From assembly GCA_043821445.1 (NCBI GenBank), contig JBDRCT010000017.1:5679-69678 (forward strand): a stretch of DNA of 64,000 nt, in the 5' to 3' direction. Positions 1 through 64,000 of the stretch are shown here, one piece after another. A program made the position numbers and the translations under genes. The notes under the pieces are model-generated. The model did no database searches, was not told the DNA's origin, and saw only the letters and a program-made list of their open reading frames with translations. Each line of letters begins with the position of its first letter. Within the stretch, counting starts at the first letter, position 1. The stretch comes from Candidatus Omnitrophota bacterium. GTDB lineage: Bacteria > Omnitrophota > Omnitrophia > Omnitrophales > Aquincolibacteriaceae.

Positions 1-1511
<1,511 letters not shown>

Positions 1512-1562
1512 GTGGGGAATTGTATCATAACCAGACCGGAGACTACAGACTAGAGACCGGGC

Positions 1563-1841
1563 TTACGCGGACTTTCCGTAGATTTCTCTGCGATGACCGA
1601 TGCGAAGAATAGTGATCGTTGTTGTGTGGACTTTGTAGATAACACGCCAGTCGCCAACACCCAGCTTCCAGTATCCCTTCAAGGTATGCCGAAGCGGTGC
1701 TCCGAACTCCTGCGGAAAAAGAGCAAGCTTCTGTTCGATGGCGCGCCGGATTCTTCGCTGATCAGCGGCTGTGATGCGAGGAATATCCTTTTGGGGAACA
1801 TCAGGATGGTAAAGGATTTCGAAATGCGGCTCCATAGACAT
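1563..1841 (-). CDS. RelE/ParE-family type II toxin
   Basis: 92 aa. ...LKGYWKLGVGDWRVIYKV...ITILRIGHRREIY resembles the RelE/StbE core. It lies 10 nt downstream of a small RHH gene. The last 4 codons (GKSA-stop) are identical at nucleotide level to the giant gene's 3-prime end. Confidence 0.75.
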   Translation of the reverse strand: MSMEPHFEILYHPDVPQKDIPRITAADQRRIRRAIEQKLALFPQEFGAPLRHTLKGYWKLGVGDWRVIYKVHTTTITILRIGHRREIYGKSA

Positions 1842-1850
1842 GCAGAGTCC

Positions 1851-2081
1851 TTATGAGCCCCAAACATCCCGGTGACGGACCGGTTTCGTTTTGGAAAGTG
1901 ATTTTTCCCGTTCGGCTGCCGCCTTCGCCCAAAAAGCGTCTTCGTGGATCGTGAGGGCTTCCCGCAAGAGATCGCGGGCAACCAGGGACATGGAAAGGCC
2001 TTCTCTTTTCGACATTTTATAGAGCGTCTCGTAGATCGACGGCTCCAGGACAACATTCAACCGCGGCTGTTTTGTAGCCAT
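1851..2081 (-). CDS. ribbon-helix-helix (CopG/ParD-like) antitoxin
   Basis: 76 aa. The N-terminal RLNVVLEPSIYETLYKMSKREGLSMSLVARDLLREAL is a typical RHH motif. It sits immediately upstream of the RelE-like gene in the same orientation, with a GGAGG Shine-Dalgarno 7 nt upstream. Confidence 0.65.
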   Translation of the reverse strand: MATKQPRLNVVLEPSIYETLYKMSKREGLSMSLVARDLLREALTIHEDAFWAKAAAEREKSLSKTKPVRHRDVWGS

Positions 2082-2099
2082 ATCATCGCCTCCGGGAGG

Positions 2100-2128
2100 A
2101 GTGTATCACAAGTGATGAACCAAGTCAA
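2100..2128 (-). promoter_or_regulatory. candidate sigma70-type promoter of the antitoxin-toxin operon, with a palindromic operator in the spacer
   Basis: Minus strand reads TTGACT (plus 2123-2128), a 17-nt spacer, then TACACT (plus 2100-2105). The palindrome ATCAC-TT-GTGAT (plus 2105-2116) sits inside the spacer, and GGAGG precedes the ATG. Confidence 0.5.
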
Positions 2129-2183
2129 GGGAAGAGACGAGAGACGCAGGCAGTAGTCTGCGGTCTATGGTCTGTAATCTGGC

Positions 2184-5100
2184 TTACGCGGACTTCCCGA
2201 TCGCGGCGGCGGCTTGGATCGCGGCGCCCAGGAGCTCAGCGACAGTGAATTGGAAGGCACTGCTCACCTTTGTGCGAGACCCGGTCACGGTCACAACCCC
2301 GTCGAACTGATTGAGCAACGCTGACGCCGCATGCAATTCGCTGGGGTCAACACCCTCCGTCACCTGGGCTTGGATCACATTCCGGTTCGCCTTTGCCGTA
2401 GCAACATCAATATGTAACCGATCCAATTCTTCTGTAACCGCCTGCGACAATAGGCTGTTGACCTGGCCAATGCGGAGGTCCATCTTCCCGACCCCTTTCA
2501 GAGCCTCGTTCGCAGCCGCTTCATCCGCCTGACCTGCGATGACCACAAACCTGCTGCCGGCCTGACTCTGCGCTACCCGTTGCGCGATGTAAGCCCCGTC
2601 AAACCCGTCGGCCGGATTGAATTCAATAATATGGAGTCCATTCCCCTTCAGGGAAAGAATCACACTTACATTAAGCGACTGCATGATCGATTCGATCATG
2701 CGCCCTTCGATCCGAGTGGCAAGCGGATTAACAATCTCAGGAAGAACCTGCATCGTAAACCGGGCTTCCTGCACCCCTGCAGCCGCCGCAATCGCTCTTT
2801 GGATCTCCTGTTCGCGTGCCGCCGCGCTTTGTTCCTGTTCCGCCGGCTGGACCTCGGGCGTTCTCAATTCCGAACGCGCCGGAATGGATTCCACGTTAAC
2901 AACCACTTTCTTGTCGGCAGACTGCTGAATACCCGCCTCCAACACCGTTCTGCCTTCGGACGCCACCACAAACCGGCCGTCTTCCATCCGGAAATCCGCC
3001 GCTTTCAACTGATCGAACGAGACCATCTTCAACAGCTCATTGATCTTTGTGGCATATTCCTTCCGGTCGACGCTTAAACTGATAAAATCGGTCTGCGTTA
3101 ATTGTTGAAGCTTGGAGAGCGCGTAAACGAGTTTGGTAACACTTTCAGGATTCCCCTGGCGCACCATCTCACGGAATACATACACGATCCGCTGGAACGT
3201 TACAGTCTCCATGAAAGTCTTGAAGTCGGGATTGGAGGCCAGTTCATTACGGATCTCCGCGGGAACTGCCTCTTCGGCAATGGCCTGGCTCAGATCAAGG
3301 ATCACGCCGTCGCGCGGTTCGTAAAAACCGGCCGCACGAACAGACGCCCAGTTCGACTGCAACCGCTCAAGGTTCGCCGCACTTTGCAAATAACGGGCGT
3401 TTGCGAGTTGGGCCGATGTAAGTTTACCTTTGCCCACGGCCGCGACATCAAGGATATAAATGAAAGACATCAGTTTCAGAAAGACCGGAATATCATTCTC
3501 CGGAAGCCCTTCAACCACCTTTCGCGGAACCGTCTCTCCCCACGGCAAAGCACCATATTCCAGTTCGCGCGAAGTCAATGCTGTCACGATCCTGACGGTT
3601 CGCGCGTCCATGCCGAGTTTCTCCAGGATCGCTTTGACCAGCTCGCTACCCACCACCGGATGCAACGGCCCCGTCGTGATCAGGCGCCCGTAATCGTGGA
3701 ACGCCAACGCCAACGCAAGCAACTTCTTCTCCTGCTCCGACAGACTGGCATTATAACTATCAACGAACGCCTTGAGGCCGGCCTCATCTAATGTCACGCT
3801 CGCTAGATTCCTGCTCCGGAAATAAGATACATCGTTAGCCTGCAATGCTTTCACACCGTTGAAGATCACTTGCTGGTGGTCACGGAAGGTCACGGTAGAT
3901 CCGTCCGGCATTTGCCATGCGGCCCCGCGGATCGGAACGTCCTGCTGCCAACCGAAAAGGCCGAGCGGGCTTAAGGCGTCGATAATGTCTTGAGGATTAT
4001 TCATCGCGGAGATCTTTTCCGCACCTTCGAGGTCCCGGGCCGGATCGATCCTTTCTAAATTGGCCATAAAACGGGTTTTCAACTGTTCCTGGAGCGCGGG
4101 CATCTCGCCCGAGGTCACGTGGATCTTTCCGACCAGTTCCCGGCTCTTATTGTCTACCACGGCACGTGCTTCGGACCGAACCTTGCTTAAAGCTTTTTCC
4201 GCGTCCGCCCGCGCAATAAGATTCAACGCTACCGGCCCGCGTTGCATCGAAGCGGTCCACCGGCCGATCATTGTGTTGATATCTTTGATACGATCTTCAT
4301 GAAGTATCGGACCACCCGGTAACAGGGAGAAATTGCTGACACTCAGAAGCTTAGCGCTCGGAGCCGGCACATCCTGCGCAGCTTGTGAAACAGGGCCAAA
4401 CACCATTTCGACAGTCCCTCCCACAAGACCGTCCAACTTCACATCATACTGGATCGTCCCCTCCTTCGAGACATCGAGAACACGAGTTTCGCTTCTCGCA
4501 AGCGCCAGGCTGACAACAACATCCGGAACAAGGGTTCCAACAATTCCAAATTCTCTAGAGGGTACGTAGACCGGTGCCCGGACTTCCGCCAGCGACGGAG
4601 GATTCACCTGGGCCTCCTCCGCGGGAACTTTTGGAACCTCGAGTCGCATTGGCATAGGCGCCGCCGGAGTTGCTTTGAGTTCCTCCAGTTGTTTCGCTTT
4701 TGCATCCGATAATTTGATATTTTCAGAATGGCGGATCCACATCCACAAAACTCCTACAACGCTCGCCAAAACAAGCAACAGCGCCACCGGCCCAACAAGG
4801 AACAGCCCACCCCACATCAACCCAGCAAATGATAAAACGATCGCAGTACCTATTAATCCGGCGATCTGCCAAGGGGTTTTCTTGATCCGGGCATCCAGCG
4901 CCGCGACTTCTCCCTCTAATTTTGTTACATCCTCCGACGGCGCAATAGCTGCCACGAGTGGCGCTACCGGAACCGCAGGCGACGCAGCGACAGTTTCCGG
5001 CGCCACGGCTAACGGCGTTTGCGCGGCAACTTGTGAAGCTAGAATCTCAGGCTGGCTTTGAGCCGTCTTTGGAGTAGCAACGATCTGTTTACTCCCGGGT

Positions 5101-8100
5101 AATACTTCCTGAGCGAGCTCCTGTTGGCGACTTAGATCGGGCAGCACCTCTTCCAGCGTCCGAACTTCAGACCGGCCAGGAGGAGTTCTGAGATTCCCAT
5201 ATTGATCAACGTCCGCCACATTTTTCGGTTCTTCCATCTTCTTTGGAAGTCCAAAAAAGCGTAAAACACGTCCCAATTTTTTCACACGCGACGAAGTTTT
5301 TTCATTTTTGGAAATGTAATCAGAAACGTTATACATTAGCTTGTAAAGCTGCGTTGATGGTGTCAAATCAGCTTTAATAGCCGCCTCTTCAACACCAATG
5401 TAGCCGCGGATAAATTCCAGCCAATGTCTAGCAGGTGCCATCAAAAGGAAAGGCGCTGCCAATAAAAACCCTGTCAATGCAGGGATCACAAAAACCATCG
5501 GTAACGCAAACCAGAAATAGACAGCCGATGCCGCGCTCATCTTGAGAAAAACACCGGCCGCGATCATAAGCCCGACCCCGACATTGAACCCCACGTGAAA
5601 CAGGACATTCGAAATTCTCATACTCCAGCCGGCAAACCATCCCAAGGTGCCTTTCTGCTCTTTTTTGGTTTCGCTATCTGAAAACATATCGGCCTTCATG
5701 CTTCTGTAGACATGCACCCAGAACAGACCGAGCCTCTTGATGCCGCCCCCCTTAAAACCGAGTCCTTCTTCAAGGTCGGGATAGCCGGCCGGCAAATTTT
5801 TGAACTGGTCCAGCCAGACATGCCAACCCGCCATGGACCAGGACCAAAGGAACGTGATACCGAAGACGAACGTGAACAAATTACTGTGGAACAGAACGCC
5901 GGAAGCGATCGCGAGGAGCGCCGCGACAAAAGCCGGACTGTAGAACATGTAAGTGCGCAGCAGGCTCTTTGCGCCATCAATCTGTCCGGTCCCGAACGAA
6001 GTGGCCCAGGGCAGCTGCTGGTCACGCATCACAATAAAGATCATCCGGGTGAATTTAACGGTATAGCGCAGCACCAGATAGCTGATCACGAACGCCGTAA
6101 AAATAGGATGTGCCGCTACCAAAGTCCCCAAGATGCCCGTGATGCCCCAGGGTGATAAAACACTCCATGCCGTCAGTTTTGCCGCAAGCACCGCGGCACC
6201 GGACGTAAAATGCCAAAACACGAAATTCCCGTTCATAACATACCAAAAGAGAACGGGAATACCAAAGATCATCGCGGGTTTCGAAACCCATTGGATCAGA
6301 TTCCCGATCACGGTGCCGATCGTCAAATGCCAGCTCCTGCTAACATTCTGGGAACCCTGCATAAAGAGCTTCCAGGGGTTCTCCCAGAAATTGCGCTTGA
6401 TATGGAGAAAAGTATCCGCCAGTCCGGTCGTGGTCCCTTTATAGAGCAGCATGACCTTCCCCCAGGTCTGGCCCTGAATGCTCCCAAAAAGCACGGGGAA
6501 AACGATGACGACGAAAAGCACGCCGATGAAGAGCAACCCCACCACCGGGAACGGGAGCACCACGAAAGCCGGAAGGAATTTTGCCGTCAGGGTGATACTC
6601 GCCCATACTAATGCCACGACCATGGAAGTAAATATCACGCCGTTCATCTTTTTAGAGATCCTGGTCCATTCCAGAATCAAGGCAATCATGAAAGAACCCA
6701 ATAACATGGCCGCAAGTACGACCGTGAACGGGAGCCAAGCCGGCCAAAGAACGCCGACAACCCCCAGCAGCGCCACCAAAAATCCCGGCATTAATAGACG
6801 CTGTATAATATTAAGAGCTTTTTTCCCGGAGAGTTGTTCCGCGTCCGCCGCTGAGCGGCGCATGAACCCGGCGATCAGGAGCGCGACCACGATCCCGATG
6901 ACCACCCCCACCCAGAGCTGGGGCATAACACACGACGTCATCAGGAATTCGGTCGACCGCGGCACCATGATCGTATACATGTTCGCCATCCCAGATAGCG
7001 AAGGGTCAAAGAAAAACCGTTTGATGACCCAGAAACCGAAGATGATCGGGTTGATGTATCCGAGCACCGCCACAAAGCTCATCCAGCGGGCCGCCAAGGG
7101 AACGCCCGGCTGGAAAATATCATACACACGCATCAGGTCGCCCTGGGCCCAGCGTACGAAGCTCCTGCCTTCCATTTCGAAGAACGTAGGTGTGGAAGGT
7201 TCGAGGATCGCGGCATTGTCCACGAACACGGCTCCCGTCGTGTCCCCTTCCTTGTAGTCGTGGCTCAGTTCCTTGATCGTCACGACGCCGAAAGACCCGG
7301 CGCTCTTGCCCGAGACCCATAACCCCGCAAACAACCCCAGCATTTGTCCGATGGAGAATTGAACCATCAACGGAGCGCTTAACAGGAAAGAAAGAGCCCC
7401 CGGAACGAAAGGAAGAGCACTTGGGATGAGAGGAAGAACAAATGACAGAAGAGAAAACACGATGGGCCCGGCCGCGATACCTGCCAGTGTGAACACAAGC
7501 ACCGTCCACCACCGGGAGGGCATGTTGCGCGCATCTCCCGTATGGTAATGGCTGTGAAGATTGACCAGCGCCTTGCCGGTAAAATTCCCCCGCCCCCGGA
7601 TCAACTGCAGGGCGTGCGCGTAAAAAACGCCGTGATTGCTCGCGAAATCGTTAAGCATCGTAAAAAATGTCCGGGCCGTCCTTTCCGTGACGACTTTCGT
7701 CCTCGGGATGATAATGCCCGCCCAATTATGTGTACTGCGGGCGACCTCCACCAACTTCCGGACGACATTGATGAAGGCCTTTTCGTTCGGGTATTCCGGA
7801 TTGTCGGGATTGTCCCCCAGACGGTTCTTATTATCCATCGTGAAGATATGCTGGGTACCCTCGGGATTTGTCGTGAACAATTGAACGCGGCGGCCTTGTG
7901 AATCCTCTACTGGAGCAAGTCGACCATTTTCATCTCTTTCCGGCAGACGATTCCTCAGTAAATGGTCCGGATCAAACCCGCAAATTGAATCCTTGGTATA
8001 AAGATCATCGGCAAAATAGCGGGTTCCCACTTTATTCGGTTTCAAATTCGCCTTGTGCTGTTTGTAATTCATGATCGCGCGGCCCGCAAAATATCCCATC

Positions 8101-11100
8101 AGCCACATCACCGCCCCCACAATCCAGGGACTGCTCAAAATAGGCCCGAGCACTGCAAGCGCCGGAGCTAACCAGATAACGCCCGCCACAGTAAGGACAA
8201 GCGCCACTCCATTCACAACCGCTGCCCCCACCGGATCATTGACGCGTCCCGAAAAACGCAGTAACGGAATAGGCAGTTCAGTCGCCGCGGGCGGACCGTC
8301 CTGGCCCATCAAATAATCCTCGGTAGACAGGATGTTCCCCTGTTTCTTTTCGAAATGAAGTTCCGTCAGAGGAAGATAGTAAATGAGCGCCTTGCCGAGT
8401 TGGGCTCGAGTAAGAGGTATGAGATCTCCTTTGCGTGCACCTTTCGTAGGTTCATCTTTCGTATAAACATAACCCGGGATCGTATAATCTCCATTCCCAT
8501 TGGGAACGTAAACGCTTCCATCGCCGAACCGGCTCGCACCTATTTGAATGACCTGTTCCCGGGCATATTCCAAAGCCGCTTTGATGAATTCAAATTGTAA
8601 GATCGCGTTGGCATCATTTTTCCCCGCTTTTTTAATGACCTTCGAATATTCTTTTTCGGCAAGGATGAGCAAAGTCGTCCTGCCGTACGGATCGAGATTG
8701 TACGCCAGCGAATCAATCACGTTTTTCAGAAAAAAGAAATCTTGCCAGCCGCCTTCATTATTTTTTTTGTCTATGTCGACGCCGAATTCGATCTTAAATT
8801 GTTCCTTGATGTATTCGATGCTCGCATGGGCTTTAAACATCTCTAAAAGCCATAATCTTATTGTGTGATCGATCACAGGTTTATCAGCGGCATCCTTCAT
8901 AGGCTTACCAGCGGCATCTTTCATAGACTCCTGGGGCGGCGGGAACGAATCGAAATTGAAATAGGCGATGCTCGTTTTGTGGCCCGGAGGCAGCGCCTGT
9001 CGTTTTTGGCCCTCTTCCGTTTTCAGAGAAACCTCGCGCTGAACTTCTTCTCCATCCTTTTCCTCAACAACGGTGAAAGAAAGATCATGCCGGTCCGCGG
9101 GTTTTAGATAAACCCTCGTTCCATCTTCTTTTTCAATATACGGTGGAAGATTGCCCTTGGAATCTGAAGACTTGGGCGGCTGCTCAGCCTCAGTCTTAGC
9201 CTCGGGCTTAGCGGTGGCCTTCAGTACCAGAAGATCGAGTTCGGGACGCTCAATAGCATCGCGCGATGCTGCACTGGGTCTCATTTTCACGAGTTTGGGG
9301 AAAATCTTAGCTAACACCCCTCGCACACGGCTTTGCTCCCCCATAGTCATGCTCTTGGGGAAGATCCGTCCCGCCAGCCAGGCCGTAAGGATGTGCGAAA
9401 GCATGAACGCCATCCACCCGCTTTCGAAAAGGTCTATCACGTTCCAGAAAATATTCGAATTCGTCAGTTCCAATACCTGCCAACTCATCAGGAGGAACAA
9501 CCCCACGAAAGCGCCGTGCACTAGCAGCATGACAGCTCCGCGCAAAGTCAGGTACGGTGGGGCATATTCCTTGCCCAGTGGCTCACGGCGGACCTCGCGA
9601 TTCCGTGCGGCCAACGCAGGATCCATCGTTTCTTCTTCTGTGCTAATGAGCCTGGAAAACAGCTGCCTCATTTCAGACCGGGGCAACATGCCCGTACGCT
9701 CATACTGAAACTCCTCTCTGAGCACAGGATTACCAGCGTGATCCAGTACAGGTACCTTGATCTTGCCCGCCTTGCGCAATTGCCGGACGGCGAATGCCGC
9801 GATGAGAACAAAGATCGTGGTAATGACGGAAAAGATCGGCAGGATGACCGACCAGGCGCTCCAGAATTCGCCCATTTGGCGGGTCCTGGACCCGCGCTCT
9901 GTGAGGAAGTCGCTCAGCTTGGGCCGCGCTTTCCCGCCCTTGGTTTCCTCCTGGATCCGGGTGTTGCTCGAAAGCACATAATTGTCCGCAAAATAGGACT
10001 CATACTGTTTGGCAAGTTCTACACCCTGGGCCCCTGCCAGTTGCCCCAGGACTTCCAGCTGCTCCTGCGAATAAAAAACAGGTTTCCGGTCCGCGATGAC
10101 CCCGGCATGGACCAGCGGCATGTCGCGCCCCGCCGCGATGAAACGCAGGAGGCTATCATCCTGGACCCGGAGGTCCGCAGGAATATCCTGCTGCTCTCCC
10201 CGGAACCAGGCCAGATCGGTCAGCACGACGCGAACCTGAGCGGGTGACAACAGGCCGCGACCAAGCCCTTGGATCCACGCGTCCTGTTGTTCCTTCGTGA
10301 GGCCGAGGGATAACTTTTCGGAAAGGCCCTGCACGAACTGTTCCGGCGCCCCGGCGTCTTCAGGTTGGAGAGGCTCCTGTTTTTCCGCCGCAAGCTGCAG
10401 GTATTTTCTAAGCATGTTCTCTTCGAAGTTCTTGAAGGTCGCAACCGTTTTGTCCTGATGCAGCGAAAGAATGCTGTTTAACAGTCTATTAGGATCCATG
10501 GCCAACCGGTCCCCGACGACGATCTCCTGCATGAGCGTCTTGAGGTCGTTGACCATAAGATTGAGTTGATTTTCATCTTTGATGTCTCGTAATTTTTGGA
10601 GCGAGCCGGCATTCAATGCTCCGAACAAATGATTGTTATCGACATAATATTTCACCAGTTCGGGGATCCTGTTCGCCGGAACGGTCTTTTTCGCCTGGAG
10701 GCGCGCCTCAAACCCTTGTTCGAAATCTGCCGGGGTCGCAAGCACGACGGGCCGCGTCATCAGCCTCAGAATGAGAAAACGCCTAAACTGTGACGCGTCT
10801 TCCAACATCTTCCGATCATAGGTCAGGTCCTTTCCGTTCCGCGCAAAGAACTCATCCCGGAAGGACCCTTCGAGATCTTGCCCGAGACGAGCGATCTCCT
10901 GGAGCCGCTGTAGGTCCTTCACGTTCTTTCCGAGGCCCATCAGGAAGTGGAAGAAATCTTTGTCTGCCAGTTGGGGATCAACCGGCCACCGGGAAAGAAA
11001 CGTCGTGCTAAGCAGAAGAGCCGTCCGTGCTTTCTCCCCTTCAGGCAAGGCCTCCCATAACGCTCCCCGTTTATCGGCCATCTGTTGGAGGTCAGATCCC

Positions 11101-14100
11101 GGCAAAGCGTATTTACCGCGAAAAGCGTCCTGTCCTTCCGCGGAGGCGGCAACATTCAAGTATGTTTTGGAAGGATCCGAAGGCTCCACGAAAATGAATT
11201 TTGTGACCATTTTCTGGACTGCCAGCGACGGACCGTTGTACCCAGGGGCGACAATGCTATGGTGACGCATCTTCAAACTGCGGCGGAATTCGATCACGTA
11301 TCCTTGCATTTCGTTAAATGCCAGCGGCCGGCCGAGATTTTGTTGTTCCAACGTTATTTGTTTTTCTCCGGGTTTACGGCTAAGTTTCTCTTCCGGAATC
11401 ATGCTCTTGTACTGTCCCGGGATAAGATCCGGACGCCCGAGGGCAAGGGCCAGCATCAGCTGGCACTGTTCAAAATATTCCTGAATATCAGAGACCTTTT
11501 CGATCTCTTTGGTATTAAGGACAACGCTCATGATATCGGCCTTGGTAATGGAATATCCCATGGGCTCGAGAATACCGTGATAGGCCTCCCAAGCGGCTTT
11601 CGCCCGGGGGATGATGACCGTCTCGACTTTTTTCATATCCACGTATTGTTCTTCACTCTCCGGATATTTGTTTTCTTCGACCATTTTCGACAGCCACTCC
11701 GGAATCATTTTTGCCGCCCACCCCGGAGCCTGACGGGACAGCCAGTAATTCGGCGTTGCGGCGTTCCTTTGCGCCTCCGAATCCATGACCCTCCCAAGCC
11801 AAAAGCTCGCGGTCCCGACCAGCATCCTCCCGGCGGAAACGCGTTGCAAAAGCGGAAGCGTCGACTGCGCTTGCAATACCCCGGCCAGATCGGGGTCCGC
11901 AATCATGAGGGATTCCTGCAGGCCTATGATCTTGCGCTCCATATTCAGACTGCCTGCGTCCTGAACGACCGGATAGCGGTCGAATTTCCCGACGATCAGG
12001 AAAAAGTTATCGAAGAACGTCCTTAATTTTGCCAGGGAAGCCGGATCATCTTTAGTAATGTCAAGACCCCGCGCCTTCAACATATCGGGCATGCCCGCAA
12101 CGATCCCTTCCACGAAAGCGCCCGGGAAATTCTCGCTGGCTTCCGTATCGATGATCGCATCGATCTGGGCCTTCCAGGCCGGGTTCCTGTTGATCACTTC
12201 CGCATATTTACTCCTCTGCAGGAACAGATACAGGTCTTTTTCGATCTGTTCGATCGTCCTCGGTGTTTCTTCAGGATAAGCGACCGTCACGTTCCCATAA
12301 TGGCTCTTGAGCCATGTCGAAAACCCTTCGAAATCCTGGCCATGCTGGTCCACCAACAATTTCAAGACCTTCCCCCTCTGCGCATAGATCGCTTCAAAAT
12401 CGGCCGGCAAGTCTTTAGCGGCACCGGTGAGACGCCCCATGAGTTTGGTCAATTTGGCCTTGCCCTCGGGGGTCTTGTCTTTTGCAAGTTCGGGCAGCAA
12501 GGTCCTGAGGTCTTGATTCTCACCGATCACTTTAAGTGCGCGGAGATAATCCGTAAAAGCCGGAGAGTCGATCAATTTCACGATATTTTCATAGCGCTGG
12601 GCCAGGCGGTCGTACGGGATATGATCTCGCTCGGCGATGTACGCTTCGTTCATGATGTGGCCGAAGGCAACACCCTGCTGTTCTTCGGGTTCACGAATGC
12701 TGTATTGATAGCTGCTGCCGTAAAGGATCTTGAAGATCTCCTCCGCCCCCTTGAACGCCTTCGGGTGCTTGGCGAACTTATCCATGAGATCCAGACGGCG
12801 TTCGTATTCTTTGATCCGCGCATCGATACGCGTGCCGATCGGGGCGTTAACGCCGCCCATCGTTTCCCATTTCTCATAGTCCCACATCGTATCAAGCTGG
12901 AACTGCGAGAGAAGCTTCCCTTGCCGGAAATCTTCCCGGTACTGCGCCGCCTCTTTGTGCCAGTCCGTGACCCCGAGAATGAATTGGGCGTGCGCCATGA
13001 CAATGCCCATGTTCGCGCTGACCTTTCCTCCTTGATCCAACCGGAAATCCCTGCCATAAAGTTCCTGAAGCTTCGGATAAAGCTTGCCTGCCACTTCGAT
13101 AATCTGTTTTAACTCATCGATCGTCAAATGGTACCGTGTCCCGTATTCATACCAGGCGGACACCTGCCCGCTGTCGCGCGGGTCCTTCATATTAAGTGCC
13201 CGCGAAAAAAGTCTGCTGGCGTCGAGGGCTTTCAGGATCTCAGGCGCTTTTCGATAATAGTCATCGATACCGCTACGAATATCGCCCAGCGGACCGGCGC
13301 GGATCCCTTGAGGCAGCGCGTTCCCTAATTCGTCCAACGCATCCGAAATGCTCTTACCATGAACTTCAGCGTATTGCTCGATCCCCTGGATCGTCCGGAA
13401 AACAACTTCACCCATGAGCGCCCCGGTGCGAAGACCCGCTTCTTCCTTTTGAACCTCCCGACGGTCCGCGTAGGTCTGATTGGCTTCCGCGCTCGCTCTC
13501 AGAAAACGCAACATAGCGGCCGACGGATCGGCGGCAGAAGGTTCTCCGTTGAGACCCACGATGGGCACGCGCTTATTTTCCAGGATATAGTTGGTGAGAA
13601 GAATGACCGTATTAAGACGCTTTGCCCGCTCGCCTTTATCCGGAGAATACAGTTTTCCCATAAAACTCATGTATTGCCAGGCCGTGATATCGGCCAGGTC
13701 CTTGATATCGCCATAAAGACCCAGATCCCTTCCGAAATTCGCGCGGTAAAGGTCGAACACTGCTTTACGAACGTTATTAAATTCCTGGAAGGTATCTTCC
13801 AGGGTCGAAAATTTATAATAAGGTTGTGCGCTGACCTGGCGGTCCGTGTAGGTGGCCCAATCCAGAAACACCTGACCAACGAACCTCCGCTTCAGGGCGG
13901 CGTCATCCTCCTGGGAACCCAGCCGCTTCTGCTGCTCGGCCCAGGCCTTAAAATCCACACGTCTATCCTTGATATCCACGAGGCGGCTTAACAGGCCGTC
14001 ACGTGTCAAGAATGCGATCTCGTCACTGGTAAACTGGGGCGGCGCAATGACGGGGACGGCCTGACCGTTCGGGGAGGCCTTATTTCGTTCGACCTGGTCT

Positions 14101-17100
14101 GCCATATTTTTGACTAACTTTGTCAAAAAGATAAAATCGACTTTCAACCGTTCGGAGAACATACTGTTAAAACGGTCGGAAAATTGGTTCTGAACGAGCT
14201 CAGGAACATTGGCGGATCTTGCGTTGATATCTTCCACCTTCATCCCTTTTAAAATGGACGTCGCGTAAAAAACGTAGACCCCCAGGATCCGGAGGTCTGT
14301 GTTTCTGTCCAGAAGCGAGTTCGCCTCTTCCTGATTCATTGCCGTCAACGTCCTATTCGAAAGCAACCCTTCGATCAATTGTGCGTAATTCAGCCCCAAC
14401 TTTTCGTTTCGAGGTAATTGCGCCATGAATTTCTTGAAATCCGGATCATTCAGCTTTTCCTTAAGCGAAGGCTTCCCGTCGGTCCCGGACCGGGACAATG
14501 TTTTCAGGATCTCGAACATCGCGAGCCTTTCATTGGGGGTCAACCGCATCGCATCAAAAAGCCGGACGAAGACATCTTCCACCAGGACTGGCTCGCTCAA
14601 TCCCCCGACAACTTTGCCGTCACGGCCACGCTCGATAACCGCGGTGTCGGCACCAAACATATTTCTCCACAGTTCGCTCACGGAAGGTACGTATGGCTCG
14701 TTGGTGTTTTTATCACGATAATCCGTTCGCGGCTCAATAACCGGCGGTTTTTTCTCCTCGCCAAGTTTTTTCTGAAGGACCTTGAGATCCACTACCGCTT
14801 CGGCCGGCTCCGGAGGAACAGGAAGTTGCGCAACCTCGGCCGCTTCCCTGTCGATCCGCGCTTCCGCCTGCTGAAGTTGTTCCAGGGCTACCTGTTGGCG
14901 CGTCTGGTACGGCAACGGCGCTCTGGCCGTGTGCTGGACCCTCTGTGCTTCCTCGTGAAGGCCCATCAGCTCCGTGGTATGGGAAAGATTGATCAAAGAT
15001 TTTTGAAATTCAAAATTGATGCCCGTAAGACGCAGGGAATCGTTCTCGCGGTAGTCAAAAGCGGCCAGAACATCGTTCACGGTCTTGACTGTGCGGCCAG
15101 GCTCCCCGATCGCACGGTAACCGGCCGTGGCGTCATTCGCAAAGCTTAATGACCCCGCGAATTCATCCGCGATCTGGACCAGCCGGACGCGATTCAGGAC
15201 AAAAGCGGCGTATTCTTCGAGAGCCTGCATTTGGACCGCTCTCCTGAGAGGGTCTTGCTGCGCCACCGCCAGTTCTTTCTTTGCTTTTTCAATGTTCACG
15301 AGTTCCGTTTTCGCACGGTCGATCAAGTGGCGCGTATATTCGGCGCCGACCGAGGGATGGTAACCGGCGAAGATCCCGACTTGGGAAGTCCAGCTGCGGT
15401 TCTTCTCCGCTTGCTTGACTTCGGCCGTGGCTACATCGTTGTTCCTCAAGATCGATTGGAACCTGGGGTCTTCCGCGGCACTCTTCAACATCTTCGCGAC
15501 AACTTCTTCCCCGATAGGTTCCCCGTTGTAGACCCGTTGGAGAAGGTTCGTCGGCGGCACTTGGATATCGATTTCGGCGGGGATCCCGGCGATGAATTTC
15601 AACATGTTCACGTAAATCTCAAAGTCCCGCTCGGCCGTCTTGGCCATGGTCACCGTACGTATGACCGCATCACTGAGTGCTTGTTGGTCTTCGAGAGCGG
15701 TGCCGGTTTGCGCGGCAGCTGCCATTTCCTTCCGGGCCTGCATTTCCTGTTCGCGGATGTCCCAGATGGCCTTGGACCTTAACACGTCTTGCCAGGCCAG
15801 TTCCACTAAGCGCTGTCGGATGTCCCTGCGAAACTCTTTTTCAAGACCCAATTGTTTCGCCCGAGCCATATAAATCTCAAGCTGCGTTTTGCTGAATGCA
15901 AGTTCTCTAAAGTCAAAGGTCACCCGACCGCCCGCTTGAAAATCATCTCCTCTGCCGAATCCGAGAGGAATCCTGAAAACTTCCGTGCTGATAGCCAAAG
16001 GCCGCAAATAACGACCATATTCCTGTATATCCCGTAATTCTTGGGCAAGTTTTTCGTTGGAGTCCGCAACACGGTCGCTGTTGCTTTTGACGAAATCCCG
16101 GAGATTCTCAGGCGTCGTTAGATCAATGACACGGCCTTGGGCCCCGATCTTCAACGTTCCCTTGGTCGCACGATTGACCTGGAGCAGCCGCAAGTTCAGT
16201 TGGTGGATCAGTTCATTGTCATCCTGGTCGTCACGGTTCACCTGACGGATAGCGGTATAAAGCTCCCTGTCGCCGGCATCCGCTAAACCGGCCTGTTCCT
16301 TCTCTTCATATTCACTGATGCTCTCGTCAAGGTCCCCGATCAGGCGCCGGGTTTCCGTCTTCTGGTCCTTCGTGTTGGCGACCTGCCGGTCAAGGTTCTG
16401 GGAAACAAGCCCTTGACGTATGATAAAGTCCTGGTAATCATCGAACATGGTCCGCAGATTCGCCTCGGCCACCGCAATGTCAAGCGTTTTATCTTTCGCC
16501 AGGTGCCCGGAATAAGTCCGCAGGCTCCCGGAGCCGCCGATCCCGATATGCGCGGGGTCTTCGATGATGGCATCAAGATGCTCGCTGATCGGGACATAGT
16601 TCGTCGTCACGGGGACGGCGGAGATGAACGGGACCATGAGGTGCAATTGTTTGTAGCTCTTGTGGTCGGCCGTGTTCAGCATCGCCCACTGGATGCGGAC
16701 CCGTTGCTCGGCGACTTTGCGATCGATATCTTTGTCGAACCCGGAAAGAAGGCCCAATTCTTCTTCACTGAGCTCTCCTTCCATGAAAGACTGTTTGCTT
16801 TTGGGCGTGTAAGTGAACCTGCCCGGGTCTTTACGATCCTCAACGTCACGGCCCATGATGCGGAGCATTTTCTCTTCTGCGCGGTTATGCTCCGACTCCA
16901 GGGAAGTCTTCGCTTCTTCAAAGGAAGAAAGGCGCTGCCTTCCCCATATGATCTGCCGGTCGATATCCTTGATCTTCTCCGGGGTCACACCCTCCTTCTC
17001 CCTCGATGCTTCCAATAGTGCCAACAATGTTTGCTCGTGCATGATCGCGCCCTCAAAGACATCGATACGGTAATGGATCTGATCCAAGAACTGGCGTTGG

Positions 17101-20100
17101 ACAATGATATTCTTGACATAATCGCGCTTATGGGCCTGCTGCAACAATTCCGATTCCTTTAACGCTTGTTCGAAGAAATCCCACTGTGCGGACATGTCCC
17201 CGAAATCCCAAGTGCCAGTCAGGCCTCCGCCCACTCCGGCCTTGAAAACGCCAAGCGCCTCCACGCCGCCGTCCACAAAACGCCGGATGCGGAGGTCCCG
17301 CAGCTTCTTGTCCTTCAATTCCGGATGGCTATCTTTTAGTGCCTGGAGGTCCGCTTTGACTTTCGGAAGCGTAAAATGCAGGGCCTTCAGGTCTTTGGCC
17401 GCCTTCTCTTTTTGCTCCGGGGTGGATTGGTCGGAGTTCAGGACCTCTTCCGCTTTGCGGATACGGGCTTCAATATCACCGATCTGACCGATCCAATTGC
17501 TGAAGTTGATCTCAATACGTACGGCCTCATAGGCCTCAAGTTTGGCCTTATTCACTTTTTCGATCTCTGCCTTGATCACTTCCGGTAAGCGTGGCGCCTT
17601 ACGGAAAAGATCACCGAACTTTTGGAAAAGATCGCGTTCCTTAGGACTGGTCGCCCGTTCATATTCCGAGAAAAGCTGGGCCTCGTATTTCTGAAGATCT
17701 TTGATCTCAACACCATTAACCGTTCCTTTCAGTCTGATTCCCTCCCCAGCCAGCATCTGGATTTCACGTTCTTTGACTTCCCGGGCACGGAACTCCTCAA
17801 GGAGGAGGTTCACATTTTTCCCGCCGGCAAGGTTGTCCGCTAACTCCGTGGCATCAACCGGCCGGTCACTTTGCCGGTATTTCGCTTCAAGCTGGGCGAA
17901 GTACTCCGCGTCGAAAAGTTTTCGGCTTTCCCCTTTTTTGACCTTTTCGGCATCACGCTCGAAATCCTCTTCGAATTTCGCGAGCTTTGCGCTCACCCCG
18001 GACGTAAAACGGTTGATCTCGATTGTTAGTTGTTCCACTTGATGGGCCGTGTCTGCGGCCTGTCTTTTCGCGAGGTCATACTGCTCGACCGCAGCCTTAA
18101 ATCGCATGGACCAGCCCGACTCGTTGCGATAGCGCTGCCGTTCTTCCCTCAAAAGGTTCTCTGCCCCATCAAGCCGGGATTGGACGATCCCGTTAATCCG
18201 GACAGCCGTCTCGAGACGGCCACGCAATGCCTCCTCATCCGCCTTGATCTGCTGGGCGTCCTGATAATATTGCAACGCAGCCCCCTCACGGGAAAGCATG
18301 TGGACCATCGCGGGTGTCTTGGGATCGCGAACGGATGAAAGCGGCGACATGAAGTCGAACGCTTTGGGAGGATTGAAAAAGATACGTGTTCTAAAGAGGA
18401 TCCCCATTTTCCCGCGGGCCTCAGCCAAAGAGGTGTTAAGTACATCCAGCGCATATTTCCCTTGCGCTGCCGCAAGGTCCAGGCTCTGTCCTCGCGCGGC
18501 CGGGGCCGCGGTAGCCTCAAAAAATTTGGCCGCCTCTTTCGGATCTTCCAGTTCTCTCGGGAGGATGATCTTTTTGTCCGTGACCCCGACCAGAGCGCCG
18601 ATCGAACGCAAGATCCCTTCTAATTCAGCACGACGGTCCGCCAGGTCACGCTCCAATTGGCGGCGTAATTTACCGATCGCCATGGCGGCATCCGTGTCCT
18701 GTCCTTCCCGGGTACGTGTTTTCGCAATTTCTTCGTCGTTGCGCACATCTTCAAGCGAAAGCCGCAACTTCTCTGCAAGGATTCTCGCACGGGCATAATT
18801 ATTCCCATGCGTCCTAAGTTCGCGGACAACATCGGCCATTTCCCGGTCCATTTGCAATAGTCCTTCCCGCTCACGGTACGTGGCGATCGCCTGGCGTTCA
18901 TTTTTCGTGGGATCCGACAAATAGAAACTGACCTCGGTGCCGACACCGTATCCTTTAAAAATAAAATCGGTGCCCGCGCGGGCGACAATACTCAAGGTGA
19001 ATTTCCGGTCATTCCTCTGGAACTTCGCCATGGCGTCCAAGATCGCCTTCGAAGGACCTGCCGTGGCCATCCGCGTCGCGATCGCCATTTCCAGCAGCTT
19101 GTCAACACTGACCGGCTGCCCTTCATTAAAAAGAGGCAAAGCGATGGTCACGTTTTCCGTGACCGGAGTATGTTCCTTGGCCTCGGTAACAGCGCTAAAC
19201 CGTTGAAGAATGGCTTCTCGGACAACATTCCGCAGCATCTCGATCTCGGGAGGTGTCAATGCGTTAATGCCGCCGGTCTGGTCCATCAACTCATCAAAAC
19301 CCGCCTGCAGGTCTTCGGCCTTCAACTTTGAAACATCGCCACGGCCGTCGGCGCCCCTCAGGGAGGCCACGTACTGGTCGGCAAGGCTTTTAATGAAACC
19401 GGGCCGACCAAGCAGGGACCTGGCGATCTCGCGGCCGGCATCCGAGGTATTCGCGTTAAAAGTGATCCTGTCGGTGATCTCACTCGTCAGGTAGTTTGCA
19501 AACCTCTGCGCATACCCATTGCGACTTTCCTCAAGGCGGAGTTCTGCTTCCTCCCGTTTTGATACAAGTTCGTCGTGAATCCGTCGCGCCTCTTCGGCCG
19601 CGGCTCCCATCGGTCCGGCAACGGCAGCCGTTTCTACCGTAGCTGCTCTTGTAACGTTCGGAGCGGGCCTCGCGGTAACTGTGGCGGCTTCTTCACCGAT
19701 CGCTGCGACACCTGTCATTGCGACTAAAGATAATACCGCCGACGTATTGGGCCCGAAAATATCGTCGACCGGCTTCGTGAGAGCCCGGAGACTGCGGCCC
19801 TTTAACTGTTCGGTAAATTTTGCGGGAACGGCCGCGCCCGTCATGACAGCGGCGAGCTCGGGGTTGTTCATTACTTCGGTTTGAAATTTTTCGACGACTT
19901 TGGGGTATTTTGCTTCATTAGCCTTAAGCCAGGCACCGATGTTGTAAGGCGTCGGCGCTTTTCCTTCCTGAGCCAACGCTGCCTTGCCTTCCTCGACAGC
20001 TTGCTGTAAATCGGTGGATAATTTCTGAAGTTCCGCGGGCGCGGCCTGCCGCTCGGTCACAAGCTCTGTGCGCTGCGCTTCAGCGGTGGGGACTTCTCTT

Positions 20101-23100
20101 TGCAGTGCGGCGTCTTCCACACGCCCCGCAGCCATTTCTGTAGCTCTCGCCGCAGGAGTGATCGTCGTCGAGGCCGGGACGCCGGATCTTTCCTGAACAG
20201 GCGGTTGGGGCGTGGCCGCTGTCTTTGGCGCGAATAAGGATTGGATACCACTGAAGACTTTCTCGATCAACGGAAGCGGATTGGGGACCATCCCGGCCTG
20301 CATAACTTTTACAGGTTCGCCCGTCGCGGCCGGGGTTTGCACAGCCTCTGCCTTTGCTTGACGGATCACCGTCTCCACGGAGGCAATTGCAATGTTCATT
20401 TCCTCCAAACTCATGGCATGGTTCGGGTCCAAAACAGCATCCGTGACCTTGGAAAATAGTTGTCGCGCCAGCAACGCCGTGACTGACGATTTCGGAAGCT
20501 TACGAAGCTCTCCGTCTAAACGCGCCAGGGCAGGTGACGCTGTCATCCGGACCTTTTCCGCCTGAAGTTCCGCCAAATGCCCGGCCTCTGTCCTATAAGC
20601 TTCGGTCCCCTCGCTCATTCCGGTCATTCTTGCCTGAAGGGTCGCAATGTCATGCGAGACTTGCCGGTCAGCGATATCTGTTCCAACACGGGCCAGGGCA
20701 CTATTCAGAAACACTTCCGGAGCCACAAGCGGCACAAGCCCGCCCAACGACCACATCCCCTGCCACACATTATTGAATAGACCGAGGAGGGTCCGTTCAA
20801 TGAACATCGCCACGGTGTGAAAACCATGGAATTCTGCGATGCCTAAAGGTTTTAAGGCCTGATTTGCCACGCTATCGAGCGATCCAAAAAGATGTAACAC
20901 GGCCGGAATTTCAAATGCCAGGGTGATGAGCCCCATGGCCGTCGTGAAGCCGGAAAGATAGAATCTTCCGCTCCCTAGAGTGCGGTACCGAGCCATGCGG
21001 TTGATCTCCATGCGTGTCGCGACCGCATCATCCACAGCAGAACTGGTCAGAACCCGTCCTGTCTCCCGGGCCTTTTGAATTTCATCCTGTGTGTACCGGC
21101 CGGCCAGCTCAGCCTGAATTCCATTAATACGTTCCAATAAAAGGAGTTGCTCGTTCTGATTCAAACTAAGGACATTCGCGACGATCATGCCGCGCAGCAT
21201 CTCAAGGTGGGACAAGAGGAACATATCGAACGTTTTCTCATCCATCCCAAGCTGTTTGGCCATTTCCTGGCGTTGTTCCGGCCCGATCGCATCAAAGTAC
21301 TGTCCTATTCCTTCATAAGTCAAAGTCGAAACGGATTTGCCGCCCTCTGTCCTGCTAAAAGCGAAGAACCCGGAAGCCTCCATCGTTTTAAAGCCGTACG
21401 ACCGCATTAGTTTCAGGACAGGTTCAAGGAAATATTTTTCCTGAATATGCTCAGCACGGCTTTTCTTAGCGGCCCCGCCGTACGCCATGATCATGCCGAG
21501 GAAAACATCTTTAAGGAGCGTGCCAAGACTTAAGGGAACCGCATCACCAAAGACTTTCAGAACGACTTGCTTACTGAACAGGTTGTGCGGAATAAATGAA
21601 ATGAGGTCGGGCGCCACAAATGCGCCGATCAACAAATAGCCCGCAATTCCGAGCCCGGCCGCCATCCCGAAAACGGAACCCGCGGTCTTGACGCGGTAAC
21701 TCCGTGTGGCCTTTTTGATCTCCGCCGCCTTTTGCGCTTCATTCAATTCGGTCTTCGGGAGCGCCCCGTATTTGCCCTCGATAGCGGCTAAGGTCTCTTT
21801 GAATTTTTCTTTACGGATCTGATAGACCCCGTAAGCGCGGTAGGAAACAAAAAGGGCAAGCGCGATACCGGTCCCGATCGGCCCCGTAAGGATGAAGGCC
21901 CCGGCGATGATCCCTTTGAAGAACAACGCGCCGCGGCCAAAAACGAACCATTGGAAAAAAGCCCCCAAGGGATTGGTAATATCGGAAAGGACGTAACGGA
22001 CCGCTTTTGCGGAAGTAGCTTTGGAACCCAGAAAATCTGTGATCTTTTTTGCCAAAAAGTTCTGAAGATGCAGGACCCGGATGATACGGGCATGAAGGGC
22101 GTCGCTGCGCGCGAGGTGATTCGCTACATTCTGAAGTCTCTTTTGGACCACGATGTGCTGGTCAAAAAGAGTGCGGATCCGTTGGGCTTCTGCAGAAGGA
22201 AGACCGGCCAACACCTGATCCAATTCCTTGTTCACCTGGTCCCAATCCCCGGTCGTCGTCGCAGCCTGCCGGCTCAACTCTTTCGCTTTTTCCGCAAGGG
22301 CCGTCAATGCCGCATCCTTCTTCTCAGTGAGATAGTCCTCGATCGTTTGCCCTACCACCAAGGGAAGCCGGCGATTCAAGGCATCCGTCAGAGCCTTCAC
22401 ATCGACGATCGCTTCCCCGGTTTCCGGATCGATCTCGACTTTTCCATCCTTGCCGATCTTTACAAAATAGGTCCGCTGTCCCGTTCCGTGGATGCGGTAC
22501 ATGATGGGATAAATAAGTTTTTGAATGAACGAAGACATGAGTTGGATCGATAGATAGAGCGGCGCACCCAGAACAAACAAAACCCCCAGCAATCCTTTTG
22601 CGACAGAGCCGCTCTTAAAGAGAGTTTTGACGTTCTCAATAAAGACAAACGTCACGTTGGCCATTTCCTTGGTCATCATCAGACCGATGACCGCTCCAAG
22701 GGCCAACACAGGCCACGCAAGGGAAATAAGCGCTGCCACTCCGACGCCTGTCAACAGACCGACTGCAAGGCCTGTCGCATAGAAAATCCCTTTGTGTGAT
22801 TTCACGCGAAGGTCAAGAGTCTTCTGTTCTTTCATATGCTGGCGCTGTTCAAAATCTTTTTCGACCTGCAGGTCGCGGATCGCTCTTTCAACTTCTTCCA
22901 ACTGCGCCAGGCTTAGGTCTTCTAAACGGACCGGCGTTTTTCCATCCACACGCAAACTCGGGATCTTCGCCAGCAGTTCCTCTTCTTTCATACTGTGTCC
23001 GGTCCTACCCAACGTCCGAGCCCGAATTTGATGGATAAAGAGGTCTTTGTCTTTTTTAGCGAAGCGCGTAAATGCAGATATCCCGGATAGCCCCTCGGCT

Positions 23101-26009
23101 GATTTAAAGCGATAGCCTTGTGCGTACCGGTAGAGCGTAAAACGGACTTTGACGAACGGGGTAAGGGCAACACTTGTTCCGTTGTTCACTTTGTCCATGA
23201 ACCGGCCCCAAAAGACCCCCGCCTTTTTGAAGATCCCCGGTTTTTCCTGAACCGCGGGAACTATTTCTTCAGCCGGTTTTGCTTCGGGTACCACGGGCGG
23301 TTTTGCTGGCGTTACTTCTGCGGCTTTCGGGGCTTCGGCTTTGGCGGCAACCTCCGCCTCGCGCTTGGGAGCTGCTTTCCGTTCAGCTACGGCGGCTGCC
23401 TCGGCCTCCCTGGCAAGAGCTGTTTTGCGTTCGGCGATCACTCCATTGATTGCATCCATCGTGAGCGAAACGGTATCTGTCGTGATCTTAAGTTTTGCTC
23501 CGAGGCTTATCGCCTCACGAAGCACGGGGATCTTCGCTTTGATCGCCTCCGGGCTGGAGCGCGAAAGAAGCCGCAGGATCACGCTACCGGAAAGATCTTG
23601 AGTGCCCACGCCCCCCTTTTGGGGATCCAGGGCATCCAATTTCGCTTGAAAATTTCTGTTCAGTAAAAGTTTCCTGAAAGCTTGTTCTGCGGCCTTCTGC
23701 TTATCAACATTCTCCTGGGGTTTCGGATCCGCAAAACCCGCGGCATGAAAAAGTCTTAGATTCTTTTCATAAAGGGCTTGCTCATCAGCATTGGGTGTCG
23801 GAGTAACCGGCAACCGGGCTTCCGACCGCGCTACGGCAGAGATCGCTCCCATTTCCGCCATCAAGCCCGGGACAATTTCCTTCGGACCAGCATTCCGCGC
23901 AACATCTGCGACAGCAGGCGGAATCCTGAGCTCACCAACACCTTGATAAAAAGTAACTGTCAAATTATCGCCCAAGCGGATCTCCGACCTTTTGCGGACA
24001 CCTAACTGAACTTCGCTTCGTCGCACCGCCGGATCAGAAAAAACGGCGACGGTCGCACGCAGTTCAGAACGCCCTCCCTCAGGGATAAGAACAGGAAACC
24101 AAACTTTATTCCCGTCTTGGATCGCTACCGACGGCAAAATTTTATTCATAAAGTCGCGAGCCTCTGTAAAAAGTCCCGCGAGCGCCTCGCGAATTGAGGA
24201 CAGTGCAGTTGCACCCCGGAACACGCTCACGGTGGACACAAGCTGCCCATATGTTTGGGCAAATGTAAGATTCTCCCCCGCTCCGATCTGGGATGTCGTC
24301 GGAATTCCATTCGGCGCAGACAACTGGAAGCGCGGATCATTGAGAACGCCGGTCTTGGGTTGAAGGAACGCTTCCGAGAGAACTTTTTCGATCGGGAGCG
24401 GCGTTTCGCGGAGCGCGGCGTCGTAAAGCGCGCTTTCTTTTTTCTGGTCGATCGCCTTGGAGATGCGCGGGGCAACGACGATGTAAGAAAAGCCCTTCTC
24501 CTGAAGGTACTTTTCGATCCCGGGCGTATGGAACCCGCCTGTGATGATGGCGGAGATCTTCTGCCCGGAGGCAAGGGTTTTCTCAACCGCTCTCTCGACC
24601 AAGACCTGGTCGCGTTCAAGCGCTGCTTGATAGAAGCGCTCCACACGCGGCAAGTCCTGATCGAGGGTCTCCATCTGGGACGGCAATCCTAGGGAGAAGT
24701 GATACTTCTGGGTGAGCGGTTTGAGAAAACTTGAAAAGGTTCCGGCTTTGAATTCATCTTGGTGAGTGTAATAGAACTCGGCGTCCTGCTTGGTCAAAGT
24801 AAAATCGAACATTTTGTTCATGACATCATAGATACGCATGAGATGATCCAGCTTGATCTCTTCCGGCGTCGTAAAAAGTTTGTTCTTAACGTCTTTTTCG
24901 AGGACCTCGATCTCATCAAAAAGGGAAACACCGATCGAATCGTAAAGCACCATGTACTGGAAGTAGGCAAGGACATTAGCGTATTGCTTGGTCAGGTCCC
25001 TCCCTCCGGTCTGAGTCACACTGATGCTACGGATCTCATCCTGAAGGTATCCGTAATAGGCGACGCGTTTCATCTTCTTCATGCGGAAGTGGACGGTGTT
25101 GGTCAGGAAACGGGAAAGTTTTTCGCGCGAAAGAACGCCCTTAAGATCGTTAATGAGTTGATCAGTCTCTTTTTCGGCCTTGTCGAAATCGATCTGCTTT
25201 TCAAGGTCGATCAGCTGGATCAGGGACTGCATCCCGCTATAATTCTCCGGCTTGAGATCATGCTTTTGGGCCATGCCCACGAGGAAACGGACATAAGCCA
25301 CCAATTCGCGGCCGCTTTCCTGGAACGCCGCGCGGCGGCGATAGAGCTCGCGCATCTCTTCCGGGAACACGAAGCGGCCCATGTACGCCAAAACCTTGTT
25401 AAGCGCGGCCAAGATCTCTTCGTCACGGGCCTTGAACTGAAGCGCGTCCACGTAGGCCTTGCGGTTCTTTTCGTAAAGTTCCGGATCTTCCACGCCATAA
25501 AGTGTCATCACCGGCTTTTCAACGATCGCCAGATATTCCGGGCCGGTGAGACGGCCTTCTTTCAGGAAATAATCCGCGACGCTCCGGCGGGCTTCTTTGT
25601 CCGGGAAAAAAGAAAAGAGCTCGGTGTAAAGCTCGCCGGAGGCGCCTTCAAGGTTCACAAGGCCGAGCTGATATTTTTCCGAAAAATGACGGAGGATATT
25701 GGCGATGTTCCGCTGGGCCTCCTCGTTGATGTGCGCGTCCTGGATCGCGAGGATGATCTGTCCGCGGCTCCCCTTAAAGGAGCTCTTGATCGTTCCGTAG
25801 CTGTCCGGAAGGTCAGGACGATCGATCAGGGAGAGCGCCGCGTTGGCTTTAAAGGATTCGACTGGAGTGAGGCTTGAGGGACTGGACGCGGCAGCATAGG
25901 CTTTAACGCCACCGTCCCAAACGACCGAGGTGAAGGTAAACACACAAACCGTCAGAAGCGCAACGGTCCTAAGCCAAGGCTTAAAACTGTGTGTTTGCCA
26001 ACTGATCAT
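2184..26009 (-). CDS. giant (7941 aa) signal-anchored multi-pass membrane protein of unknown function
   Basis: A single stop-free frame of 23,826 nt. There is a plausible SD (GAGGA) 12 nt upstream of the ATG and an N-terminal hydrophobic anchor (LRTVALLTVCVFTFTSVVW). TM clusters lie at about aa 1075-1170, 1345-1510, 1685-1775 and 5320-5470, and a roughly 937-aa polytopic block of about 20 helices lies at about nt 5440-8250. The protein has long coiled-coil/alpha-helical soluble stretches and an Ala/Glu/Lys/Pro-rich linker (aa about 865-915). An HD-like motif LALAFHDYGRL lies about 500 aa from the C-terminus. Confidence 0.9.
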   Translation of the reverse strand: MISWQTHSFKPWLRTVALLTVCVFTFTSVVWDGGVKAYAAASSPSSLTPVESFKANAALSLIDRPDLPDSYGTIKSSFKGSRGQIILAIQDAHINEEAQRNIANILRHFSEKYQLGLVNLEGASGELYTELFSFFPDKEARRSVADYFLKEGRLTGPEYLAIVEKPVMTLYGVEDPELYEKNRKAYVDALQFKARDEEILAALNKVLAYMGRFVFPEEMRELYRRRAAFQESGRELVAYVRFLVGMAQKHDLKPENYSGMQSLIQLIDLEKQIDFDKAEKETDQLINDLKGVLSREKLSRFLTNTVHFRMKKMKRVAYYGYLQDEIRSISVTQTGGRDLTKQYANVLAYFQYMVLYDSIGVSLFDEIEVLEKDVKNKLFTTPEEIKLDHLMRIYDVMNKMFDFTLTKQDAEFYYTHQDEFKAGTFSSFLKPLTQKYHFSLGLPSQMETLDQDLPRVERFYQAALERDQVLVERAVEKTLASGQKISAIITGGFHTPGIEKYLQEKGFSYIVVAPRISKAIDQKKESALYDAALRETPLPIEKVLSEAFLQPKTGVLNDPRFQLSAPNGIPTTSQIGAGENLTFAQTYGQLVSTVSVFRGATALSSIREALAGLFTEARDFMNKILPSVAIQDGNKVWFPVLIPEGGRSELRATVAVFSDPAVRRSEVQLGVRKRSEIRLGDNLTVTFYQGVGELRIPPAVADVARNAGPKEIVPGLMAEMGAISAVARSEARLPVTPTPNADEQALYEKNLRLFHAAGFADPKPQENVDKQKAAEQAFRKLLLNRNFQAKLDALDPQKGGVGTQDLSGSVILRLLSRSSPEAIKAKIPVLREAISLGAKLKITTDTVSLTMDAINGVIAERKTALAREAEAAAVAERKAAPKREAEVAAKAEAPKAAEVTPAKPPVVPEAKPAEEIVPAVQEKPGIFKKAGVFWGRFMDKVNNGTSVALTPFVKVRFTLYRYAQGYRFKSAEGLSGISAFTRFAKKDKDLFIHQIRARTLGRTGHSMKEEELLAKIPSLRVDGKTPVRLEDLSLAQLEEVERAIRDLQVEKDFEQRQHMKEQKTLDLRVKSHKGIFYATGLAVGLLTGVGVAALISLAWPVLALGAVIGLMMTKEMANVTFVFIENVKTLFKSGSVAKGLLGVLFVLGAPLYLSIQLMSSFIQKLIYPIMYRIHGTGQRTYFVKIGKDGKVEIDPETGEAIVDVKALTDALNRRLPLVVGQTIEDYLTEKKDAALTALAEKAKELSRQAATTTGDWDQVNKELDQVLAGLPSAEAQRIRTLFDQHIVVQKRLQNVANHLARSDALHARIIRVLHLQNFLAKKITDFLGSKATSAKAVRYVLSDITNPLGAFFQWFVFGRGALFFKGIIAGAFILTGPIGTGIALALFVSYRAYGVYQIRKEKFKETLAAIEGKYGALPKTELNEAQKAAEIKKATRSYRVKTAGSVFGMAAGLGIAGYLLIGAFVAPDLISFIPHNLFSKQVVLKVFGDAVPLSLGTLLKDVFLGMIMAYGGAAKKSRAEHIQEKYFLEPVLKLMRSYGFKTMEASGFFAFSRTEGGKSVSTLTYEGIGQYFDAIGPEQRQEMAKQLGMDEKTFDMFLLSHLEMLRGMIVANVLSLNQNEQLLLLERINGIQAELAGRYTQDEIQKARETGRVLTSSAVDDAVATRMEINRMARYRTLGSGRFYLSGFTTAMGLITLAFEIPAVLHLFGSLDSVANQALKPLGIAEFHGFHTVAMFIERTLLGLFNNVWQGMWSLGGLVPLVAPEVFLNSALARVGTDIADRQVSHDIATLQARMTGMSEGTEAYRTEAGHLAELQAEKVRMTASPALARLDGELRKLPKSSVTALLARQLFSKVTDAVLDPNHAMSLEEMNIAIASVETVIRQAKAEAVQTPAATGEPVKVMQAGMVPNPLPLIEKVFSGIQSLFAPKTAATPQPPVQERSGVPASTTITPAARATEMAAGRVEDAALQREVPTAEAQRTELVTERQAAPAELQKLSTDLQQAVEEGKAALAQEGKAPTPYNIGAWLKANEAKYPKVVEKFQTEVMNNPELAAVMTGAAVPAKFTEQLKGRSLRALTKPVDDIFGPNTSAVLSLVAMTGVAAIGEEAATVTARPAPNVTRAATVETAAVAGPMGAAAEEARRIHDELVSKREEAELRLEESRNGYAQRFANYLTSEITDRITFNANTSDAGREIARSLLGRPGFIKSLADQYVASLRGADGRGDVSKLKAEDLQAGFDELMDQTGGINALTPPEIEMLRNVVREAILQRFSAVTEAKEHTPVTENVTIALPLFNEGQPVSVDKLLEMAIATRMATAGPSKAILDAMAKFQRNDRKFTLSIVARAGTDFIFKGYGVGTEVSFYLSDPTKNERQAIATYREREGLLQMDREMADVVRELRTHGNNYARARILAEKLRLSLEDVRNDEEIAKTRTREGQDTDAAMAIGKLRRQLERDLADRRAELEGILRSIGALVGVTDKKIILPRELEDPKEAAKFFEATAAPAARGQSLDLAAAQGKYALDVLNTSLAEARGKMGILFRTRIFFNPPKAFDFMSPLSSVRDPKTPAMVHMLSREGAALQYYQDAQQIKADEEALRGRLETAVRINGIVQSRLDGAENLLREERQRYRNESGWSMRFKAAVEQYDLAKRQAADTAHQVEQLTIEINRFTSGVSAKLAKFEEDFERDAEKVKKGESRKLFDAEYFAQLEAKYRQSDRPVDATELADNLAGGKNVNLLLEEFRAREVKEREIQMLAGEGIRLKGTVNGVEIKDLQKYEAQLFSEYERATSPKERDLFQKFGDLFRKAPRLPEVIKAEIEKVNKAKLEAYEAVRIEINFSNWIGQIGDIEARIRKAEEVLNSDQSTPEQKEKAAKDLKALHFTLPKVKADLQALKDSHPELKDKKLRDLRIRRFVDGGVEALGVFKAGVGGGLTGTWDFGDMSAQWDFFEQALKESELLQQAHKRDYVKNIIVQRQFLDQIHYRIDVFEGAIMHEQTLLALLEASREKEGVTPEKIKDIDRQIIWGRQRLSSFEEAKTSLESEHNRAEEKMLRIMGRDVEDRKDPGRFTYTPKSKQSFMEGELSEEELGLLSGFDKDIDRKVAEQRVRIQWAMLNTADHKSYKQLHLMVPFISAVPVTTNYVPISEHLDAIIEDPAHIGIGGSGSLRTYSGHLAKDKTLDIAVAEANLRTMFDDYQDFIIRQGLVSQNLDRQVANTKDQKTETRRLIGDLDESISEYEEKEQAGLADAGDRELYTAIRQVNRDDQDDNELIHQLNLRLLQVNRATKGTLKIGAQGRVIDLTTPENLRDFVKSNSDRVADSNEKLAQELRDIQEYGRYLRPLAISTEVFRIPLGFGRGDDFQAGGRVTFDFRELAFSKTQLEIYMARAKQLGLEKEFRRDIRQRLVELAWQDVLRSKAIWDIREQEMQARKEMAAAAQTGTALEDQQALSDAVIRTVTMAKTAERDFEIYVNMLKFIAGIPAEIDIQVPPTNLLQRVYNGEPIGEEVVAKMLKSAAEDPRFQSILRNNDVATAEVKQAEKNRSWTSQVGIFAGYHPSVGAEYTRHLIDRAKTELVNIEKAKKELAVAQQDPLRRAVQMQALEEYAAFVLNRVRLVQIADEFAGSLSFANDATAGYRAIGEPGRTVKTVNDVLAAFDYRENDSLRLTGINFEFQKSLINLSHTTELMGLHEEAQRVQHTARAPLPYQTRQQVALEQLQQAEARIDREAAEVAQLPVPPEPAEAVVDLKVLQKKLGEEKKPPVIEPRTDYRDKNTNEPYVPSVSELWRNMFGADTAVIERGRDGKVVGGLSEPVLVEDVFVRLFDAMRLTPNERLAMFEILKTLSRSGTDGKPSLKEKLNDPDFKKFMAQLPRNEKLGLNYAQLIEGLLSNRTLTAMNQEEANSLLDRNTDLRILGVYVFYATSILKGMKVEDINARSANVPELVQNQFSDRFNSMFSERLKVDFIFLTKLVKNMADQVERNKASPNGQAVPVIAPPQFTSDEIAFLTRDGLLSRLVDIKDRRVDFKAWAEQQKRLGSQEDDAALKRRFVGQVFLDWATYTDRQVSAQPYYKFSTLEDTFQEFNNVRKAVFDLYRANFGRDLGLYGDIKDLADITAWQYMSFMGKLYSPDKGERAKRLNTVILLTNYILENKRVPIVGLNGEPSAADPSAAMLRFLRASAEANQTYADRREVQKEEAGLRTGALMGEVVFRTIQGIEQYAEVHGKSISDALDELGNALPQGIRAGPLGDIRSGIDDYYRKAPEILKALDASRLFSRALNMKDPRDSGQVSAWYEYGTRYHLTIDELKQIIEVAGKLYPKLQELYGRDFRLDQGGKVSANMGIVMAHAQFILGVTDWHKEAAQYREDFRQGKLLSQFQLDTMWDYEKWETMGGVNAPIGTRIDARIKEYERRLDLMDKFAKHPKAFKGAEEIFKILYGSSYQYSIREPEEQQGVAFGHIMNEAYIAERDHIPYDRLAQRYENIVKLIDSPAFTDYLRALKVIGENQDLRTLLPELAKDKTPEGKAKLTKLMGRLTGAAKDLPADFEAIYAQRGKVLKLLVDQHGQDFEGFSTWLKSHYGNVTVAYPEETPRTIEQIEKDLYLFLQRSKYAEVINRNPAWKAQIDAIIDTEASENFPGAFVEGIVAGMPDMLKARGLDITKDDPASLAKLRTFFDNFFLIVGKFDRYPVVQDAGSLNMERKIIGLQESLMIADPDLAGVLQAQSTLPLLQRVSAGRMLVGTASFWLGRVMDSEAQRNAATPNYWLSRQAPGWAAKMIPEWLSKMVEENKYPESEEQYVDMKKVETVIIPRAKAAWEAYHGILEPMGYSITKADIMSVVLNTKEIEKVSDIQEYFEQCQLMLALALGRPDLIPGQYKSMIPEEKLSRKPGEKQITLEQQNLGRPLAFNEMQGYVIEFRRSLKMRHHSIVAPGYNGPSLAVQKMVTKFIFVEPSDPSKTYLNVAASAEGQDAFRGKYALPGSDLQQMADKRGALWEALPEGEKARTALLLSTTFLSRWPVDPQLADKDFFHFLMGLGKNVKDLQRLQEIARLGQDLEGSFRDEFFARNGKDLTYDRKMLEDASQFRRFLILRLMTRPVVLATPADFEQGFEARLQAKKTVPANRIPELVKYYVDNNHLFGALNAGSLQKLRDIKDENQLNLMVNDLKTLMQEIVVGDRLAMDPNRLLNSILSLHQDKTVATFKNFEENMLRKYLQLAAEKQEPLQPEDAGAPEQFVQGLSEKLSLGLTKEQQDAWIQGLGRGLLSPAQVRVVLTDLAWFRGEQQDIPADLRVQDDSLLRFIAAGRDMPLVHAGVIADRKPVFYSQEQLEVLGQLAGAQGVELAKQYESYFADNYVLSSNTRIQEETKGGKARPKLSDFLTERGSRTRQMGEFWSAWSVILPIFSVITTIFVLIAAFAVRQLRKAGKIKVPVLDHAGNPVLREEFQYERTGMLPRSEMRQLFSRLISTEEETMDPALAARNREVRREPLGKEYAPPYLTLRGAVMLLVHGAFVGLFLLMSWQVLELTNSNIFWNVIDLFESGWMAFMLSHILTAWLAGRIFPKSMTMGEQSRVRGVLAKIFPKLVKMRPSAASRDAIERPELDLLVLKATAKPEAKTEAEQPPKSSDSKGNLPPYIEKEDGTRVYLKPADRHDLSFTVVEEKDGEEVQREVSLKTEEGQKRQALPPGHKTSIAYFNFDSFPPPQESMKDAAGKPMKDAADKPVIDHTIRLWLLEMFKAHASIEYIKEQFKIEFGVDIDKKNNEGGWQDFFFLKNVIDSLAYNLDPYGRTTLLILAEKEYSKVIKKAGKNDANAILQFEFIKAALEYAREQVIQIGASRFGDGSVYVPNGNGDYTIPGYVYTKDEPTKGARKGDLIPLTRAQLGKALIYYLPLTELHFEKKQGNILSTEDYLMGQDGPPAATELPIPLLRFSGRVNDPVGAAVVNGVALVLTVAGVIWLAPALAVLGPILSSPWIVGAVMWLMGYFAGRAIMNYKQHKANLKPNKVGTRYFADDLYTKDSICGFDPDHLLRNRLPERDENGRLAPVEDSQGRRVQLFTTNPEGTQHIFTMDNKNRLGDNPDNPEYPNEKAFINVVRKLVEVARSTHNWAGIIIPRTKVVTERTARTFFTMLNDFASNHGVFYAHALQLIRGRGNFTGKALVNLHSHYHTGDARNMPSRWWTVLVFTLAGIAAGPIVFSLLSFVLPLIPSALPFVPGALSFLLSAPLMVQFSIGQMLGLFAGLWVSGKSAGSFGVVTIKELSHDYKEGDTTGAVFVDNAAILEPSTPTFFEMEGRSFVRWAQGDLMRVYDIFQPGVPLAARWMSFVAVLGYINPIIFGFWVIKRFFFDPSLSGMANMYTIMVPRSTEFLMTSCVMPQLWVGVVIGIVVALLIAGFMRRSAADAEQLSGKKALNIIQRLLMPGFLVALLGVVGVLWPAWLPFTVVLAAMLLGSFMIALILEWTRISKKMNGVIFTSMVVALVWASITLTAKFLPAFVVLPFPVVGLLFIGVLFVVIVFPVLFGSIQGQTWGKVMLLYKGTTTGLADTFLHIKRNFWENPWKLFMQGSQNVSRSWHLTIGTVIGNLIQWVSKPAMIFGIPVLFWYVMNGNFVFWHFTSGAAVLAAKLTAWSVLSPWGITGILGTLVAAHPIFTAFVISYLVLRYTVKFTRMIFIVMRDQQLPWATSFGTGQIDGAKSLLRTYMFYSPAFVAALLAIASGVLFHSNLFTFVFGITFLWSWSMAGWHVWLDQFKNLPAGYPDLEEGLGFKGGGIKRLGLFWVHVYRSMKADMFSDSETKKEQKGTLGWFAGWSMRISNVLFHVGFNVGVGLMIAAGVFLKMSAASAVYFWFALPMVFVIPALTGFLLAAPFLLMAPARHWLEFIRGYIGVEEAAIKADLTPSTQLYKLMYNVSDYISKNEKTSSRVKKLGRVLRFFGLPKKMEEPKNVADVDQYGNLRTPPGRSEVRTLEEVLPDLSRQQELAQEVLPGSKQIVATPKTAQSQPEILASQVAAQTPLAVAPETVAASPAVPVAPLVAAIAPSEDVTKLEGEVAALDARIKKTPWQIAGLIGTAIVLSFAGLMWGGLFLVGPVALLLVLASVVGVLWMWIRHSENIKLSDAKAKQLEELKATPAAPMPMRLEVPKVPAEEAQVNPPSLAEVRAPVYVPSREFGIVGTLVPDVVVSLALARSETRVLDVSKEGTIQYDVKLDGLVGGTVEMVFGPVSQAAQDVPAPSAKLLSVSNFSLLPGGPILHEDRIKDINTMIGRWTASMQRGPVALNLIARADAEKALSKVRSEARAVVDNKSRELVGKIHVTSGEMPALQEQLKTRFMANLERIDPARDLEGAEKISAMNNPQDIIDALSPLGLFGWQQDVPIRGAAWQMPDGSTVTFRDHQQVIFNGVKALQANDVSYFRSRNLASVTLDEAGLKAFVDSYNASLSEQEKKLLALALAFHDYGRLITTGPLHPVVGSELVKAILEKLGMDARTVRIVTALTSRELEYGALPWGETVPRKVVEGLPENDIPVFLKLMSFIYILDVAAVGKGKLTSAQLANARYLQSAANLERLQSNWASVRAAGFYEPRDGVILDLSQAIAEEAVPAEIRNELASNPDFKTFMETVTFQRIVYVFREMVRQGNPESVTKLVYALSKLQQLTQTDFISLSVDRKEYATKINELLKMVSFDQLKAADFRMEDGRFVVASEGRTVLEAGIQQSADKKVVVNVESIPARSELRTPEVQPAEQEQSAAAREQEIQRAIAAAAGVQEARFTMQVLPEIVNPLATRIEGRMIESIMQSLNVSVILSLKGNGLHIIEFNPADGFDGAYIAQRVAQSQAGSRFVVIAGQADEAAANEALKGVGKMDLRIGQVNSLLSQAVTEELDRLHIDVATAKANRNVIQAQVTEGVDPSELHAASALLNQFDGVVTVTGSRTKVSSAFQFTVAELLGAAIQAAAAIGKSA

Positions 26010-26039
26010 CGGATTGCCGTCCTCTCTTGAAAGTCGATC

Positions 26040-26500
26040 AGAATTACTCTGTAATTCCCAGCCTTCTTAACCACTATATTAAACTTATTTTAAGACCTTA
26101 ATAACCTCAATAGAAATATACACAACGAAGTCTCCACAGTCAAGGAAACCTAAAAAATTTTTAATGATGTAACCCATTATTAATCAACATGTTATGTAAC
26201 TTTAGAATAAGATTTAACCTTTTTGTTGCTCCCATATAATTTTTTATAGCATTACTAAACAACAAAAAATGCCACTTTTTTTCAGAAATAATATCTGGAG
26301 GAATAAACATATTTAATATATTCATAAAAAGTTCTTTGAAATAAAACTCATTAAAACGGGGGTCCTTTGAATTCGATCGGAGTTAAAACGCTATGGGATG
26401 AACTCTTGCAAGTATGGAGACAGGCAGCACTGGTTTCCCATCTAAAAACTATGAGTATCGGTGCTGACTACGATTTTGAAAAAGAAATGATAGTTTGGAC
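26040..26500. promoter_or_regulatory. AT-rich (about 70% AT) upstream/promoter region of the giant gene
   Basis: Composition shifts sharply from the about 57-60% GC surroundings. It lies directly 5-prime of the giant gene start codon at 26009. Confidence 0.5.
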
Positions 26501-26509
26501 TGGCTAGGT

Positions 26510-26548
26510 GTCAAAATCAAAAAGCCCCCTCGGAAAATTCCGAGGGGC
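26510..26548 (-). terminator. rho-independent terminator (GC hairpin plus T-tract on the minus strand)
   Basis: Stem gccccctcgg/ccgaggggc (26524-26548) with loop aaaatt. On the minus strand it is followed by CTTTTTGATTTT (26510-26523). Confidence 0.5.
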
Positions 26549-26562
26549 TTCTTAATGAAAAC

Positions 26563-26650
26563 TGGACCTGCCCTTGCCTTTCATTTATTTCTAAATGGTC
26601 GGCAGGGCTGTCCCAATACCACTCAATCGAAGCAAAGCGGAGATTGGGGC
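26563..26650 (-). repeat. 88-bp unit, copy 1: tRNA 3-prime octamer CAGGTCCA, an AT-rich -10-like box, then the 41-nt palindromic element
   Basis: Perfectly identical to 26855-26942. It contains tttcatttatttctaaatgg (26579-26598) and gtcccaatacc...gagattggggc (26610-26650). Confidence 0.85.
26610..26650 (+). repeat. 41-nt CCAAT/ATTGG palindromic element (copy 1)
   Basis: gtcccaat...attggggc outer inverted repeat with an inner caatc/gattg pair. Confidence 0.7.
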
Positions 26651-26758
26651 GGCCCTGACTACCGCAAACTCAAAAGAAAATCAAAGCCAGGGCCGTCTCA
26701 AAAATCGCACATGTTATTCAGCGACTTTGTGGACGGGTCTCGCCGCGATTTTTGGCGG

Positions 26759-26768
26759 AAGCTACAGG
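26759..26768 (-). repeat. tRNA-Ala 5-prime fragment (nt 3-12, GCCTGTAGCT)
   Basis: Plus-strand agctacaggc is identical to 27241-27250 inside the tRNA gene. Confidence 0.4.
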
Positions 26769-26779
26769 CGGGAAATTTT

Positions 26780-26816
26780 GCCCCAATCTTTGATTACCTT
26801 TAAAGGTGATTGGGAC
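26780..26816 (-). repeat. palindromic element, reverse-orientation copy
   Basis: Minus strand reads gtcccaatcacctttaaaggtaatcaaagattggggc. Confidence 0.6.
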
Positions 26817-26854
26817 AACCCTAATTCTCATTAATGGTTTATTGAAAATTAGGG

Positions 26855-26942
26855 TGGACCTGCCCTTGCCTTTCATTTATTTCTAAATGGTCGGCAGGGC
26901 TGTCCCAATACCACTCAATCGAAGCAAAGCGGAGATTGGGGC
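26855..26942 (-). repeat. 88-bp unit, copy 2
   Basis: 88/88 identity with 26563-26650. Flanking sequence diverges immediately on both sides. Confidence 0.85.
26902..26942 (+). repeat. 41-nt palindromic element (copy 2)
   Basis: Identical to 26610-26650. Confidence 0.7.
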
Positions 26943-27018
26943 TGTCCTCGTCAGCCATTTGGAAAAGAAATTTCAGACGAGGGCTGGCCCATTTGACCTT
27001 AAATTCCATGGAGAGAAA

Positions 27019-27037
27019 TGGACCTGAGGAGAGTCGG
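27019..27037 (-). repeat. tRNA-Ala 3-prime-end fragment (T-arm plus acceptor 3-prime strand)
   Basis: tggacctgaggagagtcgg matches 27179-27197 of the intact tRNA at 18/19. Confidence 0.65.
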
Positions 27038-27179
27038 CTCCGTTGTCCGTAAAAAACACGGACTCCGGTAGGCCACCCGCCCTTAAAACATGACACCCGT
27101 CATGTTTCAGAACAGGGCTCCCTTCGACTCTCTTTTTATTCAAAAAAAATTCCCAACGGCAAAAACCATTGGGAATTTT

Positions 27180-27252
27180 TGGACCTGAGGAGAGTCGAAC
27201 TCCTGGCCTCTGCAATGCGAATGCAGCGCTCTACCAGCTGAGCTACAGGCCC
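27180..27252 (-). tRNA. tRNA-Ala (anticodon CGC)
   Basis: Minus strand GGGCCTGTAGCTCAGCTGGTAGAGCGCTGCATTCGCATTGCAGAGGCCAGGAGTTCGACTCTCCTCAGGTCCA folds as a canonical 73-nt cloverleaf. It has the G3:U70 Ala identity pair and anticodon loop TTCGCAT. No encoded CCA. Confidence 0.9.
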
Positions 27253-27330
27253 TTGTCTTTCATTTATTTCTAAATGGCTGACAAGGACCTGTCCAATTAA
27301 CCCTTAAGCTTTGAACGAGAATTGGACAGG
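27253..27330 (-). promoter_or_regulatory. candidate tRNA-Ala promoter built from a 43-nt palindrome variant (supplying -35 TTGGAC) and the AT-rich box (supplying -10 TAGAAAT)
   Basis: Minus strand reads TTGGAC, a 17-nt spacer, TTAGAAATAAATG, then caagg, then the tRNA +1. The palindrome cctgtccaatt...aattggacagg is at 27288-27330 and the box is at 27258-27277. Confidence 0.4.
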
Positions 27331-27387
27331 CCCAACAAATTCTAAAACTTAAAATGCTGTGCACCGGAAAGATAAAGCAGGGCGGTA

Positions 27388-28272
27388 TTATACACAATCT
27401 TCGATGATTGTCTTCAAAACATTGAAGGCCTTTTGCTGGTCCCGTTCGTTGAAGAGTTCATGAAAGAAGCCCTCAAAGATCGTCCGTTCCTTGCGGGGAG
27501 CCACGAGACGGTCAAAAAATCTGCGGACCGCGTTGGGGTCCACGATGCGCTCCTCCCCCACCCCAAGCAAGTGGACCGGGAACGGCACCGAAAGGATCGG
27601 CTGTTTTCGCAAGATTTCTGTGCGCCGCTCGAACTCCTCGACCAACTGCGCGGAGATATGGCGAAGGATCAGAGGATCTTTCCGGTAGACGGCGACCTCG
27701 GCCGGGTCATGGCTCAGAGCTCTCGCCTGGACTGGATCCCTGTAAACGATGCCCGGCGCGAAAAAAAGCACCAGACGGTTCAGCGGCCGGATGACCCTCG
27801 AAAATCGAATTCCCAGTAACGGAACGGAAAGGATCAGGAGTTTCACAGGTTCCGGATTTTTCATGGCCCAGTGGATCGCAACGAGACCCCCGAGGCTGTG
27901 CCCGAGCAATATGAATTTTGGGGGGATCGAATGCTTCTTTCGAAGGTGCTCGATAAAGGCCGTGATATCCCCGAGATAGTCTGCAAAAGAACCGACATCC
28001 CCGCGCCTGCCTTCCGACCGGCCCATTCCGCGGAAATCCATCATCGCGAACTGCGCGGAAAGGCGTCCCATTTTGCCGGGGAATTTTTCATAACGTCCCG
28101 AATGCTCTCCGTAACCATGAAGCATGATCACCGTATGCCGCGCCCCGGGTGCCGGATAAAAACAGTAGAAGATCTTCGTTCCATCCCGGCCCTTAAAATG
28201 ACCTTGGATCCATCCCGTGAGAGGCTTAACCAATCCATGGGCCGGGTTGGCGCTGGAATTATCGGGCGACAT
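27388..28272 (-). CDS. alpha/beta hydrolase (lysophospholipase / monoacylglycerol-lipase family)
   Basis: HGYGEHSGRY and the nucleophile elbow GHSLGG. 294 aa. Confidence 0.75.
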   Translation of the reverse strand: MSPDNSSANPAHGLVKPLTGWIQGHFKGRDGTKIFYCFYPAPGARHTVIMLHGYGEHSGRYEKFPGKMGRLSAQFAMMDFRGMGRSEGRRGDVGSFADYLGDITAFIEHLRKKHSIPPKFILLGHSLGGLVAIHWAMKNPEPVKLLILSVPLLGIRFSRVIRPLNRLVLFFAPGIVYRDPVQARALSHDPAEVAVYRKDPLILRHISAQLVEEFERRTEILRKQPILSVPFPVHLLGVGEERIVDPNAVRRFFDRLVAPRKERTIFEGFFHELFNERDQQKAFNVLKTIIEDCV

Positions 28273-28411
28273 CGTATTGATTTTCCCATTTAAAATTTTT
28301 ATGAGACTCTAACGGGGTCCAGGCAGAGGTCATAGCGAGCAAGCCATCAAATCGTTTTCTTCGACGCAATCGGGAGGCGATCCTGAACGCTTCTGGGCCA
28401 TGGGCCTTTTC

Positions 28412-29164
28412 TCAGGAAGCAACGGTCTTTACTTTGTCGACGGTCTTGGAAACCGTCCGAGTCTTTATTTTCTTTTCATCCATGGCGACTTGGACGGCCC
28501 CAATCTCAGCTCCGCTTCGATTGATTGGTATTGGGACCGCACCGGCAGGCATTTCTTTCAGGTCATCGATCGCTTGAGCATTACGCTGGGTCTCTTCATG
28601 AATAATACGCAGTTTTTCTTGCGCCAAGAGCGCCGTCTTCGCGGAGGCTTTCTGTCCGTTCGCCTGTTTCTGTGAGGCTTCCAGTTCGTTCAAGATCTTT
28701 TGATGGATGCGCGCCTGTTCCTGAACCCGTTGAAGCTGCATCGTGCGCCCGTTTTGCAGATTCTTGATCTTTTTATTCAGATCGAGTATTTTCTGGATCT
28801 CTTGACGAATCTGAGCCACCGAAGCGCGCGGCACCGGCGGAGGGGGAACATATCCCGGTTTGAGGGGCACGGCATTCGCAGTTTGAACCGGGGATTTTCC
28901 AGCCGAAACTTGCTTGGTAGCCGTCCTGGTACCGGCCGCATTTTTGGCCTTTTCCATCATCAATTCTTTGCCGGTTTTGCGTCCAAAGAATTGAACGATC
29001 CGGTCTCCAACGGCCTGGGGAGTCGCTACCGAAGATAAGGAGCTTTGTGCCTTGGGCCCTTTGGGAACCGGGGAAGATCGGTTGGGGTCAACGGAATTTT
29101 TGGGAGCCGAAGCACCCAGTTGGAGCAGGAACAGCACTGCGAACCCAAAGCTTATCTTACGCAT
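28412..29164 (-). CDS. secreted coiled-coil protein with a Pro-rich segment
   Basis: Signal peptide MRKISFGFAVLFLLQLGASA, a Q/K/E-rich helical region and a PPPPVP tract. The last about 40 codons run through a palindromic repeat copy. Confidence 0.55.
   Translation of the reverse strand: MRKISFGFAVLFLLQLGASAPKNSVDPNRSSPVPKGPKAQSSLSSVATPQAVGDRIVQFFGRKTGKELMMEKAKNAAGTRTATKQVSAGKSPVQTANAVPLKPGYVPPPPVPRASVAQIRQEIQKILDLNKKIKNLQNGRTMQLQRVQEQARIHQKILNELEASQKQANGQKASAKTALLAQEKLRIIHEETQRNAQAIDDLKEMPAGAVPIPINRSGAEIGAVQVAMDEKKIKTRTVSKTVDKVKTVAS
28496..28537 (-). repeat. palindromic element (reverse orientation) embedded in the 3-prime end of the secreted-protein ORF
   Basis: Minus strand reads gtcccaataccaatcaatcgaagcggagctgagattggggcc. 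Confidence 0.65.
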
Positions 29165-29409
29165 AGCACCCTTCCTTGTTTACAAAAACCCCGGATCGGT
29201 TCATCACCCTTTTGATCGCGCTATTATAGCTTAGAGCATTATCGAAAAAATCTATTATTTCTTGAGAAGGGATCCGGGATCATATCTGTTCGAAGATCAG
29301 CGTGCCGCCCTGGCCGCAGCCCATGCTGCCTGCGGCGTCCGGACCACACCCGTGATGACGATCTTTTTCATTCGGAAATTCCCTGTTGCCATGATAAGGT
29401 CTCTGAGGC

Positions 29410-31443
29410 CTATTCTAGCAACAGCTGGCGTATATCCGCCAGCTGTTCGCGGGCCTTTTTGATACCTTCATCGATGAACTTTTGTGCAGAAAAAAATTCG
29501 ATCCAGTGAGCGTCGGGGACGCATGCGTGGATGAAAATATCGGCCTCGCTTCCTTCCATGCGGGCGATCTCGAATTCGGTGAACTGGATAGAATTCATCA
29601 TGACGTTAAAGATATTGGCCGTGTAGCGCCGCTGGAGGCGATCCAGGCTCTTCATGACGATCCTCTGCCAATAGCCCCGATGTTGAAACCTCTGGTGAAA
29701 GGTCTTACGCCGCAGTTCATTGCGCTCGATCAAGTCTTTGGGAGACGGCAAGACATTGACCGCGATGCTCTTGCGGACGCCCATATTGGAAAGGATCTTG
29801 ACCGGAAGCGGGTCCACGATCCCGCCATCCATGAGATAACTTCCCTTGTAAGGGTAAGGACGCAAGAAACCCGGGATCGAGATCGATGCGCGAACCGCGT
29901 TAAGCACGCTCCCGGAGTCCAACACCACCTCCTCCGAGGTTAAAAGGTCCGTGGCCACTATCTTGACCGGGATCTTGAGATCCAAAAATGTCATATCTTT
30001 CAAATACGCGGAAAGAAACTGAGTGATCTGATTCCCTTTGAAAAATCCGCGATGGATCGCCGAAATGTCCCGAAGACCCAGCAGCCTGAAGAATGCATTC
30101 TTCTTGTCCAGGGATTTGGCGATCTTCCCGATCTCATGGGAGTCATATCCTGCGGCCCAAAGCGTACCGATAAGAGCCCCGATACTGGAACCCGCCAGCA
30201 CATCCACGGGGATCTTCTCCTCCTCCAGGACCCGGAGCACCCCAATGTGTGCCAGACCATACGCGGCACCGCTGCCCAGCACCAATCCCACCAATCGCTC
30301 CGACCATTCCTTGGCCAGAAAGGTTATCGTTTTTTCGTACTGATACCGTTGGTATTGAAGCGAAGGAAGCATGGAAAAAAGCTGTATCTCCGAAGCCGCG
30401 GACGGACCGCTCTCCGAAAAAGCCTTCCCCTCCTGGGAGGGCATGATGATCTTGATCTCGTTCTTGCTGAACCCAAAATCCTGACAGAGCTCCCCTGCTT
30501 TTTTTGAAGCGAATGTGAAGACATCTGTTCTCTTTTCGGCCCAGAGATAAACACGGTCTGAATAATTGAGGGCTTTGATGGCGACGGGGGTGTTACGATC
30601 CGGGAGACAGAGCACGAGATAGTCATAACGATAGGTCAAATAGGTCAGAAGCGTCGTGAATTTCTTTTCATCTTCGTCCAGGGCCGCATTAACCGTAAAC
30701 GGCAGAAGATCAAAGCTGGTTTCATGGACCAGAATAGACTTTTGGATCGATGGTTCATGGGATGGGTCCATCGTTTTAAGATCGAACCCGGAAGCATCTC
30801 CCCGGCGAAACTCGGCCGGAAGAAGACTCTTCAATTTCCCCGAGAGGTCCAAAAGCAATACCTTGCTTTGGGTCTCACGCCGTAGGGTCTTGATGAAATC
30901 CACAAGGAAGCACGCCATCCCCTCCGTCGAAGCCGCGAAATAAAAAGCCGCAATGCGGACCTCACGTCGGTGATGACTGTACCCCAGATCTTCGCGGGTC
31001 AGGTGCCTCCCGAGAGAGCGGCTCAGATGCAGCGCCAGGGCCGGGATCTCTTTGAGAAGTTGCTGAAAACTTTCAGCGCTGATCTTGAGCGCCATGGCAT
31101 CGGTTTTGGCCTCCACCGACGCGCTATGTACGCTGCCGGTCAAAAGAGAGGTCTCCCCGAAATGTTCGCCGCGATAAAAGAAGAGGAGCGTGGATTCCTT
31201 TTCCGGACCACGGGCACGGGTAAAAAGACGGAAGCGTCCGGAAATAATGATATAAAAGGCGTCCGGTGTCGTCCCCTCTTCGTAGACAATGTCGCCCCGC
31301 TTAAACCCCACCAACCGGGAATGCTGCTCGATCAGGGCCTGCCCTTCCGGCGCCAGGGACGAAAAAAGAGAGCTCGGTTCCGACAGGTACCCCTCTTTTA
31401 CTTCGGGCTTGGCCTTTTTCCAAAAAGAGAAAAGATTCATCAT
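29410..31443 (-). CDS. cyclic-nucleotide-binding domain fused to a patatin-like phospholipase
   Basis: The N-terminal CAP-type cNMP domain contains FYIIISGRF...GEHFGETSLL. The patatin motifs are GSGAAYG (oxyanion), AGSSIGA (GxSxG) and DGGIVD (catalytic Asp). Confidence 0.8.
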   Translation of the reverse strand: MMNLFSFWKKAKPEVKEGYLSEPSSLFSSLAPEGQALIEQHSRLVGFKRGDIVYEEGTTPDAFYIIISGRFRLFTRARGPEKESTLLFFYRGEHFGETSLLTGSVHSASVEAKTDAMALKISAESFQQLLKEIPALALHLSRSLGRHLTREDLGYSHHRREVRIAAFYFAASTEGMACFLVDFIKTLRRETQSKVLLLDLSGKLKSLLPAEFRRGDASGFDLKTMDPSHEPSIQKSILVHETSFDLLPFTVNAALDEDEKKFTTLLTYLTYRYDYLVLCLPDRNTPVAIKALNYSDRVYLWAEKRTDVFTFASKKAGELCQDFGFSKNEIKIIMPSQEGKAFSESGPSAASEIQLFSMLPSLQYQRYQYEKTITFLAKEWSERLVGLVLGSGAAYGLAHIGVLRVLEEEKIPVDVLAGSSIGALIGTLWAAGYDSHEIGKIAKSLDKKNAFFRLLGLRDISAIHRGFFKGNQITQFLSAYLKDMTFLDLKIPVKIVATDLLTSEEVVLDSGSVLNAVRASISIPGFLRPYPYKGSYLMDGGIVDPLPVKILSNMGVRKSIAVNVLPSPKDLIERNELRRKTFHQRFQHRGYWQRIVMKSLDRLQRRYTANIFNVMMNSIQFTEFEIARMEGSEADIFIHACVPDAHWIEFFSAQKFIDEGIKKAREQLADIRQLLLE

Positions 31444-31479
31444 GGGGGATTATCGGCAGGAAATCCTATTCACCTTATA

Positions 31480-31520
31480 GTCCCAATACCTATCAATTTC
31501 AGCTTTGCGGAAATTGGGGC
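31480..31520 (+). repeat. 41-nt palindromic element, immediately upstream of the patatin gene
   Basis: gtcccaatacctatcaatttcagctttgcggaaattggggc. Confidence 0.65.
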
Positions 31521-31557
31521 AATCCTTGTCGACCCTTTAAGAAATTAAATCTCAGGC

Positions 31558-31591
31558 GAGAAAAACAATAAGGGGCGCCGGAGGCGCCCCT
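31558..31591 (-). terminator. rho-independent terminator downstream of the PilZ gene
   Basis: Stem ggggcgcc-ggag-ggcgcccc (31572-31591), followed on the minus strand by TTATTGTTTTT. Confidence 0.55.
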
Positions 31592-31671
31592 TTAAACTGA
31601 AGAAGTTAAAATGTGATATTTCAAAAAAAACGAGAAACCGTCAAGGATTCACGGTCGGCAGGTCCTGGTCT

Positions 31672-32061
31672 CTACCACTCCTGAACGCCTTCCGGGTCCG
31701 CGTAATCGTTGACCTTAGTCTCAAGCCAATGGTTGTACGCATAATCCAGTACGCGGAATTTATCGACCGGATCCATGTTCAGTAACCGAACCCCCTGATC
31801 ATAGCCCTGGTCCGTTCCCGCAGAAGGCTTCGACCACATGACCAAACCAGAGCTGAAAATAGGCTTCGGATCATCAGGGATCGTGATCTCCAGATCCAAC
31901 GGAGTCCCGTCCGGAAGCGACTTGTCTGAATTGATCTTCAATCCTTCGCGGCAAAGGTCCCTGCTCAACGCGATCCCTTTAACGGACGTCGCCTCGGTTC
32001 CGGTGAACTTCACGCTCATATATGCGTCAAAGCGCTTAAATTTGCGCTTATCTTTTTCCAT
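31672..32061 (-). CDS. PilZ-domain protein
   Basis: RKFKR (RxxxR) followed by DLCREGL (DxSxxG-like). 129 aa. Confidence 0.6.
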   Translation of the reverse strand: MEKDKRKFKRFDAYMSVKFTGTEATSVKGIALSRDLCREGLKINSDKSLPDGTPLDLEITIPDDPKPIFSSGLVMWSKPSAGTDQGYDQGVRLLNMDPVDKFRVLDYAYNHWLETKVNDYADPEGVQEW

Positions 32062-32324
32062 CGCTTCCTCCTTTACTTTTCTCGTATCGTAATGACCGGA
32101 AAAAGCCTGACTTTCCGTTGGTTATATATCGACTTCTTCACGCATTAAATTAATTAAAAACACCTCACACAAGGAGAAAAGTAACACATGAGTTTGGATT
32201 TATCAAGAGGATGATGCGATTTTTTTGAGAAGAGAACCGCCCTTGGAGTCCTTAGGGTCCCTGCGCCAACAAGATTGCTGGAAAGAAGGGCTGAAAATAG
32301 CGCAACCCATTGTAAACAAATGGG

Positions 32325-32828
32325 TTATCGAAAATTCACAAACTGGACAGGCAGAGTCAGAGGTGCGGTCCGAAGATGCTGGATCACGAACTGAAGATCG
32401 TCTTTATTTTTGGAAGAGACCCGGATCTCGTCCCCCTGAATAGCAGCCTGGACTTTCACAGGAAGATCCTTGATGATCTTCACGATCTCCTTGGCCTTCT
32501 CTTGGGGGATCCCCTGGGTGAGGGTCACTTCCTGCCGAAGACAACCGTCAAAGGCCTTCTCCGGAGTTTTAAAATCGAGGGCCTTCTGAGAAATTTTCCT
32601 GCTGGCCATCCTCATTTTGAGAATGTCCTGGAGATTCCGTAATTTCATATCATCATCCGCAATGAGGCGGATCTTTTTTTCTTTTTCATCCTTGAGAAAT
32701 TCCACGGAGCTTTTACTGCCCTTGAAATCAAAACGGGTCTGGAGCTCTTTCTTTGCCTGATTAACGGCATTGTCGATCTCCTGAAGATCGATCTGAGATA
32801 CGATGTCGAAAGAGGATAGTTGGGCCAT
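32325..32828 (-). CDS. yajQ: YajQ-family (UPF0234) nucleotide-binding protein
   Basis: SFDIVSQIDLQEIDNAV...QAAIQGDEIRVSSKNKDDLQ...PVQFVNFR is collinear with E. coli YajQ. Confidence 0.8.
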   Translation of the reverse strand: MAQLSSFDIVSQIDLQEIDNAVNQAKKELQTRFDFKGSKSSVEFLKDEKEKKIRLIADDDMKLRNLQDILKMRMASRKISQKALDFKTPEKAFDGCLRQEVTLTQGIPQEKAKEIVKIIKDLPVKVQAAIQGDEIRVSSKNKDDLQFVIQHLRTAPLTLPVQFVNFR

Positions 32829-32843
32829 CGAGCGAAAAACCGG

Positions 32844-33212
32844 CTAAGAGCTCTTGGAAGGCGGAGTGATGAAGGCTTTCAAGCGCTTACGGGAGAACTC
32901 ATCCAAGTCCAGGAATTCAAAACCTGTGTCAAAATTCTTTTTGGCAGACTTCCGGTCCTGGCTCGGGATCACCCACACGCTGCGCCCTGTACACTGGATA
33001 GGAGGTTCGCCATCCTTAAGTTCCAGACTGATCTTGCAACGACCGAACCGCTCCAAAGGCTCCGGGAGCATGACCGAAACACCTCCCATCCCGACATCTT
33101 CAGTGCTTGCGGTATAGGCCTTTTGCTTGCCCACCGGTTGGATCGCCACCTCACAGGTCAGATGAAGTCTTGTAAACTTCCGTTTATTAAAACCATCCCA
33201 GAGAGAGTTCAT
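32844..33212 (-). CDS. PilZ-domain protein
   Basis: KRKFTRL (RxxxR) and DVGMGGVSV (DxSxGG). 122 aa. Confidence 0.65.
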   Translation of the reverse strand: MNSLWDGFNKRKFTRLHLTCEVAIQPVGKQKAYTASTEDVGMGGVSVMLPEPLERFGRCKISLELKDGEPPIQCTGRSVWVIPSQDRKSAKKNFDTGFEFLDLDEFSRKRLKAFITPPSKSS

Positions 33213-34177
33213 GACCGGTTCAATCTCACAAAGGCGTCCTGAAAGGGACGAGCGACTTCCTTAGCGCGGAATTTCAAGAGTTGAGCCTGGGCTTCAGCCT
33301 CAGTGCGGAACCCTCCGAGAAAAACCTGGAAATAAACCCGTCCGCTAGGTCTTGTATTCTCTTTGACAAAAGCACGAAAACCCTCACGCTTAAAAGTTTC
33401 CGCGACCTGATCCGCATCCTGCTTGGTCGGATAGGTCACGACCTGGATCACGTAAGATCCGCTCACCGGCACCGAAGTCGCTGCGCCGCCTTCAGACACA
33501 CGCGGCGTTTGGGGGGGCCTGGGAGGAACCGGAGTGATCACCACGGGACGCTCGACCGCGGGTTTAGAAACAACCACTGGTGCAGCGGTTGGGGTCTTTG
33601 CCGGAACCTCGCCGGGGATCTTGTATCGAACGCGCATCGCTTCCTCCCGCTGAGAATTGAGCGCGTTCACTCCCCAGAAAAGAAGAGAAACAACAAGCAC
33701 TGCCGTTCCCCAATAAAAAAAACGGCGGATGGCCACTTGCTCGGGGTCTAAGAAAAATTTAAATAACTTATCCGTCTTTTCAAAAAATCCGTCCGTGAGA
33801 TCCGAAAACGAGATGCGTTTCTTTCCCGGGGAACGATGGTAGCGAAAACGAGTATGGGAATCCGAACTGGATGGTATCGAGGCAAAAGAAGCTGGCCCTT
33901 TTTCAAAATCGCTAGGCGAGACATGGCGCGGTAAAAAGCTCGGTCCGGACAATACATCTTTTTGCGCACTAAAAAGATCGCGAGCTGCATCTTTCTCCAG
34001 GGAAGATTCTTTCGAGGTTAGTGGTATCGAAGCGGGAGTCTTGAAATCCTCCCGTTCTCCGATCACAACATGCGTCGTCCCTTCGGAAAACTCGCCATAA
34101 AGTTTTTTTTGGATCTCGGATTCCGAGAGTACCGATGATGACGATTCGGTGCTTTTCTTCCTGCCAAAAAATCCCAT
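33209..34177 (-). CDS. membrane protein with a C-terminal SPOR (peptidoglycan-binding) domain
   Basis: Single TM (FFYWGTAVLVVSLLFWGV), a Pro-rich linker and a SPOR-like C-terminus (YVIQVVTYPTKQDADQ...GRVYFQVFLGGFRTEAEAQ). Confidence 0.65.
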   Translation of the reverse strand: MGFFGRKKSTESSSSVLSESEIQKKLYGEFSEGTTHVVIGEREDFKTPASIPLTSKESSLEKDAARDLFSAQKDVLSGPSFLPRHVSPSDFEKGPASFASIPSSSDSHTRFRYHRSPGKKRISFSDLTDGFFEKTDKLFKFFLDPEQVAIRRFFYWGTAVLVVSLLFWGVNALNSQREEAMRVRYKIPGEVPAKTPTAAPVVVSKPAVERPVVITPVPPRPPQTPRVSEGGAATSVPVSGSYVIQVVTYPTKQDADQVAETFKREGFRAFVKENTRPSGRVYFQVFLGGFRTEAEAQAQLLKFRAKEVARPFQDAFVRLNRS

Positions 34178-34178
34178 G

Positions 34179-34676
34179 CTAAGCTCTCCTTTTCACAGCG
34201 TGGACATCTTCGCGAAGACACAATGACAATTTGATGAGCTCGATGGGCCCCAGGACAATATGGGCGCGCTGAATAAAACCGTTCTTGCGGCAAAGATCGA
34301 TCGCCCCCGACATTTTGGAAGTGGTCTTGAAAAAAACCTCCTCGTAACCCGCTTCGCGACAAAAATCCAGCGCACGATCGATCAGCCGCATACCGATCCT
34401 TAGCTTACGATGCGTTGGCGCAACAAATAAACGGCGCAGCAACGCGACCCGGCTGTCTTCCTTCTTGATCGCGACGGTTCCGATCACCTTGTGTGATTTC
34501 TCGTCTACCGCCACAAAAAACGCCTCACCGATCCCACCGTAGGCTTTCTCAATGCATTCAACATCCTCGATCGGATAGGTATGCTTGGCGTCATGGAACT
34601 CGCGGTCCATGACGCTAGAGATGAGATCCACCACCGCGGCATCATCATCTTTCATGGACCTTCGGATCGTGATCAT
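34179..34676 (-). CDS. GNAT-family N-acetyltransferase
   Basis: 165 aa. VIGTVAIKK...RRLFVAPTHRKLRIGMRLIDRALDF is an acetyl-CoA-binding-type motif. Confidence 0.7.
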   Translation of the reverse strand: MITIRRSMKDDDAAVVDLISSVMDREFHDAKHTYPIEDVECIEKAYGGIGEAFFVAVDEKSHKVIGTVAIKKEDSRVALLRRLFVAPTHRKLRIGMRLIDRALDFCREAGYEEVFFKTTSKMSGAIDLCRKNGFIQRAHIVLGPIELIKLSLCLREDVHAVKRRA

Positions 34677-34697
34677 AAAGGATTCCGTTTGCCTCCG

Positions 34698-35030
34698 TTA
34701 AGCTTTTTTGGCATCGCCGGCCGGTTTTACAGCGGCCTTCCCTGCGGCCGGTTTTGCAGCACCCGCAGGCGCAACGGCGCCAGGGGCTGCAGTTCCCTCA
34801 GCGGTTTCTGCCTTCGCCTCTTTGACCTTCCTCATCTTGATCTTAAGGGACCTTACTTTGGGTAGATTGTAAGCCGTTCCGCGGTCACTCCATTTGCCCA
34901 TTTCTTGGAGTTTCTTAACGCGTTCAAGACGCTTAAAAACATTTCGGTGTTTGGCTCCGACGCTGTCAGAACGCAGACTGGGATGTTGCGACATAAGACA
35001 CTGGACTCCTTTATTTGTGAATTGGATCAT
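34698..35030 (-). CDS. conserved small basic protein with an Ala/Lys/Pro-rich tail
   Basis: 110 aa. MSQHPSLRSDSVGAKHRNVFKRLERVKKLQE... then a low-complexity AKPAAGKAAVKPAG tail. Confidence 0.5.
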   Translation of the reverse strand: MIQFTNKGVQCLMSQHPSLRSDSVGAKHRNVFKRLERVKKLQEMGKWSDRGTAYNLPKVRSLKIKMRKVKEAKAETAEGTAAPGAVAPAGAAKPAAGKAAVKPAGDAKKA

Positions 35031-35088
35031 TCCGAACAGTTATTCTGCTGGAGGGGCGTATTATACCGATGCGGACGGAAAATGGCTA

Positions 35089-35129
35089 GTCCCAATTCTT
35101 ATCAATTTCAGAGTATCTGAAATTGGGGC
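35089..35129 (+). repeat. 41-nt palindromic element (tandem copy a)
   Basis: gtcccaattcttatcaatttcagagtatctgaaattggggc. Confidence 0.65.
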
Positions 35130-35130
35130 A

Positions 35131-35171
35131 GTCCCAATTCCAATCAATCGAAACGAAGTGGAGATTGGGGC
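35131..35171 (+). repeat. 41-nt palindromic element (tandem copy b)
   Basis: gtcccaattccaatcaatcgaaacgaagtggagattggggc. It is followed by the hairpin atccttgcc...ggcaaggat, whose loop agccattttggaaaa is shared with 26950-26975. Confidence 0.65.
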
Positions 35172-35272
35172 AATCCTTGCCAGCCATTTTGGAAAATAAT
35201 CCGAGGCAAGGATAGCTGAAAAATTAGGGGGAATCTTATTTGGAAGCTGTCAAAAACACGAACTTGGCGCGA

Positions 35273-35875
35273 TCAGCGCACCATCGGCCGTACATAGGCG
35301 TCGCTTGAAGCAAGCCCCTGGGTCCTCAACTGTTTGAGCATTTTGGAGGCATCCTGGTGCGTCTGGAATCCCTCTATACAAACCTGCAGGTGCTTGCCGC
35401 TTGGGATCACAAAGGAATGGTACCCTTTTTGGGAAAGTTTTTGGATCTCACGATCCGCCGCGGCCTGAGTGATATAAGTCACATGTTGGATCGTATACTT
35501 TCCTTCAGGCTTCACAACCTTGGCCACGGGCTTGGGCAGCTCCGCAACTGTGATAGGAATTTCCTTGGGAACAGATCTGTCGACCATCGTCGGCAAAGGA
35601 GTCTTCGAAACCGACGCGACAACCGTTTGAGAAGCCTCCGGAGAAACGACCTCGGTAGGAACCGAACGAACTCCCTGGCCCTCTAAAGACTTTTTTCCTT
35701 TTTCAACTCCCCAAGAAAAGCTCAACACATAGATCATGAGCAGGACGAGCGTCAACCCGATCGTCTGGTCGAGACGCAGCGTGATGAAAGTCTTTTCGAG
35801 ATAAGAAGCCTTGGGGGCCGTCGAGTCCTCTGAAAGAGTCCGGGGCACGGGCAGATCGAATAATTCCGTTTGCAT
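35273..35875 (-). CDS. membrane protein with a C-terminal SPOR-like domain
   Basis: TM (LTLVLLMIYVLSFSW). C-terminus YTIQHVTYITQAAADREIQKL...LQVCIEGFQTHQDASKMLKQL. GGAGGA SD 8 nt upstream. Confidence 0.6.
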   Translation of the reverse strand: MQTELFDLPVPRTLSEDSTAPKASYLEKTFITLRLDQTIGLTLVLLMIYVLSFSWGVEKGKKSLEGQGVRSVPTEVVSPEASQTVVASVSKTPLPTMVDRSVPKEIPITVAELPKPVAKVVKPEGKYTIQHVTYITQAAADREIQKLSQKGYHSFVIPSGKHLQVCIEGFQTHQDASKMLKQLRTQGLASSDAYVRPMVR

Positions 35876-35930
35876 GGTTAAGTCCTCCGTGGGTGTATTT
35901 ACGGCAACTCACACGGAAGACTTAATTAAA

Positions 35931-35995
35931 ACTCGCACAACGCTCAACGCACAAAGCGCAACGACCAGCTTCTCGCGTTGACCGTTGCGCGTTGC
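35931..35995. promoter_or_regulatory. symmetric array of 3x CAACGC followed by 3x GCGTTG upstream of the SPOR gene
   Basis: gcacaacgctcaacgcacaaagcgcaacg...cgcgttgaccgttgcgcgttgcgcg. Confidence 0.35.
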
Positions 35996-36000
35996 GCGAT

Positions 36001-36033
36001 TTATTTGGCAAGTTTAATGCGGCTCGGCGGCCC
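36001..36033 (-). repeat. diverged duplicate of the lepB 3-prime end (encodes ...PPSRIKLAK-stop)
   Basis: 26/33 nt identity with 36141-36173. Most differences are synonymous in the lepB frame. Confidence 0.6.
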
Positions 36034-36140
36034 GCCTTGAGGATCAGGCGTCCTGGTTTTTCCTTTCAATTTTGAATTGAAAACCAGGATTGCACTGAAA
36101 TTCGATTTAAAGCTTCAAAGGAGTTTCAGGCGAGGCTCGC

Positions 36141-36806
36141 CTACTTTGCAAGCTTAATGCGATTCGGCGGCCACCAGATCATGAAGGCTTTACCCACAAG
36201 ATCTTTTTTCGGAACAAAACCCCACTGACGGCTGTCGGCCGAGTGGGCGGAATTATCCCCTAACGCGAAATAATGCCCCTCCGGAACCCGGATCATCTGA
36301 CCAGACTTGCCGAACTTCCAATCCTCAACATTGTAATAGGTGTTCCCGGAAAACGGAGGGTCGGTCATCGGCTTTCCATTGACGAGCAGCACCCCTTTGC
36401 GTATCTCAAGCACTTCACCCGGGAGCCCCGCAAGCCGCTTGACGAAATCTTTTTTGCGGTCAAGAGGATACTTGAACACGATGATATCCCCACGCTCGGG
36501 TGGACGAAAACGGTAACTCAACTTGTCGACAAAGATCTTGTCTTCTTCCATGAAAGTCGGCTTCATGGAGCCGGTCGGGATCTTGTAGGGCCCAAAAATG
36601 AACGTGCGGATAAAAATAGCGAGCACCGCCGCGATCAGAAGCGGCTCGCCCCAATTTTTCCATTTTTCAAAGAGCCACCGCCGGGGCTCGGCCCGGGCGA
36701 ATTGCCATTCGTGAATGAGTTTCGCTCGGTAAACGTAGCCCAGCACCACGGCCACCGGCAGGATCCAAAGATACTTTCGAATCACTTGTATAAGATTCCC
36801 TTCCAT
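36141..36806 (-). CDS. lepB: signal peptidase I
   Basis: GSMKPTF (Ser box), GDNSAHSADSRQWGFVPK, N-terminal TM. 221 aa. Confidence 0.85.
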   Translation of the reverse strand: MEGNLIQVIRKYLWILPVAVVLGYVYRAKLIHEWQFARAEPRRWLFEKWKNWGEPLLIAAVLAIFIRTFIFGPYKIPTGSMKPTFMEEDKIFVDKLSYRFRPPERGDIIVFKYPLDRKKDFVKRLAGLPGEVLEIRKGVLLVNGKPMTDPPFSGNTYYNVEDWKFGKSGQMIRVPEGHYFALGDNSAHSADSRQWGFVPKKDLVGKAFMIWWPPNRIKLAK

Positions 36807-36807
36807 A

Positions 36808-38628
36808 TTATTCCACCTTCAAAATGCTGATAAAAGCCTCTTGAGGAAGATCGACCTTCCCGATCTTTTTCATGCGTTTCTTCCCTTCCTTTTGTTTTTC
36901 CCAGAGTTTGCGCTTACGCGTGATGTCGCCACCGTAACATTTGGCCGTCACGTTCTTTTTGATAGCGGAAATCGAATCGCGGGCGATCACCTTCGCCCCG
37001 ATCGCCGCCTGAATCACAACTTCGAACATCTGCCGGGGGATCACTTCCTTGAGCTTCTCTACGAGCGCCTTGCCGCGCGGATAAGCTTTTTCCTTCCAAG
37101 TGATGATCGCAAGCGCATCCACCGGTTCTCCGTTGATGAGAATATCCATCTTGACAAGGTCCGAAGGTTTATGGCCGATGAATTCGTAGTTGAGCGACCC
37201 ATAGCCGGCCGTAAATGACTTGATCTTATCATAAAAATCCATGACGACTTCTGAGAATGGAATCTCATAGGTCAGCACCGCGCGCGTCGCGTCGAGATAT
37301 TCTGTACTTTTATAAGTCCCGCGGCGGTCCTGACAAAGCTGCATGATCACCCCAAGCGCGGTGGAAGGGATCATCACATGCGCACGGATATACGGTTCCT
37401 CGATGATCTCGATCTGCTGCACCGGCGGCAAATTCGTGGGATTCTCGATCTCAAGGATCTCCCCCTTGGTCGTGAGCACCTTGTAGACGACATTCGGGGC
37501 CGTGATAATGAGCTGGAGATTAAATTCGCGTTCGAGCCGCTCCTTGATGATATCCATGTGCAAGAGCCCGAGAAATCCGCAGCGATATCCGTGCCCGAGC
37601 GATGCCGATGACTCCGGCTCATAAACAAAGGAGGAGTCATTGAGCCTGAGTTTCGCAAGCGCGTCCCTGAGCATCGCGAAATCATTGGCTTGGATCGGAT
37701 AGAGACCGCAGAAAACCATGGGCTTCACGTCCTGATAACCCGGTAAAGGCTCCGTGGCAGGATTGAGGGCAAGCGTCATCGTGTCCCCGATCTTCACGTC
37801 GGAAATATCCTTGATGTTCGCGTTCACGTAGCCGACCGTCCCGGCCCCGAGTTCTTCGACAGCCTCGGGGTTCGGATTAAAGATCCCGATCTGATCGACC
37901 TCGTGCTGGTTACGGGTCTGCATCATCAGGACCTGATCGTGCGTTCGGAGCTTTCCGTCAAAAATACGGAAGTAAGCCACCACCCCTTGATAGCTGTCAA
38001 ATTTGGAATCAAAAATGAGGGCCCGCAAAGGCTTTTCAGGATCTCCCTGGGGCGGCGGGACCTTGTCGATAATGGCCGCCAAGATCTCCTCAGTGCCCTC
38101 CCCGGTCTTGGCGCTGGAAAAAATGATCTCCTTTTCATCCACGCCTAAAAAATCAACGATCTCTTTTTTGACCCGCTCCGGTTCCGCGGTCGGAAGGTCG
38201 ATCTTCGTCACGATCGGGATGATCTTGAGGTTGCGCTCCATGGCCAGATAAAGGTTCGTCACGGTCTGCGCCTGGATCCCCTGCCCGGCATCCACAAGAA
38301 GCAAAACACCCTCGCAAGCCGCGAGACTTTTGGACACCTCATAAGTGAAGTCGATATGACCCGGGGTATCGATCAGATTAAGCCAATAACTTTTGTAATG
38401 GATACGCACCGCACGGGCTTTGATCGTAATGCCGCGCTCACGCTCCAGTTCCATATCATCCAGGATCTGGTCGCGGAATTCCCGCTTGCTGATGGCGCCC
38501 GTGTGCAAGAGCAAGCGATCCGCAAGTGTGGATTTTCCGTGATCAATATGCGCAATGATGGAGAAATTACGGATTTTGGAGGGATTCACCCCGTTAGAAC
38601 CGTCCTCCTGATGGAAGCCATTTGCCAC
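36808..38628 (-). CDS. lepA: elongation factor 4 (LepA)
   Basis: [15 protein letters not shown] and [11 protein letters not shown]-binding motifs. 606 aa, collinear with LepA. Confidence 0.95.
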
Positions 38629-38695
38629 TTTAAAAATCCTTTTGTTGAATCAAACGAATTAAACCGCTGTAAAGCCTAGCTTCTAACGGGGTTCA

Positions 38696-39376
38696 TTAGA
38701 ATTTTTTGAAGATTTCACGGAATTCCAGGATCGCCTTCGTGCGGTCGGCTTTTCCGAAAATAGCGCTTCCCGCAACCAGGATATCGGCACCGGCCTCAAG
38801 CGCCTGAGACGCGTTCCCTGCGTCAATGCCGCCATCCACGGAAATAAGCCCTTGGAACTTCGGTCGCAGCATTTTGATCTTTTCCATCGTCTCCGGCATG
38901 AACGACTGCCCACCGAACCCCGGCTCCACGGACATGACAAGGATCAGGTCCAGGTCCGAAAGATAAGGAAAAAGCACTTCGACGGCGGTCTTTGGCCTAA
39001 GCGAGATCCCGGTCTTAGCTCCTGAGGCCTTGATCATTTGAAGCACGCCGCGGACATCTTTTTCCGCCTCGACATGGACCGTGATCCAGTCCGCACCCGC
39101 CTTGCGGAATTCAGCCAGAGAGCGGGACGGCATGTCGATCATCAAGTGGACATCAAGCGGGAGTTTCGTGACCTTGCGGATCGCACTCACGACAAGCGGC
39201 CCGATCGTGAGATTGGGCACAAAATGCCCGTCCATTACGTCAATATGGAGCGCGTCACAACCGGCTTTTTCGACATCCCGGATCTCCTCAGCCAGCCGAC
39301 TGAAATCCGCGGAAAGCAAACTGGGTGCGATCATGATTTTCTTCACTTCGTTCTCCTTAGGTCCCTTTGATGACAA
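38696..39376 (-). CDS. rpe: ribulose-phosphate 3-epimerase
   Basis: IAPSLLSADF...HIDVMDGHFVPNLTIGP...GGI is the typical Rpe barrel. Confidence 0.9.
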   Translation of the reverse strand: MSSKGPKENEVKKIMIAPSLLSADFSRLAEEIRDVEKAGCDALHIDVMDGHFVPNLTIGPLVVSAIRKVTKLPLDVHLMIDMPSRSLAEFRKAGADWITVHVEAEKDVRGVLQMIKASGAKTGISLRPKTAVEVLFPYLSDLDLILVMSVEPGFGGQSFMPETMEKIKMLRPKFQGLISVDGGIDAGNASQALEAGADILVAGSAIFGKADRTKAILEFREIFKKF

Positions 39377-40637
39377 GATTTTCCGTGATCTCGCGTTGCA
39401 TCTTCTCGGGCACCGGCCCGATAAGCGAAAGGTTCAAATCCCCGGTCCGAAAGATCCCTTGCGCGACCCGCTGGATATCTTCCGGCGTCGTCGTCTCGAT
39501 CTCCCGGCGGATCTCCGCTTGATCCGGCAACTCTCCGGAGCAAAGAGCCTTTTCACCCGCCCAAAGCAAATGATCCAGCGTGTCTTCCACTCCCAGAGAA
39601 ACCTGACTCATGAAATAGTCCTTGGCCCGGCGAAGTTCGCCCGGCCTTACGAAACTTTCCCGCACTTTCGCAAGCTCCTTCATGATCACTGCCACAGCCC
39701 GCACGGTCTTTTTTGTTTCGACGCCGGCCGATACCGTGAAGGACCCGGTATCCTGATAGCCCGAAATGCCGGATTTGATCTCATACGCGAGACCCCGTTT
39801 TTCACGCACTTCTTCAAAAAGACGGCTCGACATATTCGCTCCGAGCATCACGTGCAGAAGACCCAGCTTGTAACGGTCCGGATGCATCCGCGGAAGGGCG
39901 TGCAGCCCGATCACCAAATGCGTTTGCTCGGTCGCCTTCTCAAAAAAATGCGTGCGCGGCTTCGTCTGCGCGTTTTTCGCCGGAACAAAAGCAGAAGGTT
40001 TCTCCGGCCGGCGCGTTTTGTAAATGTCGGCCACACGCGCCAGGACCTCGTCGTGATCCACATCTCCGGAAACCGAAACCAGGATGTTGCTGTTATGATA
40101 ATGACCCTTCTTGTATTTCAACATGTCGGCACGCGTCATCCGGGAAACTGTTTTCGGAGAACCGGCAAGCGTCCGGCCCAGCGACTGGTCCGGCCACAAA
40201 AGCTCCCCCATCAGATCATGCACGTGATGGGAAGGCACATCGCGGTACATCTTGATCTCTTCAAGGATCACGGTCCTTTCCTTGGCAAGCTCATCCGCCG
40301 GCAGGGTCGAATGCAGCACCATATCGGAAAGAACGTCAAGCGCCCGGGGATAGTATTGCTTCAAAAGTTTCGAAAAATAACAGGTCATTTCTTCGCCGGT
40401 GAATGCGTTCAGTATCCCGCCCACGCCCTCGATCTCTTCCTTGATCTGACGTGTGTTCCGCGTCGGCGTGCCTTTAAACATCATATGTTCCAGAAAATGC
40501 GAGATCCCTGAGATCTTTTTAGGTTCGTACCGACCGCCGACCTTGACCCATACCGCCACGGCCGCAGATTCCCGGTTCGCCATCGGAACGGTCAAAACCC
40601 TCAGACCATTATCCAAAGCCGTCAGCCGGTAAACCAT
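39357..40637 (-). CDS. M16-family (pitrilysin/insulinase-like) zinc peptidase
   Basis: Inverted zinc motif HFLEHMMFKGT (HxxEH). 426 aa. Confidence 0.8.
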   Translation of the reverse strand: MVYRLTALDNGLRVLTVPMANRESAAVAVWVKVGGRYEPKKISGISHFLEHMMFKGTPTRNTRQIKEEIEGVGGILNAFTGEEMTCYFSKLLKQYYPRALDVLSDMVLHSTLPADELAKERTVILEEIKMYRDVPSHHVHDLMGELLWPDQSLGRTLAGSPKTVSRMTRADMLKYKKGHYHNSNILVSVSGDVDHDEVLARVADIYKTRRPEKPSAFVPAKNAQTKPRTHFFEKATEQTHLVIGLHALPRMHPDRYKLGLLHVMLGANMSSRLFEEVREKRGLAYEIKSGISGYQDTGSFTVSAGVETKKTVRAVAVIMKELAKVRESFVRPGELRRAKDYFMSQVSLGVEDTLDHLLWAGEKALCSGELPDQAEIRREIETTTPEDIQRVAQGIFRTGDLNLSLIGPVPEKMQREITENLVIKGT

Positions 40638-40646
40638 GATTTTCCT

Positions 40647-41072
40647 TTATGAGTTTGCGATCATACTGTCTAGGTAATTCTGCAATATTCTCTGAGCGGC
40701 CAACTGATCGATCACTTCCTTGCGCTGTTTGCGGCTCACATCCGCACCGATCAGCATCCGTTCGACTTCTTTGGTCGACAATCTTTCGTCCCACATCACC
40801 ATCGGAACCTGAATCCGGGACTGATACCATTCAACTTCCTGGACTCTTTTCTTCGCCGCGATCCCCATCTCGTCCTTGAGTGTCTTGGGAAGACCGACCA
40901 CGACCTTCTCCGCTTTGTGCTCGAGGATCAATTTCTGGATCTGGGCCAGTACCTGCTCCCGCCCTCGGACCTCGATCGTTTTCACCGGAAACGCGATCGT
41001 GGTTCCGGCTGGCACGAACGCGACCCCGATCCTTTTTTCTCCGAGGTCAAGGCCCAGCAGCGTGCCGCTCAT
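40647..41072 (-). CDS. ruvX: Holliday-junction-resolvase-like protein RuvX/YqgF
   Basis: LGLDLGEKRIGVAF at the N-terminus. 141 aa. Confidence 0.8.
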   Translation of the reverse strand: MSGTLLGLDLGEKRIGVAFVPAGTTIAFPVKTIEVRGREQVLAQIQKLILEHKAEKVVVGLPKTLKDEMGIAAKKRVQEVEWYQSRIQVPMVMWDERLSTKEVERMLIGADVSRKQRKEVIDQLAAQRILQNYLDSMIANS

Positions 41073-41860
41073 GCACCATGAACCGCGCGGGACATCTTTT
41101 TAATAAAACGCTCGGCCGAAGAAATCCCTCGCTTCAAATGCTCGATCACCGCACTCCCGACGATCACACCGTCCGACATGCGAGAGATATTCTTTGCCTG
41201 TTCTGGCGTTGAAATACCGAACCCGGCCAGGACCGGCTTCGGGGTCATCCGTTTCAGTTTTACAAGATGCGCTTTAAGATCTTCGGGCAAAGCTTTTCGT
41301 GCGCCGGTCACGCCCCGAAGCGAGACATAATAGATGAACCCTTGGGACTTCCCTACAAGCATTTCTGCCCGTTTATCTTGGGTCGTCGGAGCCACCAGCT
41401 GGACTCTTTGTAATTTTTGTTTCCGGCACAATCTCTGGAACTCCGCTTCTTCTTCCGGCGGCAGGTCGGGGATGATCAAGCCGTCCACCCCTGCGCCTCT
41501 CGCATCCCGGGCAAAATCCTTCCCGCCATACGAAAAGATCGGATTGAAATAGCCGAAGAAAACGATCGGGACCCTGGAACCCTTTTGCCGGAGACGGCGC
41601 ACAAGAGCGAACGCATCTTTGATCTTCACGTTTTTTTTAATGGCCTGCTCGGACGAGTACTGGATCGTCGGCCCGTCCGCAAGAGGATCCGAAAAAGGAA
41701 AGCCCAATTCGACAATGTCCACCCCCGATTTTTCGGAGGAAAGAATGAGCCGTTCCGTCGCGGCGACGCTTGGATATCCCAGCGTCAGAAAAATACAAAA
41801 AAGTTTTCGCTTCTTTTTCCGGGCTTCTCGAATCTTCTGATCTAATCGATCTGGCAACAT
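41069..41860 (-). CDS. trpA: tryptophan synthase alpha subunit
   Basis: ELGFPFSDPLADGPTIQ and GFGISTPEQA. Overlaps ruvX by 4 nt. Confidence 0.9.
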   Translation of the reverse strand: MLPDRLDQKIREARKKKRKLFCIFLTLGYPSVAATERLILSSEKSGVDIVELGFPFSDPLADGPTIQYSSEQAIKKNVKIKDAFALVRRLRQKGSRVPIVFFGYFNPIFSYGGKDFARDARGAGVDGLIIPDLPPEEEAEFQRLCRKQKLQRVQLVAPTTQDKRAEMLVGKSQGFIYYVSLRGVTGARKALPEDLKAHLVKLKRMTPKPVLAGFGISTPEQAKNISRMSDGVIVGSAVIEHLKRGISSAERFIKKMSRAVHGA

Positions 41861-41960
41861 AAATTCTTTCTTAGTATCAACGTATCAGAGTATCAGAGTG
41901 TCAAAATCTTGATACTTTGACACATTGACACTATGACACTTCGCCTTTTATTTTTGTTTT

Positions 41961-43148
41961 TCAAAGATGCTGCTGCACCGTATGGATGTCTTTGTCCCCG
42001 CGGCCGGAAAGACAAATGATCACGATGTCCGAGCTCCGGGTCTTGGGCATCAGCTTGGGTAAATAGCCCAAGGTATGTGCGGGTTCAAGCGCCGGCATGA
42101 TCCCTTCAAGTTTTGTTAAAAGGTCGAAACCCTTGAGCGCGTCAGCGTCCGTCACAGCCCTGTAGGACACCCGCCCCGAATCCTTTAAATACGAGTGTTC
42201 CGGTCCGACAGAAGGATAATCCAGTCCTGCGGAGATCGAGTGGGCAAGCAGCACCTGACCGTTCTTATCCTGAAGTAAATAACTTTTCATGCCGTGAAGG
42301 ACCCCGGGCCTTCCCTTGGTGATGGAGGCCGCGTGATGTGGCGTGGAAACGCCTTCGCCGGCCGCTTCGATCCCAATGATACGGACACCCCGGTCCTGAA
42401 GGAATGGATAAAAGAAACCCATGGAGTTACTGCCTCCGCCGACACAGGCCAAAAGGTAACTCGGAAGACGTCCTGCGGCTTTGGCGATCTGCCGGCGTGT
42501 TTCCGTTCCGATCACTTCCTGAAAATCACGGACCATCTCAGGATAAGGATGCGGCCCGACGACCGAACCCAGAAGATAATGCGTGTCCTCAACGTTCGTG
42601 ACCCAATCACGGATCGCCTCGTTCGTCGCGTCCTTGAGGGTCTTGGATCCCGAATGGACCGGCCGCACCTCCGCGCCAAGCAGTTTCATCTTATAAACAT
42701 TCAAGGCCTGGCGCTTCATATCCACCTCGCCCATATAAACCACGCACTTAAGTCCGAAGACACAGGCCGCCGTCGCGGACGCGACGCCGTGTTGTCCCGC
42801 GCCTGTCTCGGCCACGATGCGCGTCTTCCCGAGCCGTTTGGCCAAAAGCCCCTGGGCAAGCGTGTTATTGATCTTATGAGCGCCGGTATGAAGGAGGTCT
42901 TCGCGCTTGAGAAAGATCCTTCCGCGGTCGAAATGGGCGGCAAGATTTTTTGCTTCATAAAGCGGGGTCGGACGTCCGGCATAGGTTTCGAGATAATACC
43001 GGAGCTCTTTCTGGAAATTTTTATCGTTTTTGATCGCCCGATAGGCCAAGGTCAATTCCTCGCAGGCCTTCACAAGCGTCTCGGGGACATAGCGCCCCCC
43101 ATAAGGGCCGAAATGGCCTTTTGCGTCCGGAAGTTTTTTTGCCCTCAT
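41961..43148 (-). CDS. trpB: tryptophan synthase beta subunit
   Basis: [13 protein letters not shown] (PLP lysine), GGGSNSMG. 395 aa. Confidence 0.95.
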
Positions 43149-43900
43149 ACTTTCACCTCAGCAATGTCCGAATCCTTCACCCAACCGCTCTCCCCGTTCG
43201 TCAAAATCACACGGCTCCAATCCTCACGCCGGTCCATCACGAACACCTTGATACCCTCGCCCATGCGAAACGCAACCTGGTCGTGTTCCGAAGGGCCGTA
43301 ACGGGCTTCACACTCTTTTTGCATCACGATCGCATCGCGGATCACATTGCTCTGCACCTGCTTTCCAAAAGCCACAAGCGCCGCGAGCAGAAGCACGATG
43401 AAAACGAATTGTTGCCATGGATTCCAGAATACTCCGCGCTCGCTCAAAAAATAAAGGATCCCGCCGGCCAGAAAAACAAATAAGACCGCGAGAACCACAA
43501 CATAAACCTCCCGCTCGGTCATGTACTTAAGCACAGCTTCGGTAGCTTTCAAGTACCAGTTGCGCGTATCCTCGACACGGTATTCCAAGAGCCCGCGCGT
43601 GTAGCGCAAATTCTCCCGGATATCCCCATCCCGGGGATCGAGCCGCAGGGCTTTTTCATAGTTCAGGATAGCACGACTCAGCTTTCCAAGCCGCACATAT
43701 GTATTCGCAAGATCATAATAAAAGGCCGCAACTCGGGGCTTCTGCTCGAGCAAAGACTCATAAAGTTCCGCGGCTTTCGCGTAGTCCCCGGTCCGGTAAC
43801 TCGTATTGGCCTCTTGAAAGACCTTCGCTGTCTCGACCCCCTCACACACGGCAGGCGCAAACCATAACGCGATGAGTAAAAGCCACGTGAGCCGTTTCAT
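43145..43900 (-). CDS. TPR-repeat membrane protein with a C-terminal SH3-like domain (BatE-like)
   Basis: Signal peptide, TPR repeats ([17 protein letters not shown]...), a TM, and a C-terminal [11 protein letters not shown]. Confidence 0.5.
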
Positions 43901-45810
43901 TTCCGCATCCTTTCGATCCGGTTCACAGTATCCTGAAAGATCTTGAGCCCGATCTTCTTCGATGCCTGAGGGATCGATCCTTTGCCAAAACGGGATTCAT
44001 CACAAAGATGGTAAAGCTCAAACACGTCCTTCAAGTGCGCGTCCTCCGCTCCGAAATGCGCCGCGAGAGTCTCTTCCAGATCCTGTCGCGTCACGCCATA
44101 AGTTGAAAGATTCCATTTGTCCGCGATGTACTGGACCATGGCTTTTTCAAGCTCCACAAAAAAAGCCGCGGTATCCTCGTCTTTTGAGGAGTGCGCAAGT
44201 TTCTTGAGCCTGTTGATGTTGACAGACGCGGTCCTGCGGGCCGTTTTCCGCCGCCGCAGCGCTTGATCTTTTGAAAATAGCCGGTCCTGGCGATCTTTCA
44301 CCCAAAGCACCAGCAGCAATACGAACAGAAGCAGGTCGCCCCACATAAGGACCGTATAAACCCAATCCACGGCATGAGCCGAAAAAGTCTCAGGAAGTTT
44401 TTCATCAATGTAGCGAATGTCCTTCCCTTCCGATTTGACCCGCTTTTGGAAGATGGCATTCCCCGTAAGTTCCTGCGGCATCTGGAAATTCTGATCCGAA
44501 TGCTCTACTTGGATCGGAAAGTTCGGGGTCTTCAAAGTCACATATTTTTCCTGACGGGGATCGAAATAGCTGAATTCAAGCGGTGGAACAAAAGAATTTC
44601 CCTCCTCCTTGGGAATAAAAACGATCTCAAAACTCTTCGTGCCACCGATCACGTTTTCGGTCTGGAAAAGCTTCGAATTGGTGTCCGAGTCATAGGTTTT
44701 AAAACCCGTAAGCTCCGGGATCTTCGGCCGCGTGATCGTCTCGATATTCCCTTCGCCCTCAATGACCATCTTAAGCATCACAGGCTCATTCTGTTTCACC
44801 TTGTCCTTATCGATCGTGGCTGAGAGACGGAAGGTCCCCACCGCGCCTTGAAAACTCGCCGGTTTTCCGTTTTCAGGCAAAGGCTTCACAACAAGTTGGA
44901 TCGGCGGAGGCGTAAGCAGACGATCCTGTCTCCTGGCAAAAAAGGCGCCTCCCGTAAAAAAACTATCGCTAAAAAACTCATCAAAAGCGCTCGCCCCCTG
45001 CGGTTCCTCGCGGATCGAGACCTTCAGACTCCCGGGTTGGATCGTGTAATTGCCGGGAGCGGTCGGAAAAAGTGCGAGTTTTTTCACATCCGCTTTGATA
45101 TAGCGTTTACCGTTCATGCGAACGGTCTCACGCGGCACATCCCGGCCCATCGGAAATTCCTCGATCCAGAACCCGCTTGTCTCGGGCTCTTTGTCGAATC
45201 CTTCATAGCGCGTGTCATAGCGTGTGAAAAGCGAATAGGTCAAGAGCACTTGCTCATTCTGATAGAGGGTCTTCCGGTCGACCAAAGCCTGGACGAAAAT
45301 GTTGTCGTCCGTGCCGGGAGGCATCACGGGAGCCTGATCCTGAAAGACCGGTTGTGTTACCGGAGACGAAGTGGAAGACGGCGTCACAACGCGCTGCGAC
45401 GGAACCTGCGTCCCAAGCGCCTGGTTCTGGCCTCCTAACACTTGGATCTCAAGCGGCTCCGTTCTGAAAACGCTCTGCCCTGCCCGGACTTCAATGGGAC
45501 TTAGCGTAAAACGTCCGGCCCTCTGGGGAATGAGCGTATAGCTGAATTCAACGTTCGTAGAGGACACACCATTGACGATCGAGATGTGAGAAGCGCGACC
45601 GGTATAGTAGGTTTCAAAGCCGTCGAGTTGCGGGAGTCTAGGAGCCTGAAGGTTCATGCTCTGCCCGGTCACGCGGATACTAAGCCGGACCTCTTCTCCG
45701 ACCTGTACCGAACGCTTGTTCAGGCTGGCGGACACACCGACTTCCTCGGCCTGAAGAAATGGAACAAAAACGCCCCAAAGGATAAGGGCTGTTAAAAGGA
45801 TTTTCCTCAT
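43897..45810 (-). CDS. BatD-like exported protein with a C-terminal membrane anchor
   Basis: 637 aa. Signal peptide MRKILLTALILWGVFVPFLQA and a C-proximal TM (LLFVLLLVLWV). Operon-coupled to the BatE-like gene (4-nt overlap). Confidence 0.45.
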   Translation of the reverse strand: MRKILLTALILWGVFVPFLQAEEVGVSASLNKRSVQVGEEVRLSIRVTGQSMNLQAPRLPQLDGFETYYTGRASHISIVNGVSSTNVEFSYTLIPQRAGRFTLSPIEVRAGQSVFRTEPLEIQVLGGQNQALGTQVPSQRVVTPSSTSSPVTQPVFQDQAPVMPPGTDDNIFVQALVDRKTLYQNEQVLLTYSLFTRYDTRYEGFDKEPETSGFWIEEFPMGRDVPRETVRMNGKRYIKADVKKLALFPTAPGNYTIQPGSLKVSIREEPQGASAFDEFFSDSFFTGGAFFARRQDRLLTPPPIQLVVKPLPENGKPASFQGAVGTFRLSATIDKDKVKQNEPVMLKMVIEGEGNIETITRPKIPELTGFKTYDSDTNSKLFQTENVIGGTKSFEIVFIPKEEGNSFVPPLEFSYFDPRQEKYVTLKTPNFPIQVEHSDQNFQMPQELTGNAIFQKRVKSEGKDIRYIDEKLPETFSAHAVDWVYTVLMWGDLLLFVLLLVLWVKDRQDRLFSKDQALRRRKTARRTASVNINRLKKLAHSSKDEDTAAFFVELEKAMVQYIADKWNLSTYGVTRQDLEETLAAHFGAEDAHLKDVFELYHLCDESRFGKGSIPQASKKIGLKIFQDTVNRIERMRK

Positions 45811-45843
45811 ATAAGGGTCACTCGGAGGGGTATTGTATAGGAA

Positions 45844-46869
45844 TCACAAAGCAATTTCAAACAACGAGTTAAGCGAAAAACGCTTCGATGAGAGCTCCCG
45901 GAGAAGCCGTTCGAGGTCCTCCGGGGTTTTCACACGCGCATGGAGCTCAAATCCGGGTTCTTCAAACCCCTGGACGGGCTCCAGGCGCAGATCTTTGGCG
46001 TCACGGAGAATATCCGACCGTCGTTCCTCGAAGGCTTCAAGATAAAGCGAATACCCGGGAAAACGCAACCGTTTGACGCGGGCAAAGAACCGGTCCGCTT
46101 TAGTGCGCGGGTCCATATCGCGCGTATTCAACTTTTCAAGGACTTTATGATCTCGGCAAAGTTCCCGGAGGCATTTCCCCGTCCTCTTCATGATGTCCCA
46201 TAGCCATTCTCCGGCCTGAAGCAACTGGGAACTCGTAAGTTTCATTCGAGCTCCGATATTCTTAGCAAAATAATCCTGGTCGTTTTCCGAGAATTTCAAA
46301 AAGGGCAGCACCCCCCGGAGAGATAATTGTCCGTCCTCGACAAGATCCTTGAAAGATGCGGGAAATTGATCGGACCTCCGATAAAATTCCAGCACGGCCT
46401 TGTCGCTTGCAAGTCCGAGGAGAGGCATCACAACCGAGAGGATCTCATTTTCCCTAAAATAAAATTCCCGGAACGCAAGGCCAAGCGCCCTGGCCCGGTC
46501 CATGTCCGAGCATCGTTGCTTCCAGTTGAAAACAAGATTTAAAAGAAAAGCGTCTTTCAGTTCCATTTTCTCCGCGACAAGCACAGGTACTTCCTTCAGC
46601 TTCAAGGCTTTCGCAACATGGAGGCGTTTGTGGCCCGCGATCACGACCGGACGCCCGGCATTCGTCACAATAACCGGCGTCAGAACCCCAAACGCCTTGA
46701 CCGACTCCAGAAGCTCTGCGTCTTCCAACCGGTACCGGTAGCAAAACGGCCCGTCCAGCCCGATCTCCCTCACCGCCTTCACACCCTGGGCCTTTAAAGT
46801 TCCGCACACCCGGGGCGCGAAAGACCGATGTGTCCTTGGGGAGGTTTTTATTTTACCGAAGCGAGCCAT
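45844..46869 (-). CDS. ParB/Srx-like nuclease-domain protein
   Basis: LESVKAFGVLTPVIVTNAGRPVVIAGHKRLHVAKAL resembles the ParB N-terminal domain. Confidence 0.5.
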   Translation of the reverse strand: MARFGKIKTSPRTHRSFAPRVCGTLKAQGVKAVREIGLDGPFCYRYRLEDAELLESVKAFGVLTPVIVTNAGRPVVIAGHKRLHVAKALKLKEVPVLVAEKMELKDAFLLNLVFNWKQRCSDMDRARALGLAFREFYFRENEILSVVMPLLGLASDKAVLEFYRRSDQFPASFKDLVEDGQLSLRGVLPFLKFSENDQDYFAKNIGARMKLTSSQLLQAGEWLWDIMKRTGKCLRELCRDHKVLEKLNTRDMDPRTKADRFFARVKRLRFPGYSLYLEAFEERRSDILRDAKDLRLEPVQGFEEPGFELHARVKTPEDLERLLRELSSKRFSLNSLFEIAL

Positions 46870-48044
46870 TCTTTTTCCAATTCTGAAGATGAGATCCCAA
46901 GCACTTCCTCGATCGCCTGCTCGGCGGGTTGTCCCTCTTTGAACTTCTCAAGGATCTCTTTCATGCGGTACATCTGAAAACGTTCAACCATATAACTGAC
47001 AAGCGCAAAAACCTCCTGATAAAAGAGCGCAACCTCCAGAGGATCCATCTTGTCTATTTTTAAATTCTCGGAAAGCAACCGGTTCATCGGCATAAGAGAG
47101 TTCGTCCGGATAGCCGCCTTGAAGACAGTCGTGTTCACCGGCTGGATCTTATTCTGTTCATATTGGGCCAGACCTTCATGGATCCAGGCGGGAGCACGCC
47201 CGCCGCTTAAAGACGCTACAAACGCATGGGTCATCTCATGAACCGCAGACGCATGCAAGTCCAGCTCCTTGAAGCCCTGGCGAAAAGCCGGAAGACGTAT
47301 TTTCCCGTCATAGAGCCCACCGACCCACATGGACTGACCGGTCACGTCGTGGAATTCCTTCCCGGAATAAAAAAGCACGGTGGTCTTATGATTAAAATAA
47401 GTGCCGAAATCCTGCGAGATCTGACGGTAAGCGTCCCGTAAAAGATTTTTCAGCCAATAGCCCTCGTAGCCTTGCTCGCCTTTCCGGTATTTGATGATAA
47501 AGTGCTCTTCGTCGTCGGTATCAAGATTTTTTTCGATCAAATTCTCTTTTTGGATTTTTTCGATCTTCTGGCGCAAGCGCGTCGAGGGGCTCACGAGATA
47601 ACTTTGCTTGTAATAATGTTCGGCCTTTTCGAAATCCTGCTGTAAATTCTCGATCTCACCCAAGAGTTCCAGGGCCAAAGCGTTCCGGGGTTCCAGCGAA
47701 AGCGACTCGCTAAGCGCCTGGCGGGCCAATTCGAATTCATTTTTCTCAAAGAACTTGACGGCGTCATTATAAAGTTTGATCGCCATGGGCGTCATCGGCG
47801 CGTTCCCGCCCTTCCCGGCATAGAATCGATCGATCTCGATCTTCTGCCGGCGCTCTACGGTTTCTTTGCCGCGATCGTCATCGTTGATCGCGGCATAAGT
47901 GCCGGTGGCAGCAAGGAAGCTCCCCATCAGCACAAAGCACAACACACAAGGTATAATATAAAATTTTCGCCTTAATTCTTTGTTTTCCCGCATTGGCATC
48001 CTTATTTTCAGACTATCGTCTACGGTCTGTGGCCTGTCGTCCAT
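46848..48044 (-). CDS. TPR-repeat protein with an HExxH metallopeptidase-like motif
   Basis: N-terminal TM, TPR-like region, VHEMTHAF ... EGLAQYE. Confidence 0.5.
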   Translation of the reverse strand: MDDRPQTVDDSLKIRMPMRENKELRRKFYIIPCVLCFVLMGSFLAATGTYAAINDDDRGKETVERRQKIEIDRFYAGKGGNAPMTPMAIKLYNDAVKFFEKNEFELARQALSESLSLEPRNALALELLGEIENLQQDFEKAEHYYKQSYLVSPSTRLRQKIEKIQKENLIEKNLDTDDEEHFIIKYRKGEQGYEGYWLKNLLRDAYRQISQDFGTYFNHKTTVLFYSGKEFHDVTGQSMWVGGLYDGKIRLPAFRQGFKELDLHASAVHEMTHAFVASLSGGRAPAWIHEGLAQYEQNKIQPVNTTVFKAAIRTNSLMPMNRLLSENLKIDKMDPLEVALFYQEVFALVSYMVERFQMYRMKEILEKFKEGQPAEQAIEEVLGISSSELEKEWLASVK

Positions 48045-49147
48045 TCTTTTCCCATTTCAATACGTTTGGCGATCGATGGATGATCGTAAAAGAACCATTC
48101 ATACCACGCCGGAGGCTCGGGATCCGCAAGATTCTGTTCGCCTAATTTGTTCATGCAAGCGATAAAAACTTCCCGGGTCTCAAGCGCCCTCAACGCAAAA
48201 ATATCAGCCGCCCGCTCCCGCCGTCTGGAATAACCGTTCATGACCGGCATCAGAACCAGATGAACGGCATAAAAGATCAAGAAGAGCAGCGGAAGGCCTG
48301 CCACATCCGCCGGAGAATTCAAAGACAGCCTGGGTGCAAGTGCGTTCATTCCCCAGAACCCGGCGGCAAACGCGGCAAGCGAAGCCATGAGGCCAACCGC
48401 CAGAAGCCGCCAAACGTCGCGGTGCTTGTAGTGGCCCAGTTCGTGCGCGACGACTACCTCCACTTCAGAGTGCGTGAAGTTCTGGATCAACGTATCGCTT
48501 AAGACCACCCGTTTGGTCCTTCCGATCCCCATGAAGGCGGCATTCGCCTTCTTGGTCGTTTTACTCAGATTAAGCGAATAGACGTTCCCGACCGGCATGT
48601 CAAAACGCGCGGCAAGCTTCAGAACCCTCGTCTCCAGTTCTTTATCTTCAAGCCTACCATATTTATAAAAAAGCGGCACGATCAAGACCGGAAAGACCTT
48701 CCCGAGGACATAACTCACAAAGGCGTAAGCCGCCCACGCCCAGATCCACCAATGCGCGTGATCCATACGAATGATCAGGTAAAGGCATTCCAGAAGCGCA
48801 AGTGACAGCGCGAACGAAAGAAGCGTTTTTTTTCCGAGATCCAAAAGCCACTGACCGAAGCTCTGATTCGAAAGACCGAATTGATGCTCTAACGCAAATC
48901 CCGAATAGAACGCAAGCGGCAGATCAAAGATCAGAAAAAAAATAGAGAAAAGAAAAAAATAGACCGCAACAACGCCCGCATCATTCGCCCCGGCGAGTCC
49001 GACAGCGTTCTGCCGCATCCCGAACGTCCACCCGCTTGCAATTAATATCCCGAGAAGCGAGGGCGTAAGAGCGAGTTGAAAAAGCGAAAGCCTGCGGCGG
49101 ATGATCTGATATTCTTTCGCTTTTAGGTCCGTAGGTTCCATGGTCAA
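48020..49147 (-). CDS. M48-family (HtpX/Ste24-like) membrane zinc protease
   Basis: VVAHELGHYKHRD and multiple TM helices. 375 aa. Confidence 0.75.
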   Translation of the reverse strand: MTMEPTDLKAKEYQIIRRRLSLFQLALTPSLLGILIASGWTFGMRQNAVGLAGANDAGVVAVYFFLFSIFFLIFDLPLAFYSGFALEHQFGLSNQSFGQWLLDLGKKTLLSFALSLALLECLYLIIRMDHAHWWIWAWAAYAFVSYVLGKVFPVLIVPLFYKYGRLEDKELETRVLKLAARFDMPVGNVYSLNLSKTTKKANAAFMGIGRTKRVVLSDTLIQNFTHSEVEVVVAHELGHYKHRDVWRLLAVGLMASLAAFAAGFWGMNALAPRLSLNSPADVAGLPLLFLIFYAVHLVLMPVMNGYSRRRERAADIFALRALETREVFIACMNKLGEQNLADPEPPAWYEWFFYDHPSIAKRIEMGKEWTTGHRP

Positions 49148-50037
49148 TTGAATTCGGTCATCACGCCAAAATGGTCCGAGGGATAGACGCCTTCTTCCGA
49201 TGGTTTATCAAAAACAATACGTGAGGATCTTATCTTCTCAAAAAGCCCCGTCTGTTCGCGGATAAAAATATAATCGATACGCCGTTCAGTCATCTTCTCC
49301 CGCTCCGCTTCCGCATAAGGATTCCGGTAATCCCAGGTCAATCCCGGATCCCCGGGGTTCTTCGCATCGAAGGTGTCGCACCATTTCAGCATCTTCCGAA
49401 GATGAGTGACGGAGGGTGTATCCGGTCCCGCGTTGAGATCTCCTATGAGCGCCACGGGCAGATCTCCGGACTTCTTCTGCACGAACGCCGCAAGCTCCAT
49501 GGTCTGCTTCAGGCGGATCTCGTTCTCATCGGCCTTCCACGAAAGATGGGTGTTAAAAAGCGCAACCTTCCCCCCGCCCGTATCCACTTGGACATAAAAA
49601 ACATAGCGCAGATAATCCTCGGTGGGTGACTTCGTTTTCATGACCAGGCATTCCTGTTCGACAATTTTGAATTTCGAAAGAAAGATCAGCCCGGAATGTT
49701 CGCTGTTCACAGCAAGATAGGAATACCCGCTCCGTTTTTGAATTTCCCGGGCCCAGTCTATATTGAAAACTTCCTGAAAGCCTACGATGTCGGCATCGTA
49801 TTCTTTTAGACCTTTGAGAATAAGTTCCCACCGGTCGCGCCACGGCCCACGTTCCTGCCAGGTATTCAACGTCAGTATTTTCACGCCTTTCTTCCTTTCA
49901 CTGGCGCCATGAGATCCACCAACCTCCCCGGCACCCCCGGTCACGATCATCAAAACGCACCCCGCTAAGAAGAGATCCCTTATTTTTTCCCGGAGACATG
50001 CTATTTTTTTCAAAGCAGAAACGCAAGAACCGCTCAT
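49144..50037 (-). CDS. endonuclease/exonuclease/phosphatase (EEP) family protein
   Basis: IVGFQEV...IGDLNAG...SDHFGV. Confidence 0.7.
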   Translation of the reverse strand: MSGSCVSALKKIACLREKIRDLFLAGCVLMIVTGGAGEVGGSHGASERKKGVKILTLNTWQERGPWRDRWELILKGLKEYDADIVGFQEVFNIDWAREIQKRSGYSYLAVNSEHSGLIFLSKFKIVEQECLVMKTKSPTEDYLRYVFYVQVDTGGGKVALFNTHLSWKADENEIRLKQTMELAAFVQKKSGDLPVALIGDLNAGPDTPSVTHLRKMLKWCDTFDAKNPGDPGLTWDYRNPYAEAEREKMTERRIDYIFIREQTGLFEKIRSSRIVFDKPSEEGVYPSDHFGVMTEFN

Positions 50038-50846
50038 CGACTGTGATGATGTCTTATGTGCTCTAACCTGCCGATCATCTCATGCCGGATCTTCTCTTTC
50101 ACCTCTTCCATCGAACTGTCCGAGAAATCCTCAAGCGATACGGGCTTCCCGATCGAAACGATGAAGGTGCTTTTCTTTTTGACGAGCCACGACTTTTTCG
50201 GAAGCGCCTGACCGGTCCCATCGATCACAATCGGAAGGATCTCGATTTTGTTGTCACGCGCGAGCTTGAAGGCCCCCATTTTGAACGCATGGATCTTTCC
50301 GTCGGGGCTACGGGTCCCTTCCGGGAAAAGGAGTACGCTCACACCCTTTTTGAGGACCCGGGTGATCCTTTGCATGGCATCCCGACCGCTCCTGTGACTT
50401 GCGCGATCGACCGGAATGTAACCCGCAATCGTCATCGACCAACCCATGAACGGGATATGAAAAAGCTCGCGTTTGGCAAGGAACTTGAAATTGATCGGAA
50501 GGGCGGCGCACACGGCAAGAATATCCAGCAGGCTCTGGTGATTAGCGACAAGAATGTAGTGTTTCCCCTTCTGGAGATGTTCCCGCCCCGTGACAACGAT
50601 CCCCCAGATCGAACTCCAGCGAATGATGGTCCGTCCCCAGTCGGCCGAAATAGCATGCAGGACCTTCCGGGTCTCGCGGTCAAAGAGAAGCGTCCATGGA
50701 AAAACAATGAGAAGGTTCAAGGACGCGGCAAAAAGCGTTAAAAAAACCGTTGCGGTCCAAAGGCTCAGCGAATAAAAAAGGCTTCCCAAGGGTCCGAATG
50801 TGCGTTCTTTGAGGATATTCACCCCGTTAGAGATTGTTGGACTCAT
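50034..50846 (-). CDS. plsC: 1-acyl-sn-glycerol-3-phosphate acyltransferase
   Basis: VANHQSLLDI (HxxxxD) and FPEGTRS. Confidence 0.75.
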   Translation of the reverse strand: MSPTISNGVNILKERTFGPLGSLFYSLSLWTATVFLTLFAASLNLLIVFPWTLLFDRETRKVLHAISADWGRTIIRWSSIWGIVVTGREHLQKGKHYILVANHQSLLDILAVCAALPINFKFLAKRELFHIPFMGWSMTIAGYIPVDRASHRSGRDAMQRITRVLKKGVSVLLFPEGTRSPDGKIHAFKMGAFKLARDNKIEILPIVIDGTGQALPKKSWLVKKKSTFIVSIGKPVSLEDFSDSSMEEVKEKIRHEMIGRLEHIRHHHSR

Positions 50847-51034
50847 ATTTCAGTTCTCTCTGGAATATTAAAAGTCGAAACATTTAATGTGAATTTTTCT
50901 CATGTCCCGGAAGCGCACTAAAAACGTTTCCTATCTCTGACGGGGTTCATAGGCGGCATTTTAGCGGTCAAACTCTCCATTGGAAACAGCTTTTTCCCTC
51001 CTGATCCGCAAACCGGATCCTGAGCCAAGCGGGA

Positions 51035-53254
51035 TCAGCGGAAATAACGTTCCGGCGGGGATGGAGAATCGTCATCGAATTCTATGAGGGTATCGTGGAT
51101 GGAATGACCCGTGCGGTCCTGGTCTTCGTCTTCATCCCGGTAGCCGTTCCCGGAATGCATGGCCCGGACGTCGTAAAGATCTGCGGGGATCTCATTCAAG
51201 AACCGGGATGGAAGATTATGATGCATAGTGCCGTACATGCGCCGCTGGGTCGCGTAGGAAAGATGTAGTTTTTCGCGAGCGCGCGTGATACCCACGTAAC
51301 AAAGCCGCCGTTCCTCTTCGATCTCGTCGGAGGGGCCCACAAAAGAATTTACGTGCGGGAATATCCCCTCCTCCATGCCGACCATGTGGACGATCGGAAA
51401 TTCCAGTCCCTTGGCGGTATGAAGTGTCATCAGCGTGAGCACATTCGTCCCTTGGTCCCAGGCATCGAGATCGGTCACAAGCTCAATCGAATCGAGAAAC
51501 GTTCGCAAGGAGCTCGCCGGAAAAGTTGGGACTAGTTCCTCTTGACCCGTTGGAATTTCCTGTTTTCTCGAGTCCCGAGTCCCGAACCCTGGGTCCCCCT
51601 TTTCCGTAAAGTCCTCGATCACGCTGAAGAACTCCTCAATATTCTCAAGACGCGCCTGGGCTTCCGGAGTGCGTTCGGCCTCAAGCGCTACGACATACCC
51701 CGTATCCTCAAGGACCCGCTCCAGGATCTCGTGGACCGTCACCTCGTACTGCTTTTTCCGAAGTTTCGTCAGCCAAGCATAGAACACCCCAAGGCTCTTT
51801 TTAACCCGCGGGGTTAATCCGTCGATGGCCCCAACATTTTCTAGCACGGCATCCCAATCGGCAACTTCCTCCGGAGAACGGGTAGCGGATGCCGGATGGC
51901 GAGAACCGGTTTGGACCTTCCGTCCTCCGTGCCCCACCATCCTGTTTTTTTCGATTTCAAGCATTTCCATCGCTTTCTTCCCGATCCCCCGCGGCGGCAC
52001 GTTGATGACGCGCTTCAAACTTATCTCATCATAAGGGTAGGCAATGATCCTGAGGTAGGCAATGACGTCTTTGATCTCCCGGCGGTCATAGAAACGCGTC
52101 CCGCCCACGATCTTGTAGGGAATGTTCGCGCGCATCAACTCTTCTTCCATTACACGCGATTGAGCGTGAACGCGGTAAAAGATCACTTGGTCCGCAAAGC
52201 TGCGGCCCTGGGCCTTGTACTTCAAAACATTGCCGGTGACGTACTTGGCTTCCTCGTTTTCATTCTCCGCGTTAAAAAGTTCTATCTTCGCGCCACCCTT
52301 CTGCTCGGTCCAAAGCTCCTTGGGTTTGCGCATCTGATTGTTCTTGATCAGGTGGTTCGCCGCATCGAGGATCACGGGCGTGGAGCGATAGTTCTGCTCC
52401 ATGCGGATCGCTCCGGATTCAGGATAATCTGCTTCAAAATTAAGGATGTTCTTGATATCCGCTCCCCGCCACGCATAAATGGATTGGTCCGGGTCCCCCA
52501 CGACGGTGATCTGACGCCTTGCGGAGGCCAGAAGTTTCACAAAGCGGTATTGTGCATGGTTCGTATCCTGATATTCATCGATAAGGACATGCTGAAAACG
52601 GTCCTGCCAAGTCTTGAGCACCTGGGGGTTCTTGTCAAAAAGCGCCACGGTTTTCATGATAAGATCCCCAAAATCACATGCCTTGAGCCGTTTCATTCGA
52701 GTTTCATAAAGCTGATAAACCTTCCCGGCATGATCTTCAAAAAGATCCGTCGCCCTTGCTAAGTAATGGGCGGGAGAAACAAGATAATCTTTCGAACGCT
52801 GGATCTCCTCCCGCACGGCCTTGGGGTTCACATCCTTTTCGTTCAGCTTGAGCTTCGCGATGCATTCCTTGATCACTTGAAGTTGGTCGTATTCGTCGTA
52901 GATGATGAAATTCCGGTCGATTTCTATCGCGGGTCCGTCCTGGCGGAGGATGCGGAGGCAGGTGGAATGGAACGTACTCACCCATACTCTTTGGGAAACG
53001 AGCTTTTCGATACGGTTGCGCATTTCCTGCGCGGCTTTGTTCGTAAACGTCACCCCGAGGATATTAAAAGCCGGCACACCATGCTCGATCAAATACGCGA
53101 TCCGGTGCGTGAGAATGCGTGTCTTCCCGCTCCCCGCCCCGGCCAGGATAAGCAGCGGCCGGACCGGAGGCCAGGAAACAGCCTCCTTCTGAGAAGCATT
53201 CAAATTGGCAAGAAGGTTTTTCATCTTATAATCTTGGTATGACGCCAGGCACAC
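51035..53254 (-). CDS. uvrD: ATP-dependent DNA helicase UvrD/PcrA
   Basis: Walker A AGAGSGKT, VLIDEYQDTN, and a C-terminal VGITRAREKL. Confidence 0.9.
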   Translation of the reverse strand: MCLASYQDYKMKNLLANLNASQKEAVSWPPVRPLLILAGAGSGKTRILTHRIAYLIEHGVPAFNILGVTFTNKAAQEMRNRIEKLVSQRVWVSTFHSTCLRILRQDGPAIEIDRNFIIYDEYDQLQVIKECIAKLKLNEKDVNPKAVREEIQRSKDYLVSPAHYLARATDLFEDHAGKVYQLYETRMKRLKACDFGDLIMKTVALFDKNPQVLKTWQDRFQHVLIDEYQDTNHAQYRFVKLLASARRQITVVGDPDQSIYAWRGADIKNILNFEADYPESGAIRMEQNYRSTPVILDAANHLIKNNQMRKPKELWTEQKGGAKIELFNAENENEEAKYVTGNVLKYKAQGRSFADQVIFYRVHAQSRVMEEELMRANIPYKIVGGTRFYDRREIKDVIAYLRIIAYPYDEISLKRVINVPPRGIGKKAMEMLEIEKNRMVGHGGRKVQTGSRHPASATRSPEEVADWDAVLENVGAIDGLTPRVKKSLGVFYAWLTKLRKKQYEVTVHEILERVLEDTGYVVALEAERTPEAQARLENIEEFFSVIEDFTEKGDPGFGTRDSRKQEIPTGQEELVPTFPASSLRTFLDSIELVTDLDAWDQGTNVLTLMTLHTAKGLEFPIVHMVGMEEGIFPHVNSFVGPSDEIEEERRLCYVGITRAREKLHLSYATQRRMYGTMHHNLPSRFLNEIPADLYDVRAMHSGNGYRDEDEDQDRTGHSIHDTLIEFDDDSPSPPERYFR

Positions 53255-53265
53255 GATGAACTTCT

Positions 53266-53646
53266 TTAAAGTGATTCATCATCAATCTTATACTTCCCGA
53301 AAGCCTCCTCAAAATCATAGACCTTATCAAAATCTTCGAGTTTGTCCTCGGGTTGTCTGCTGAGAAGTTGGACATCGATCAAGGCATAAACGATCTTTCC
53401 GAAATCAAGTGTCGTGTGGATCCCCCAGTGGTGGAGCACCGTCTTGGCCATGGGACCGAACTGATCCAGCGTGTACTTGCGTATCCCCAACGCAAGCTCT
53501 TTCCCGGTGATGTGCCGTGGCTTTTTGAGCTTGCTCACCGTGTCGTGAAGCGCCGCCAAAACGAACGTATAGGCCTCGAACTTATAGTCCGGGTCCTTTT
53601 CAAGAATGGCTTCGATCTTTTTAAGAAAACTTCCGGCTTCTTCCAT
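53266..53646 (-). CDS. conserved hypothetical protein
   Basis: 126-aa ORF with an acidic C-terminus. No motif recognised. Confidence 0.4.
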   Translation of the reverse strand: MEEAGSFLKKIEAILEKDPDYKFEAYTFVLAALHDTVSKLKKPRHITGKELALGIRKYTLDQFGPMAKTVLHHWGIHTTLDFGKIVYALIDVQLLSRQPEDKLEDFDKVYDFEEAFGKYKIDDESL

Positions 53647-53649
53647 CTT

Positions 53650-54384
53650 TCAAGGCCTTGAGGCCTGAGAACCGGGCCATGAGGAAAAGCTCTCACTCAA
53701 AGCCCATGGCTTGCGGCTCATGGCTTTCCTTTCCGCTTCAAAGAAAATTTCCGGGTCAAGATCCGTGTCCCGGATCATGATTTCAAAAATCGTCTCCAAG
53801 CCCTTCCGGACCGCCCCGATCAGATCCTCCCGCTTGACACCCGGCGGAATCAAAATCGATTCGTGATGCAAAAGCATACCCCCGGAACGTTTCTGCGCGC
53901 CTCCGGCGATCTTTTTGCTCTTCCAGGAAAGATCGCTTTTCACCGGAAAATCAAAACAGTCACTCCCTTGAGATACGGTATCTTCGGGACCGTAGAATTT
54001 CGGATCGAGACCGCAAAGTTCAAGACCCATTTTAACGCCTTCGTGAATTTTTCCATAGCTCGCCGAAACGTAGGACAACGGAGAGAAGCTTCCGTTATAT
54101 CGTGCGATCAAGGAAAAGATCAGATCCCGGCCATGAAGCACGCATCCTCCGCCCGTAATGCGCCGGCAGACCGGCACTTGAGGGTTCTTAACAACCAGAC
54201 CGGACTTTGAAAGAGCCGCAGAATCCCGGAAGGAACACCCCGCGCTGATCCACGGCTCCGGCGAAACATAGAATCGAAGGATGGGAGCTTGGACCGCATT
54301 TATTTGGGATTCAAAAAGAAGCTCATCCAGGGCCATTTGAAGCGGCATCGGCGCGCTGATCGTGGGCAGCAGACTCCAGTTCAT
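53650..54384 (-). CDS. lipoate-protein ligase / octanoyltransferase (BPL/LplA/LipB family)
   Basis: Sits directly downstream of the gcv genes. GGGCVLHGRDLIFSL is a core-like segment. Confidence 0.6.
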   Translation of the reverse strand: MNWSLLPTISAPMPLQMALDELLFESQINAVQAPILRFYVSPEPWISAGCSFRDSAALSKSGLVVKNPQVPVCRRITGGGCVLHGRDLIFSLIARYNGSFSPLSYVSASYGKIHEGVKMGLELCGLDPKFYGPEDTVSQGSDCFDFPVKSDLSWKSKKIAGGAQKRSGGMLLHHESILIPPGVKREDLIGAVRKGLETIFEIMIRDTDLDPEIFFEAERKAMSRKPWALSESFSSWPGSQASRP

Positions 54385-55880
54385 GCCACAGCTTCGGCCA
54401 GCAATACTTTTTCCCGGACTTGATCGCGGTAGGAAAGAATGGGCTTGCGCGCGGCAAGAATGTCGTCGGGACGGCGCACCGGAAGCGTATGAGGCGCTGT
54501 TTTCACTTTTTCCGGATCGGTCGCGATCTCGAGAGCGATCTCTTTCATCGCTTCAATAAAAAGATCCAGCGTTTCACGGGCCTCGGTCTCCGTGGGTTCG
54601 ATCATGAGGGCCTCGGGCACTACCAACGGAAAATGAACTGTCGGCGCATGAAAACCAAAATCGAGAAGACGCTTGCCCACATCTCCCGCGTGAACACCTT
54701 GCGCGGCAAAGGACTTGAGTGAGAGGACGAACTCGTGCATGCACGGCCCCTCCGTCGCAACCTTGAAAGTGCCCTTGAGCATTTCCTTCATGTAATTGGC
54801 GTTCAGGATCGCGGCTTCGCTCACTTTCCGGAGCCCCTCTTTGCCGAGCATTTTTAAGTAAACATAAGCACGTATCATGACCCCGACGTTCCCGTGGAAA
54901 AGTTTGACACGACCGATCGATCGTGGGCTGTGCGAGGCCCACACATAACCTTTTTTCGTTCGCTCCACGAGAGGACCGGGAAGGAACGGGATCAAATGTT
55001 TTTTCACGCCCACAGGCCCGGCCCCGGGTCCGCCGCCGCCGTGCGGAGTCGAAAAAGTTTTATGCAGGTTGATGTGAATGATGTCAAAACCCATGTCCCC
55101 AGGCCGTGCGATCCCAAGTAACGGATTCAAATTGGCGCCATCGTAATAAAGAAGTCCGCCGTGCTGATGCACGAGTTTTGTGATCTCGAGTATATCCTTT
55201 TCGAAAAGCCCAAGCGTGTTCGGATTGGTGAGCATAAGGCATGCTACATGCTCATCAAGATGCTGCTTCAGATCTTCCAGATCCACGCACCCATAGCGAT
55301 CGGATTTGATCTCGACCACGTGATAACCGAAAAGCGCGGCACTCGCGGGATTGGTTCCGTGGCTGGAGTCCGGCACAAGCACTTTGGTGCGTGTAGGCCC
55401 GCCCCGGGAAGCGTGGTACGCCCGGACAAGCATCATCCCCGTCAGCTCCCCATGCGCTCCGGCCGCGGGCTGCAATGTGAAACGGTCCATCCCCGAGATC
55501 TCTTTAAGGCCTTCCTCGAGCTCCCAAAGGATCTGAAGCATCCCCTGCACGGTCGCTTCGGCCTGAAGCGGATGCAGGGCCGTGAATTTCTCCTGCCGGG
55601 TCGCCCACTCGTTCACCTTGGGATTATATTTCATGGTGCAGCTTCCGAGAGGATAAAAATGTGTGTCCACCGAAAAATTCTTCCGCGAAAGATTGATGAA
55701 ATGCCGGACGATATCGAGCTCGCTGAGCTCGGGAAAGCCTATGGAAGTTTGGCGCAAAAGACCCTTCGGAGTACTTTGGAAAGGATCCTCACCCGAGTAA
55801 CGTTCCTTAGAGAAACTCACCGCCCTGCGGCCCGGCTTGCTCTTTTCAAAACTGAGACGGTCGTCTTGGGAGATTAACAT
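54381..55880 (-). CDS. gcvPB: glycine dehydrogenase (decarboxylating) subunit 2
   Basis: INLHKTFSTPHGGGGPGAGP (PLP-lysine region). Confidence 0.9.
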   Translation of the reverse strand: MLISQDDRLSFEKSKPGRRAVSFSKERYSGEDPFQSTPKGLLRQTSIGFPELSELDIVRHFINLSRKNFSVDTHFYPLGSCTMKYNPKVNEWATRQEKFTALHPLQAEATVQGMLQILWELEEGLKEISGMDRFTLQPAAGAHGELTGMMLVRAYHASRGGPTRTKVLVPDSSHGTNPASAALFGYHVVEIKSDRYGCVDLEDLKQHLDEHVACLMLTNPNTLGLFEKDILEITKLVHQHGGLLYYDGANLNPLLGIARPGDMGFDIIHINLHKTFSTPHGGGGPGAGPVGVKKHLIPFLPGPLVERTKKGYVWASHSPRSIGRVKLFHGNVGVMIRAYVYLKMLGKEGLRKVSEAAILNANYMKEMLKGTFKVATEGPCMHEFVLSLKSFAAQGVHAGDVGKRLLDFGFHAPTVHFPLVVPEALMIEPTETEARETLDLFIEAMKEIALEIATDPEKVKTAPHTLPVRRPDDILAARKPILSYRDQVREKVLLAEAVA

Positions 55881-57211
55881 TGGGCCAACGCCTCCGCGAA
55901 CCGATCAAGGTCCTCTTTGGATTTCGTCTCGGTCGCACAAACGAGGAACTGGTCCTTAAGCTCGGGATAGAAGGGCTCCAGCAAAACCCCCGGGAAAATA
56001 CCCTGAGCTGTCATTTTCTCTTCGACCTTCGCGAACGGCTTATTCGACCTGACCTTGAATTCATTAAAAATGGGCTGTGCGAGGTCCACTTCAAAATTCT
56101 TGAGTTTCGCGATCTTCTGGCGCAAATAAGTCGCCCGGTCCCAATTAATCTCGGCGATCTCACGGATGCCTTTTTTCCCGAGAAGCGTCATGTACGCGCA
56201 CGCGGCCAAAGCGCAAAGCGCCTGATTGCTGCAAATATTGGAACCCGCGCGCTCGCGGCGGATGTGTTGTTCACGCGCCTGAAGCGTAAGACAGAACGCC
56301 CGCTTCCCGTCCGCGTCCTGGGTCAGGCCCGCAAGTCTTCCGGGAATACGGCGCATGAGAGCCCGCGAGGTCACGAAATAACCCAAATAAGGGCCGCCGA
56401 ACTCCATGGAAAGACCGAGCGGCTGTCCTTCTCCCGCCGCGATGTCCGCCCCCCACTCCCCGGGCGATTTGAAAAGCCCCCAAGACAAAGGGTCGCCGGT
56501 AAGGATCATAAGCGAACCGTTCGCGTGGATCTTTTCACCCGCACCTTCGAGGTCCTCCGTATTGCCAAAGAAATTCGGCGTCTGGAAGATCACCCCGGCC
56601 ACGCTCGGGTCGAGTTTCGAGGCAAATTCTTTGCGGTTAAAATTCCCCTTTCCATCAAATCCGAATTCCTCGATCATATAAGGTGTACCCGCGAGGTATG
56701 TCCGTATAATCTCCCGATAGTGAGGATGCACGGAACGTGCGACAAGAAGTTTCGAACGGTCTATATGCTTGAGCGCAACCAAGGCGGCTTCCGCGAGACT
56801 GGTGGCACCGTCATAATGGGAGGCATTGGAAACGTCCAGGCCCGTCAACTCCGTCATGAGACTTTGATATTCATAGATGGCTTGCAAAGTCCCTTGGGAG
56901 GCCTCAGGCTGATAAGGTGTATAGGCCGTAAGGAATTCCTGGCGTCCGACGATCTCGAGGGCCGCCGCAGGAATAAAATGTTCGTAACTTCCCGCGCCGA
57001 GAAATGAAAGGACGTCCCGGGTTGTGGTGTTCTTGCGCCCGAGCTTTGAGATCAGGTCCTGGATCTCGGGCTCGCTTAAAAAAGACGGCAAAACGATCTT
57101 GGGATCACGCAGCGAAACCGGGATATCCGTGATCAGCTCATCGAATGAACGGACACCAATCCGATCAAGCATGGACCTTTTTTCTTCTTCCGTGAGCGAG
57201 AGGTAGGGCAT
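55874..57211 (-). CDS. gcvPA: glycine dehydrogenase subunit 1
   Basis: Collinear with GcvPA. Overlaps gcvPB by 7 nt. Confidence 0.9.
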   Translation of the reverse strand: MPYLSLTEEEKRSMLDRIGVRSFDELITDIPVSLRDPKIVLPSFLSEPEIQDLISKLGRKNTTTRDVLSFLGAGSYEHFIPAAALEIVGRQEFLTAYTPYQPEASQGTLQAIYEYQSLMTELTGLDVSNASHYDGATSLAEAALVALKHIDRSKLLVARSVHPHYREIIRTYLAGTPYMIEEFGFDGKGNFNRKEFASKLDPSVAGVIFQTPNFFGNTEDLEGAGEKIHANGSLMILTGDPLSWGLFKSPGEWGADIAAGEGQPLGLSMEFGGPYLGYFVTSRALMRRIPGRLAGLTQDADGKRAFCLTLQAREQHIRRERAGSNICSNQALCALAACAYMTLLGKKGIREIAEINWDRATYLRQKIAKLKNFEVDLAQPIFNEFKVRSNKPFAKVEEKMTAQGIFPGVLLEPFYPELKDQFLVCATETKSKEDLDRFAEALAQC

Positions 57212-57225
57212 GAGGACTTTTCGAT

Positions 57226-57618
57226 TTAATGTTTCGGAGCCTGCTCAACGACCACGCGGTACTGCGTAGCCGTCATAAGGGCGTCAAGCTCCGCAGGACT
57301 GGAAAGCTCCAGTTCAAAGATCCAGCCCTCCGTATAAGGACTTTGATTGATGAGTCCCGGATTCGATTCAAGTGCTTTATTCGCATCCGTGATCTTACCG
57401 GAGACCGGTGCGTAGATATCGAAAGCCGCTTTGACGGATTCCACAACCGCCGCCATCTTGGCCTGCTGGACGATCTGACCTTGTTTGGGCAGATCCACGA
57501 ATACGACGTCCGAGATCTCCCCTTGCGCATATTGGGTCACGCCGACCTTGGCCTTCGCACCCTCGACGGCGATCCATTCGTGGGTCTTGGTATAACGCAA
57601 ATTTTCAGGAAAATCCAT
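57226..57618 (-). CDS. gcvH: glycine cleavage system H protein
   Basis: Lipoyl-lysine motif VESVKAA. 130 aa. Confidence 0.9.
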   Translation of the reverse strand: MDFPENLRYTKTHEWIAVEGAKAKVGVTQYAQGEISDVVFVDLPKQGQIVQQAKMAAVVESVKAAFDIYAPVSGKITDANKALESNPGLINQSPYTEGWIFELELSSPAELDALMTATQYRVVVEQAPKH

Positions 57619-57671
57619 GATTGCCTCCCATTGAAAATGTCGGAAAATTTTAGAAGTGAATTGAGGTCATT

Positions 57672-58769
57672 CTACCCTTTTCTCTTATAAAAAGGTAGTG
57701 AAACCAGAACGGCCTCCACGGGTTTCCCGCGCACTAGCACTTCGATCGCGTTCCCGGTCTTGGCCTCCGCCGCCGGCACATAACCCATACCGATATTCTT
57801 GCCCGTGGTCGGAATGAAACTGCCGCTTGTGACCATTCCGATCGTTTTGCCGTTTTTTTGGATCTCAAAACCTTGACGCGGAATGCCCCGCCCGATCATT
57901 TCAAAACCGATCCTTTTTTTCAGGATCCCCATTGCCTTCTGTTTTTTGAGAACTGCGTTTCCCGGGAACTCGTCTTTGGTCAGATCGATCGCCCATTCCA
58001 GGTCTGCCTCAAGCGGCGTAATCTCATCCGTGAGCTCGTGCCCGTAAAGCGGCATCGCGGCTTCCAGACGCAACGTGTCGCGCGCACCGAAACCGATCGG
58101 TAAAAGCCCGTGCTTGGCTCCCATACGGGAAAGAACGTCCCAGACTTGCTTTAGCTTGTATTTGGGGACCATGATTTCGTAGCCGTCTTCGCCCGTATAT
58201 CCCGTCCTCGCGATAATGCCCCCCTCAAAATCCTTGTAATGAAAACGGCGGAGATCTTTATAAAAAGCCCCGAAACATTCGAGAAGGATCGTCTGACTCA
58301 AAGGTCCCTGAAGCGCCAAGAGCCCCATCGTATGGCTCAAGTCCGTAAGGGTCACTCCTCGCGTCACGCGGGTATTGAACCATTCGAAATCTTTCTCGAT
58401 ATTGCCGGCATTTACAATGATGAGGAACTTTTGTTTGTCCATGCGGTAAACGATGATGTCATCTATCATGCCGCCCCGGTCGTTCACAAGCGGCATGTAG
58501 AACGCCTGGCTGAATTGGAGAGGAGCGATGCGCCGCGGCAGGTTCTTTTCAAGATAGTCCAGCACACCGGGGCCTTCGACAAGAAATTCCCCCATGTGGG
58601 AAATATCAAAGATGCCCGCCTTGTTACGAACGGCGGTGTGTTCTTCCATGATGCTGGCGTAAAAGAGCGGGACAAGCCATCCCCCGAAATCGCCCATCCG
58701 GGCGCCTTTTCGGAGATGTTCATCGTGCAACGGAAGCTTCTTCGGTTCTGTCTCTAACGTCATGGTCAT
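57672..58769 (-). CDS. gcvT: glycine cleavage system aminomethyltransferase T
   Basis: ARTGYTGEDGYEI. 365 aa. Confidence 0.9.
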   Translation of the reverse strand: MTMTLETEPKKLPLHDEHLRKGARMGDFGGWLVPLFYASIMEEHTAVRNKAGIFDISHMGEFLVEGPGVLDYLEKNLPRRIAPLQFSQAFYMPLVNDRGGMIDDIIVYRMDKQKFLIIVNAGNIEKDFEWFNTRVTRGVTLTDLSHTMGLLALQGPLSQTILLECFGAFYKDLRRFHYKDFEGGIIARTGYTGEDGYEIMVPKYKLKQVWDVLSRMGAKHGLLPIGFGARDTLRLEAAMPLYGHELTDEITPLEADLEWAIDLTKDEFPGNAVLKKQKAMGILKKRIGFEMIGRGIPRQGFEIQKNGKTIGMVTSGSFIPTTGKNIGMGYVPAAEAKTGNAIEVLVRGKPVEAVLVSLPFYKRKG

Positions 58770-58858
58770 ATGGAAAAAAACCAGATTGATTGAAAAAAGA
58801 AGAGAAAAGTCAGAGCGGGATTATAGAAGTTCGCCGAAGAAAAAGAAAGCCAAAAAAC

Positions 58859-60109
58859 TTAAAAGTAGTTGGTAATCCAAGCGCGGGCGGCAGTAGCGGT
58901 CTTGGCGATAAGACCGCGAGGGGTGAAGAGGGCTTCCTGGGCGCGCTTGTAGGTCATGATCCACCGGAACATGCCGAGCGCGGATGCCATAGACGGATCG
59001 CGGACAAGTTCCTGTGAAGCTTCCACGTGGCGTGAGATCCCGAGCTTTCCGTCACGCGAGAATTCCCTTTGGACCCACTCGAGAAAACCGTCCGTCATTA
59101 CCGCCCCCCCGGTGAAAAGGATGTGCGGATAACGGACTTTCTCGTCCTGCATGAAGCCATCCGCAGACTCCAGAATCTGGGTCATCCATCCATGCGCGTG
59201 TTTAAAGAATTTCTGAAGGAATTCCTTGCGCGAAATGGACTGCTGGACCTTCTCGTTACGCGTGACAAGCGGCACAAGTTCTTCACTTTCTTGTTCACGG
59301 GCGTCGAGTGTCGCAAATTTTTCCTTCACCTTCTCGGCATCCCGCTCCTCGATATTCCAGTCCTTGGCCAGGCATTGGGTGAGATAGTGTCCGCCCGTCG
59401 GGAGCGTCCGCACTCCGGTCAAAAGACCATTTTTCCAAAGCACCAGCTGCGTCGCATCGTCCGCAATGTCCAGGATCATGCCCCCTTCCTGTTTCTCGGC
59501 ATCCCCCAGCACGGCCTCGGACAGCGGTAAAATCTTCGGGAAATAGCCCTCCACATCGAGATCCAACGTCTCAAAGATCTTGGCAATATTACGAAAAGCC
59601 TGAAATTCCATGGTATAGATCTGAAGCGTCACTCCCAGACGCTCGGCCTCGAGACCCACGGGATTGCGCACCGCCGGCATATCATTCACGAGAAAAGATT
59701 CCGGAATAGCCTGCAAGATCGATTCGTTCAGAGGCAGCGTGGCGACATTCCTCGTTTGCTGGACCACGGATTGGATCTCATGCGAGCTGATCGTACGCCG
59801 TTCGGGAGAATAATATTCGCAGCTTGAGAATCGATACATCTTGAAACGGCTATTCCCAAGCACCACATAGATCGAGACCTGTTCCCAGGCCTCGGATGGC
59901 AAAAGTGCTTTCATCAACTTCTCAAGGGAGGTGCTCGCGTTCTGGAGATTCGAGACCAGTCCTTTTTCAAAACCCTCCGGAAACAAGACCTCTTCGTGAC
60001 GAAGCACCTGTGGATGGCTGCCGCCCGTATCTCCCAACATCACCGTCAACTTCCGGGTACCGATATAAACAACCACGCATTTGTTCTTCAGATCGACCGG
60101 AATGTTCAT
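58859..60109 (-). CDS. ftsA: cell division protein FtsA
   Basis: Actin-fold N-terminus VVVYIGTRKLTVMLG. Overlaps ftsQ by 4 nt. Confidence 0.8.
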   Translation of the reverse strand: MNIPVDLKNKCVVVYIGTRKLTVMLGDTGGSHPQVLRHEEVLFPEGFEKGLVSNLQNASTSLEKLMKALLPSEAWEQVSIYVVLGNSRFKMYRFSSCEYYSPERRTISSHEIQSVVQQTRNVATLPLNESILQAIPESFLVNDMPAVRNPVGLEAERLGVTLQIYTMEFQAFRNIAKIFETLDLDVEGYFPKILPLSEAVLGDAEKQEGGMILDIADDATQLVLWKNGLLTGVRTLPTGGHYLTQCLAKDWNIEERDAEKVKEKFATLDAREQESEELVPLVTRNEKVQQSISRKEFLQKFFKHAHGWMTQILESADGFMQDEKVRYPHILFTGGAVMTDGFLEWVQREFSRDGKLGISRHVEASQELVRDPSMASALGMFRWIMTYKRAQEALFTPRGLIAKTATAARAWITNYF

Positions 60110-60921
60110 GATTTCCTTTTAACCGCCACGCGGTCGTATTGCAGGTCCATGTATTCAACATTCTCACGCGGCTCGGTCTTTAAAAGATAGACGGCATTGG
60201 TGAGGGAGGCGATGGCTTCAGATGCTTTGCGACCAAGCTTAAAATCCGGCCCTTCCCCCAGCCTGACCGTCACATATCCGTTCGGATCCAGACTGATCCG
60301 GGTCACGGTCTCGTGACGCGCAAGCTCATGTTTCCGGAAAACTTTCATGAATCGTAAGGCTTCAGCAAAACCTTTGTTTTGGAGACGCGCGCCGATCCGG
60401 GGTTCTTTGAACGGTTCGCTGAAATCCTCCATAAGGATCCATGTAGGATCAAGTGCCGGACGGATCTCGATGATGAAGCCGTCGTCCGCCGCGATCGCAT
60501 AGGGACCTCCCGGCTTCAGCTGCACATTCACGACGGGCCTGCGTTTCTGGATCTCGACACGGATCGTCGTCGGCATCTCGCGGACCACACGCACGCTTTG
60601 TGCTCCGGGTCCGAGCTCGATCGTGTTTGCGATCTTTTTCAGATCGAGCAGCAGGATATTCTTGCCGAGGATCTTATCTTCGAGTGTGCGGATACTCTGA
60701 GGCGAAAGGGCGTCCGGCGGAACAACCTGGATGGACTGTACTCTGAGCCAACGATCCTCGCACAAACCTTTCTTCACGACAAGACCGGCATAGACCAGCG
60801 CCCCGGCGATCACCGCAACCGGAAGTAATTTCCAAACAAGCCAGCCGATCCCACGGAACATCGCTCCGAGCGAAGAAAAGAACCACCCCTTTTTACCTTT
60901 TTTGAACTTTTTCCTGCCCAT
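60106..60921 (-). CDS. ftsQ: cell division protein FtsQ/DivIB (POTRA)
   Basis: N-terminal TM, then a POTRA-like region. Sits at the expected dcw position between ddl and ftsA. Confidence 0.6.
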   Translation of the reverse strand: MGRKKFKKGKKGWFFSSLGAMFRGIGWLVWKLLPVAVIAGALVYAGLVVKKGLCEDRWLRVQSIQVVPPDALSPQSIRTLEDKILGKNILLLDLKKIANTIELGPGAQSVRVVREMPTTIRVEIQKRRPVVNVQLKPGGPYAIAADDGFIIEIRPALDPTWILMEDFSEPFKEPRIGARLQNKGFAEALRFMKVFRKHELARHETVTRISLDPNGYVTVRLGEGPDFKLGRKASEAIASLTNAVYLLKTEPRENVEYMDLQYDRVAVKRKS

Positions 60922-60927
60922 GGAGAA

Positions 60928-61893
60928 TTATTTCTTTCCTTTTCGTTCGTAAGCATCCGCAAGAACACGCAAGCACAATTCCTCAAAACTGATTCCGACT
61001 GCCTGCGCCGCTTTCGGAAGAAGGCTGAATTCCGTAAGCCCGGGAATACTGTTCACCTCCAGCACATACGGCCGGTTCTTGCAATCCAACATCACATCCA
61101 CCCTTGAAAATCCCTTGAGCCCGAGACCCCGGTAAACCCGGTAGGCGATGGCCTGGATCTTTCGGGCGACCTTGGCCGGGATCTTGGCCGGCACTTCGTA
61201 GGTCGTCATCCCTTTGGTGTATTTCGCTTTGTAATCATAAAAGGGACGCGATGGCTTCACTTCCACGATGGGGAGCTTCAGGTGCCCCAAAAGTCCGGCC
61301 GTTAATTCGCGTCCGGCGATCTTTTTTTCGATCAAAAGCCTTCCGAACCGTAATACGGACCGTCTTAATCTTTCGGCTGATCTCTGAAAATCTTCAACCA
61401 AGAACACGCCCTGACTCGACCCTCCGTCAAGCGGTTTGGCAAAATAAGGCGTTGGGAACGCCGCGGCTACTTTGTGCCAATTTTTTTTATTGAGGATTGC
61501 GTACTCCGGTGTCGGAACACCAAACTTCGTAAAATGGCGTTTGCTGATCCCCTTATCAAAACTTTTCGCACAAGCACCGGAGGGCGAGCCCGTAAAAAGA
61601 AGGCCCTTCCGTTCCAGCATTTTTTGGAGCACGCCGTCCTCCCCGCCCTTACCGTGAAGGGCGATAAAAAGGATATCGACCTCGCGAATTTTCCGGGAAA
61701 AAGCCTTCCGATCGGCAGGATCGACCGGAAAGGCCGGAATGCCCACGCGCTTAAAAGCACGGGTCACCGCACGGCCGGAGCGGAGCGAAATGCGCCGTTC
61801 GGCCGAAAGGCCGCCACGCACCACGCCGATCTTAATTTTCTTGAACGATGCGAATTTCGAATTCGAAAGTAATTCCGCTTGCATGCAAAACAA
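60928..61893 (-). CDS. ddl: D-alanine--D-alanine ligase
   Basis: IALHGKGGEDG and an ATP-grasp C-terminus. Confidence 0.9.
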   Translation of the reverse strand: MFCMQAELLSNSKFASFKKIKIGVVRGGLSAERRISLRSGRAVTRAFKRVGIPAFPVDPADRKAFSRKIREVDILFIALHGKGGEDGVLQKMLERKGLLFTGSPSGACAKSFDKGISKRHFTKFGVPTPEYAILNKKNWHKVAAAFPTPYFAKPLDGGSSQGVFLVEDFQRSAERLRRSVLRFGRLLIEKKIAGRELTAGLLGHLKLPIVEVKPSRPFYDYKAKYTKGMTTYEVPAKIPAKVARKIQAIAYRVYRGLGLKGFSRVDVMLDCKNRPYVLEVNSIPGLTEFSLLPKAAQAVGISFEELCLRVLADAYERKGKK

Positions 61894-61973
61894 CCTTTGG
61901 GACTTTCTTAATATTTTATGTTTATTTCATTCCGGATCTGGCACGCAAAACTGTGTGAAGCTCAACGGAAACG

Positions 61974-63383
61974 CTACGTTGAGGCGCAGGCGTCGAGGTG
62001 ACTCACGAACTCGCTGGCGATATCCCCGATGTCTCCCGCCCCCATAAAGATCATCACGCCATCTTTAAGCGGATGCTCCACCAGGAAAGGAAGGATCTGT
62101 TCTTTACGCACGACTGAAACGTGCTTGTGTCCAGTCTTCAAAACTTCCTGATAGACCAGCTCGACATTAACTCCGTCGGGATTAGGCTCCCCTGCGCTAT
62201 AAATATCCGTCAGAACGACTTCATCGGCATCATCGAACGCGTGGGCGAATTCCCGGTAAAGGTTCTTCGTACGGCTGTAACGATGAGGCTGAAAAATAAC
62301 ACGCACATACTTTCCAGCTTCGTGAAGGGCGCGCAATACCGCTTTGACCTCGGTCGGATGATGCGCGTAATCATCGAGCACCAGGAATTGCGAGGTCTGT
62401 CCTTTGAGCTCCATACGTCGCTTCGTTCCTTTGAACGTGGCCAGCGCTTCGCGAACCAGATCTAGATCGAATCCCAAATTCAATAGGATGGACAACGTCG
62501 CTAGGGCATTGGCGATGTTGTGGCGCCCCGGTACGGAAAGTTTCATGTGCGCGCTATAAAGACCGGACTCGAAAAGGTCGAATTCAGAACCGAATGCGTG
62601 AAGGCAAACATTTTGGGCCGAATAAATGCATTCCTCGGAAAACCCGAAATTAACGCAAGGACGGCCGCTCTCCCGCACCAGCATGTGAAGCGTCGGATCA
62701 TCGCCAAAATAAGCTACTAGCCCCGGATCCTGGACTTGCTCGAGGAAACGGCGGAACGAATCCGTCAAATTCTCCCAGGTACCATAATGATCCAGATGTT
62801 CAGGCTCGAGGTTCGTGATAATCGAATAATGGGGGGCATAAAATTCATGGGAACTATCGCTTTCGTCCACCTCGCTTACCCAATAATCGCGACCGCCAGC
62901 CACGATATTGGTATCATAATTGAGCATATCACTGCCTACGAAACAGGTGGGGTTCGCGCCGATCTGTGACAGCACGTGAGAAACCATGGCCGATGTTGTG
63001 GTCTTGCCGTGCGTCCCCAAGACCCCGATCGAGGTCTCGGCATGGTTGAGAAGCGAGGCAAGCACCTCAGCCCGGTGATGGACCTTGAGTCCGAGCCGCC
63101 GGGCCTCTTTGAGCTCCAGATGATCTCCACCAATCGCGGTGGAATAGATAATAAGATCGGCGTCTCCAAACCCGACTTTCTTTTGCCCGATATGGACCGG
63201 GATACCGAAGCGGCGGAGACTTTGCGTTACGAATGTTTCTTTGGAGTCGGAGCCGGAAACCGAAAGTCCCAGATGCTTCAAAATGCGCGCAAGCCCGCTC
63301 ATCCCGGAACCTCCGATCCCGATCAGATAGGCCGCACGACTTTCGCGGATTAGATTATCGTGTATGATCTTCATGGGTTTCAA
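61974..63383 (-). CDS. murC: UDP-N-acetylmuramate--L-alanine ligase
   Basis: GIGGSGMSGLA and GTHGKTTT. Confidence 0.9.
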   Translation of the reverse strand: MKPMKIIHDNLIRESRAAYLIGIGGSGMSGLARILKHLGLSVSGSDSKETFVTQSLRRFGIPVHIGQKKVGFGDADLIIYSTAIGGDHLELKEARRLGLKVHHRAEVLASLLNHAETSIGVLGTHGKTTTSAMVSHVLSQIGANPTCFVGSDMLNYDTNIVAGGRDYWVSEVDESDSSHEFYAPHYSIITNLEPEHLDHYGTWENLTDSFRRFLEQVQDPGLVAYFGDDPTLHMLVRESGRPCVNFGFSEECIYSAQNVCLHAFGSEFDLFESGLYSAHMKLSVPGRHNIANALATLSILLNLGFDLDLVREALATFKGTKRRMELKGQTSQFLVLDDYAHHPTEVKAVLRALHEAGKYVRVIFQPHRYSRTKNLYREFAHAFDDADEVVLTDIYSAGEPNPDGVNVELVYQEVLKTGHKHVSVVRKEQILPFLVEHPLKDGVMIFMGAGDIGDIASEFVSHLDACAST

Positions 63384-64000
63384 TCAACTTTCGGGCTATT
63401 TCTATGAGTTCTTCCGTGGCCTTGGGCCGCGAGAGCTCTTTGATCGATCTTGCGATCCCTGCTAGGGATCCAGGATCTTCGATCGCTCGCCGCAGCTGGT
63501 CGACAAGCCAATCTTTCGCCCTGGAATCCTCTTCATGAAAGATCAGCCCGCCCTTTTCCGCGAAGCCTTGCGCATTGCGCTTTTGATGACCGCCTGCATG
63601 AGGATAAGGAATTACGAACGCCGGAACTCCGAATGCCGCTAATTCAAAAAGCGTATTTGCGCCGGCCCGGGTGATAGCAAGATCCGTCTTTTGAAAAAGC
63701 TCATCCATAGCGCTGTAAAACTCGTGCACTTCGTATGATAAAGCCAGCCGTTCGTAACGTTCCGCAACCCAAGCTTGGTCCTGTTTTCCCGTAATATGAA
63801 TAACGGCAATTTTGGATCTTTCTTCATCCGACAATGCCGCGATCGCGTCCGTGACCACCGCGTTTAAGCCCTGGGCGCCTTGCGAACCGCCGACCACAAG
63901 CAGGGTAAACGAACGCGGGACCGATTCCCCCGTCACTCGCACGGCCGCATCCACGATAAACGACCGCAAGGGCAGTCCTGTTGTGTAGAGCTTCTTAGGC
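63355..64000 (-). CDS. murG: MurG glycosyltransferase, C-terminal part; the gene continues beyond the window end
   Basis: The frame stays open to position 64000. GANTLFELAAFGVPAFVIPYPHAGGHQKRNA is typical of the MurG C-terminal domain. Confidence 0.85.
   Translation of the reverse strand, partial: PKKLYTTGLPLRSFIVDAAVRVTGESVPRSFTLLVVGGSQGAQGLNAVVTDAIAALSDEERSKIAVIHITGKQDQAWVAERYERLALSYEVHEFYSAMDELFQKTDLAITRAGANTLFELAAFGVPAFVIPYPHAGGHQKRNAQGFAEKGGLIFHEEDSRAKDWLVDQLRRAIEDPGSLAGIARSIKELSRPKATEELIEIARKLIETHEDHTR

What the first reader, a model, noticed from the sequence alone, without database searches (positions are those of the whole stretch)
1541..2199. RHH-antitoxin/RelE-toxin cassette inserted at the 3-prime end of the giant gene, bounded by a 19-nt direct repeat of that gene's own terminus and by inverted heptamer arrays
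Seen: ggcttacgcggactt(t/c)ccg occurs at 1560-1578 and 2181-2199, with 18/19 nt identical. In both places it encodes GKSA-stop, so the RelE-like toxin and the 7941-aa protein end with the same four codons, stop codon and next 3 nt. RelE/ParE proteins normally end near the ...HRREIY motif, so the GKSA tail looks acquired from the duplicated target. Immediately outside each repeat copy lie tandem heptamers in opposite orientations: agactac-agactag-agacc at 1541-1558, and tagtctg-cggtcta-tggtctg-taatct at 2152-2180. They form long-range inverted repeats flanking the 620-bp cassette. Inside the cassette there is a textbook promoter (TTGACT-17-TACACT) with a palindromic operator (ATCACttGTGAT) in the spacer. 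The pattern resembles att-site hybrid junctions or a non-autonomous cassette inserted by site-specific recombination. TA cassettes with this kind of signature are not something I can match to a described element class.
Basis: seen in the sequence. Interest (0 to 1): 0.75.

Follow-up and report, generated by a model that had tools for sequence, protein, structure and literature searches.

The report
Toxin-antitoxin pair beside a giant gene
An ordinary-looking RelE toxin/antitoxin gene pair was recombined into the short gap after a 7,941-codon gene and picked up that gene's last two codons; it is not a new self-mobile element, but the same pair sits next to giant genes in about a dozen related Omnitrophota bacteria, which had not been described.

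Summary

- **Insertion is real.** A sister genome (nadE 91% identical) and an outgroup have giant gene, a 90-120 nt spacer, then nadE, with no cassette.
- **The tail is smaller than claimed.** The closest RelE homologues natively end ...EIYGK, so only Ser-Ala, the stop codon and 3 nt come from the giant gene.
- **The repeat is not a conserved att site.** It is 13/19 and 12/19 in the two sister loci and absent where the same cassette follows another giant gene.
- **The window copy was re-homogenised.** Its stop-codon flanks are swapped relative to its sisters.
- **The heptamer arrays are not cassette-specific.** They are arms of a terminator-like hairpin family also found at unrelated intergenic sites.
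- **No recombinase was found** in the DNA examined.

What is new is the context. This RHH-RelE subfamily sits at the 3' end of a giant gene in about 12 Omnitrophota lineages and is under strong purifying selection. It occurs before or inside the hairpin, and once inverted. The same spacers also collect other toxin-antitoxin modules.

The parts
1..1511 (-). nadE (glutamine-dependent NAD+ synthase), 5' 503 codons; the conserved gene downstream of the cassette
   Evidence: Pfam NAD_synthase 4.4e-67 and CN_hydrolase 5.5e-24. A 100% identical protein, P0122, is on a 97-kb Omnitrophota MAG contig.
1519..1530 (-). TTATGATACAAT, an extended -10-like element 7 nt before the nadE ATG. It marks the right-hand limit of the DNA that differs between filled and empty sites.
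   Evidence: Present in the same place in the cassette-free loci L101 and L104. It is one of only two matches to TTRTGATACAMT in the window; the other is the cassette's own -10.
1533..1559 (-). GTCT-type heptamer array in gene sense (CGGTCTC TAGTCTG TAGTCTC CGGTCT), directly after the RelE stop. It is the 3' arm of a split array hairpin.
   Evidence: It has no local partner: the local fold gives z = +0.6. It pairs with 2148-2180 (duplex z = -4.3).
1560..1578 (-). Repeat copy at the RelE end: C GGA AAG TCC GCG TAA GCC (Y-G-K-S-A-stop plus 3 nt)
   Evidence: Together with the following CGGTCTC it matches the giant-gene end of sister locus L001 at 20/23 positions.
1563..1841 (-). RelE/ParE-family toxin. 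The conserved start MEP... is at 1835; there is an extra in-frame ATG at 1841.
   Evidence: Pfam PF05016 at 41.7 bits (cut-off 23). NCBIfam RelE_StbE at 31.3 bits (cut-off 27.9). PDB relatives 2KHE and 3G5O_B. 336 homologues.
1851..2081 (-). 76-aa ribbon-helix-helix-like antitoxin, ending 9 nt before the toxin ORF
   Evidence: Weak RHH_1 match (17.1 bits, below the 20.5 cut-off) and weak RelB-like match. It is 81-95% identical across 11 lineages, with dN/dS about 0.1.
2100..2128 (-). Cassette promoter TTGACT-17-TACACT with the palindrome ATCACTTGTGAT (2105-2116) overlapping the spacer and the extended -10
   Evidence: The block GGTTCATCAC(TT/AA)(G/A)TGATACAC is conserved in 13 loci. L025 keeps the palindrome arms with a changed centre.
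2131..2151 (-). Two GTCT-type units (GCGTCTC TCGTCTC) between the AGAC array and the -35 element
   Evidence: The counterpart in sister loci is a single unit, CGGTCTCC.
2152..2180 (-). AGAC-type heptamer array in gene sense (AGATTAC AGACCAT AGACCGC AGACTAC), directly after the giant-gene stop. It is the 5' arm of the split hairpin.
   Evidence: It matches the array that follows the RelE stop in sister locus L001 (score z = 9.4).
2181..2199 (-). Repeat copy at the giant-gene end: C GGG AAG TCC GCG TAA GCC (I-G-K-S-A-stop plus 3 nt)
   Evidence: AAGTCCGCGTAAG is native to this gene family, because it is present in the empty-site allele L101.
2184..26009 (-). 7941-aa giant ORF, an orphan
   Evidence: No Pfam hit at E<=0.001 over the whole protein. 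Its C-terminal 4000 aa have one hit among 5.8 billion proteins. DNA homology to the sister locus starts only in its last ~50 nt.

Best explanation
The locus is a functional, autoregulated type II toxin-antitoxin operon: an RHH-type antitoxin and a RelE-type mRNA-interferase toxin. It belongs to a subfamily that is a long-standing 3' neighbour of giant genes in one Omnitrophota clade.

In most lineages the pair follows one giant gene ('giant A', upstream of a CitMHS transporter gene). In the small clade that contains this window, it was recombined into the spacer between a second giant gene ('giant B') and nadE. This was illegitimate or short-homology recombination, not site-specific integration.

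That event, or an early follow-up, put the giant gene's last two codons and stop onto the toxin, whose own last codons GGG AAG resemble the giant gene's GCG AAG. This created a short direct repeat.

In the window's lineage the region was later reshuffled. The sequences after the two stop codons were exchanged relative to the sister genomes, giving a circular permutation. That is consistent with excision through one pair of short repeats and re-entry through the other, or with an equivalent unequal exchange followed by gene conversion. The reshuffle homogenised the repeat to 18/19 and left the cassette inside the loop of a heptamer-array hairpin.

The heptamer arrays are the two arms of a terminator-like hairpin type that this clade uses at many gene ends. 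They are not cassette-specific recombination sites, although their repetitive inverted structure probably promotes the rearrangements seen, including one inversion.

Shown: gene identities, conservation, empty sites, repeat decay in the sisters, swapped flanks, and arrays elsewhere in these genomes. Inferred: the recombination pathway and the order of events. Also inferred is the biological role, most plausibly stabilisation of the giant-gene locus or defence.
For: Gene identity
- Toxin family hits exceed curated cut-offs. PDB relatives are RelE-type.
- The promoter and palindrome are conserved in 13 loci.
- dN/dS is 0.05-0.14 for both genes.

Linkage to giant genes
- Every distinct locus with RelE >=75% identical and enough flanking DNA has the pair at the 3' end of a very long ORF. 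These are WIN, L001, L002, L005, L006, L014, L019, L022, L095 and L100.
- In L100 a BrnT pair lies in between.
- In L021 the upstream ORF is cut after 117 codons by the contig edge, but it ends ...EEAA like the other giant genes.
- 69 loci with distant RelE homologues have ordinary upstream genes.

Insertion
- L101-103 and L104 have giant gene, spacer and nadE without a cassette.
- MAG GCA_043803685.1 has both giant A-RHH-RelE-CitMHS (L014) and giant B-AbiE-nadE (L105).
- nadE identities place L101 inside the window's clade.

Tail
- Relatives end GK. Only WIN and L001 (GKSA) and L002 (GKAA) are longer.

Repeat decay and swap
- The repeat is 18/19 in WIN, 13/19 in L001, 12/19 in L002 and absent elsewhere.
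- The WIN post-giant flank matches the L001 post-RelE flank (z = 9.4). The L001 and L002 post-giant flanks match the WIN post-RelE flank (z = 7.9 and 6.1).
- dS between WIN and L001 is 0.28-0.80, so a repeat as old as the insertion should have decayed.

Arrays
- They are present at other intergenic sites in L001 and L105, with none in 405 kb of background loci.
- The window holds two further array hairpins, with fold z = -4.4 and -5.7.
- The cassette is inverted between the arrays in L019.

No recombinase
- None found.

No close copies elsewhere
- None in plasmids, phages or viral contigs.
Against: - The pathway is reconstructed from only four genomes of the clade, and recombination there is evidently frequent. 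The giant genes are unalignable although nadE is ~90% identical. Polarity (gain versus loss, which arrangement came first) is therefore not secure.
- The simple excision and re-entry model predicts TAGTTC after the giant-gene stop, but the window has TAAGCC. An extra conversion step must be assumed.
- L101 shares its giant-gene terminus with L002, so loss through allele replacement cannot be excluded.
- Whole genomes were not searchable, so a recombinase acting in trans, or a second copy of the cassette, cannot be ruled out.
- The cassette landed at giant-gene ends twice, lies inside a hairpin, and occurs in both orientations. All three are what a targeted element would also produce.
- Toxin activity is untested. 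The window's toxin has Gly where all 22 closest homologues have Arg.
Confidence: 0.6

Rival explanations
1. One reading: the RHH-RelE unit is a non-autonomous mobile cassette moved by site-specific recombination. The 19-mer would be an att-like core and the inverted heptamer arrays the recognition arms.
For: - Empty sites exist.
- The cassette occurs after two different giant genes.
- It lies between complementary arrays in WIN and L019, and in opposite orientation in L019.
- The WIN and L001 arrangements are circular permutations of each other.
- The empty sites L101 and L104 carry no AGAC/GTCT arrays.
Against: - The repeat is 13/19 and 12/19 in the sister loci and absent in all giant-A loci.
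- Junction positions differ between L001 and L002.
- The arrays occur at unrelated intergenic sites, and other array families substitute for them at the same positions.
- No recombinase was found in the flanks examined.
- Synonymous sites are saturated between lineages, and flanking synteny is conserved. This points to vertical inheritance with rare moves.
- There are no close copies in plasmids, phages or viral contigs.
Confidence: 0.15
2. The shared ending is kept by selection on function rather than being a scar. Both proteins, or both mRNAs, would need the same C-terminal Ser/Ala-Ala tail and stop context. Examples would be a C-terminal degradation or sorting signal, or a 3'-end RNA motif.
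For: - All giant genes examined end in -AA or -SA: KSA, QSA, EKAA, ETAA, EEAA, AAAA, DSAA, DHAA, QSA, QTAA, IAA.
- The L002 toxin tail is Ala-Ala, encoded by different codons (GCT GCA) from the giant gene's TCC GCG. The tail is thus kept at peptide level without nucleotide identity.
Against: - About nine lineages of the same toxin subfamily have no tail.
- Nucleotide identity in the window extends 3 nt past the stop and covers synonymous positions, which selection on a peptide would not require.
- No Rfam family matches the region.
Confidence: 0.1
3. The cassette is ancestral at the giant-B/nadE junction, and the 'empty' genomes lost it. The repeat would then be a product of later gene conversion only.
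For: - L101 shares its giant-gene C-terminus (FEAAKAVAKSA) with cassette-bearing L002.
- The four clade members are equidistant in nadE, so one loss is as parsimonious as one gain.
Against: - The L101 spacer (hairpin GGGGACAGGCA...TGCCTGTCCCC, then a T-run, then TTATGATACAAT) is the same as in outgroup L104. It contains no AGAC/GTCT units.
- A deletion between the repeats would have left those arrays behind.
- The outgroup genome with both giant loci carries RHH-RelE only at giant A.
Confidence: 0.1

Closest known systems
RelBE-type type II toxin-antitoxin operons (RelE/StbE toxins with RHH or RelB-like antitoxins; solved relatives 2KHE and M. tuberculosis RelE2, 3G5O chain B)
   Same: - Antitoxin-first two-gene operon with a 9-nt gap.
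- Toxin hits PF05016 and TIGR02385 above their cut-offs.
- Conserved C-terminal ...GHRREIY block aligned to the solved toxins.
- Palindromic operator overlapping the promoter.
   Different: - Unusually conserved for a toxin-antitoxin pair: 77-95% identity where a neighbouring transporter is 62-81%.
- Fixed position after giant genes.
- A two-residue tail copied from the neighbouring gene.
- The antitoxin only weakly matches RHH or RelB models.
Toxin-antitoxin cassettes of sedentary chromosomal integrons (e.g. Vibrio superintegron; PMC11023631)
   Same: Promoter-bearing toxin-antitoxin units embedded in a recombination-prone region. They are found in either orientation, flanked by hairpin-forming repeats, and thought to protect large dispensable DNA from deletion.
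   Different: - There is no attC architecture. The boundary reads GTAAGCC, not GTTRRRY, and the arms are tandem heptamers.
- No IntI was found in the DNA examined.
- It is a single cassette, not an array.
REP/BIME-type repetitive extragenic palindromes
   Same: The heptamer-array hairpins are lineage-specific, repeated at many gene 3' ends, and come in exchangeable sequence families.
   Different: - Each arm is itself a tandem array of 3-5 units of 7-8 nt.
- Loops can hold inserts ranging from about 60 nt up to the 600-nt cassette.
- No RAYT-type transposase was looked for genome-wide.
Chromosomal toxin-antitoxin loci that stabilise adjacent large regions (from my own knowledge: Szekeres et al. 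2007, Mol Microbiol; not retrieved here)
   Same: A chromosomal toxin-antitoxin pair beside a very large, fast-changing region that may be costly to keep.
   Different: Stabilisation is not shown here. Deleting the giant gene alone would not remove the pair.

Membership tests
Type II toxin-antitoxin, RelE/ParE toxin superfamily | Toxin matches the family profile above the curated threshold | tested here: met
   PF05016 at 41.7 bits against a cut-off of 23. TIGR02385 RelE_StbE at 31.3 bits against 27.9.
Type II toxin-antitoxin, RelE/ParE toxin superfamily | Small antitoxin gene immediately upstream in the same operon, with a DNA-binding fold | tested here: inconclusive
   A 76-aa ORF ends 9 nt before the toxin ORF and always co-occurs with it. 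However, RHH_1 scores 17.1 bits (cut-off 20.5) and the RelB-like model 24.8 bits (cut-off 50).
Type II toxin-antitoxin, RelE/ParE toxin superfamily | Autoregulatory operator in the promoter | tested here: met
   The palindrome ATCACTTGTGAT lies within TTGACT-17-TACACT and is conserved in 13 loci. L025 has a changed centre but intact arms. Binding itself cannot be tested here.
Type II toxin-antitoxin, RelE/ParE toxin superfamily | Intact active-site-type residues in the toxin | tested here: inconclusive
   The C-terminal HRREIY block aligns with solved RelE-type toxins. However, the window's protein has Gly at position 61, where 22 of 22 close homologues have Arg.
Integron gene cassette | attC site (R''-L''/L'-R' with GTTRRRY core) at the cassette boundary | tested here: not met
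   The boundary reads CCGCGTAAGCC. The flanking inverted repeats are tandem AGACNNN/NNNGTCT heptamers.
Integron gene cassette | IntI integrase and attI nearby | tested here: not met
   The neighbours are nadE and the giant gene. The ten genes in the 14 kb beyond the giant gene are housekeeping-type with no recombinase. The rest of the genome was not available.
Integrative element with att sites | The same direct repeat bounds the element wherever it occurs | tested here: not met
   18/19 in the window, 13/19 in L001, 12/19 in L002, and none in L005, L006, L014, L021, L022 or L095. The 14-mer core is absent from all 105 fetched loci.
IS/MITE-type transposable element | Terminal inverted repeats at constant ends plus a short target-site duplication; a transposase in cis or in trans | tested here: not met
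   The position of the arrays relative to the cassette differs between lineages: before it, around it, or after it. Insertion boundaries also differ. A 19-nt duplication is outside the usual range. No transposase is adjacent.
REP-like extragenic palindromes (for the heptamer arrays only) | Many copies at intergenic sites across the genome, lineage-specific | tested here: met
   AGAC/GTCT arrays occur at the RsfS-ArgRS spacer in L001 and L105 and after nadE in L105, with none in 405 kb of unrelated loci. Two further array hairpins lie in the window.
REP-like extragenic palindromes (for the heptamer arrays only) | Associated RAYT/TnpA-REP transposase | not tested
   Whole genomes could not be searched.

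The most novel reading that the evidence does not exclude
The RHH-RelE pair together with its heptamer-array hairpin would be an undescribed kind of non-autonomous cassette that targets the terminator hairpins or conserved termini of giant genes. It would move, permute and invert through the arrays and the terminus repeat, using a host or trans-acting enzyme. It would be retained because it protects or monitors the giant gene. Giant-gene 3' ends would then be dedicated landing pads for toxin-antitoxin modules in Omnitrophota.
Probability: 0.12. Interest if true: 0.8.

Novelty: new variant of a known kind. Interest (0 to 1): 0.5.

Why it matters
The gene pair itself is ordinary. Three things around it are not described in the two giant-gene papers checked; one of them mentions a single RHH antitoxin only in passing.

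1. One toxin-antitoxin subfamily is held under strong purifying selection at the 3' end of giant genes across about a dozen Omnitrophota lineages. Meanwhile the giant genes themselves change beyond recognition.
2. The spacers after giant genes also collect other toxin-antitoxin modules (BrnT, AbiE).
3. The clade uses hairpins whose arms are tandem heptamers, and whose loops accept inserts up to a whole operon.

If the linkage is functional, it offers a handle on how bacteria keep or police 24-kb-plus genes. If it is not, the locus is still a clear worked example of a short 'att-like' repeat arising from illegitimate recombination and then being refreshed by gene conversion.

Tried and rejected
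- **Chance.** Rejected by shuffles for both the repeat and the arrays.
- **Exact look-ups.** The window's own toxin and antitoxin sequences are not on record.
- **The 14-mer core AAGTCCGCGTAAGC.** It is absent from all 105 fetched loci.
- **Known RNA family over 1-3000.** None found.
- **Plasmid, phage or viral origin.** There is no DNA match in plasmids or phages. Viral contigs hold only relatives at <=48% identity.
- **Integron or attC reading.** Rejected on sequence and on the absence of an integrase.
- **TTATGATACAAT before nadE as a duplicate made by the insertion.** Rejected, because it is present in the empty sites. Its resemblance to the cassette's -10 (TTGTGATACACT) remains unexplained.
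- **Arrays imported with the cassette.** Weakened by finding the same arrays at other intergenic sites.
- **Simple tandem-duplication-plus-deletion routes from the sister arrangement to the window's.** Worked through by hand; they did not reproduce the observed order. Only excision through the GTCT units followed by re-entry through the terminus repeat did, and that route still needs one extra conversion step.


Full report
**Observation**

All genes in the first 26 kb of the window run on the minus strand. In order they are a 7941-aa ORF (2184-26009), a 76-aa ORF (1851-2081), a 92-aa ORF (1563-1841) and nadE (1-1511).

The 19-mer GGCTTACGCGGACTT(T/C)CCG is at 1560-1578 and 2181-2199, 18/19 identical. 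It is unique to these two places in 64 kb even with three mismatches allowed (0.04 expected). In both places it encodes G-K-S-A-stop.

The heptamer arrays are real and complementary. Their duplex energy is -29.9 kcal/mol against -15.4 for shuffles. The promoter TTGACT-17-TACACT, preceded by TG, and the palindrome ATCACTTGTGAT are present.

One geometric correction is needed. Each array lies immediately 3' of a stop codon. The array at 2152-2180 is therefore inside the interval between the repeats, and the array at 1533-1559 is outside it.

**What the genes are**

- **Toxin.** It passes the curated thresholds of Pfam ParE_toxin and NCBIfam RelE_StbE. Its nearest solved relatives are RelE-type toxins, 2KHE and M. 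tuberculosis RelE2.
- **Antitoxin.** It matches RHH and RelB-like models only weakly. It is always present upstream of the toxin and is 81-95% identical among lineages.
- **Giant ORF.** It has no Pfam hit at all. Its C-terminal 4000 aa have a single weak homologue among 5.8 billion proteins.

**The tail**

Among the 120 best toxin homologues, two residues normally follow ...EIY. The 20 or so closest relatives end ...EIYGK.

Only three proteins are longer in the same way: the window's (GKSA), P0001 (GKSA) and P0002 (GKAA). GK is therefore native, and the add-on is two codons plus the stop context.

**Orthologous loci**

P0001 (L001) and P0002 (L002-004, L015) lie in the same arrangement, giant gene-RHH-RelE-nadE. 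nadE is 89-91% identical among these genomes.

The repeat is weaker there:
- L001: C GGG CAG TCC GCG TAA GCT against C GGG AAG TCC GCA TAG TTC, 13/19.
- L002: 12/19.

DNA homology between the window and L001 starts in the last ~50 nt of the giant gene and continues through the cassette into nadE. The giant genes themselves are essentially unalignable.

**A wider pattern**

Toxins 75-81% identical to the window's (P0003, P0004, P0005, P0019 and metagenome loci) also sit directly after very long ORFs: 5071 aa, and at least 3421, 3216 and 3183 aa, the last three cut by locus edges. There the next gene is a CitMHS transporter, not nadE.

These 'giant A' genes share only a C-terminal ~320-aa domain, at 25-45% identity.

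In 69 loci carrying distant RelE homologues (<=56% identity), the upstream genes are of ordinary size.

Both cassette genes show dN/dS of 0.05-0.14, with synonymous sites saturated between distant lineages. They are more conserved than the neighbouring transporter. This is an old, selected and mostly vertically inherited module, not a recently spreading one.

**Empty sites**

Searching with nadE and fetching its closest relatives gave three informative loci.

- **L101-103** (nadE 91% identical). A giant-gene 3' end finishing ...FEAAKAVAKSA-stop is followed by a 121-nt spacer and nadE, with no cassette.
- **L104** (nadE 81% identical). The layout is the same, with an 86-nt spacer.
- **L105.** It comes from the same MAG as L014. 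Giant B is followed by an AbiEi/AbiEii pair and a Phd-like ORF before nadE, while the RHH-RelE pair of that genome sits after giant A.

Three conclusions follow.
1. There are two giant loci.
2. The RHH-RelE pair entered the giant-B/nadE spacer only in the lineage of the window, L001 and L002.
3. AAGTCCGCGTAAG is the native end of giant B.

The inserted DNA replaces the whole spacer in L001 and the window. In L002 it replaces only the part distal to the spacer's own hairpin. The junctions are therefore not fixed. On the right, all alleles rejoin exactly at TTATGATACAAT before nadE.

**History of the repeat**

The repeat is degenerate in the two sisters, and synonymous divergence between the window and L001 is 0.28-0.80. 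The 18/19 identity in the window must therefore be recent.

The flanks show why:
- The block that follows the giant-gene stop in L001 and L002 (TAAGCT CGGTCTCC) follows the RelE stop in the window.
- The AGAC array that follows the RelE stop in L001 and L002 follows the giant-gene stop in the window (z = 9.4, 7.9 and 6.1 for the cross-comparisons).

The two arrangements are circular permutations of each other. One route reproduces the window's order: excision by recombination between GTCT units, then re-entry by recombination between the two terminus copies. That route predicts TAGTTC rather than TAAGCC after the giant-gene stop, so a short conversion tract must be added. This pathway is inference.

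Analogous cross-matches occur in giant-A loci. The hairpin CCGTTCTTYGAACGG follows the giant-gene stop in L006 and L014 but the RelE stop in L005. L095 carries several terminus-like relics. Exchange between the two post-stop positions is thus recurrent.

**The heptamer arrays**

- In L001, L002 and L014, the AGAC and GTCT arrays lie together after RelE and pair with each other, with loops of up to about 65 nt.
- In the window and in L019 they lie on either side of the cassette.
- In L019 the cassette is inverted relative to the giant gene and CitMHS. The giant-gene stop and the RelE stop are convergent, 32 nt apart (duplex z = -5.8).

The same AGAC/GTCT arrays also occur at sites unrelated to the cassette: the RsfS-ArgRS spacer of L001 and L105, and after nadE in L105. 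The orthologous spacer in L002 and L101 holds a hairpin built from a different unit (GTACGG type). No arrays are found in 405 kb of unrelated loci.

The window itself has two more hairpins with tandem 7-8-mer arms at gene 3' ends, at 35934-35998 and 41873-41941, with fold z = -4.4 and -5.7.

The arrays are thus a clade-wide, terminator-like hairpin type.

**How it most likely works**

By analogy with RelBE-type systems, the antitoxin represses its own promoter through the palindrome, and the toxin cleaves translated mRNA when the antitoxin is lost. This rests on established knowledge of the family and was not tested here.

Three features suggest a role tied to the giant-gene locus, either stabilisation against deletion or defence:
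- the fixed position after giant genes;
- stronger conservation than the neighbouring genes;
- other toxin-antitoxin modules in the same spacers (BrnT in L100, AbiE in L105, PIN and AbiEii near P0014).

This role is inference.

The repeat and the split hairpin are best read as scars of short-homology recombination in a recombination-prone spacer. No recombinase lies next to the cassette or within 14 kb beyond the giant gene. No close copy exists in plasmids, phages or viral contigs.

**Comparison and novelty**

As a gene pair, this is a member of the RelE/StbE type II toxin-antitoxin family. It resembles integron toxin-antitoxin cassettes in being a promoter-bearing unit flanked by hairpin repeats and found in both orientations. 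It fails the attC and IntI tests.

The arrays behave like REP elements but have tandem-heptamer arms.

Neither giant-gene paper examined reports the linkage. One lists a single RHH antitoxin among flanking genes. Two further literature searches found nothing.

I rate it a new variant of a known kind, with interest 0.5. The conserved linkage of a toxin-antitoxin pair to giant genes, and the insert-accepting array hairpins, are worth following up.

Noticed in passing
window 27019-27252: tRNA-Ala(CGC) lies at 27180-27252 (-), about 1.2 kb upstream of the giant-gene start. Its 3'-terminal 17-18 nt are repeated exactly at 27019-27036, an att-like duplication that encloses only ~144 nt.
   Followed up: partly
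window 26563-26656, 26855-26948, 27249-27286: There are two 94-nt direct repeats, 98% identical. Their first 38 nt also match the leader just upstream of the tRNA-Ala gene, and each ends in the tRNA's last bases. They look like relics of repeated events at the tRNA locus on the 5' side of the giant gene. An AT-rich stretch (about 26030-26480) precedes the giant-gene ATG.
   Followed up: partly
window 35934-35998 and 41873-41941: Two intergenic hairpins at gene 3' ends have arms made of tandem arrays of 7-mers (CGCGCAA / GCGTTG, followed by TTTT) or 8-mers (AGTGTCAA / TTGATAC). Fold z-scores are -4.4 and -5.7. This appears to be a general hairpin style in this lineage.
   Followed up: partly
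window 2184-26009: The giant ORF has no Pfam hit over 7941 aa, and its C-terminal 4000 aa have one weak homologue in 5.8 billion proteins. Giant genes at the same position in genomes with ~90% identical nadE are unalignable except for the last ~50 nt. In the pair L104/L105, by contrast, the giant genes are 84% identical.
   Followed up: partly
giant-gene 3' ends in window 2184-2200, L001, L002, L005, L006, L014, L019, L021, L022, L095, L100, L101, L104: All giant ORFs examined end in -AA or -SA (for example EKAA, ETAA, DSAA, AAAA, KSA, QSA), often as GCN GCG TAA. Giant A and giant B share a terminal motif like A-V-x-K-x-A although the proteins are otherwise unrelated. This might be a C-terminal signal, or a shared site for recombination.
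   Followed up: no
window about 1659-1661 (toxin residue 61, counting from MSMEP): The window's toxin has Gly in WKLGVGDWR, where all 22 closest homologues have Arg. It also carries four other lineage-specific changes. The toxin may be attenuated.
   Followed up: no
window 1519-1530 and 2100-2111: The nadE upstream element TTATGATACAAT and the cassette's -10 region TTGTGATACACT are the only two matches to TTRTGATACAMT in 64 kb. Each is native to its own context, because the nadE copy is present in the empty sites. The resemblance is unexplained. It includes the right half of the antitoxin palindrome.
   Followed up: partly
L019 9700-10310: The cassette is inverted relative to the giant gene and CitMHS. 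The RelE stop and the giant-gene stop are convergent, separated by a 32-nt heptamer array, and the complementary array lies on the far side of the cassette.
   Followed up: yes
L100 4265-4817; L105 8022-9950; contig of P0014: Other toxin-antitoxin or defence modules occupy the same spacers after giant genes. L100 has a BrnT pair ahead of RHH-RelE. L105 has AbiEi/AbiEii plus a Phd-like ORF between giant B and nadE. The P0014 contig has a transposase, Phd/PIN and AbiEii beside the pair.
   Followed up: partly
L001 8606-8672, L105 12798-12871, L002 11160-11235, L101 3680-3735: The RsfS-ArgRS spacer holds an AGAC/GTCT array hairpin in two genomes and a GTACGG-type array hairpin in two others. Array families are thus exchanged at a fixed terminator position.
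   Followed up: partly
L095 9470-9759: The 289-nt spacer after this giant gene contains three terminus-like relics (cagtcagcgTAG, cagtcggcgTAG, ctgccggcgTAA), each followed by a hairpin. The sequence after the last relic (CTGTACGGAGT...) is repeated after the RelE stop.
   Followed up: no

Follow-up and report, generated by a model that had tools for sequence, protein, structure and literature searches.

The window analyzed here, 64,000 nucleotides of a contig from a Candidatus Omnitrophota bacterium, carries a single minus-strand open reading frame (ORF) for a giant protein, in which residue numbers convert to nucleotide positions as nt_high = 26009 - 3(aa - 1). The features of this ORF, up to the start of its C-terminal soluble region, are as follows.

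2184..26009, minus strand: giant ORF, 7,941 aa
5430..8234, minus strand: polytopic membrane module, aa 5926-6860, 16-20 helices, homologous to the OpgH/MdoH-NdvB glucan synthase core, with extra helices
8082..8234, minus strand: first transmembrane (TM) pair of the module, aa 5926-5976
7512..8081, minus strand: soluble loop 1, K/R-rich, aa 5977-6166, putative N-terminal half of the glycosyltransferase domain
7815..7838, minus strand: motif MDNKNRLG (family consensus LFLLDDKNxxG), aligned with the first Asp motif of MdoH (iLSD)
7569..7586, minus strand: motif NFTGKA (family NFTGKG), counterpart of NdvB SFTGKG, with G6145 and K6146 invariant
7308..7511, minus strand: TM hairpin, aa 6167-6234, an insertion that separates the FTGKG motif from SHD when compared with NdvB/MdoH
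7086..7307, minus strand: soluble loop 2, aa 6235-6308, with LSHDYKEG, ILEPST, GRSFVRWAQG and QPGVPLAARW
7245-7268, minus strand: LSHDYKEG, putative catalytic-base motif (H6250 and D6251)
7191-7208, minus strand: ILEPST, soluble loop 2
7140-7169, minus strand: GRSFVRWAQG, soluble loop 2, with R6286 and W6287
5430..7085, minus strand: downstream bundle of about 12-14 helices, aa 6309-6860
6003-6020, minus strand: family-conserved LPW, downstream helix bundle
5823-5846, minus strand: family-conserved SWSxGW, downstream helix bundle
5160..5174, minus strand: RSEVR copy, aa 6946-6950, within the linker that follows the membrane module
4734..4877, minus strand: isolated TM hairpin, about aa 7045-7092, lying past the module and before the C-terminal soluble region

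A sequence-only reading of this DNA had described a run of about 20 TM helices in the giant protein. Kyte-Doolittle and charge-free-stretch analysis bore this out, resolving 13 hydrophobic blocks of 21-68 residues each in aa 5926-6860, equivalent to 16-20 helices, followed by the hairpin at aa 7045-7092. All of the peptides quoted in that reading were recovered in the ORF (ALPFVPGAL... at aa 6198-6232, nt 7314-7418; FLVALLGVV... at aa 6410-6448, nt 6666-6782; LPAFVVLPF... at aa 6479-6509, nt 6483-6575), but the range it gave for the polytopic block, aa 6880-7830, is at odds with its own nucleotide range and is corrected here to aa 5926-6860. Since the 3,670 residues of aa 1711-5381 contain no such hydrophobic segment, the clustering of helices is not an effect of composition. 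The long loops of the module are all rich in K/R, with hairpins of 2-3-residue turns between them, consistent with a catalytic face on the cytoplasmic side.

When 1.84 billion representatives were searched exhaustively with HMMER, only nine relatives of the module came up, seven of them proteins of 4,048-7,976 aa and two of them fragments of 355 and 751 aa; NCBI names were present for two of the nine, both Omnitrophota. Family members are only 21-37% identical, and in the full-length homologues the same motifs are set in one layout, which runs from a TM pair through a soluble loop and a TM hairpin to a loop of 70 aa and then many more helices. An orthologue of the giant protein, P0001 (7,853 aa), can be aligned along most of the ORF and is 74% identical over a 1,200-aa query. 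The peptide motif RSExR is present in eight copies in the giant protein against 0.13 expected; in addition to RSEVR, copies begin at aa 647, 674, 728, 5444, 7172, 7278 and 7712, the last two (RSEAR and RSELR) flanking the C-terminal HD-like domain.

The relationship of the module to glucan synthases was supported by several kinds of comparison. The family HMM scored 37.9 bits against Neorhizobium MdoH (single-comparison E 6.5e-14), 23.4 bits against Sulfitobacter MdoH and 12.2 bits against E. coli OpgH, with none of 6,000 shuffles above 6.3 bits. When the hairpin columns were deleted, the alignment with S. meliloti NdvB became contiguous, its score changing from 17.6 + 0.5 bits to 26.5 bits, and hhalign against an NdvB + MdoH profile gave a probability of 96.3% (E 1.8e-9), or 95.7% (E 1e-8, 307 columns) for the full module. 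In an unbiased tblastn search of 7.3 Gb of plasmids, family member P0006 matched mdoH at E 2e-5 and 5e-5, while a search with member P0003 returned mdoH in four of five matches. The window's own segment, aa 6236-6373, gave 16 tblastn matches to plasmids, the best of which reached only E 0.09 database-wide, so that significance comes through the family profile. Five of these matches have no listed feature; the other 11 are all annotated as ndvB/cyclic glucan synthase or mdoH, several of the ndvB type being labelled 'glucoamylase family protein'. In the reverse search, an MdoH HMM fell on the SHD-RW region in 10 of 10 family proteins and this was the top-scoring match in most. The module went unreported, even with the hairpin deleted, by NCBIfam MdoH and by the Pfam models that annotate OpgH (PF13632, PF13506 and PF00535); a PDB sequence search with the family profile gave no match, and E. 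coli BcsA and PgaC gave no significant match to the family. Because the AlphaFold model from the 10-sequence alignment was unusable (pLDDT 38), a GT-A fold is not demonstrated. Together, these comparisons demonstrate that the two cytoplasmic loops of aa 5926-6860 are homologous to the catalytic domain of OpgH/MdoH (GT2) and NdvB/Cgs (GT84), and that the module, previously unannotated, is very divergent but related to these membrane-embedded enzymes of beta-1,2-glucan synthesis.

The loops hold the catalytic motifs of beta-1,2-glucan synthases, namely FTGKG, SHDxxEG, EP and RxxxRW, then GPG..RW and a membrane helix. Twelve polar residues are invariant family-wide (D6059, K6061, N6062, K6146, H6250, D6251, E6254, E6270, R6282, R6286, W6287 and E6354), the first three lying in MDNKNRLG, where G6065 is also invariant. 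The module departs from the known enzymes in the TM hairpin between FTGKG and SHD, in roughly 8-10 helices beyond those of OpgH or Cgs, and in the absence of a detectable DxD motif, the MdoH/NdvB DxD aligning to a gap or to VRKA. The TM pair and the first conserved acidic motif are separated by ~25 residues, which is short for the first beta-alpha-beta unit of a GT-A domain, and members differ widely in the length of the stretch that links the first Asp motif to the VRKAxEVM helix. Because of the inserted hairpin and the undetectable DxD, the activity of the module is something we infer rather than something shown.

Downstream of the helices, the C-terminal region holds two further features.

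2877..4175, minus strand: C-terminal soluble domain, aa 7279-7711, conserved, with roughly 90% identity (by eye) to the orthologue
3435..3797, minus strand: GlnD-like HD core, aa 7405-7525, with TLDEA, FHDYGR, GPLHPV, SRELEYG and YILDVAAV

By the same comparison, conservation in the C-terminal region is highest in aa 7279-7711 (roughly 90%, against 74% over the 1,200-aa query), and the orthologue was the only homologue of the HD-like domain found. The peptide LALAFHDYGRL, likened earlier to an HD-phosphohydrolase signature, is present where described (aa 7433-7443, nt 3681-3713). The HD dipeptide is real and homology is plausible: three GlnD models, among them PRK00227 at E 8.2e-4, and one HD-family model (TIGR00295) in NCBIfam matched the same residues (aa about 7405-7480) at E 8e-4 to 0.07, and E. 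coli GlnD ranked best of 14 targeted comparisons. However, every HD-domain match lies under its curated threshold, including Pfam HD (13.7 bits against a cut-off of 22, E 0.078). A single-sequence structure model of the region was poor (pLDDT 55.6), and Foldseek returned nothing significant. The region is probably a degenerate GlnD-type HD domain.

We give a probability of about 0.6 to the reading of a glucan-synthase-type module acting via an OpgH/Cgs/BcsA-like mechanism, together with a downstream GlnD-type HD fold lacking its first His. By analogy with OpgH/MdoH, NdvB/Cgs and BcsA, the soluble loops would dock beneath the helix bundle, where a nucleotide-sugar, most likely UDP-glucose, would be bound near D6059 and K6146. 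D6251 of the SHD motif would act as the base, while R6286 and W6287, placed on an interface helix, would keep the acceptor end of the nascent chain at the entrance to a channel that the next helices form. From there the polymer might either cross the inner membrane by threading, which is the proposal for OpgH, or be passed on in the cytoplasm, as in Cgs. From the relationship of the helix run to OpgH/MdoH and NdvB/Cgs, one or more of the membrane clusters of these giant proteins would therefore be a sugar-polymer machine, beyond a mere anchor.

The module can also be read as one of glucan-synthase descent that is now catalytically dead and serves as an anchor or scaffold placing the soluble regions of the giant protein at the inner membrane. 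The undetectable DxD, the variable stretch before the VRKAxEVM helix and the silence of the curated GT2 models are all consistent with such decay, but 12 polar residues, among them the base Asp, both residues of RW and the Lys of GK, are invariant at 21-37% identity, which is the pattern of a selected active site, and we regard a dead synthase as rather unlikely. Far less credible still is a domain without kinship to glycosyltransferases that would carry small solutes or proteins as a transporter, permease or pore: 16-20 helices are within the range of large transporters and about 8-10 of them lack an OpgH/Cgs counterpart, but sequence searches of Pfam, NCBIfam and PDB, taken up to E 10, matched no transporter family, and the sole matches anywhere were glucan synthases. 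The earlier suggestion that the membrane block is functional and not passive gains support, though in another form than the one put forward; because the helices of BcsA-type relatives form a glycan-conducting channel, 'translocon-like' holds in that sense and not in that of a transporter family.

For the HD-like domain, the alternative to a degenerate fold is an active metal-dependent phosphohydrolase, which might remove nucleotidyl groups or hydrolyze the nucleotide by-product of the synthase. H7438-D7439 (FHDYGR), H7450 (GPLHPV) and the distal D7521 (YILDVAAV) are kept, the region can be aligned to the GlnD HD domain, and its conservation against the orthologue is high. Of the four canonical metal ligands, however, the first is replaced by A7410 (TLDEA; Ser in the orthologue), and where GlnD RQHLLMS aligns to SRELEYG the later GlnD His of RQHL is Glu; with all matches sub-threshold and a single homologue against which to check conservation, an active HD phosphohydrolase is not established and seems doubtful. 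Nucleotide binding or sensing, or a modified activity, is more likely for the HD fold of aa 7279-7711 than a standard phosphohydrolase.

Compared with GlnD (PII uridylyltransferase/uridylyl-removing enzyme), the likeness found lies in the HD domain, in which a local 49-residue stretch aligns with 'KLLALALAFHDYGRLITTGPLHPVVGSELVKAILEKLGMDARTVRIVTALT' and GlnD TVDEH stands opposite TLDEA. The architecture of GlnD includes nucleotidyltransferase and ACT domains, neither of which was matched in Pfam or NCBIfam scans. The giant proteins reported from Omnitrophota ('Archaeovorins' etc.; bioRxiv 10.1101/2023.11.21.568195, 10.64898/2026.06.07.730766) come from the same phylum, LepA being 98% identical to Omnitrophota MAGs, and are likewise very long with many helices; sugar-metabolism and HD-domain content has been reported for the class, while a term search of both papers turned up no membrane-embedded module of the OpgH/NdvB type. 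The protein described here is shorter than those giants, and a Pfam scan found none of the class-defining domains (SecA_DEAD, C39, dockerin, GT5 and GT4).

BcsA-type processive GT2 synthase-translocases have the general layout expected for the module: the helix bundle sits over a GT-A domain, the catalytic Asp precedes RW by about 35-40 residues, and RW is followed by a G-x-G-(L/V)....R...Y segment. BcsA has TED where the module has SHD, and its sequence match is not significant. BcsA also has a PilZ domain, for which Pfam scans of the giant protein gave no match. OpgH/MdoH (glucans biosynthesis glucosyltransferase H; E. coli b1049 and alphaproteobacterial MdoH) have the same motif order and spacing as the module (the first Asp motif, (F/Y)xG(K/H)(G/N), LSHD(Y/F)xE(A/G), E-x-P, RxxRW-x-G-(N/D)-L, (G/A)PG(L/V)..R and a membrane helix) and helices on either side of the catalytic loops; 37.9 bits by HMM and E 2e-5 by tblastn are their best scores against the family. 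Unlike OpgH/MdoH, the module has a TM hairpin before SHD, no DxD was found in it, and it forms part of a 7,941-aa protein. Its 16-20 helices compare with the eight of E. coli OpgH.

NdvB/ChvB/Cgs (GT84) has six helices in Cgs, where D624 is kept for UDP coordination and the product is not translocated by Cgs itself (PMC10901819). The GH144-like cyclase and GH94 phosphorylase domains that Cgs carries (PMC10901819) had no Pfam, NCBIfam or PDB sequence match in the giant protein. With the hairpin removed, the alignment is contiguous, 'GSFTGKGLYHVDAF...LSHDLLEG...RQHRWARGDWQ...GLSMLGRW' pairing with the family's 'NFTGKGLVVxDRW...LSHDYxEG...RxxxRWxxG...GPGVxLADRW'. The spacing from Asp to RW is 35-36 residues in the module and 34-35 in Cgs (D739, R773; PMC10901819), and in both cases the catalytic domain is housed in a very large multi-domain membrane protein.

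The giant protein, the 7,941-residue product of one uninterrupted reading frame, carries a real polytopic block: hydropathy and charge-free-stretch scans resolved 13 hydrophobic blocks of 21-68 residues each, equivalent to 16-20 helices, between aa 5926 and 6860 (nt 5430-8234), as well as a further transmembrane (TM) hairpin at aa 7045-7092. The sequence-only reading had placed about 20 helices here, and every peptide that it quoted was found at its nucleotides, as was its HD-like motif LALAFHDYGRL (aa 7433-7443); the residue range that it offered for follow-up, aa 6880-7830, was about 950 residues off. Since the long loops are rich in K/R and the helices are paired as hairpins with turns of 2-3 residues, the C-terminal soluble region and every large loop would lie on one face of the membrane, most likely the cytoplasmic one. 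The reading frame and its other parts are as follows:

2184..26009, minus strand: giant ORF, uninterrupted, 7,941 aa
24285-25904 (approximate), minus strand: N-terminal domain, aa 36 to ~575, after a signal-peptide-like helix
20877-22790, minus strand: extra cluster of ~6-7 membrane helices, aa 1074-1711
9369-9866, minus strand: extra cluster of ~2-3 membrane helices, aa 5382-5547

The two extra clusters stand ~3,670 residues apart with helix-rich soluble sequence between them, and the scans detected no such hydrophobic segment over the 3,670 residues of aa 1711-5381.

To look for relatives of the membrane module, we compared aa 5900-7099 exhaustively with 1.84 billion representatives by HMMER. 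Nine were found, comprising a 74%-identical orthologue of 7,853 aa (P0001), two fragments and six other giant proteins, 4,048-7,976 aa long. Each of the nine forms a singleton cluster, and the two that carry NCBI names, P0003 ("TolC family protein, partial") and P0009 ("glycogen/starch synthase, partial"), both belong to Candidatus Omnitrophota. Going by these names, the module occurs in other giants together with outer-membrane-channel-like domains and GT5 domains for glucan synthesis. Separately, aa 3354-4341 of the window protein is homologous to part of P0009. Other routes returned nothing: a word-indexed protein search with aa 5901-7941 and aa 7289-7710 missed even the 74% orthologue, no relative turned up when genome and metagenome contigs were scanned for the last 2,041 aa, and among PDB sequences nothing relevant matched the module, the C-terminus or the profiles of the family and the HD region. 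Because P0001 is present in the 15-billion-sequence collection, is 74-90% identical to both of the word-indexed queries that missed it and was recovered by the exhaustive search, an empty word-indexed result is no evidence of absence for this giant protein. The curated libraries (Pfam and NCBIfam), run on the whole protein and on sub-regions, likewise had no match for the membrane module, and Pfam over all 7,941 aa returned no family at E 0.01. One bPH_10 match (22.9 bits, below the cut-off, in 2 of 10 members) lay over the TM hairpin and was dismissed as a hydrophobic match.

The stretch around aa 6036-6860 is common to all relatives, and the full-length ones share one layout, in which a TM pair and a soluble loop are followed by a TM hairpin, a ~70-aa loop and many helices. 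Although family members are just 21-37% identical overall, the family alignments (A1 and A2) contain a set of invariant polar residues, namely D6059, K6061 and N6062 in the loop motif LFLLDDKN, K6146 in NFTGKG, E6270 in EP, and R6282, R6286, W6287 and E6354. H6250, D6251 and E6254 are also invariant across the 10 sequences, in the motif LSHDYxEG (LSHDYKEG at aa 6248-6255 in the window). Such conservation amid so much divergence looks like the pattern of an active site.

The motifs of the module resemble those of beta-1,2-glucan synthases, and this likeness was taken as a lead and then tested. With OpgH, BcsA and PgaC from the E. coli K-12 genome as the first comparators, the family HMM gave 12.2 bits against OpgH (E 4e-6 as a single comparison), aligning OpgH 446-538 to its segment lsHDykE...RW.G...G....R....Y; when OpgH was shuffled locally or globally, no shuffle out of 6,000 scored above 6.3 bits, and neither BcsA nor PgaC gave a significant match. 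We also ran an unbiased tblastn against 7.3 Gb of plasmids. There, mdoH made up four of the five matches of P0003, and another relative, P0006, matched Neorhizobium and Rhizobium mdoH (E 2e-5 and 5e-5). The giant protein's own aa 6236-6373 obtained 16 matches with a best E of 0.09; all 11 annotated ones were ndvB/cyclic beta-1,2-glucan synthase or mdoH, several of the ndvB matches being listed under "glucoamylase family protein", and the remaining five had no listed feature. The family HMM scored 23.4 bits against Sulfitobacter MdoH, 37.9 bits against Neorhizobium MdoH and 26.5 bits against S. meliloti NdvB. At the profile level, hhalign of the family against an NdvB + MdoH alignment gave a probability of 96.3% (E 1.8e-9), and of the full 951-residue module 95.7% (E 1e-8, 307 columns), while the reverse search with an MdoH HMM picked out the SHD-RW region in 10 of 10 family proteins, usually as the top-scoring one.

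The correspondence extends to individual residues. The SHD of the family aligns to the SHD of OpgH, MdoH and NdvB, and RxxxRW, followed by the GPG..RW segment and a membrane helix, aligns with the glucan synthases. The base Asp precedes the RW pair by 35-36 residues in the family (D-to-W = 36), close to the spacing of 34-35 for D739 and R773 of Cgs from its cryo-EM structure (PMC10901819). Homology of the catalytic half, from FTGKG via SHD, EP and RW to the next helix, is established by these sequence comparisons at the family level; the window protein is tied to the glucan synthases by transitivity, since the giant protein matches P0006 at E 7.5e-17 and P0006 in turn matches mdoH. A channel, pore, translocon-like or transporter role had been proposed for the block. 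The notion of a functional membrane machine survives in this assignment, but the type is that of a glycan synthase, and no transporter or permease family was matched in Pfam, NCBIfam or PDB sequences.

The module nevertheless departs from known synthases in several respects. NdvB and MdoH have a gap of only ~20-25 residues between FTGKG and SHD, whereas the module has a TM hairpin (aa 6167-6234) at this point; when the hairpin columns were dropped, two separate NdvB matches (0.5 and 17.6 bits) became one contiguous 26.5-bit alignment. It also has ~8-10 more helices than OpgH or Cgs, with the family-specific motifs LPW and SWSxGW in the extra ones. Neither the Pfam models by which OpgH is annotated (PF13632, PF13506 and PF00535) nor the NCBIfam MdoH model matched it at E up to 10, with the hairpin in or out, and an AlphaFold2 model of aa 5920-6870 from the 10-sequence alignment (pLDDT 38.2, pTM 0.23) was too poor for a reading of the fold. 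Finally, there is no conserved copy of DxD in the family alignment: the DxD of MdoH (LDADS) and that of NdvB (LDSDT) sit opposite a gap or the VRKA of the module, and the invariant D6059 of LFLLDDKN, the candidate for the first UDP-coordinating Asp, falls opposite iLSD, the first Asp motif of MdoH, in a low-confidence part of the long hhalign alignment. Elsewhere in the giant protein, one stretch was picked out by eye:

11865-12011, minus strand: DxD-like stretch, aa 4667-4715, DNFFLIVGKFDRYPVVQDAGSLNMERKIIGLQESLMIADPDLAGVLQAQ

It resembles the MdoH DxD region YMVVLDADSVM...LMEANPNAGIIQS, which is of note given a synthase-like module without DxD. Its single-comparison E of 0.05-0.19 is not significant, and the likeness is probably due to chance.

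If the module works like OpgH, Cgs and BcsA, its two soluble loops would form a catalytic domain beneath the helix bundle, with D6251 as the base and with the acceptor held by R6286 and W6287 at the mouth of the channel. The chain would then be either threaded across the membrane, as proposed for OpgH, or passed on within the cytoplasm, like the product of Cgs. The base motif reads SHD in the two beta-1,2-glucan synthase lineages compared here but TED in BcsA, so our best guess is that the product would be beta-1,2-glucan made from UDP-glucose. The missing DxD would suit a module that may have become a dead-enzyme scaffold, but the remaining catalytic residues are strictly conserved, which speaks against such a scaffold. 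The most far-reaching reading, to which we give roughly one chance in four, is that of an active DxD-less glucan synthase-translocase whose hairpin and extra helices enlarge the channel; the giant protein would then be a self-contained line for polysaccharide assembly and export, maybe cut at a recurring RSExR motif into cooperating subunits that include the HD-like domain.

This motif, R-S-E-x-R with x being V, L, A, M, I or T, occurs eight times in the giant protein, compared with 0.13 expected and a maximum of two in 2,000 shuffles:

24057-24071, minus strand: RSExR copy, start aa 647
23976-23990, minus strand: RSExR copy, start aa 674
23814-23828, minus strand: RSExR copy, start aa 728
9666-9680, minus strand: RSExR copy, start aa 5444
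5160-5174, minus strand: RSExR copy, start aa 6946
4482-4496, minus strand: RSExR copy, start aa 7172
4164-4178, minus strand: RSExR copy, start aa 7278
2862-2876, minus strand: RSExR copy, start aa 7712

Relatives carry it too (six copies in P0001, seven in P0005, three in P0007, four in P0008 and seven in P0009). The codons vary among copies, which points to selection at the peptide level, and the copies lie in linkers, two of them flanking the highly conserved HD-like domain. They are candidate processing or recognition sites; a literature search for RSEVR, RSELR and RSEAR returned only unrelated alginate-lyase papers.

The domain between those two copies (aa ~7289-7710) is, by eye, roughly 90% identical to the orthologue, compared with 74% over the aa 5900-7099 query. 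The Pfam HD match, at aa 7423-7482, reached 13.7 bits (E 0.078), short of the cut-off of 22. In the 422-aa block, NCBIfam gave GlnD PRK00227 (E 8.2e-4, 17.6 bits, far under the full-length cut-off), TIGR00295 (0.0095), GlnD PRK03381 (0.014) and TIGR01693 (0.071), all four at aa ~7405-7480, and among 14 targeted comparisons E. coli GlnD came out best (HMM E 0.005, hhalign P 0.0045). In this weak alignment, FHDIAK, GGDHSILG, RQHL and VADICAT of GlnD pair with FHDYGR, GPLHPVVG, SREL and ILDVAAV, respectively, and TVDEH with TLDEA, so that the first His is replaced by A7410 (Ser in the orthologue). The H...HD...D tetrad is consequently incomplete, H7438, D7439 and the distal D7521 being kept. A single-sequence model of the region was helical at low confidence (pLDDT 55.6), Foldseek of this model against the PDB gave nothing with E < 0.3, and searches that included tblastn of the HD core against plasmids found no homologues beyond the orthologue. 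An HD fold for the block is plausible, and we hold it to be distinctly the likelier case. The HD-phosphohydrolase idea is thus plausible as to fold, with HD and the distal Asp in place, but phosphohydrolase activity is not established: the first metal His is missing and the curated models score below cut-off. The block more likely binds a nucleotide, has a regulatory function or carries a modified site.

At the other end of the protein, a signal-peptide-like helix (aa 12-35, ending AYA/AAS) precedes an N-terminal domain that matched no Pfam or NCBIfam family. The N-terminal 575 aa are shared with three of the relatives, giant proteins in which the domain is strongly conserved (E 1e-132 to 1e-213). 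Its ITGGFHTPG stretch suggested a likeness to TraB/GumN/erythromycin-esterase-type proteins, a guess that drew no support from Pfam or any other search and was set aside. The adjoining genes, on the same strand, are ordinary bacterial ones, among them those for TrpA, an M16 peptidase and LepA. The last shares 97-98% identity with its counterparts in several Candidatus Omnitrophota MAGs, which places the organism in this phylum, and exact look-ups of neighbouring genes found no record. Closest to the giant gene are the following:

1563-1841 and 1851-2081, minus strand: ParE-family toxin and ribbon-helix-helix antitoxin candidate (type II toxin-antitoxin pair), directly downstream of the giant gene
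27180-27252, minus strand: tRNA-Ala(CGC) gene, ~1.2 kb upstream of the giant ORF start

The toxin match is clear (Pfam E 1.7e-10), and the antitoxin candidate is weak (RHH_1 E 0.005, 17.1 bits, below the 20.5-bit cut-off).

According to two preprints on Omnitrophota giant proteins (bioRxiv 10.1101/2023.11.21.568195 and 10.64898/2026.06.07.730766), nearly all such proteins carry many helices, and their domains include GT5, GT4 (GT group 1), phosphoglucomutase and "HD-domain regulators", so that a protein of this class would be expected to have many helices and an HD-type domain. In the literature covered, such helices are regarded as anchors whose topology is described as ambiguous. Neither term searches of the two preprints nor curated annotation yielded an OpgH/NdvB-like assignment for a helix cluster, and curated domain libraries are blind to this module. 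On its sequence, the module belongs to the beta-1,2-glucan synthase lineage, as a member that is interrupted by a hairpin, lacks DxD and sits inside a giant protein; it is represented by ten sequences among the 1.84 billion. One giant-protein helix cluster is now placed in a defined enzyme lineage, that of membrane-embedded beta-1,2-glucan synthases, with D6059, K6146, D6251, R6286 and W6287 as named candidate functional residues and the RSExR copies as defined candidate positions for the proteolytic processing that has long been suspected in giant proteins. The testable hypothesis becomes specific, namely that some giant proteins make and export glucan at the cell envelope. The "Archaeovorin"/dockerin-type giants, from the same phylum, Omnitrophota, differ in carrying SecA_DEAD, peptidase C39, dockerin/TSP3 and GT5/GT4, none of which Pfam (E 0.01) detected in the window protein. 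A synthase at the membrane fits the GT5, GT4 and phosphoglucomutase modules that the preprints report in Omnitrophota giant proteins.

Follow-up and report, generated by a model that had tools for sequence, protein, structure and literature searches.

The giant open reading frame (ORF) described here is a real single gene of an Omnitrophota chromosome, and a member of a large unnamed family of giant membrane-anchored proteins that start with a Sec-type signal or anchor followed by a ~520-aa head with a predicted TIKI/TraB/erythromycin-esterase-like fold. The body behind the head is a fast-evolving mosaic, held at the membrane by many helical hairpins, and in the subfamily in question it ends in a ~750-aa polytopic module and an HD-like domain. 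Two features appear to be new: the head, a seemingly unrecognised domain opening giant ORFs with often unrelated bodies, and a strict motif, R-[S/A]-E-hydrophobic-R, found at module boundaries. The best joint explanation, which we put forward tentatively and with a little under an even chance of being right, is that of a head-bearing membrane giant in which the head acts as a site-specific endopeptidase, cutting a polyprotein at R-[S/A]-E-x-R.

The giant gene and its surroundings

Within the window (the whole stretch of DNA analysed, 64,000 nt), the ORF occupies positions 2184..26009 of the minus strand as a single uninterrupted frame that starts with ATG and has 7,941 codons before the stop (23,826 nt), i.e., one frame of more than 20 kb, as is characteristic of the Omnitrophota giant membrane proteins. 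The original prediction had the coordinates and the length right and left the strand unstated, while its GC content of 57-60% was too high, the values measured over the ORF being 0.52-0.56. An ortholog of 7,853 aa (P0033) is collinear with the giant ORF from end to end (exhaustive HMMER, BLASTP), and in comparison to a second relative, L015, dN/dS is 0.10-0.43 (2,935 codons), with purifying selection in all the segments tested. With the frame intact, the claim of a 23.8-kb single ORF stands, and so does the overall reading of one real giant protein, anchored by its signal and crossing the membrane many times. The features of the gene and its flanks are as follows.

1563..1841, minus: ParE toxin (Pfam, 1.7e-10)
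1851..2081, minus: RHH-looking 76-aa ORF, no Pfam match
2187..2861, minus: C-terminal tail, aa 7717-7941, poorly conserved (~30% identity to P0033)
2862..2876, minus: RSELR site, aa 7712-7716, immediately following the HD-like domain
2865..4043, minus: HD-like domain, aa 7323-7715; H7378, H7438-D7439 and D7521 invariant in three homologs
4164..4178, minus: RSEAR site, aa 7278-7282, on the N-terminal side of the HD-like domain, conserved in P0033
4482..4496, minus: RSETR site, aa 7172-7176, not conserved in P0033
4734..4877, minus: membrane hairpin, aa 7045-7092 (hydropathy)
5160..5174, minus: RSEVR site, aa 6946-6950, within the linker that follows the polytopic module; kept in P0033, flanks gapped
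5430..7727, minus: conserved polytopic module, aa ~6095-6860, ~16-20 helices (HMMER, BLASTP, alignment)
9369..9866, minus: three membrane spans, aa 5382-5547, around the RSEMR site listed next
9666-9680, minus: RSEMR site, aa 5444-5448, conserved and duplicated in P0033
9870..20612, minus: long soluble body, aa ~1800-5380; no domain matches, no repeats, mosaic conservation
20685..22790, minus: first membrane hairpins/spans, aa 1074-1775 (hydropathy)
23235..23432, minus: Ala/Glu/Lys/Pro-rich linker, aa ~860-925 (translation)
23814..24071, minus: R-S-E-x-R cluster at the head-body junction, aa 647, 674 and 728, plus RSEVQ at 664
24300..25865, minus: head domain, aa 49-570, predicted TIKI/TraB/Ere-like alpha/beta core at aa ~72-175 and 482-550
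25890..26009, minus: Sec-type signal, aa 1-40, either a cleavable peptide or an anchor; K10, R14, hydrophobic aa 15-31, candidate cleavage between AYA and AAS
26011..26022, minus: conserved box GGACGGCAATCC, separated from the ATG by one base, overlapping an SD-like purine run
26115..26143, minus: sigma-70-like promoter; -35 TTGACT, 17-nt spacer, extended -10 TGTGTATATT, -10 hexamer TATATT
27180..27252, minus: tRNA-Ala(CGC), intact

The start region agrees with the expectation of a credible SD and start codon next to AT-rich DNA: AGAGAGGAcggcaatccgATG is found upstream of the ATG, below an AT-rich stretch (GC 0.46 in 26001-28000), and in the sigma-70-like promoter both TTGAC and GTGTATATTT are invariant across 16 aligned upstream regions of related loci. 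The exact GGACGGCAATCC box is present in 25 of the 70 head loci, with GGGACGGCA variants in many more. Regarding the toxin-antitoxin cassette proposed at the 3' end of the gene, the ParE toxin is confirmed, and the candidate antitoxin is the RHH-looking ORF. The tRNA locus expected upstream is present, the tRNA being the sole Rfam match in the whole window, and 94-nt direct repeats are found at 26563 and 26855. The idea of a horizontally acquired neighbourhood is not supported for the locus itself: synteny of the upstream flank (cNMP-patatin, alpha/beta hydrolase) extends to at least eight related genomes. The plastic part is instead the gene body, which is swapped for unrelated sequence behind a conserved head.

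A predicted TIKI-like head and the bodies behind it

The predicted N-terminal hydrophobic anchor corresponds to aa 12-31, followed by the candidate cleavage site, and the AF2 model has a helix at aa 10-30 and disorder at aa 30-48. For the head, the model (pLDDT 83.7, pTM 0.72) predicts an alpha/beta fold with a parallel beta-sheet core, as in TIKI, TraB, Ere, and ChaN, the core being split by a ~300-aa helical insertion. Five residues, D91, H93, E121, R466, and H494, are invariant in 26 head sequences of 23-82% identity, forming a catalytic-type pattern of D91-x-H93, E121 exactly 28 residues on, and the later H494. This corresponds to the 2His/2Glu set that is the catalytic motif of the TIKI-type family (PMC6254334), with Asp in place of the first Glu, and the same spacing of 28 residues from His to Glu is found in Bcr135 (H85/E113) and in RRSP (H3902/E3930; PMC6254334). 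The predicted structure thus places the N-terminal 570 aa within the TIKI/TraB/Ere superfamily. No match to the head sequence or profile was found among Pfam/NCBIfam models or PDB chains, and a Foldseek search of the head against PDB returned nothing significant.

The head forms the start of giant ORFs at 105 loci, and every named locus belongs to an Omnitrophota MAG, with the closest (L004, L015) sharing syntenic blocks of 88-90% nucleotide identity with the window, in agreement with the original guess at the phylum. Of 73 head-started ORFs, 61 reach the end of the retrieved DNA still open, and all the loci with the full 10 kb downstream remain open for at least 3,884 aa; a free-standing head of 518 aa was also found. 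Several genomes carry two or three head loci, some of them in tandem. The bodies are often unrelated, even at one and the same chromosomal position in related species, and some of those in other head-bearing giants carry Peptidase_M15/VanY, OEP, or SecA_DEAD domains (SecA domains in two out of 42 body chunks, which were taken from 14 other loci with a head). That promoter, start region, and head are kept at one position while the body is exchanged bears on how such genes evolve.

In the protein encoded in the window, hydropathy reveals hydrophobic clusters at aa 1074-1163, 1355-1474, 1683-1711, 5382-5547, 5926-5976, 6167-6860, and 7045-7092, approximately where transmembrane clusters had been predicted, and 26 uncharged hydrophobic stretches, from which ~30 membrane spans are estimated. 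The combination of a signal peptide with multiple transmembrane helices is again characteristic of the giant proteins. As the positive-inside rule gives contradictory orientations for these spans, we do not offer a topology model. The predicted Ala/Glu/Lys/Pro linker precedes the first membrane group (aa 1074-1775), which is strongly conserved versus L015 (dN/dS 0.10) and diverged in P0033. The long soluble body that follows has homology only at a few loci (L015, L010, L014, L046, L071).

The C-terminal modules are the parts best conserved in P0033 (81-94% and 91% identity, the former for the polytopic module). The polytopic module, common to this subfamily and conserved across giants, has twelve invariant positions (G6145, K6146, H6250, D6251, E6254, E6270, R6282, R6286, W6287, R6308, W6309, E6354). 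The AF2 model from a 10-sequence alignment (pLDDT 39) was unusable, module members matched nothing consistently in Pfam at E<=10, and there was no PDB profile match. A resemblance of a module loop (ELSHDY...RW) to the TED/QxxRW motifs of GT2 or GT48 glycan synthases was considered and rejected: a GT-A domain is lacking, no profile supports the idea, and the conserved Arg and Gln are not at the same positions. In the HD-like domain the predicted LALAFHDYGRL motif is present (H7438, D7439), while its assignment to HD is weakly supported: the Pfam HD score is 15.3 bits (E=0.025), below the cut-off of 22, the best of three members reaching 3.5e-4. In two of the three homologs HD ranks first among the Pfam families, NCBIfam GlnD matches at E=0.013, and a sequence profile of the domain found nothing in PDB.

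The expectation of no recognisable architecture holds at the level of sequence: Pfam and NCBIfam searches with both halves of the ORF gave no domain at E<=0.01, including the C/A/T or KS/AT/ACP domains of NRPS/PKS; neither half, nor a profile of the head, the module, or the HD-like domain, matched a PDB sequence; and pattern scans for Walker A, HExxH, DEAD, Tat, and LPXTG gave nothing meaningful. No internal repeats were detected by self-BLASTP and no tandem arrays in the DNA, nor were Ig, cadherin, or RTX arrays found (Pfam, self-BLASTP, DNA tandem search), so the protein is indeed neither an adhesin repeat array nor a megasynthase. In terms of predicted structure the expectation does not hold, given the TIKI/TraB/Ere-like head and the two further modules conserved across giants. 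Scanning metagenome contigs for the HD-like domain and for the polytopic module produced no relatives, and word-index searches with aa 5900-7941 and aa 6087-6420 no matches; homologs were later found by exhaustive HMMER, and thus the word-index negatives reflect a limit of the tool.

The R-[S/A]-E-hydrophobic-R motif and its possible meaning

This protein contains eight copies of the motif versus 0.12 expected, those beyond the junction cluster marking five more module boundaries, and five sites are positionally conserved in P0033, inside otherwise gapped linkers. In another giant (L077), a homologous HD-like domain is likewise followed by RSEIR. Among head-bearing ORFs the enrichment is ~30-fold (126 copies vs 4.4 expected), compared to 6 copies vs 1.3 expected in head-less ORFs that have a complete N-terminus and reach at least 600 aa, background level in ORFs shorter than 600 aa, and none in the 12 kaa of the head-less giants P0035 and P0036. 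A site is present at aa 540-850, the head-body junction, in 55 of 61 head ORFs. By these sequence counts, the motif is specific to head-bearing ORFs and is nearly always located at the junction. The R, E, and R positions are strict and the second is S or A, the tolerance of Ala arguing against a phosphorylation site; the codons vary among the eight copies, which places selection at the protein level.

In the polyprotein reading, the head would, after export, work on the outer face of the cytoplasmic membrane as a site-specific endopeptidase, with the membrane-inserted precursor being cut at the R-[S/A]-E-x-R sites, to free the head first and to separate the modules next. The pieces, i.e., head, ~4,700-aa body, polytopic module, HD-like domain, and tail, may become envelope or cell-surface components, plausibly serving the host-associated lifestyle proposed for Omnitrophota. 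That the head-bearing giant ORFs of Omnitrophota in general are bacterial polyproteins, with the TIKI-like head as the dedicated endopeptidase and R-[S/A]-E-hydrophobic-R as the cleavage code, is possible, and we consider it doubtful. Head and motif are linked by correlation, and some of the evidence counts against processing. Cleavage at the observed sites would leave a fragment of ~4,700 aa (aa 728-5444), and the junction site is absent from 6 of the 61 head ORFs, with several stretches of 3,900 aa having no site at all. TIKI-fold proteins are not uniformly peptidases, the Ere enzymes being esterases and ChaN binding haem, and this counts against the peptidase reading of the head. With their K/R-rich flanks, and an HD domain being normally cytoplasmic, the sites at aa 5444 and 7172-7712 may lie in the cytoplasm, which would put them beyond a head that is periplasmic.

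Alternatively, the protein may stay uncleaved and work as one giant scaffold or "coat" of the envelope, a surface structure of the adhesin-like type, with the motif as a docking or regulatory site for a partner or for the head; we judge this unlikely, though it deserves serious weight. Adhesion, coat formation, or cell-wall degradation are among the roles proposed for the Omnitrophota giants (PMC10066038; 10.1101/2023.11.21.568195), and the domains found in some other head-bearing bodies, such as Peptidase_M15/VanY, would fit with these. Most of the motif copies cluster beside the head, which would suit an intramolecular ligand, and the site-free stretch of ~4,700 aa in this protein also speaks for a scaffold, as does the fact that characterised TIKI-family peptidases target other proteins, Tiki acting on Wnt and RRSP on Ras (PMC6254334). 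Variants of this scenario include the motif as an autoinhibitory pseudosubstrate and a head whose substrates are external, for example surface proteins of a host or prey. However, adhesin-type domains and repeats are lacking from this protein, the distal sites are at module boundaries, conserved within variable linkers, a pattern more typical of processing sites, and the strict specificity over four motif positions is protease-like.

A polymorphic-toxin-like or contact-dependent competition locus, with an N-terminal delivery module, swappable cargo, and the adjacent toxin-antitoxin pair as immunity, appears improbable. It could account for the conserved head in front of unrelated bodies, for the multiple and tandem head loci, and for dS values that range from 0.28 to 1.94 along the gene versus L015, suggesting recombination. 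In this gene, however, it is the N-proximal and central body that varies and conservation is highest in the C-terminal modules, the reverse of what polymorphic toxins show; neither a variable C-terminal toxin domain with an immunity gene nor any other toxin domain was found (Pfam, NCBIfam), the neighbouring pair, located beyond the stop codon, is a ParE/RHH-type cassette of the ordinary kind, and ~30 membrane spans argue against a secreted toxin. Finally, that the ORF is a chimera produced by assembly, or that several ordinary genes have fused and are decaying with the frame open by accident, is scarcely credible: the equivalent regions are called as separate ORFs in L001 (973, 623, and 3,971 aa, a single in-frame stop separating the first two) and in L003 (691, 1,160, and 571 aa, and further ORFs), but the downstream sequence in such split relatives is unrelated, meaning that those ORFs are not fragments of this gene, the independent ortholog is collinear over its full length, the ORFs of L015, L010, and L014 are open up to the end of the retrieved DNA, each tested segment is under purifying selection, and an open frame of 23.8 kb at 53% GC is impossible by chance.

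Giant ORFs fill a large share of the small Omnitrophota genomes, and their workings are almost unknown. Whether giants of this type act whole or cleaved is an open question, cleavage points lacking so far (West-Roberts et al., 10.1101/2023.11.21.568195). With a head of predicted hydrolase fold and an intact catalytic set, plus the motif, this question becomes directly testable, and if the polyprotein reading is true, the motif could be used to split unannotatable giants computationally into functional units that can be modelled.

Comparison with known systems

The giant gene in itself is not new, as ORFs of more than 20 kb are already known as a common feature of Omnitrophota (Seymour et al. 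2023, PMC10066038), and proteins of at least 10 kaa are reported to be 15% Pfam-dark and 80% singletons at 30% identity (PMC10066038; 10.1101/2023.11.21.568195; 10.64898/2026.06.07.730766). With the giants of this phylum (Seymour 2023; West-Roberts 2023; Nielsen & Lui 2026) our protein shares an ORF of more than 20 kb, a signal peptide, many transmembrane helices, few or no annotated domains, and poor conservation between genomes. In contrast, its 7,941 aa fall below the 10-30 kaa thresholds of two preprints (10.1101/2023.11.21.568195; 10.64898/2026.06.07.730766), text searches of which gave no mention of TraB, Tiki, erythromycin esterase, RSE, or polyprotein. It also differs in having no dockerin/TSP3 or enzyme-cluster content, no SecA_DEAD or SecA preprotein-binding domains, and no N-terminal C39 or S8 peptidase (the SecA and peptidase domains by Pfam, E<=1).

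The HD-like domain resembles the HD-domain phosphohydrolases in the H...HD...D pattern conserved in three homologs, and it differs from them in its sub-threshold score and in matching no PDB sequence. MARTX toxins are giant multi-module bacterial proteins, cut between the modules by a built-in peptidase. The likeness to our protein lies in the multi-module giant, in inter-module cutting by its own peptidase, which is here a proposal only, and in a TIKI-fold module, represented in MARTX by RRSP (PMC6254334). However, MARTX toxins are processed by a cysteine protease domain, their TIKI-fold module being part of the cargo. They are also secreted, carry RTX-type repeats, and have no polytopic membrane blocks, none of which applies here.

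As to the TIKI, TraB/PrgY, erythromycin esterase, ChaN, and RRSP proteins, the head differs from these in its lack of a sequence-level match to any family model, in the insertion within its core, in the Asp replacing the first Glu, its hydrolase activity being putative, and in its N-terminal fusion to proteins thousands of residues long. It resembles them in the (D/E)-x-H...E...H pattern with its His-to-Glu spacing of 28 residues, and, as Tiki and PrgY are extracytoplasmic and membrane-tethered, also in its putative placement.

A giant gene on an ordinary Omnitrophota chromosome

The uninterrupted reading frame described in the original prediction is real, and it lies among the following features.

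Giant ORF and neighbouring elements (window coordinates)
1563-2081, minus strand: ParE-family toxin (Pfam 1.7e-10) and upstream 76-aa RHH-looking ORF
2184..26009, minus strand: giant ORF, ATG, 7,941 codons and stop, no interruption
26563-26656 and 26855-26948: 94-nt direct repeats, 98% identical, 292 nt apart
27249-27286: third, partial repeat copy, adjoining tRNA-Ala(CGC) at its 5' end

Exhaustive HMMER searching, with aa 5900-7099 of the giant protein as the query, recovered P0033, a homolog of 7,853 aa that is collinear with it from first residue through last (identity of 68% over aa 1-861, 43% over aa 1814-3008 and 64% over aa 2995-7941). L015, a contig in the genome of a related MAG, matches at 69% over aa 1-2989, up to the contig end, with dN/dS of 0.10-0.43 in every segment of these codons. 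As the frame is open under purifying selection in two independent assemblies, origin by chance is excluded, and an assembly chimera is very unlikely. A word-index protein search returned nothing longer than 1,195 aa and missed the 74%-identical, 7,853-aa ortholog found by the exhaustive search; its index seems to contain no very long proteins, and its negatives are thus uninformative on giant proteins.

Omnitrophota, proposed at the outset as the source, is indeed the taxon of the giant gene. A query with aa 1-700 retrieved 32 proteins, the named ones being nearly all 'Candidatus Omnitrophota/Omnitrophica' hypothetical proteins; the N-terminal domain (aa 49-570, hereafter the head) is encoded at 105 loci when one genome is scanned for each GTDB species, and of the 80 loci kept, all those with a named record come from Omnitrophota MAGs; and the window shares 88-90% nucleotide identity in syntenic blocks with L015 and with its closest relative, the locus L004. 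One distant head homolog (P0031, 24% identity, E 1e-31) is annotated as Candidatus Theseobacter exili of Candidatus Auribacterota, also of the PVC group, and the head is therefore not strictly confined to Omnitrophota. The remaining window is ordinary chromosome (lepA, lepB, SPOR proteins, M16 peptidase, BatD, UvrD, GcvP, Mur ligase).

The ParE pair, about 100 nt downstream of the stop, bears out the predicted toxin-antitoxin cassette and looks like an ordinary type II one; the RHH-looking ORF has no Pfam match, and we found no evidence of a tie to the giant gene. Upstream, where a scarred tRNA locus was proposed, tRNA-Ala(CGC) is intact, and neither Rfam nor ARAGORN detects a pseudo-tRNA. Segment 26410-27170 has no nucleotide match in L004, and so may be an insertion.

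As to composition, GC is 0.52-0.56 across the giant ORF, not 57-60% as first estimated. Hydropathy confirms the predicted N-terminal anchor (aa 12-31, followed by AYA|AAS), membrane clusters (aa 1074-1163, 1355-1474 and 1683-1711, three spans in aa 5382-5547, hairpins at aa 5926-5976 and 7045-7092) and dense polytopic block (aa 6167-6860). Several uncharged stretches have lengths of 40-68 residues and are therefore read as helical hairpins or triplets, which would bring the predicted total to about 30 spans; positive-inside counts along the protein conflict with one another. The expectation of no tandem repeats and no recognised domains also held: neither half has a significant Pfam or NCBIfam match, self-BLASTP finds no internal repeats, and Tandem Repeats Finder no arrays in the DNA. 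Cysteines are extremely depleted, at four of 7,941 residues (0.05%; aa 22, 4849, 6010, 6360).

A conserved head with exchangeable bodies

Head sequences of 26 homologs (23-82% identity) were aligned, in which Q90, D91, H93, E121, G122, G125, G172, E174, R466, G491-T495 and P514 are invariant. AlphaFold models aa 1-570 with confidence (pLDDT 83.7, pTM 0.72), as an alpha/beta core (strands at aa 72-126, 169-173, 485-491 and 508-514) interrupted by a helical insertion of about 300 residues. The catalytic set of the TIKI/TraB/Ere/ChaN superfamily is 2His/2Glu, with its His-Glu pair at H85/E113 in Bcr135 and H3902/E3930 in RRSP, spaced by 28 in both (PMC6254334). The head has D91-x-H93, with E121 at the identical 28-residue spacing, and H494 as the second His; the modelled fold and the alignment together show a predicted member of this superfamily with its catalytic residues intact.

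Such heads begin a family of giants. In 61 of 73 loci the head-started ORF is still open where the retrieved DNA stops, and it remains open for at least 3,884 aa in all loci with the full 10 kb downstream; one head, of 518 aa, also occurs free-standing. Only a few loci (L015, L010, L014, L046, L071, L013, L059) show homology to the body of the giant protein, and unrelated bodies stand behind heads 75-82% identical to that of the window. Several loci with unrelated bodies have a cNMP-patatin and an alpha/beta hydrolase upstream in common; chromosomal position, promoter and head are kept, and the body is replaced. Within the gene, dS between the window and L015 varies seven-fold, from 0.28 at aa 1001-1800 to 1.94 at aa 2401-3000, which suggests a mosaic formed by recombination between alleles or paralogs. 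Most of the body sequence in 14 further head-bearing giants is dark to Pfam; SecA_DEAD, Peptidase_M15/VanY and OEP were each hit by two of 42 body chunks.

Some genomes carry two or three head loci, in part in tandem. One example is a second, more divergent head (24-47% identity) a few kb upstream of the main one (L012, L014, L015, L048). Further tandem giant genes are found in L077 (1-9513), where an ORF of at least 3,170 aa stops 488 nt ahead of the next head gene, and in L086. Another observation concerns the syntenic relative L001 (10778-10786; also L002), in which a head ORF of 973 aa is followed in the same frame by one of 623 aa, with a single stop and one codon between; this stop, present in two independent records (JGI, NCBI), may reflect an error in sequencing, a nonsense mutation or readthrough.

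The upstream region (window 26011-26143, minus strand; L004-L083) is likewise conserved ahead of heads with unrelated bodies. Ahead of the giant ORF start stand AGAGAGGAcggcaatccgATG and an AT-rich stretch, with a -35 TTGACT / -10 TATATT pair about 105 nt upstream, and neither -35 TTGAC nor the extended -10 GTGTATATTT varies upstream of head-bearing giant genes. A box, GGACGGCAATCC, ends one base ahead of the ATG; 25 of 70 loci have it exactly, and many more as GGGACGGCA variants. For a plain Shine-Dalgarno site the conserved spacer is unusual, and this spacer might be a regulatory or translation-initiation element.

Two further modules are conserved. The polytopic module (aa ~6095-6860), 81-94% identical in P0033, can be recognised in seven further proteins (21-36% identity), among them giants of 4,048-7,976 aa both with the head (P0037, P0039, P0040) and without it (P0035, P0036). 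It has no profile or PDB match, and its AF2 model is unusable (pLDDT 39); invariant polar loop residues (H6250, D6251, E6254, E6270, R6282, R6286, W6287, R6308, W6309, E6354) suggest an active or binding site. For the predicted HD-like C-terminal region (aa 7323-7715), the H...HD...D pattern is kept in three homologs, but Pfam HD scores 15.3 bits, below the cut-off of 22 (best E among homologs 3.5e-4), and NCBIfam GlnD matches at E=0.013, leaving the HD assignment plausible but not established.

A recurrent motif and a proposed cleavage mechanism

Comparison of C-terminal regions first revealed R-S-E-x-R, present in eight copies versus 0.12 expected (aa 647, 674, 728, 5444, 6946, 7172, 7278, 7712) and accounting for all RSE tripeptides of the giant protein. 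The copies differ in codons, and the constraint therefore acts on the protein. Positions 1, 3 and 5 are strict, S (126) or A (45 versus 7.7 expected) fills position 2, and V, L, M, A or I position 4. Across the fetched loci, the motif is at background in ORFs below 600 aa (3 observed versus 2.0 expected) and enriched in those of at least 1,000 aa (146 versus 4.9). It follows the head: head-bearing ORFs hold 126 copies (4.4 expected), whereas head-less ORFs with a complete N-terminus hold six (1.3 expected), five of them in ORFs that come straight after a truncated head ORF. Likewise, the head-bearing P0033, P0037, P0039 and P0040 have 6, 7, 3 and 4 copies, and the head-less P0035 and P0036 none. 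A site lies right behind the head (aa 540-850) in 55 of 61 head ORFs; the distal sites of the giant protein lie between modules, five sites keep their position in P0033 despite gapped flanks, and the motif follows the HD-like domain both here and in the unrelated giant L077.

We propose that the N-terminal segment would be a Sec signal placing the head outside the cytoplasmic membrane, where Tiki and PrgY are also sited. The head would be a site-specific endopeptidase and the motif its cleavage site, cut first at the head-body junction and next between modules; the product would be a membrane-inserted polyprotein. The main alternative is an envelope scaffold that is not cleaved, with the motif as a docking or autoinhibitory element. 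Three facts weaken the cleavage proposal: the positive-inside counts conflict, a stretch of about 4,700 aa of the giant protein has no motif site, and some head ORFs have no motif. In the L048 head ORF (aa 1425-1440), RSELR is followed at once by VNRRDFLKTT, resembling a twin-arginine (Tat) signal in mid-ORF, which, if real, fits release of internal segments as separate exported proteins.

In Omnitrophota, ORFs of more than 20 kb, rich in transmembrane helices and poor in domains, have been reported before as common (PMC10066038), and the giant ORF as such adds one more member to a known kind. The N-terminal regions of giants are said to 'generally lack identifiable domains' except C39 or S8 peptidases, and whether giants are cut is stated as an open question (West-Roberts et al.); a text search of the two giant-protein preprints gave no mention of a TIKI-family fold or terms, RSE or polyprotein. 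The interest thus lies less in the length of the ORF than in a testable answer on whether and where Omnitrophota giants are cut, in a protein that fits neither of the two described types, the SecA_DEAD/'Archaeovorin' and the dockerin giants.
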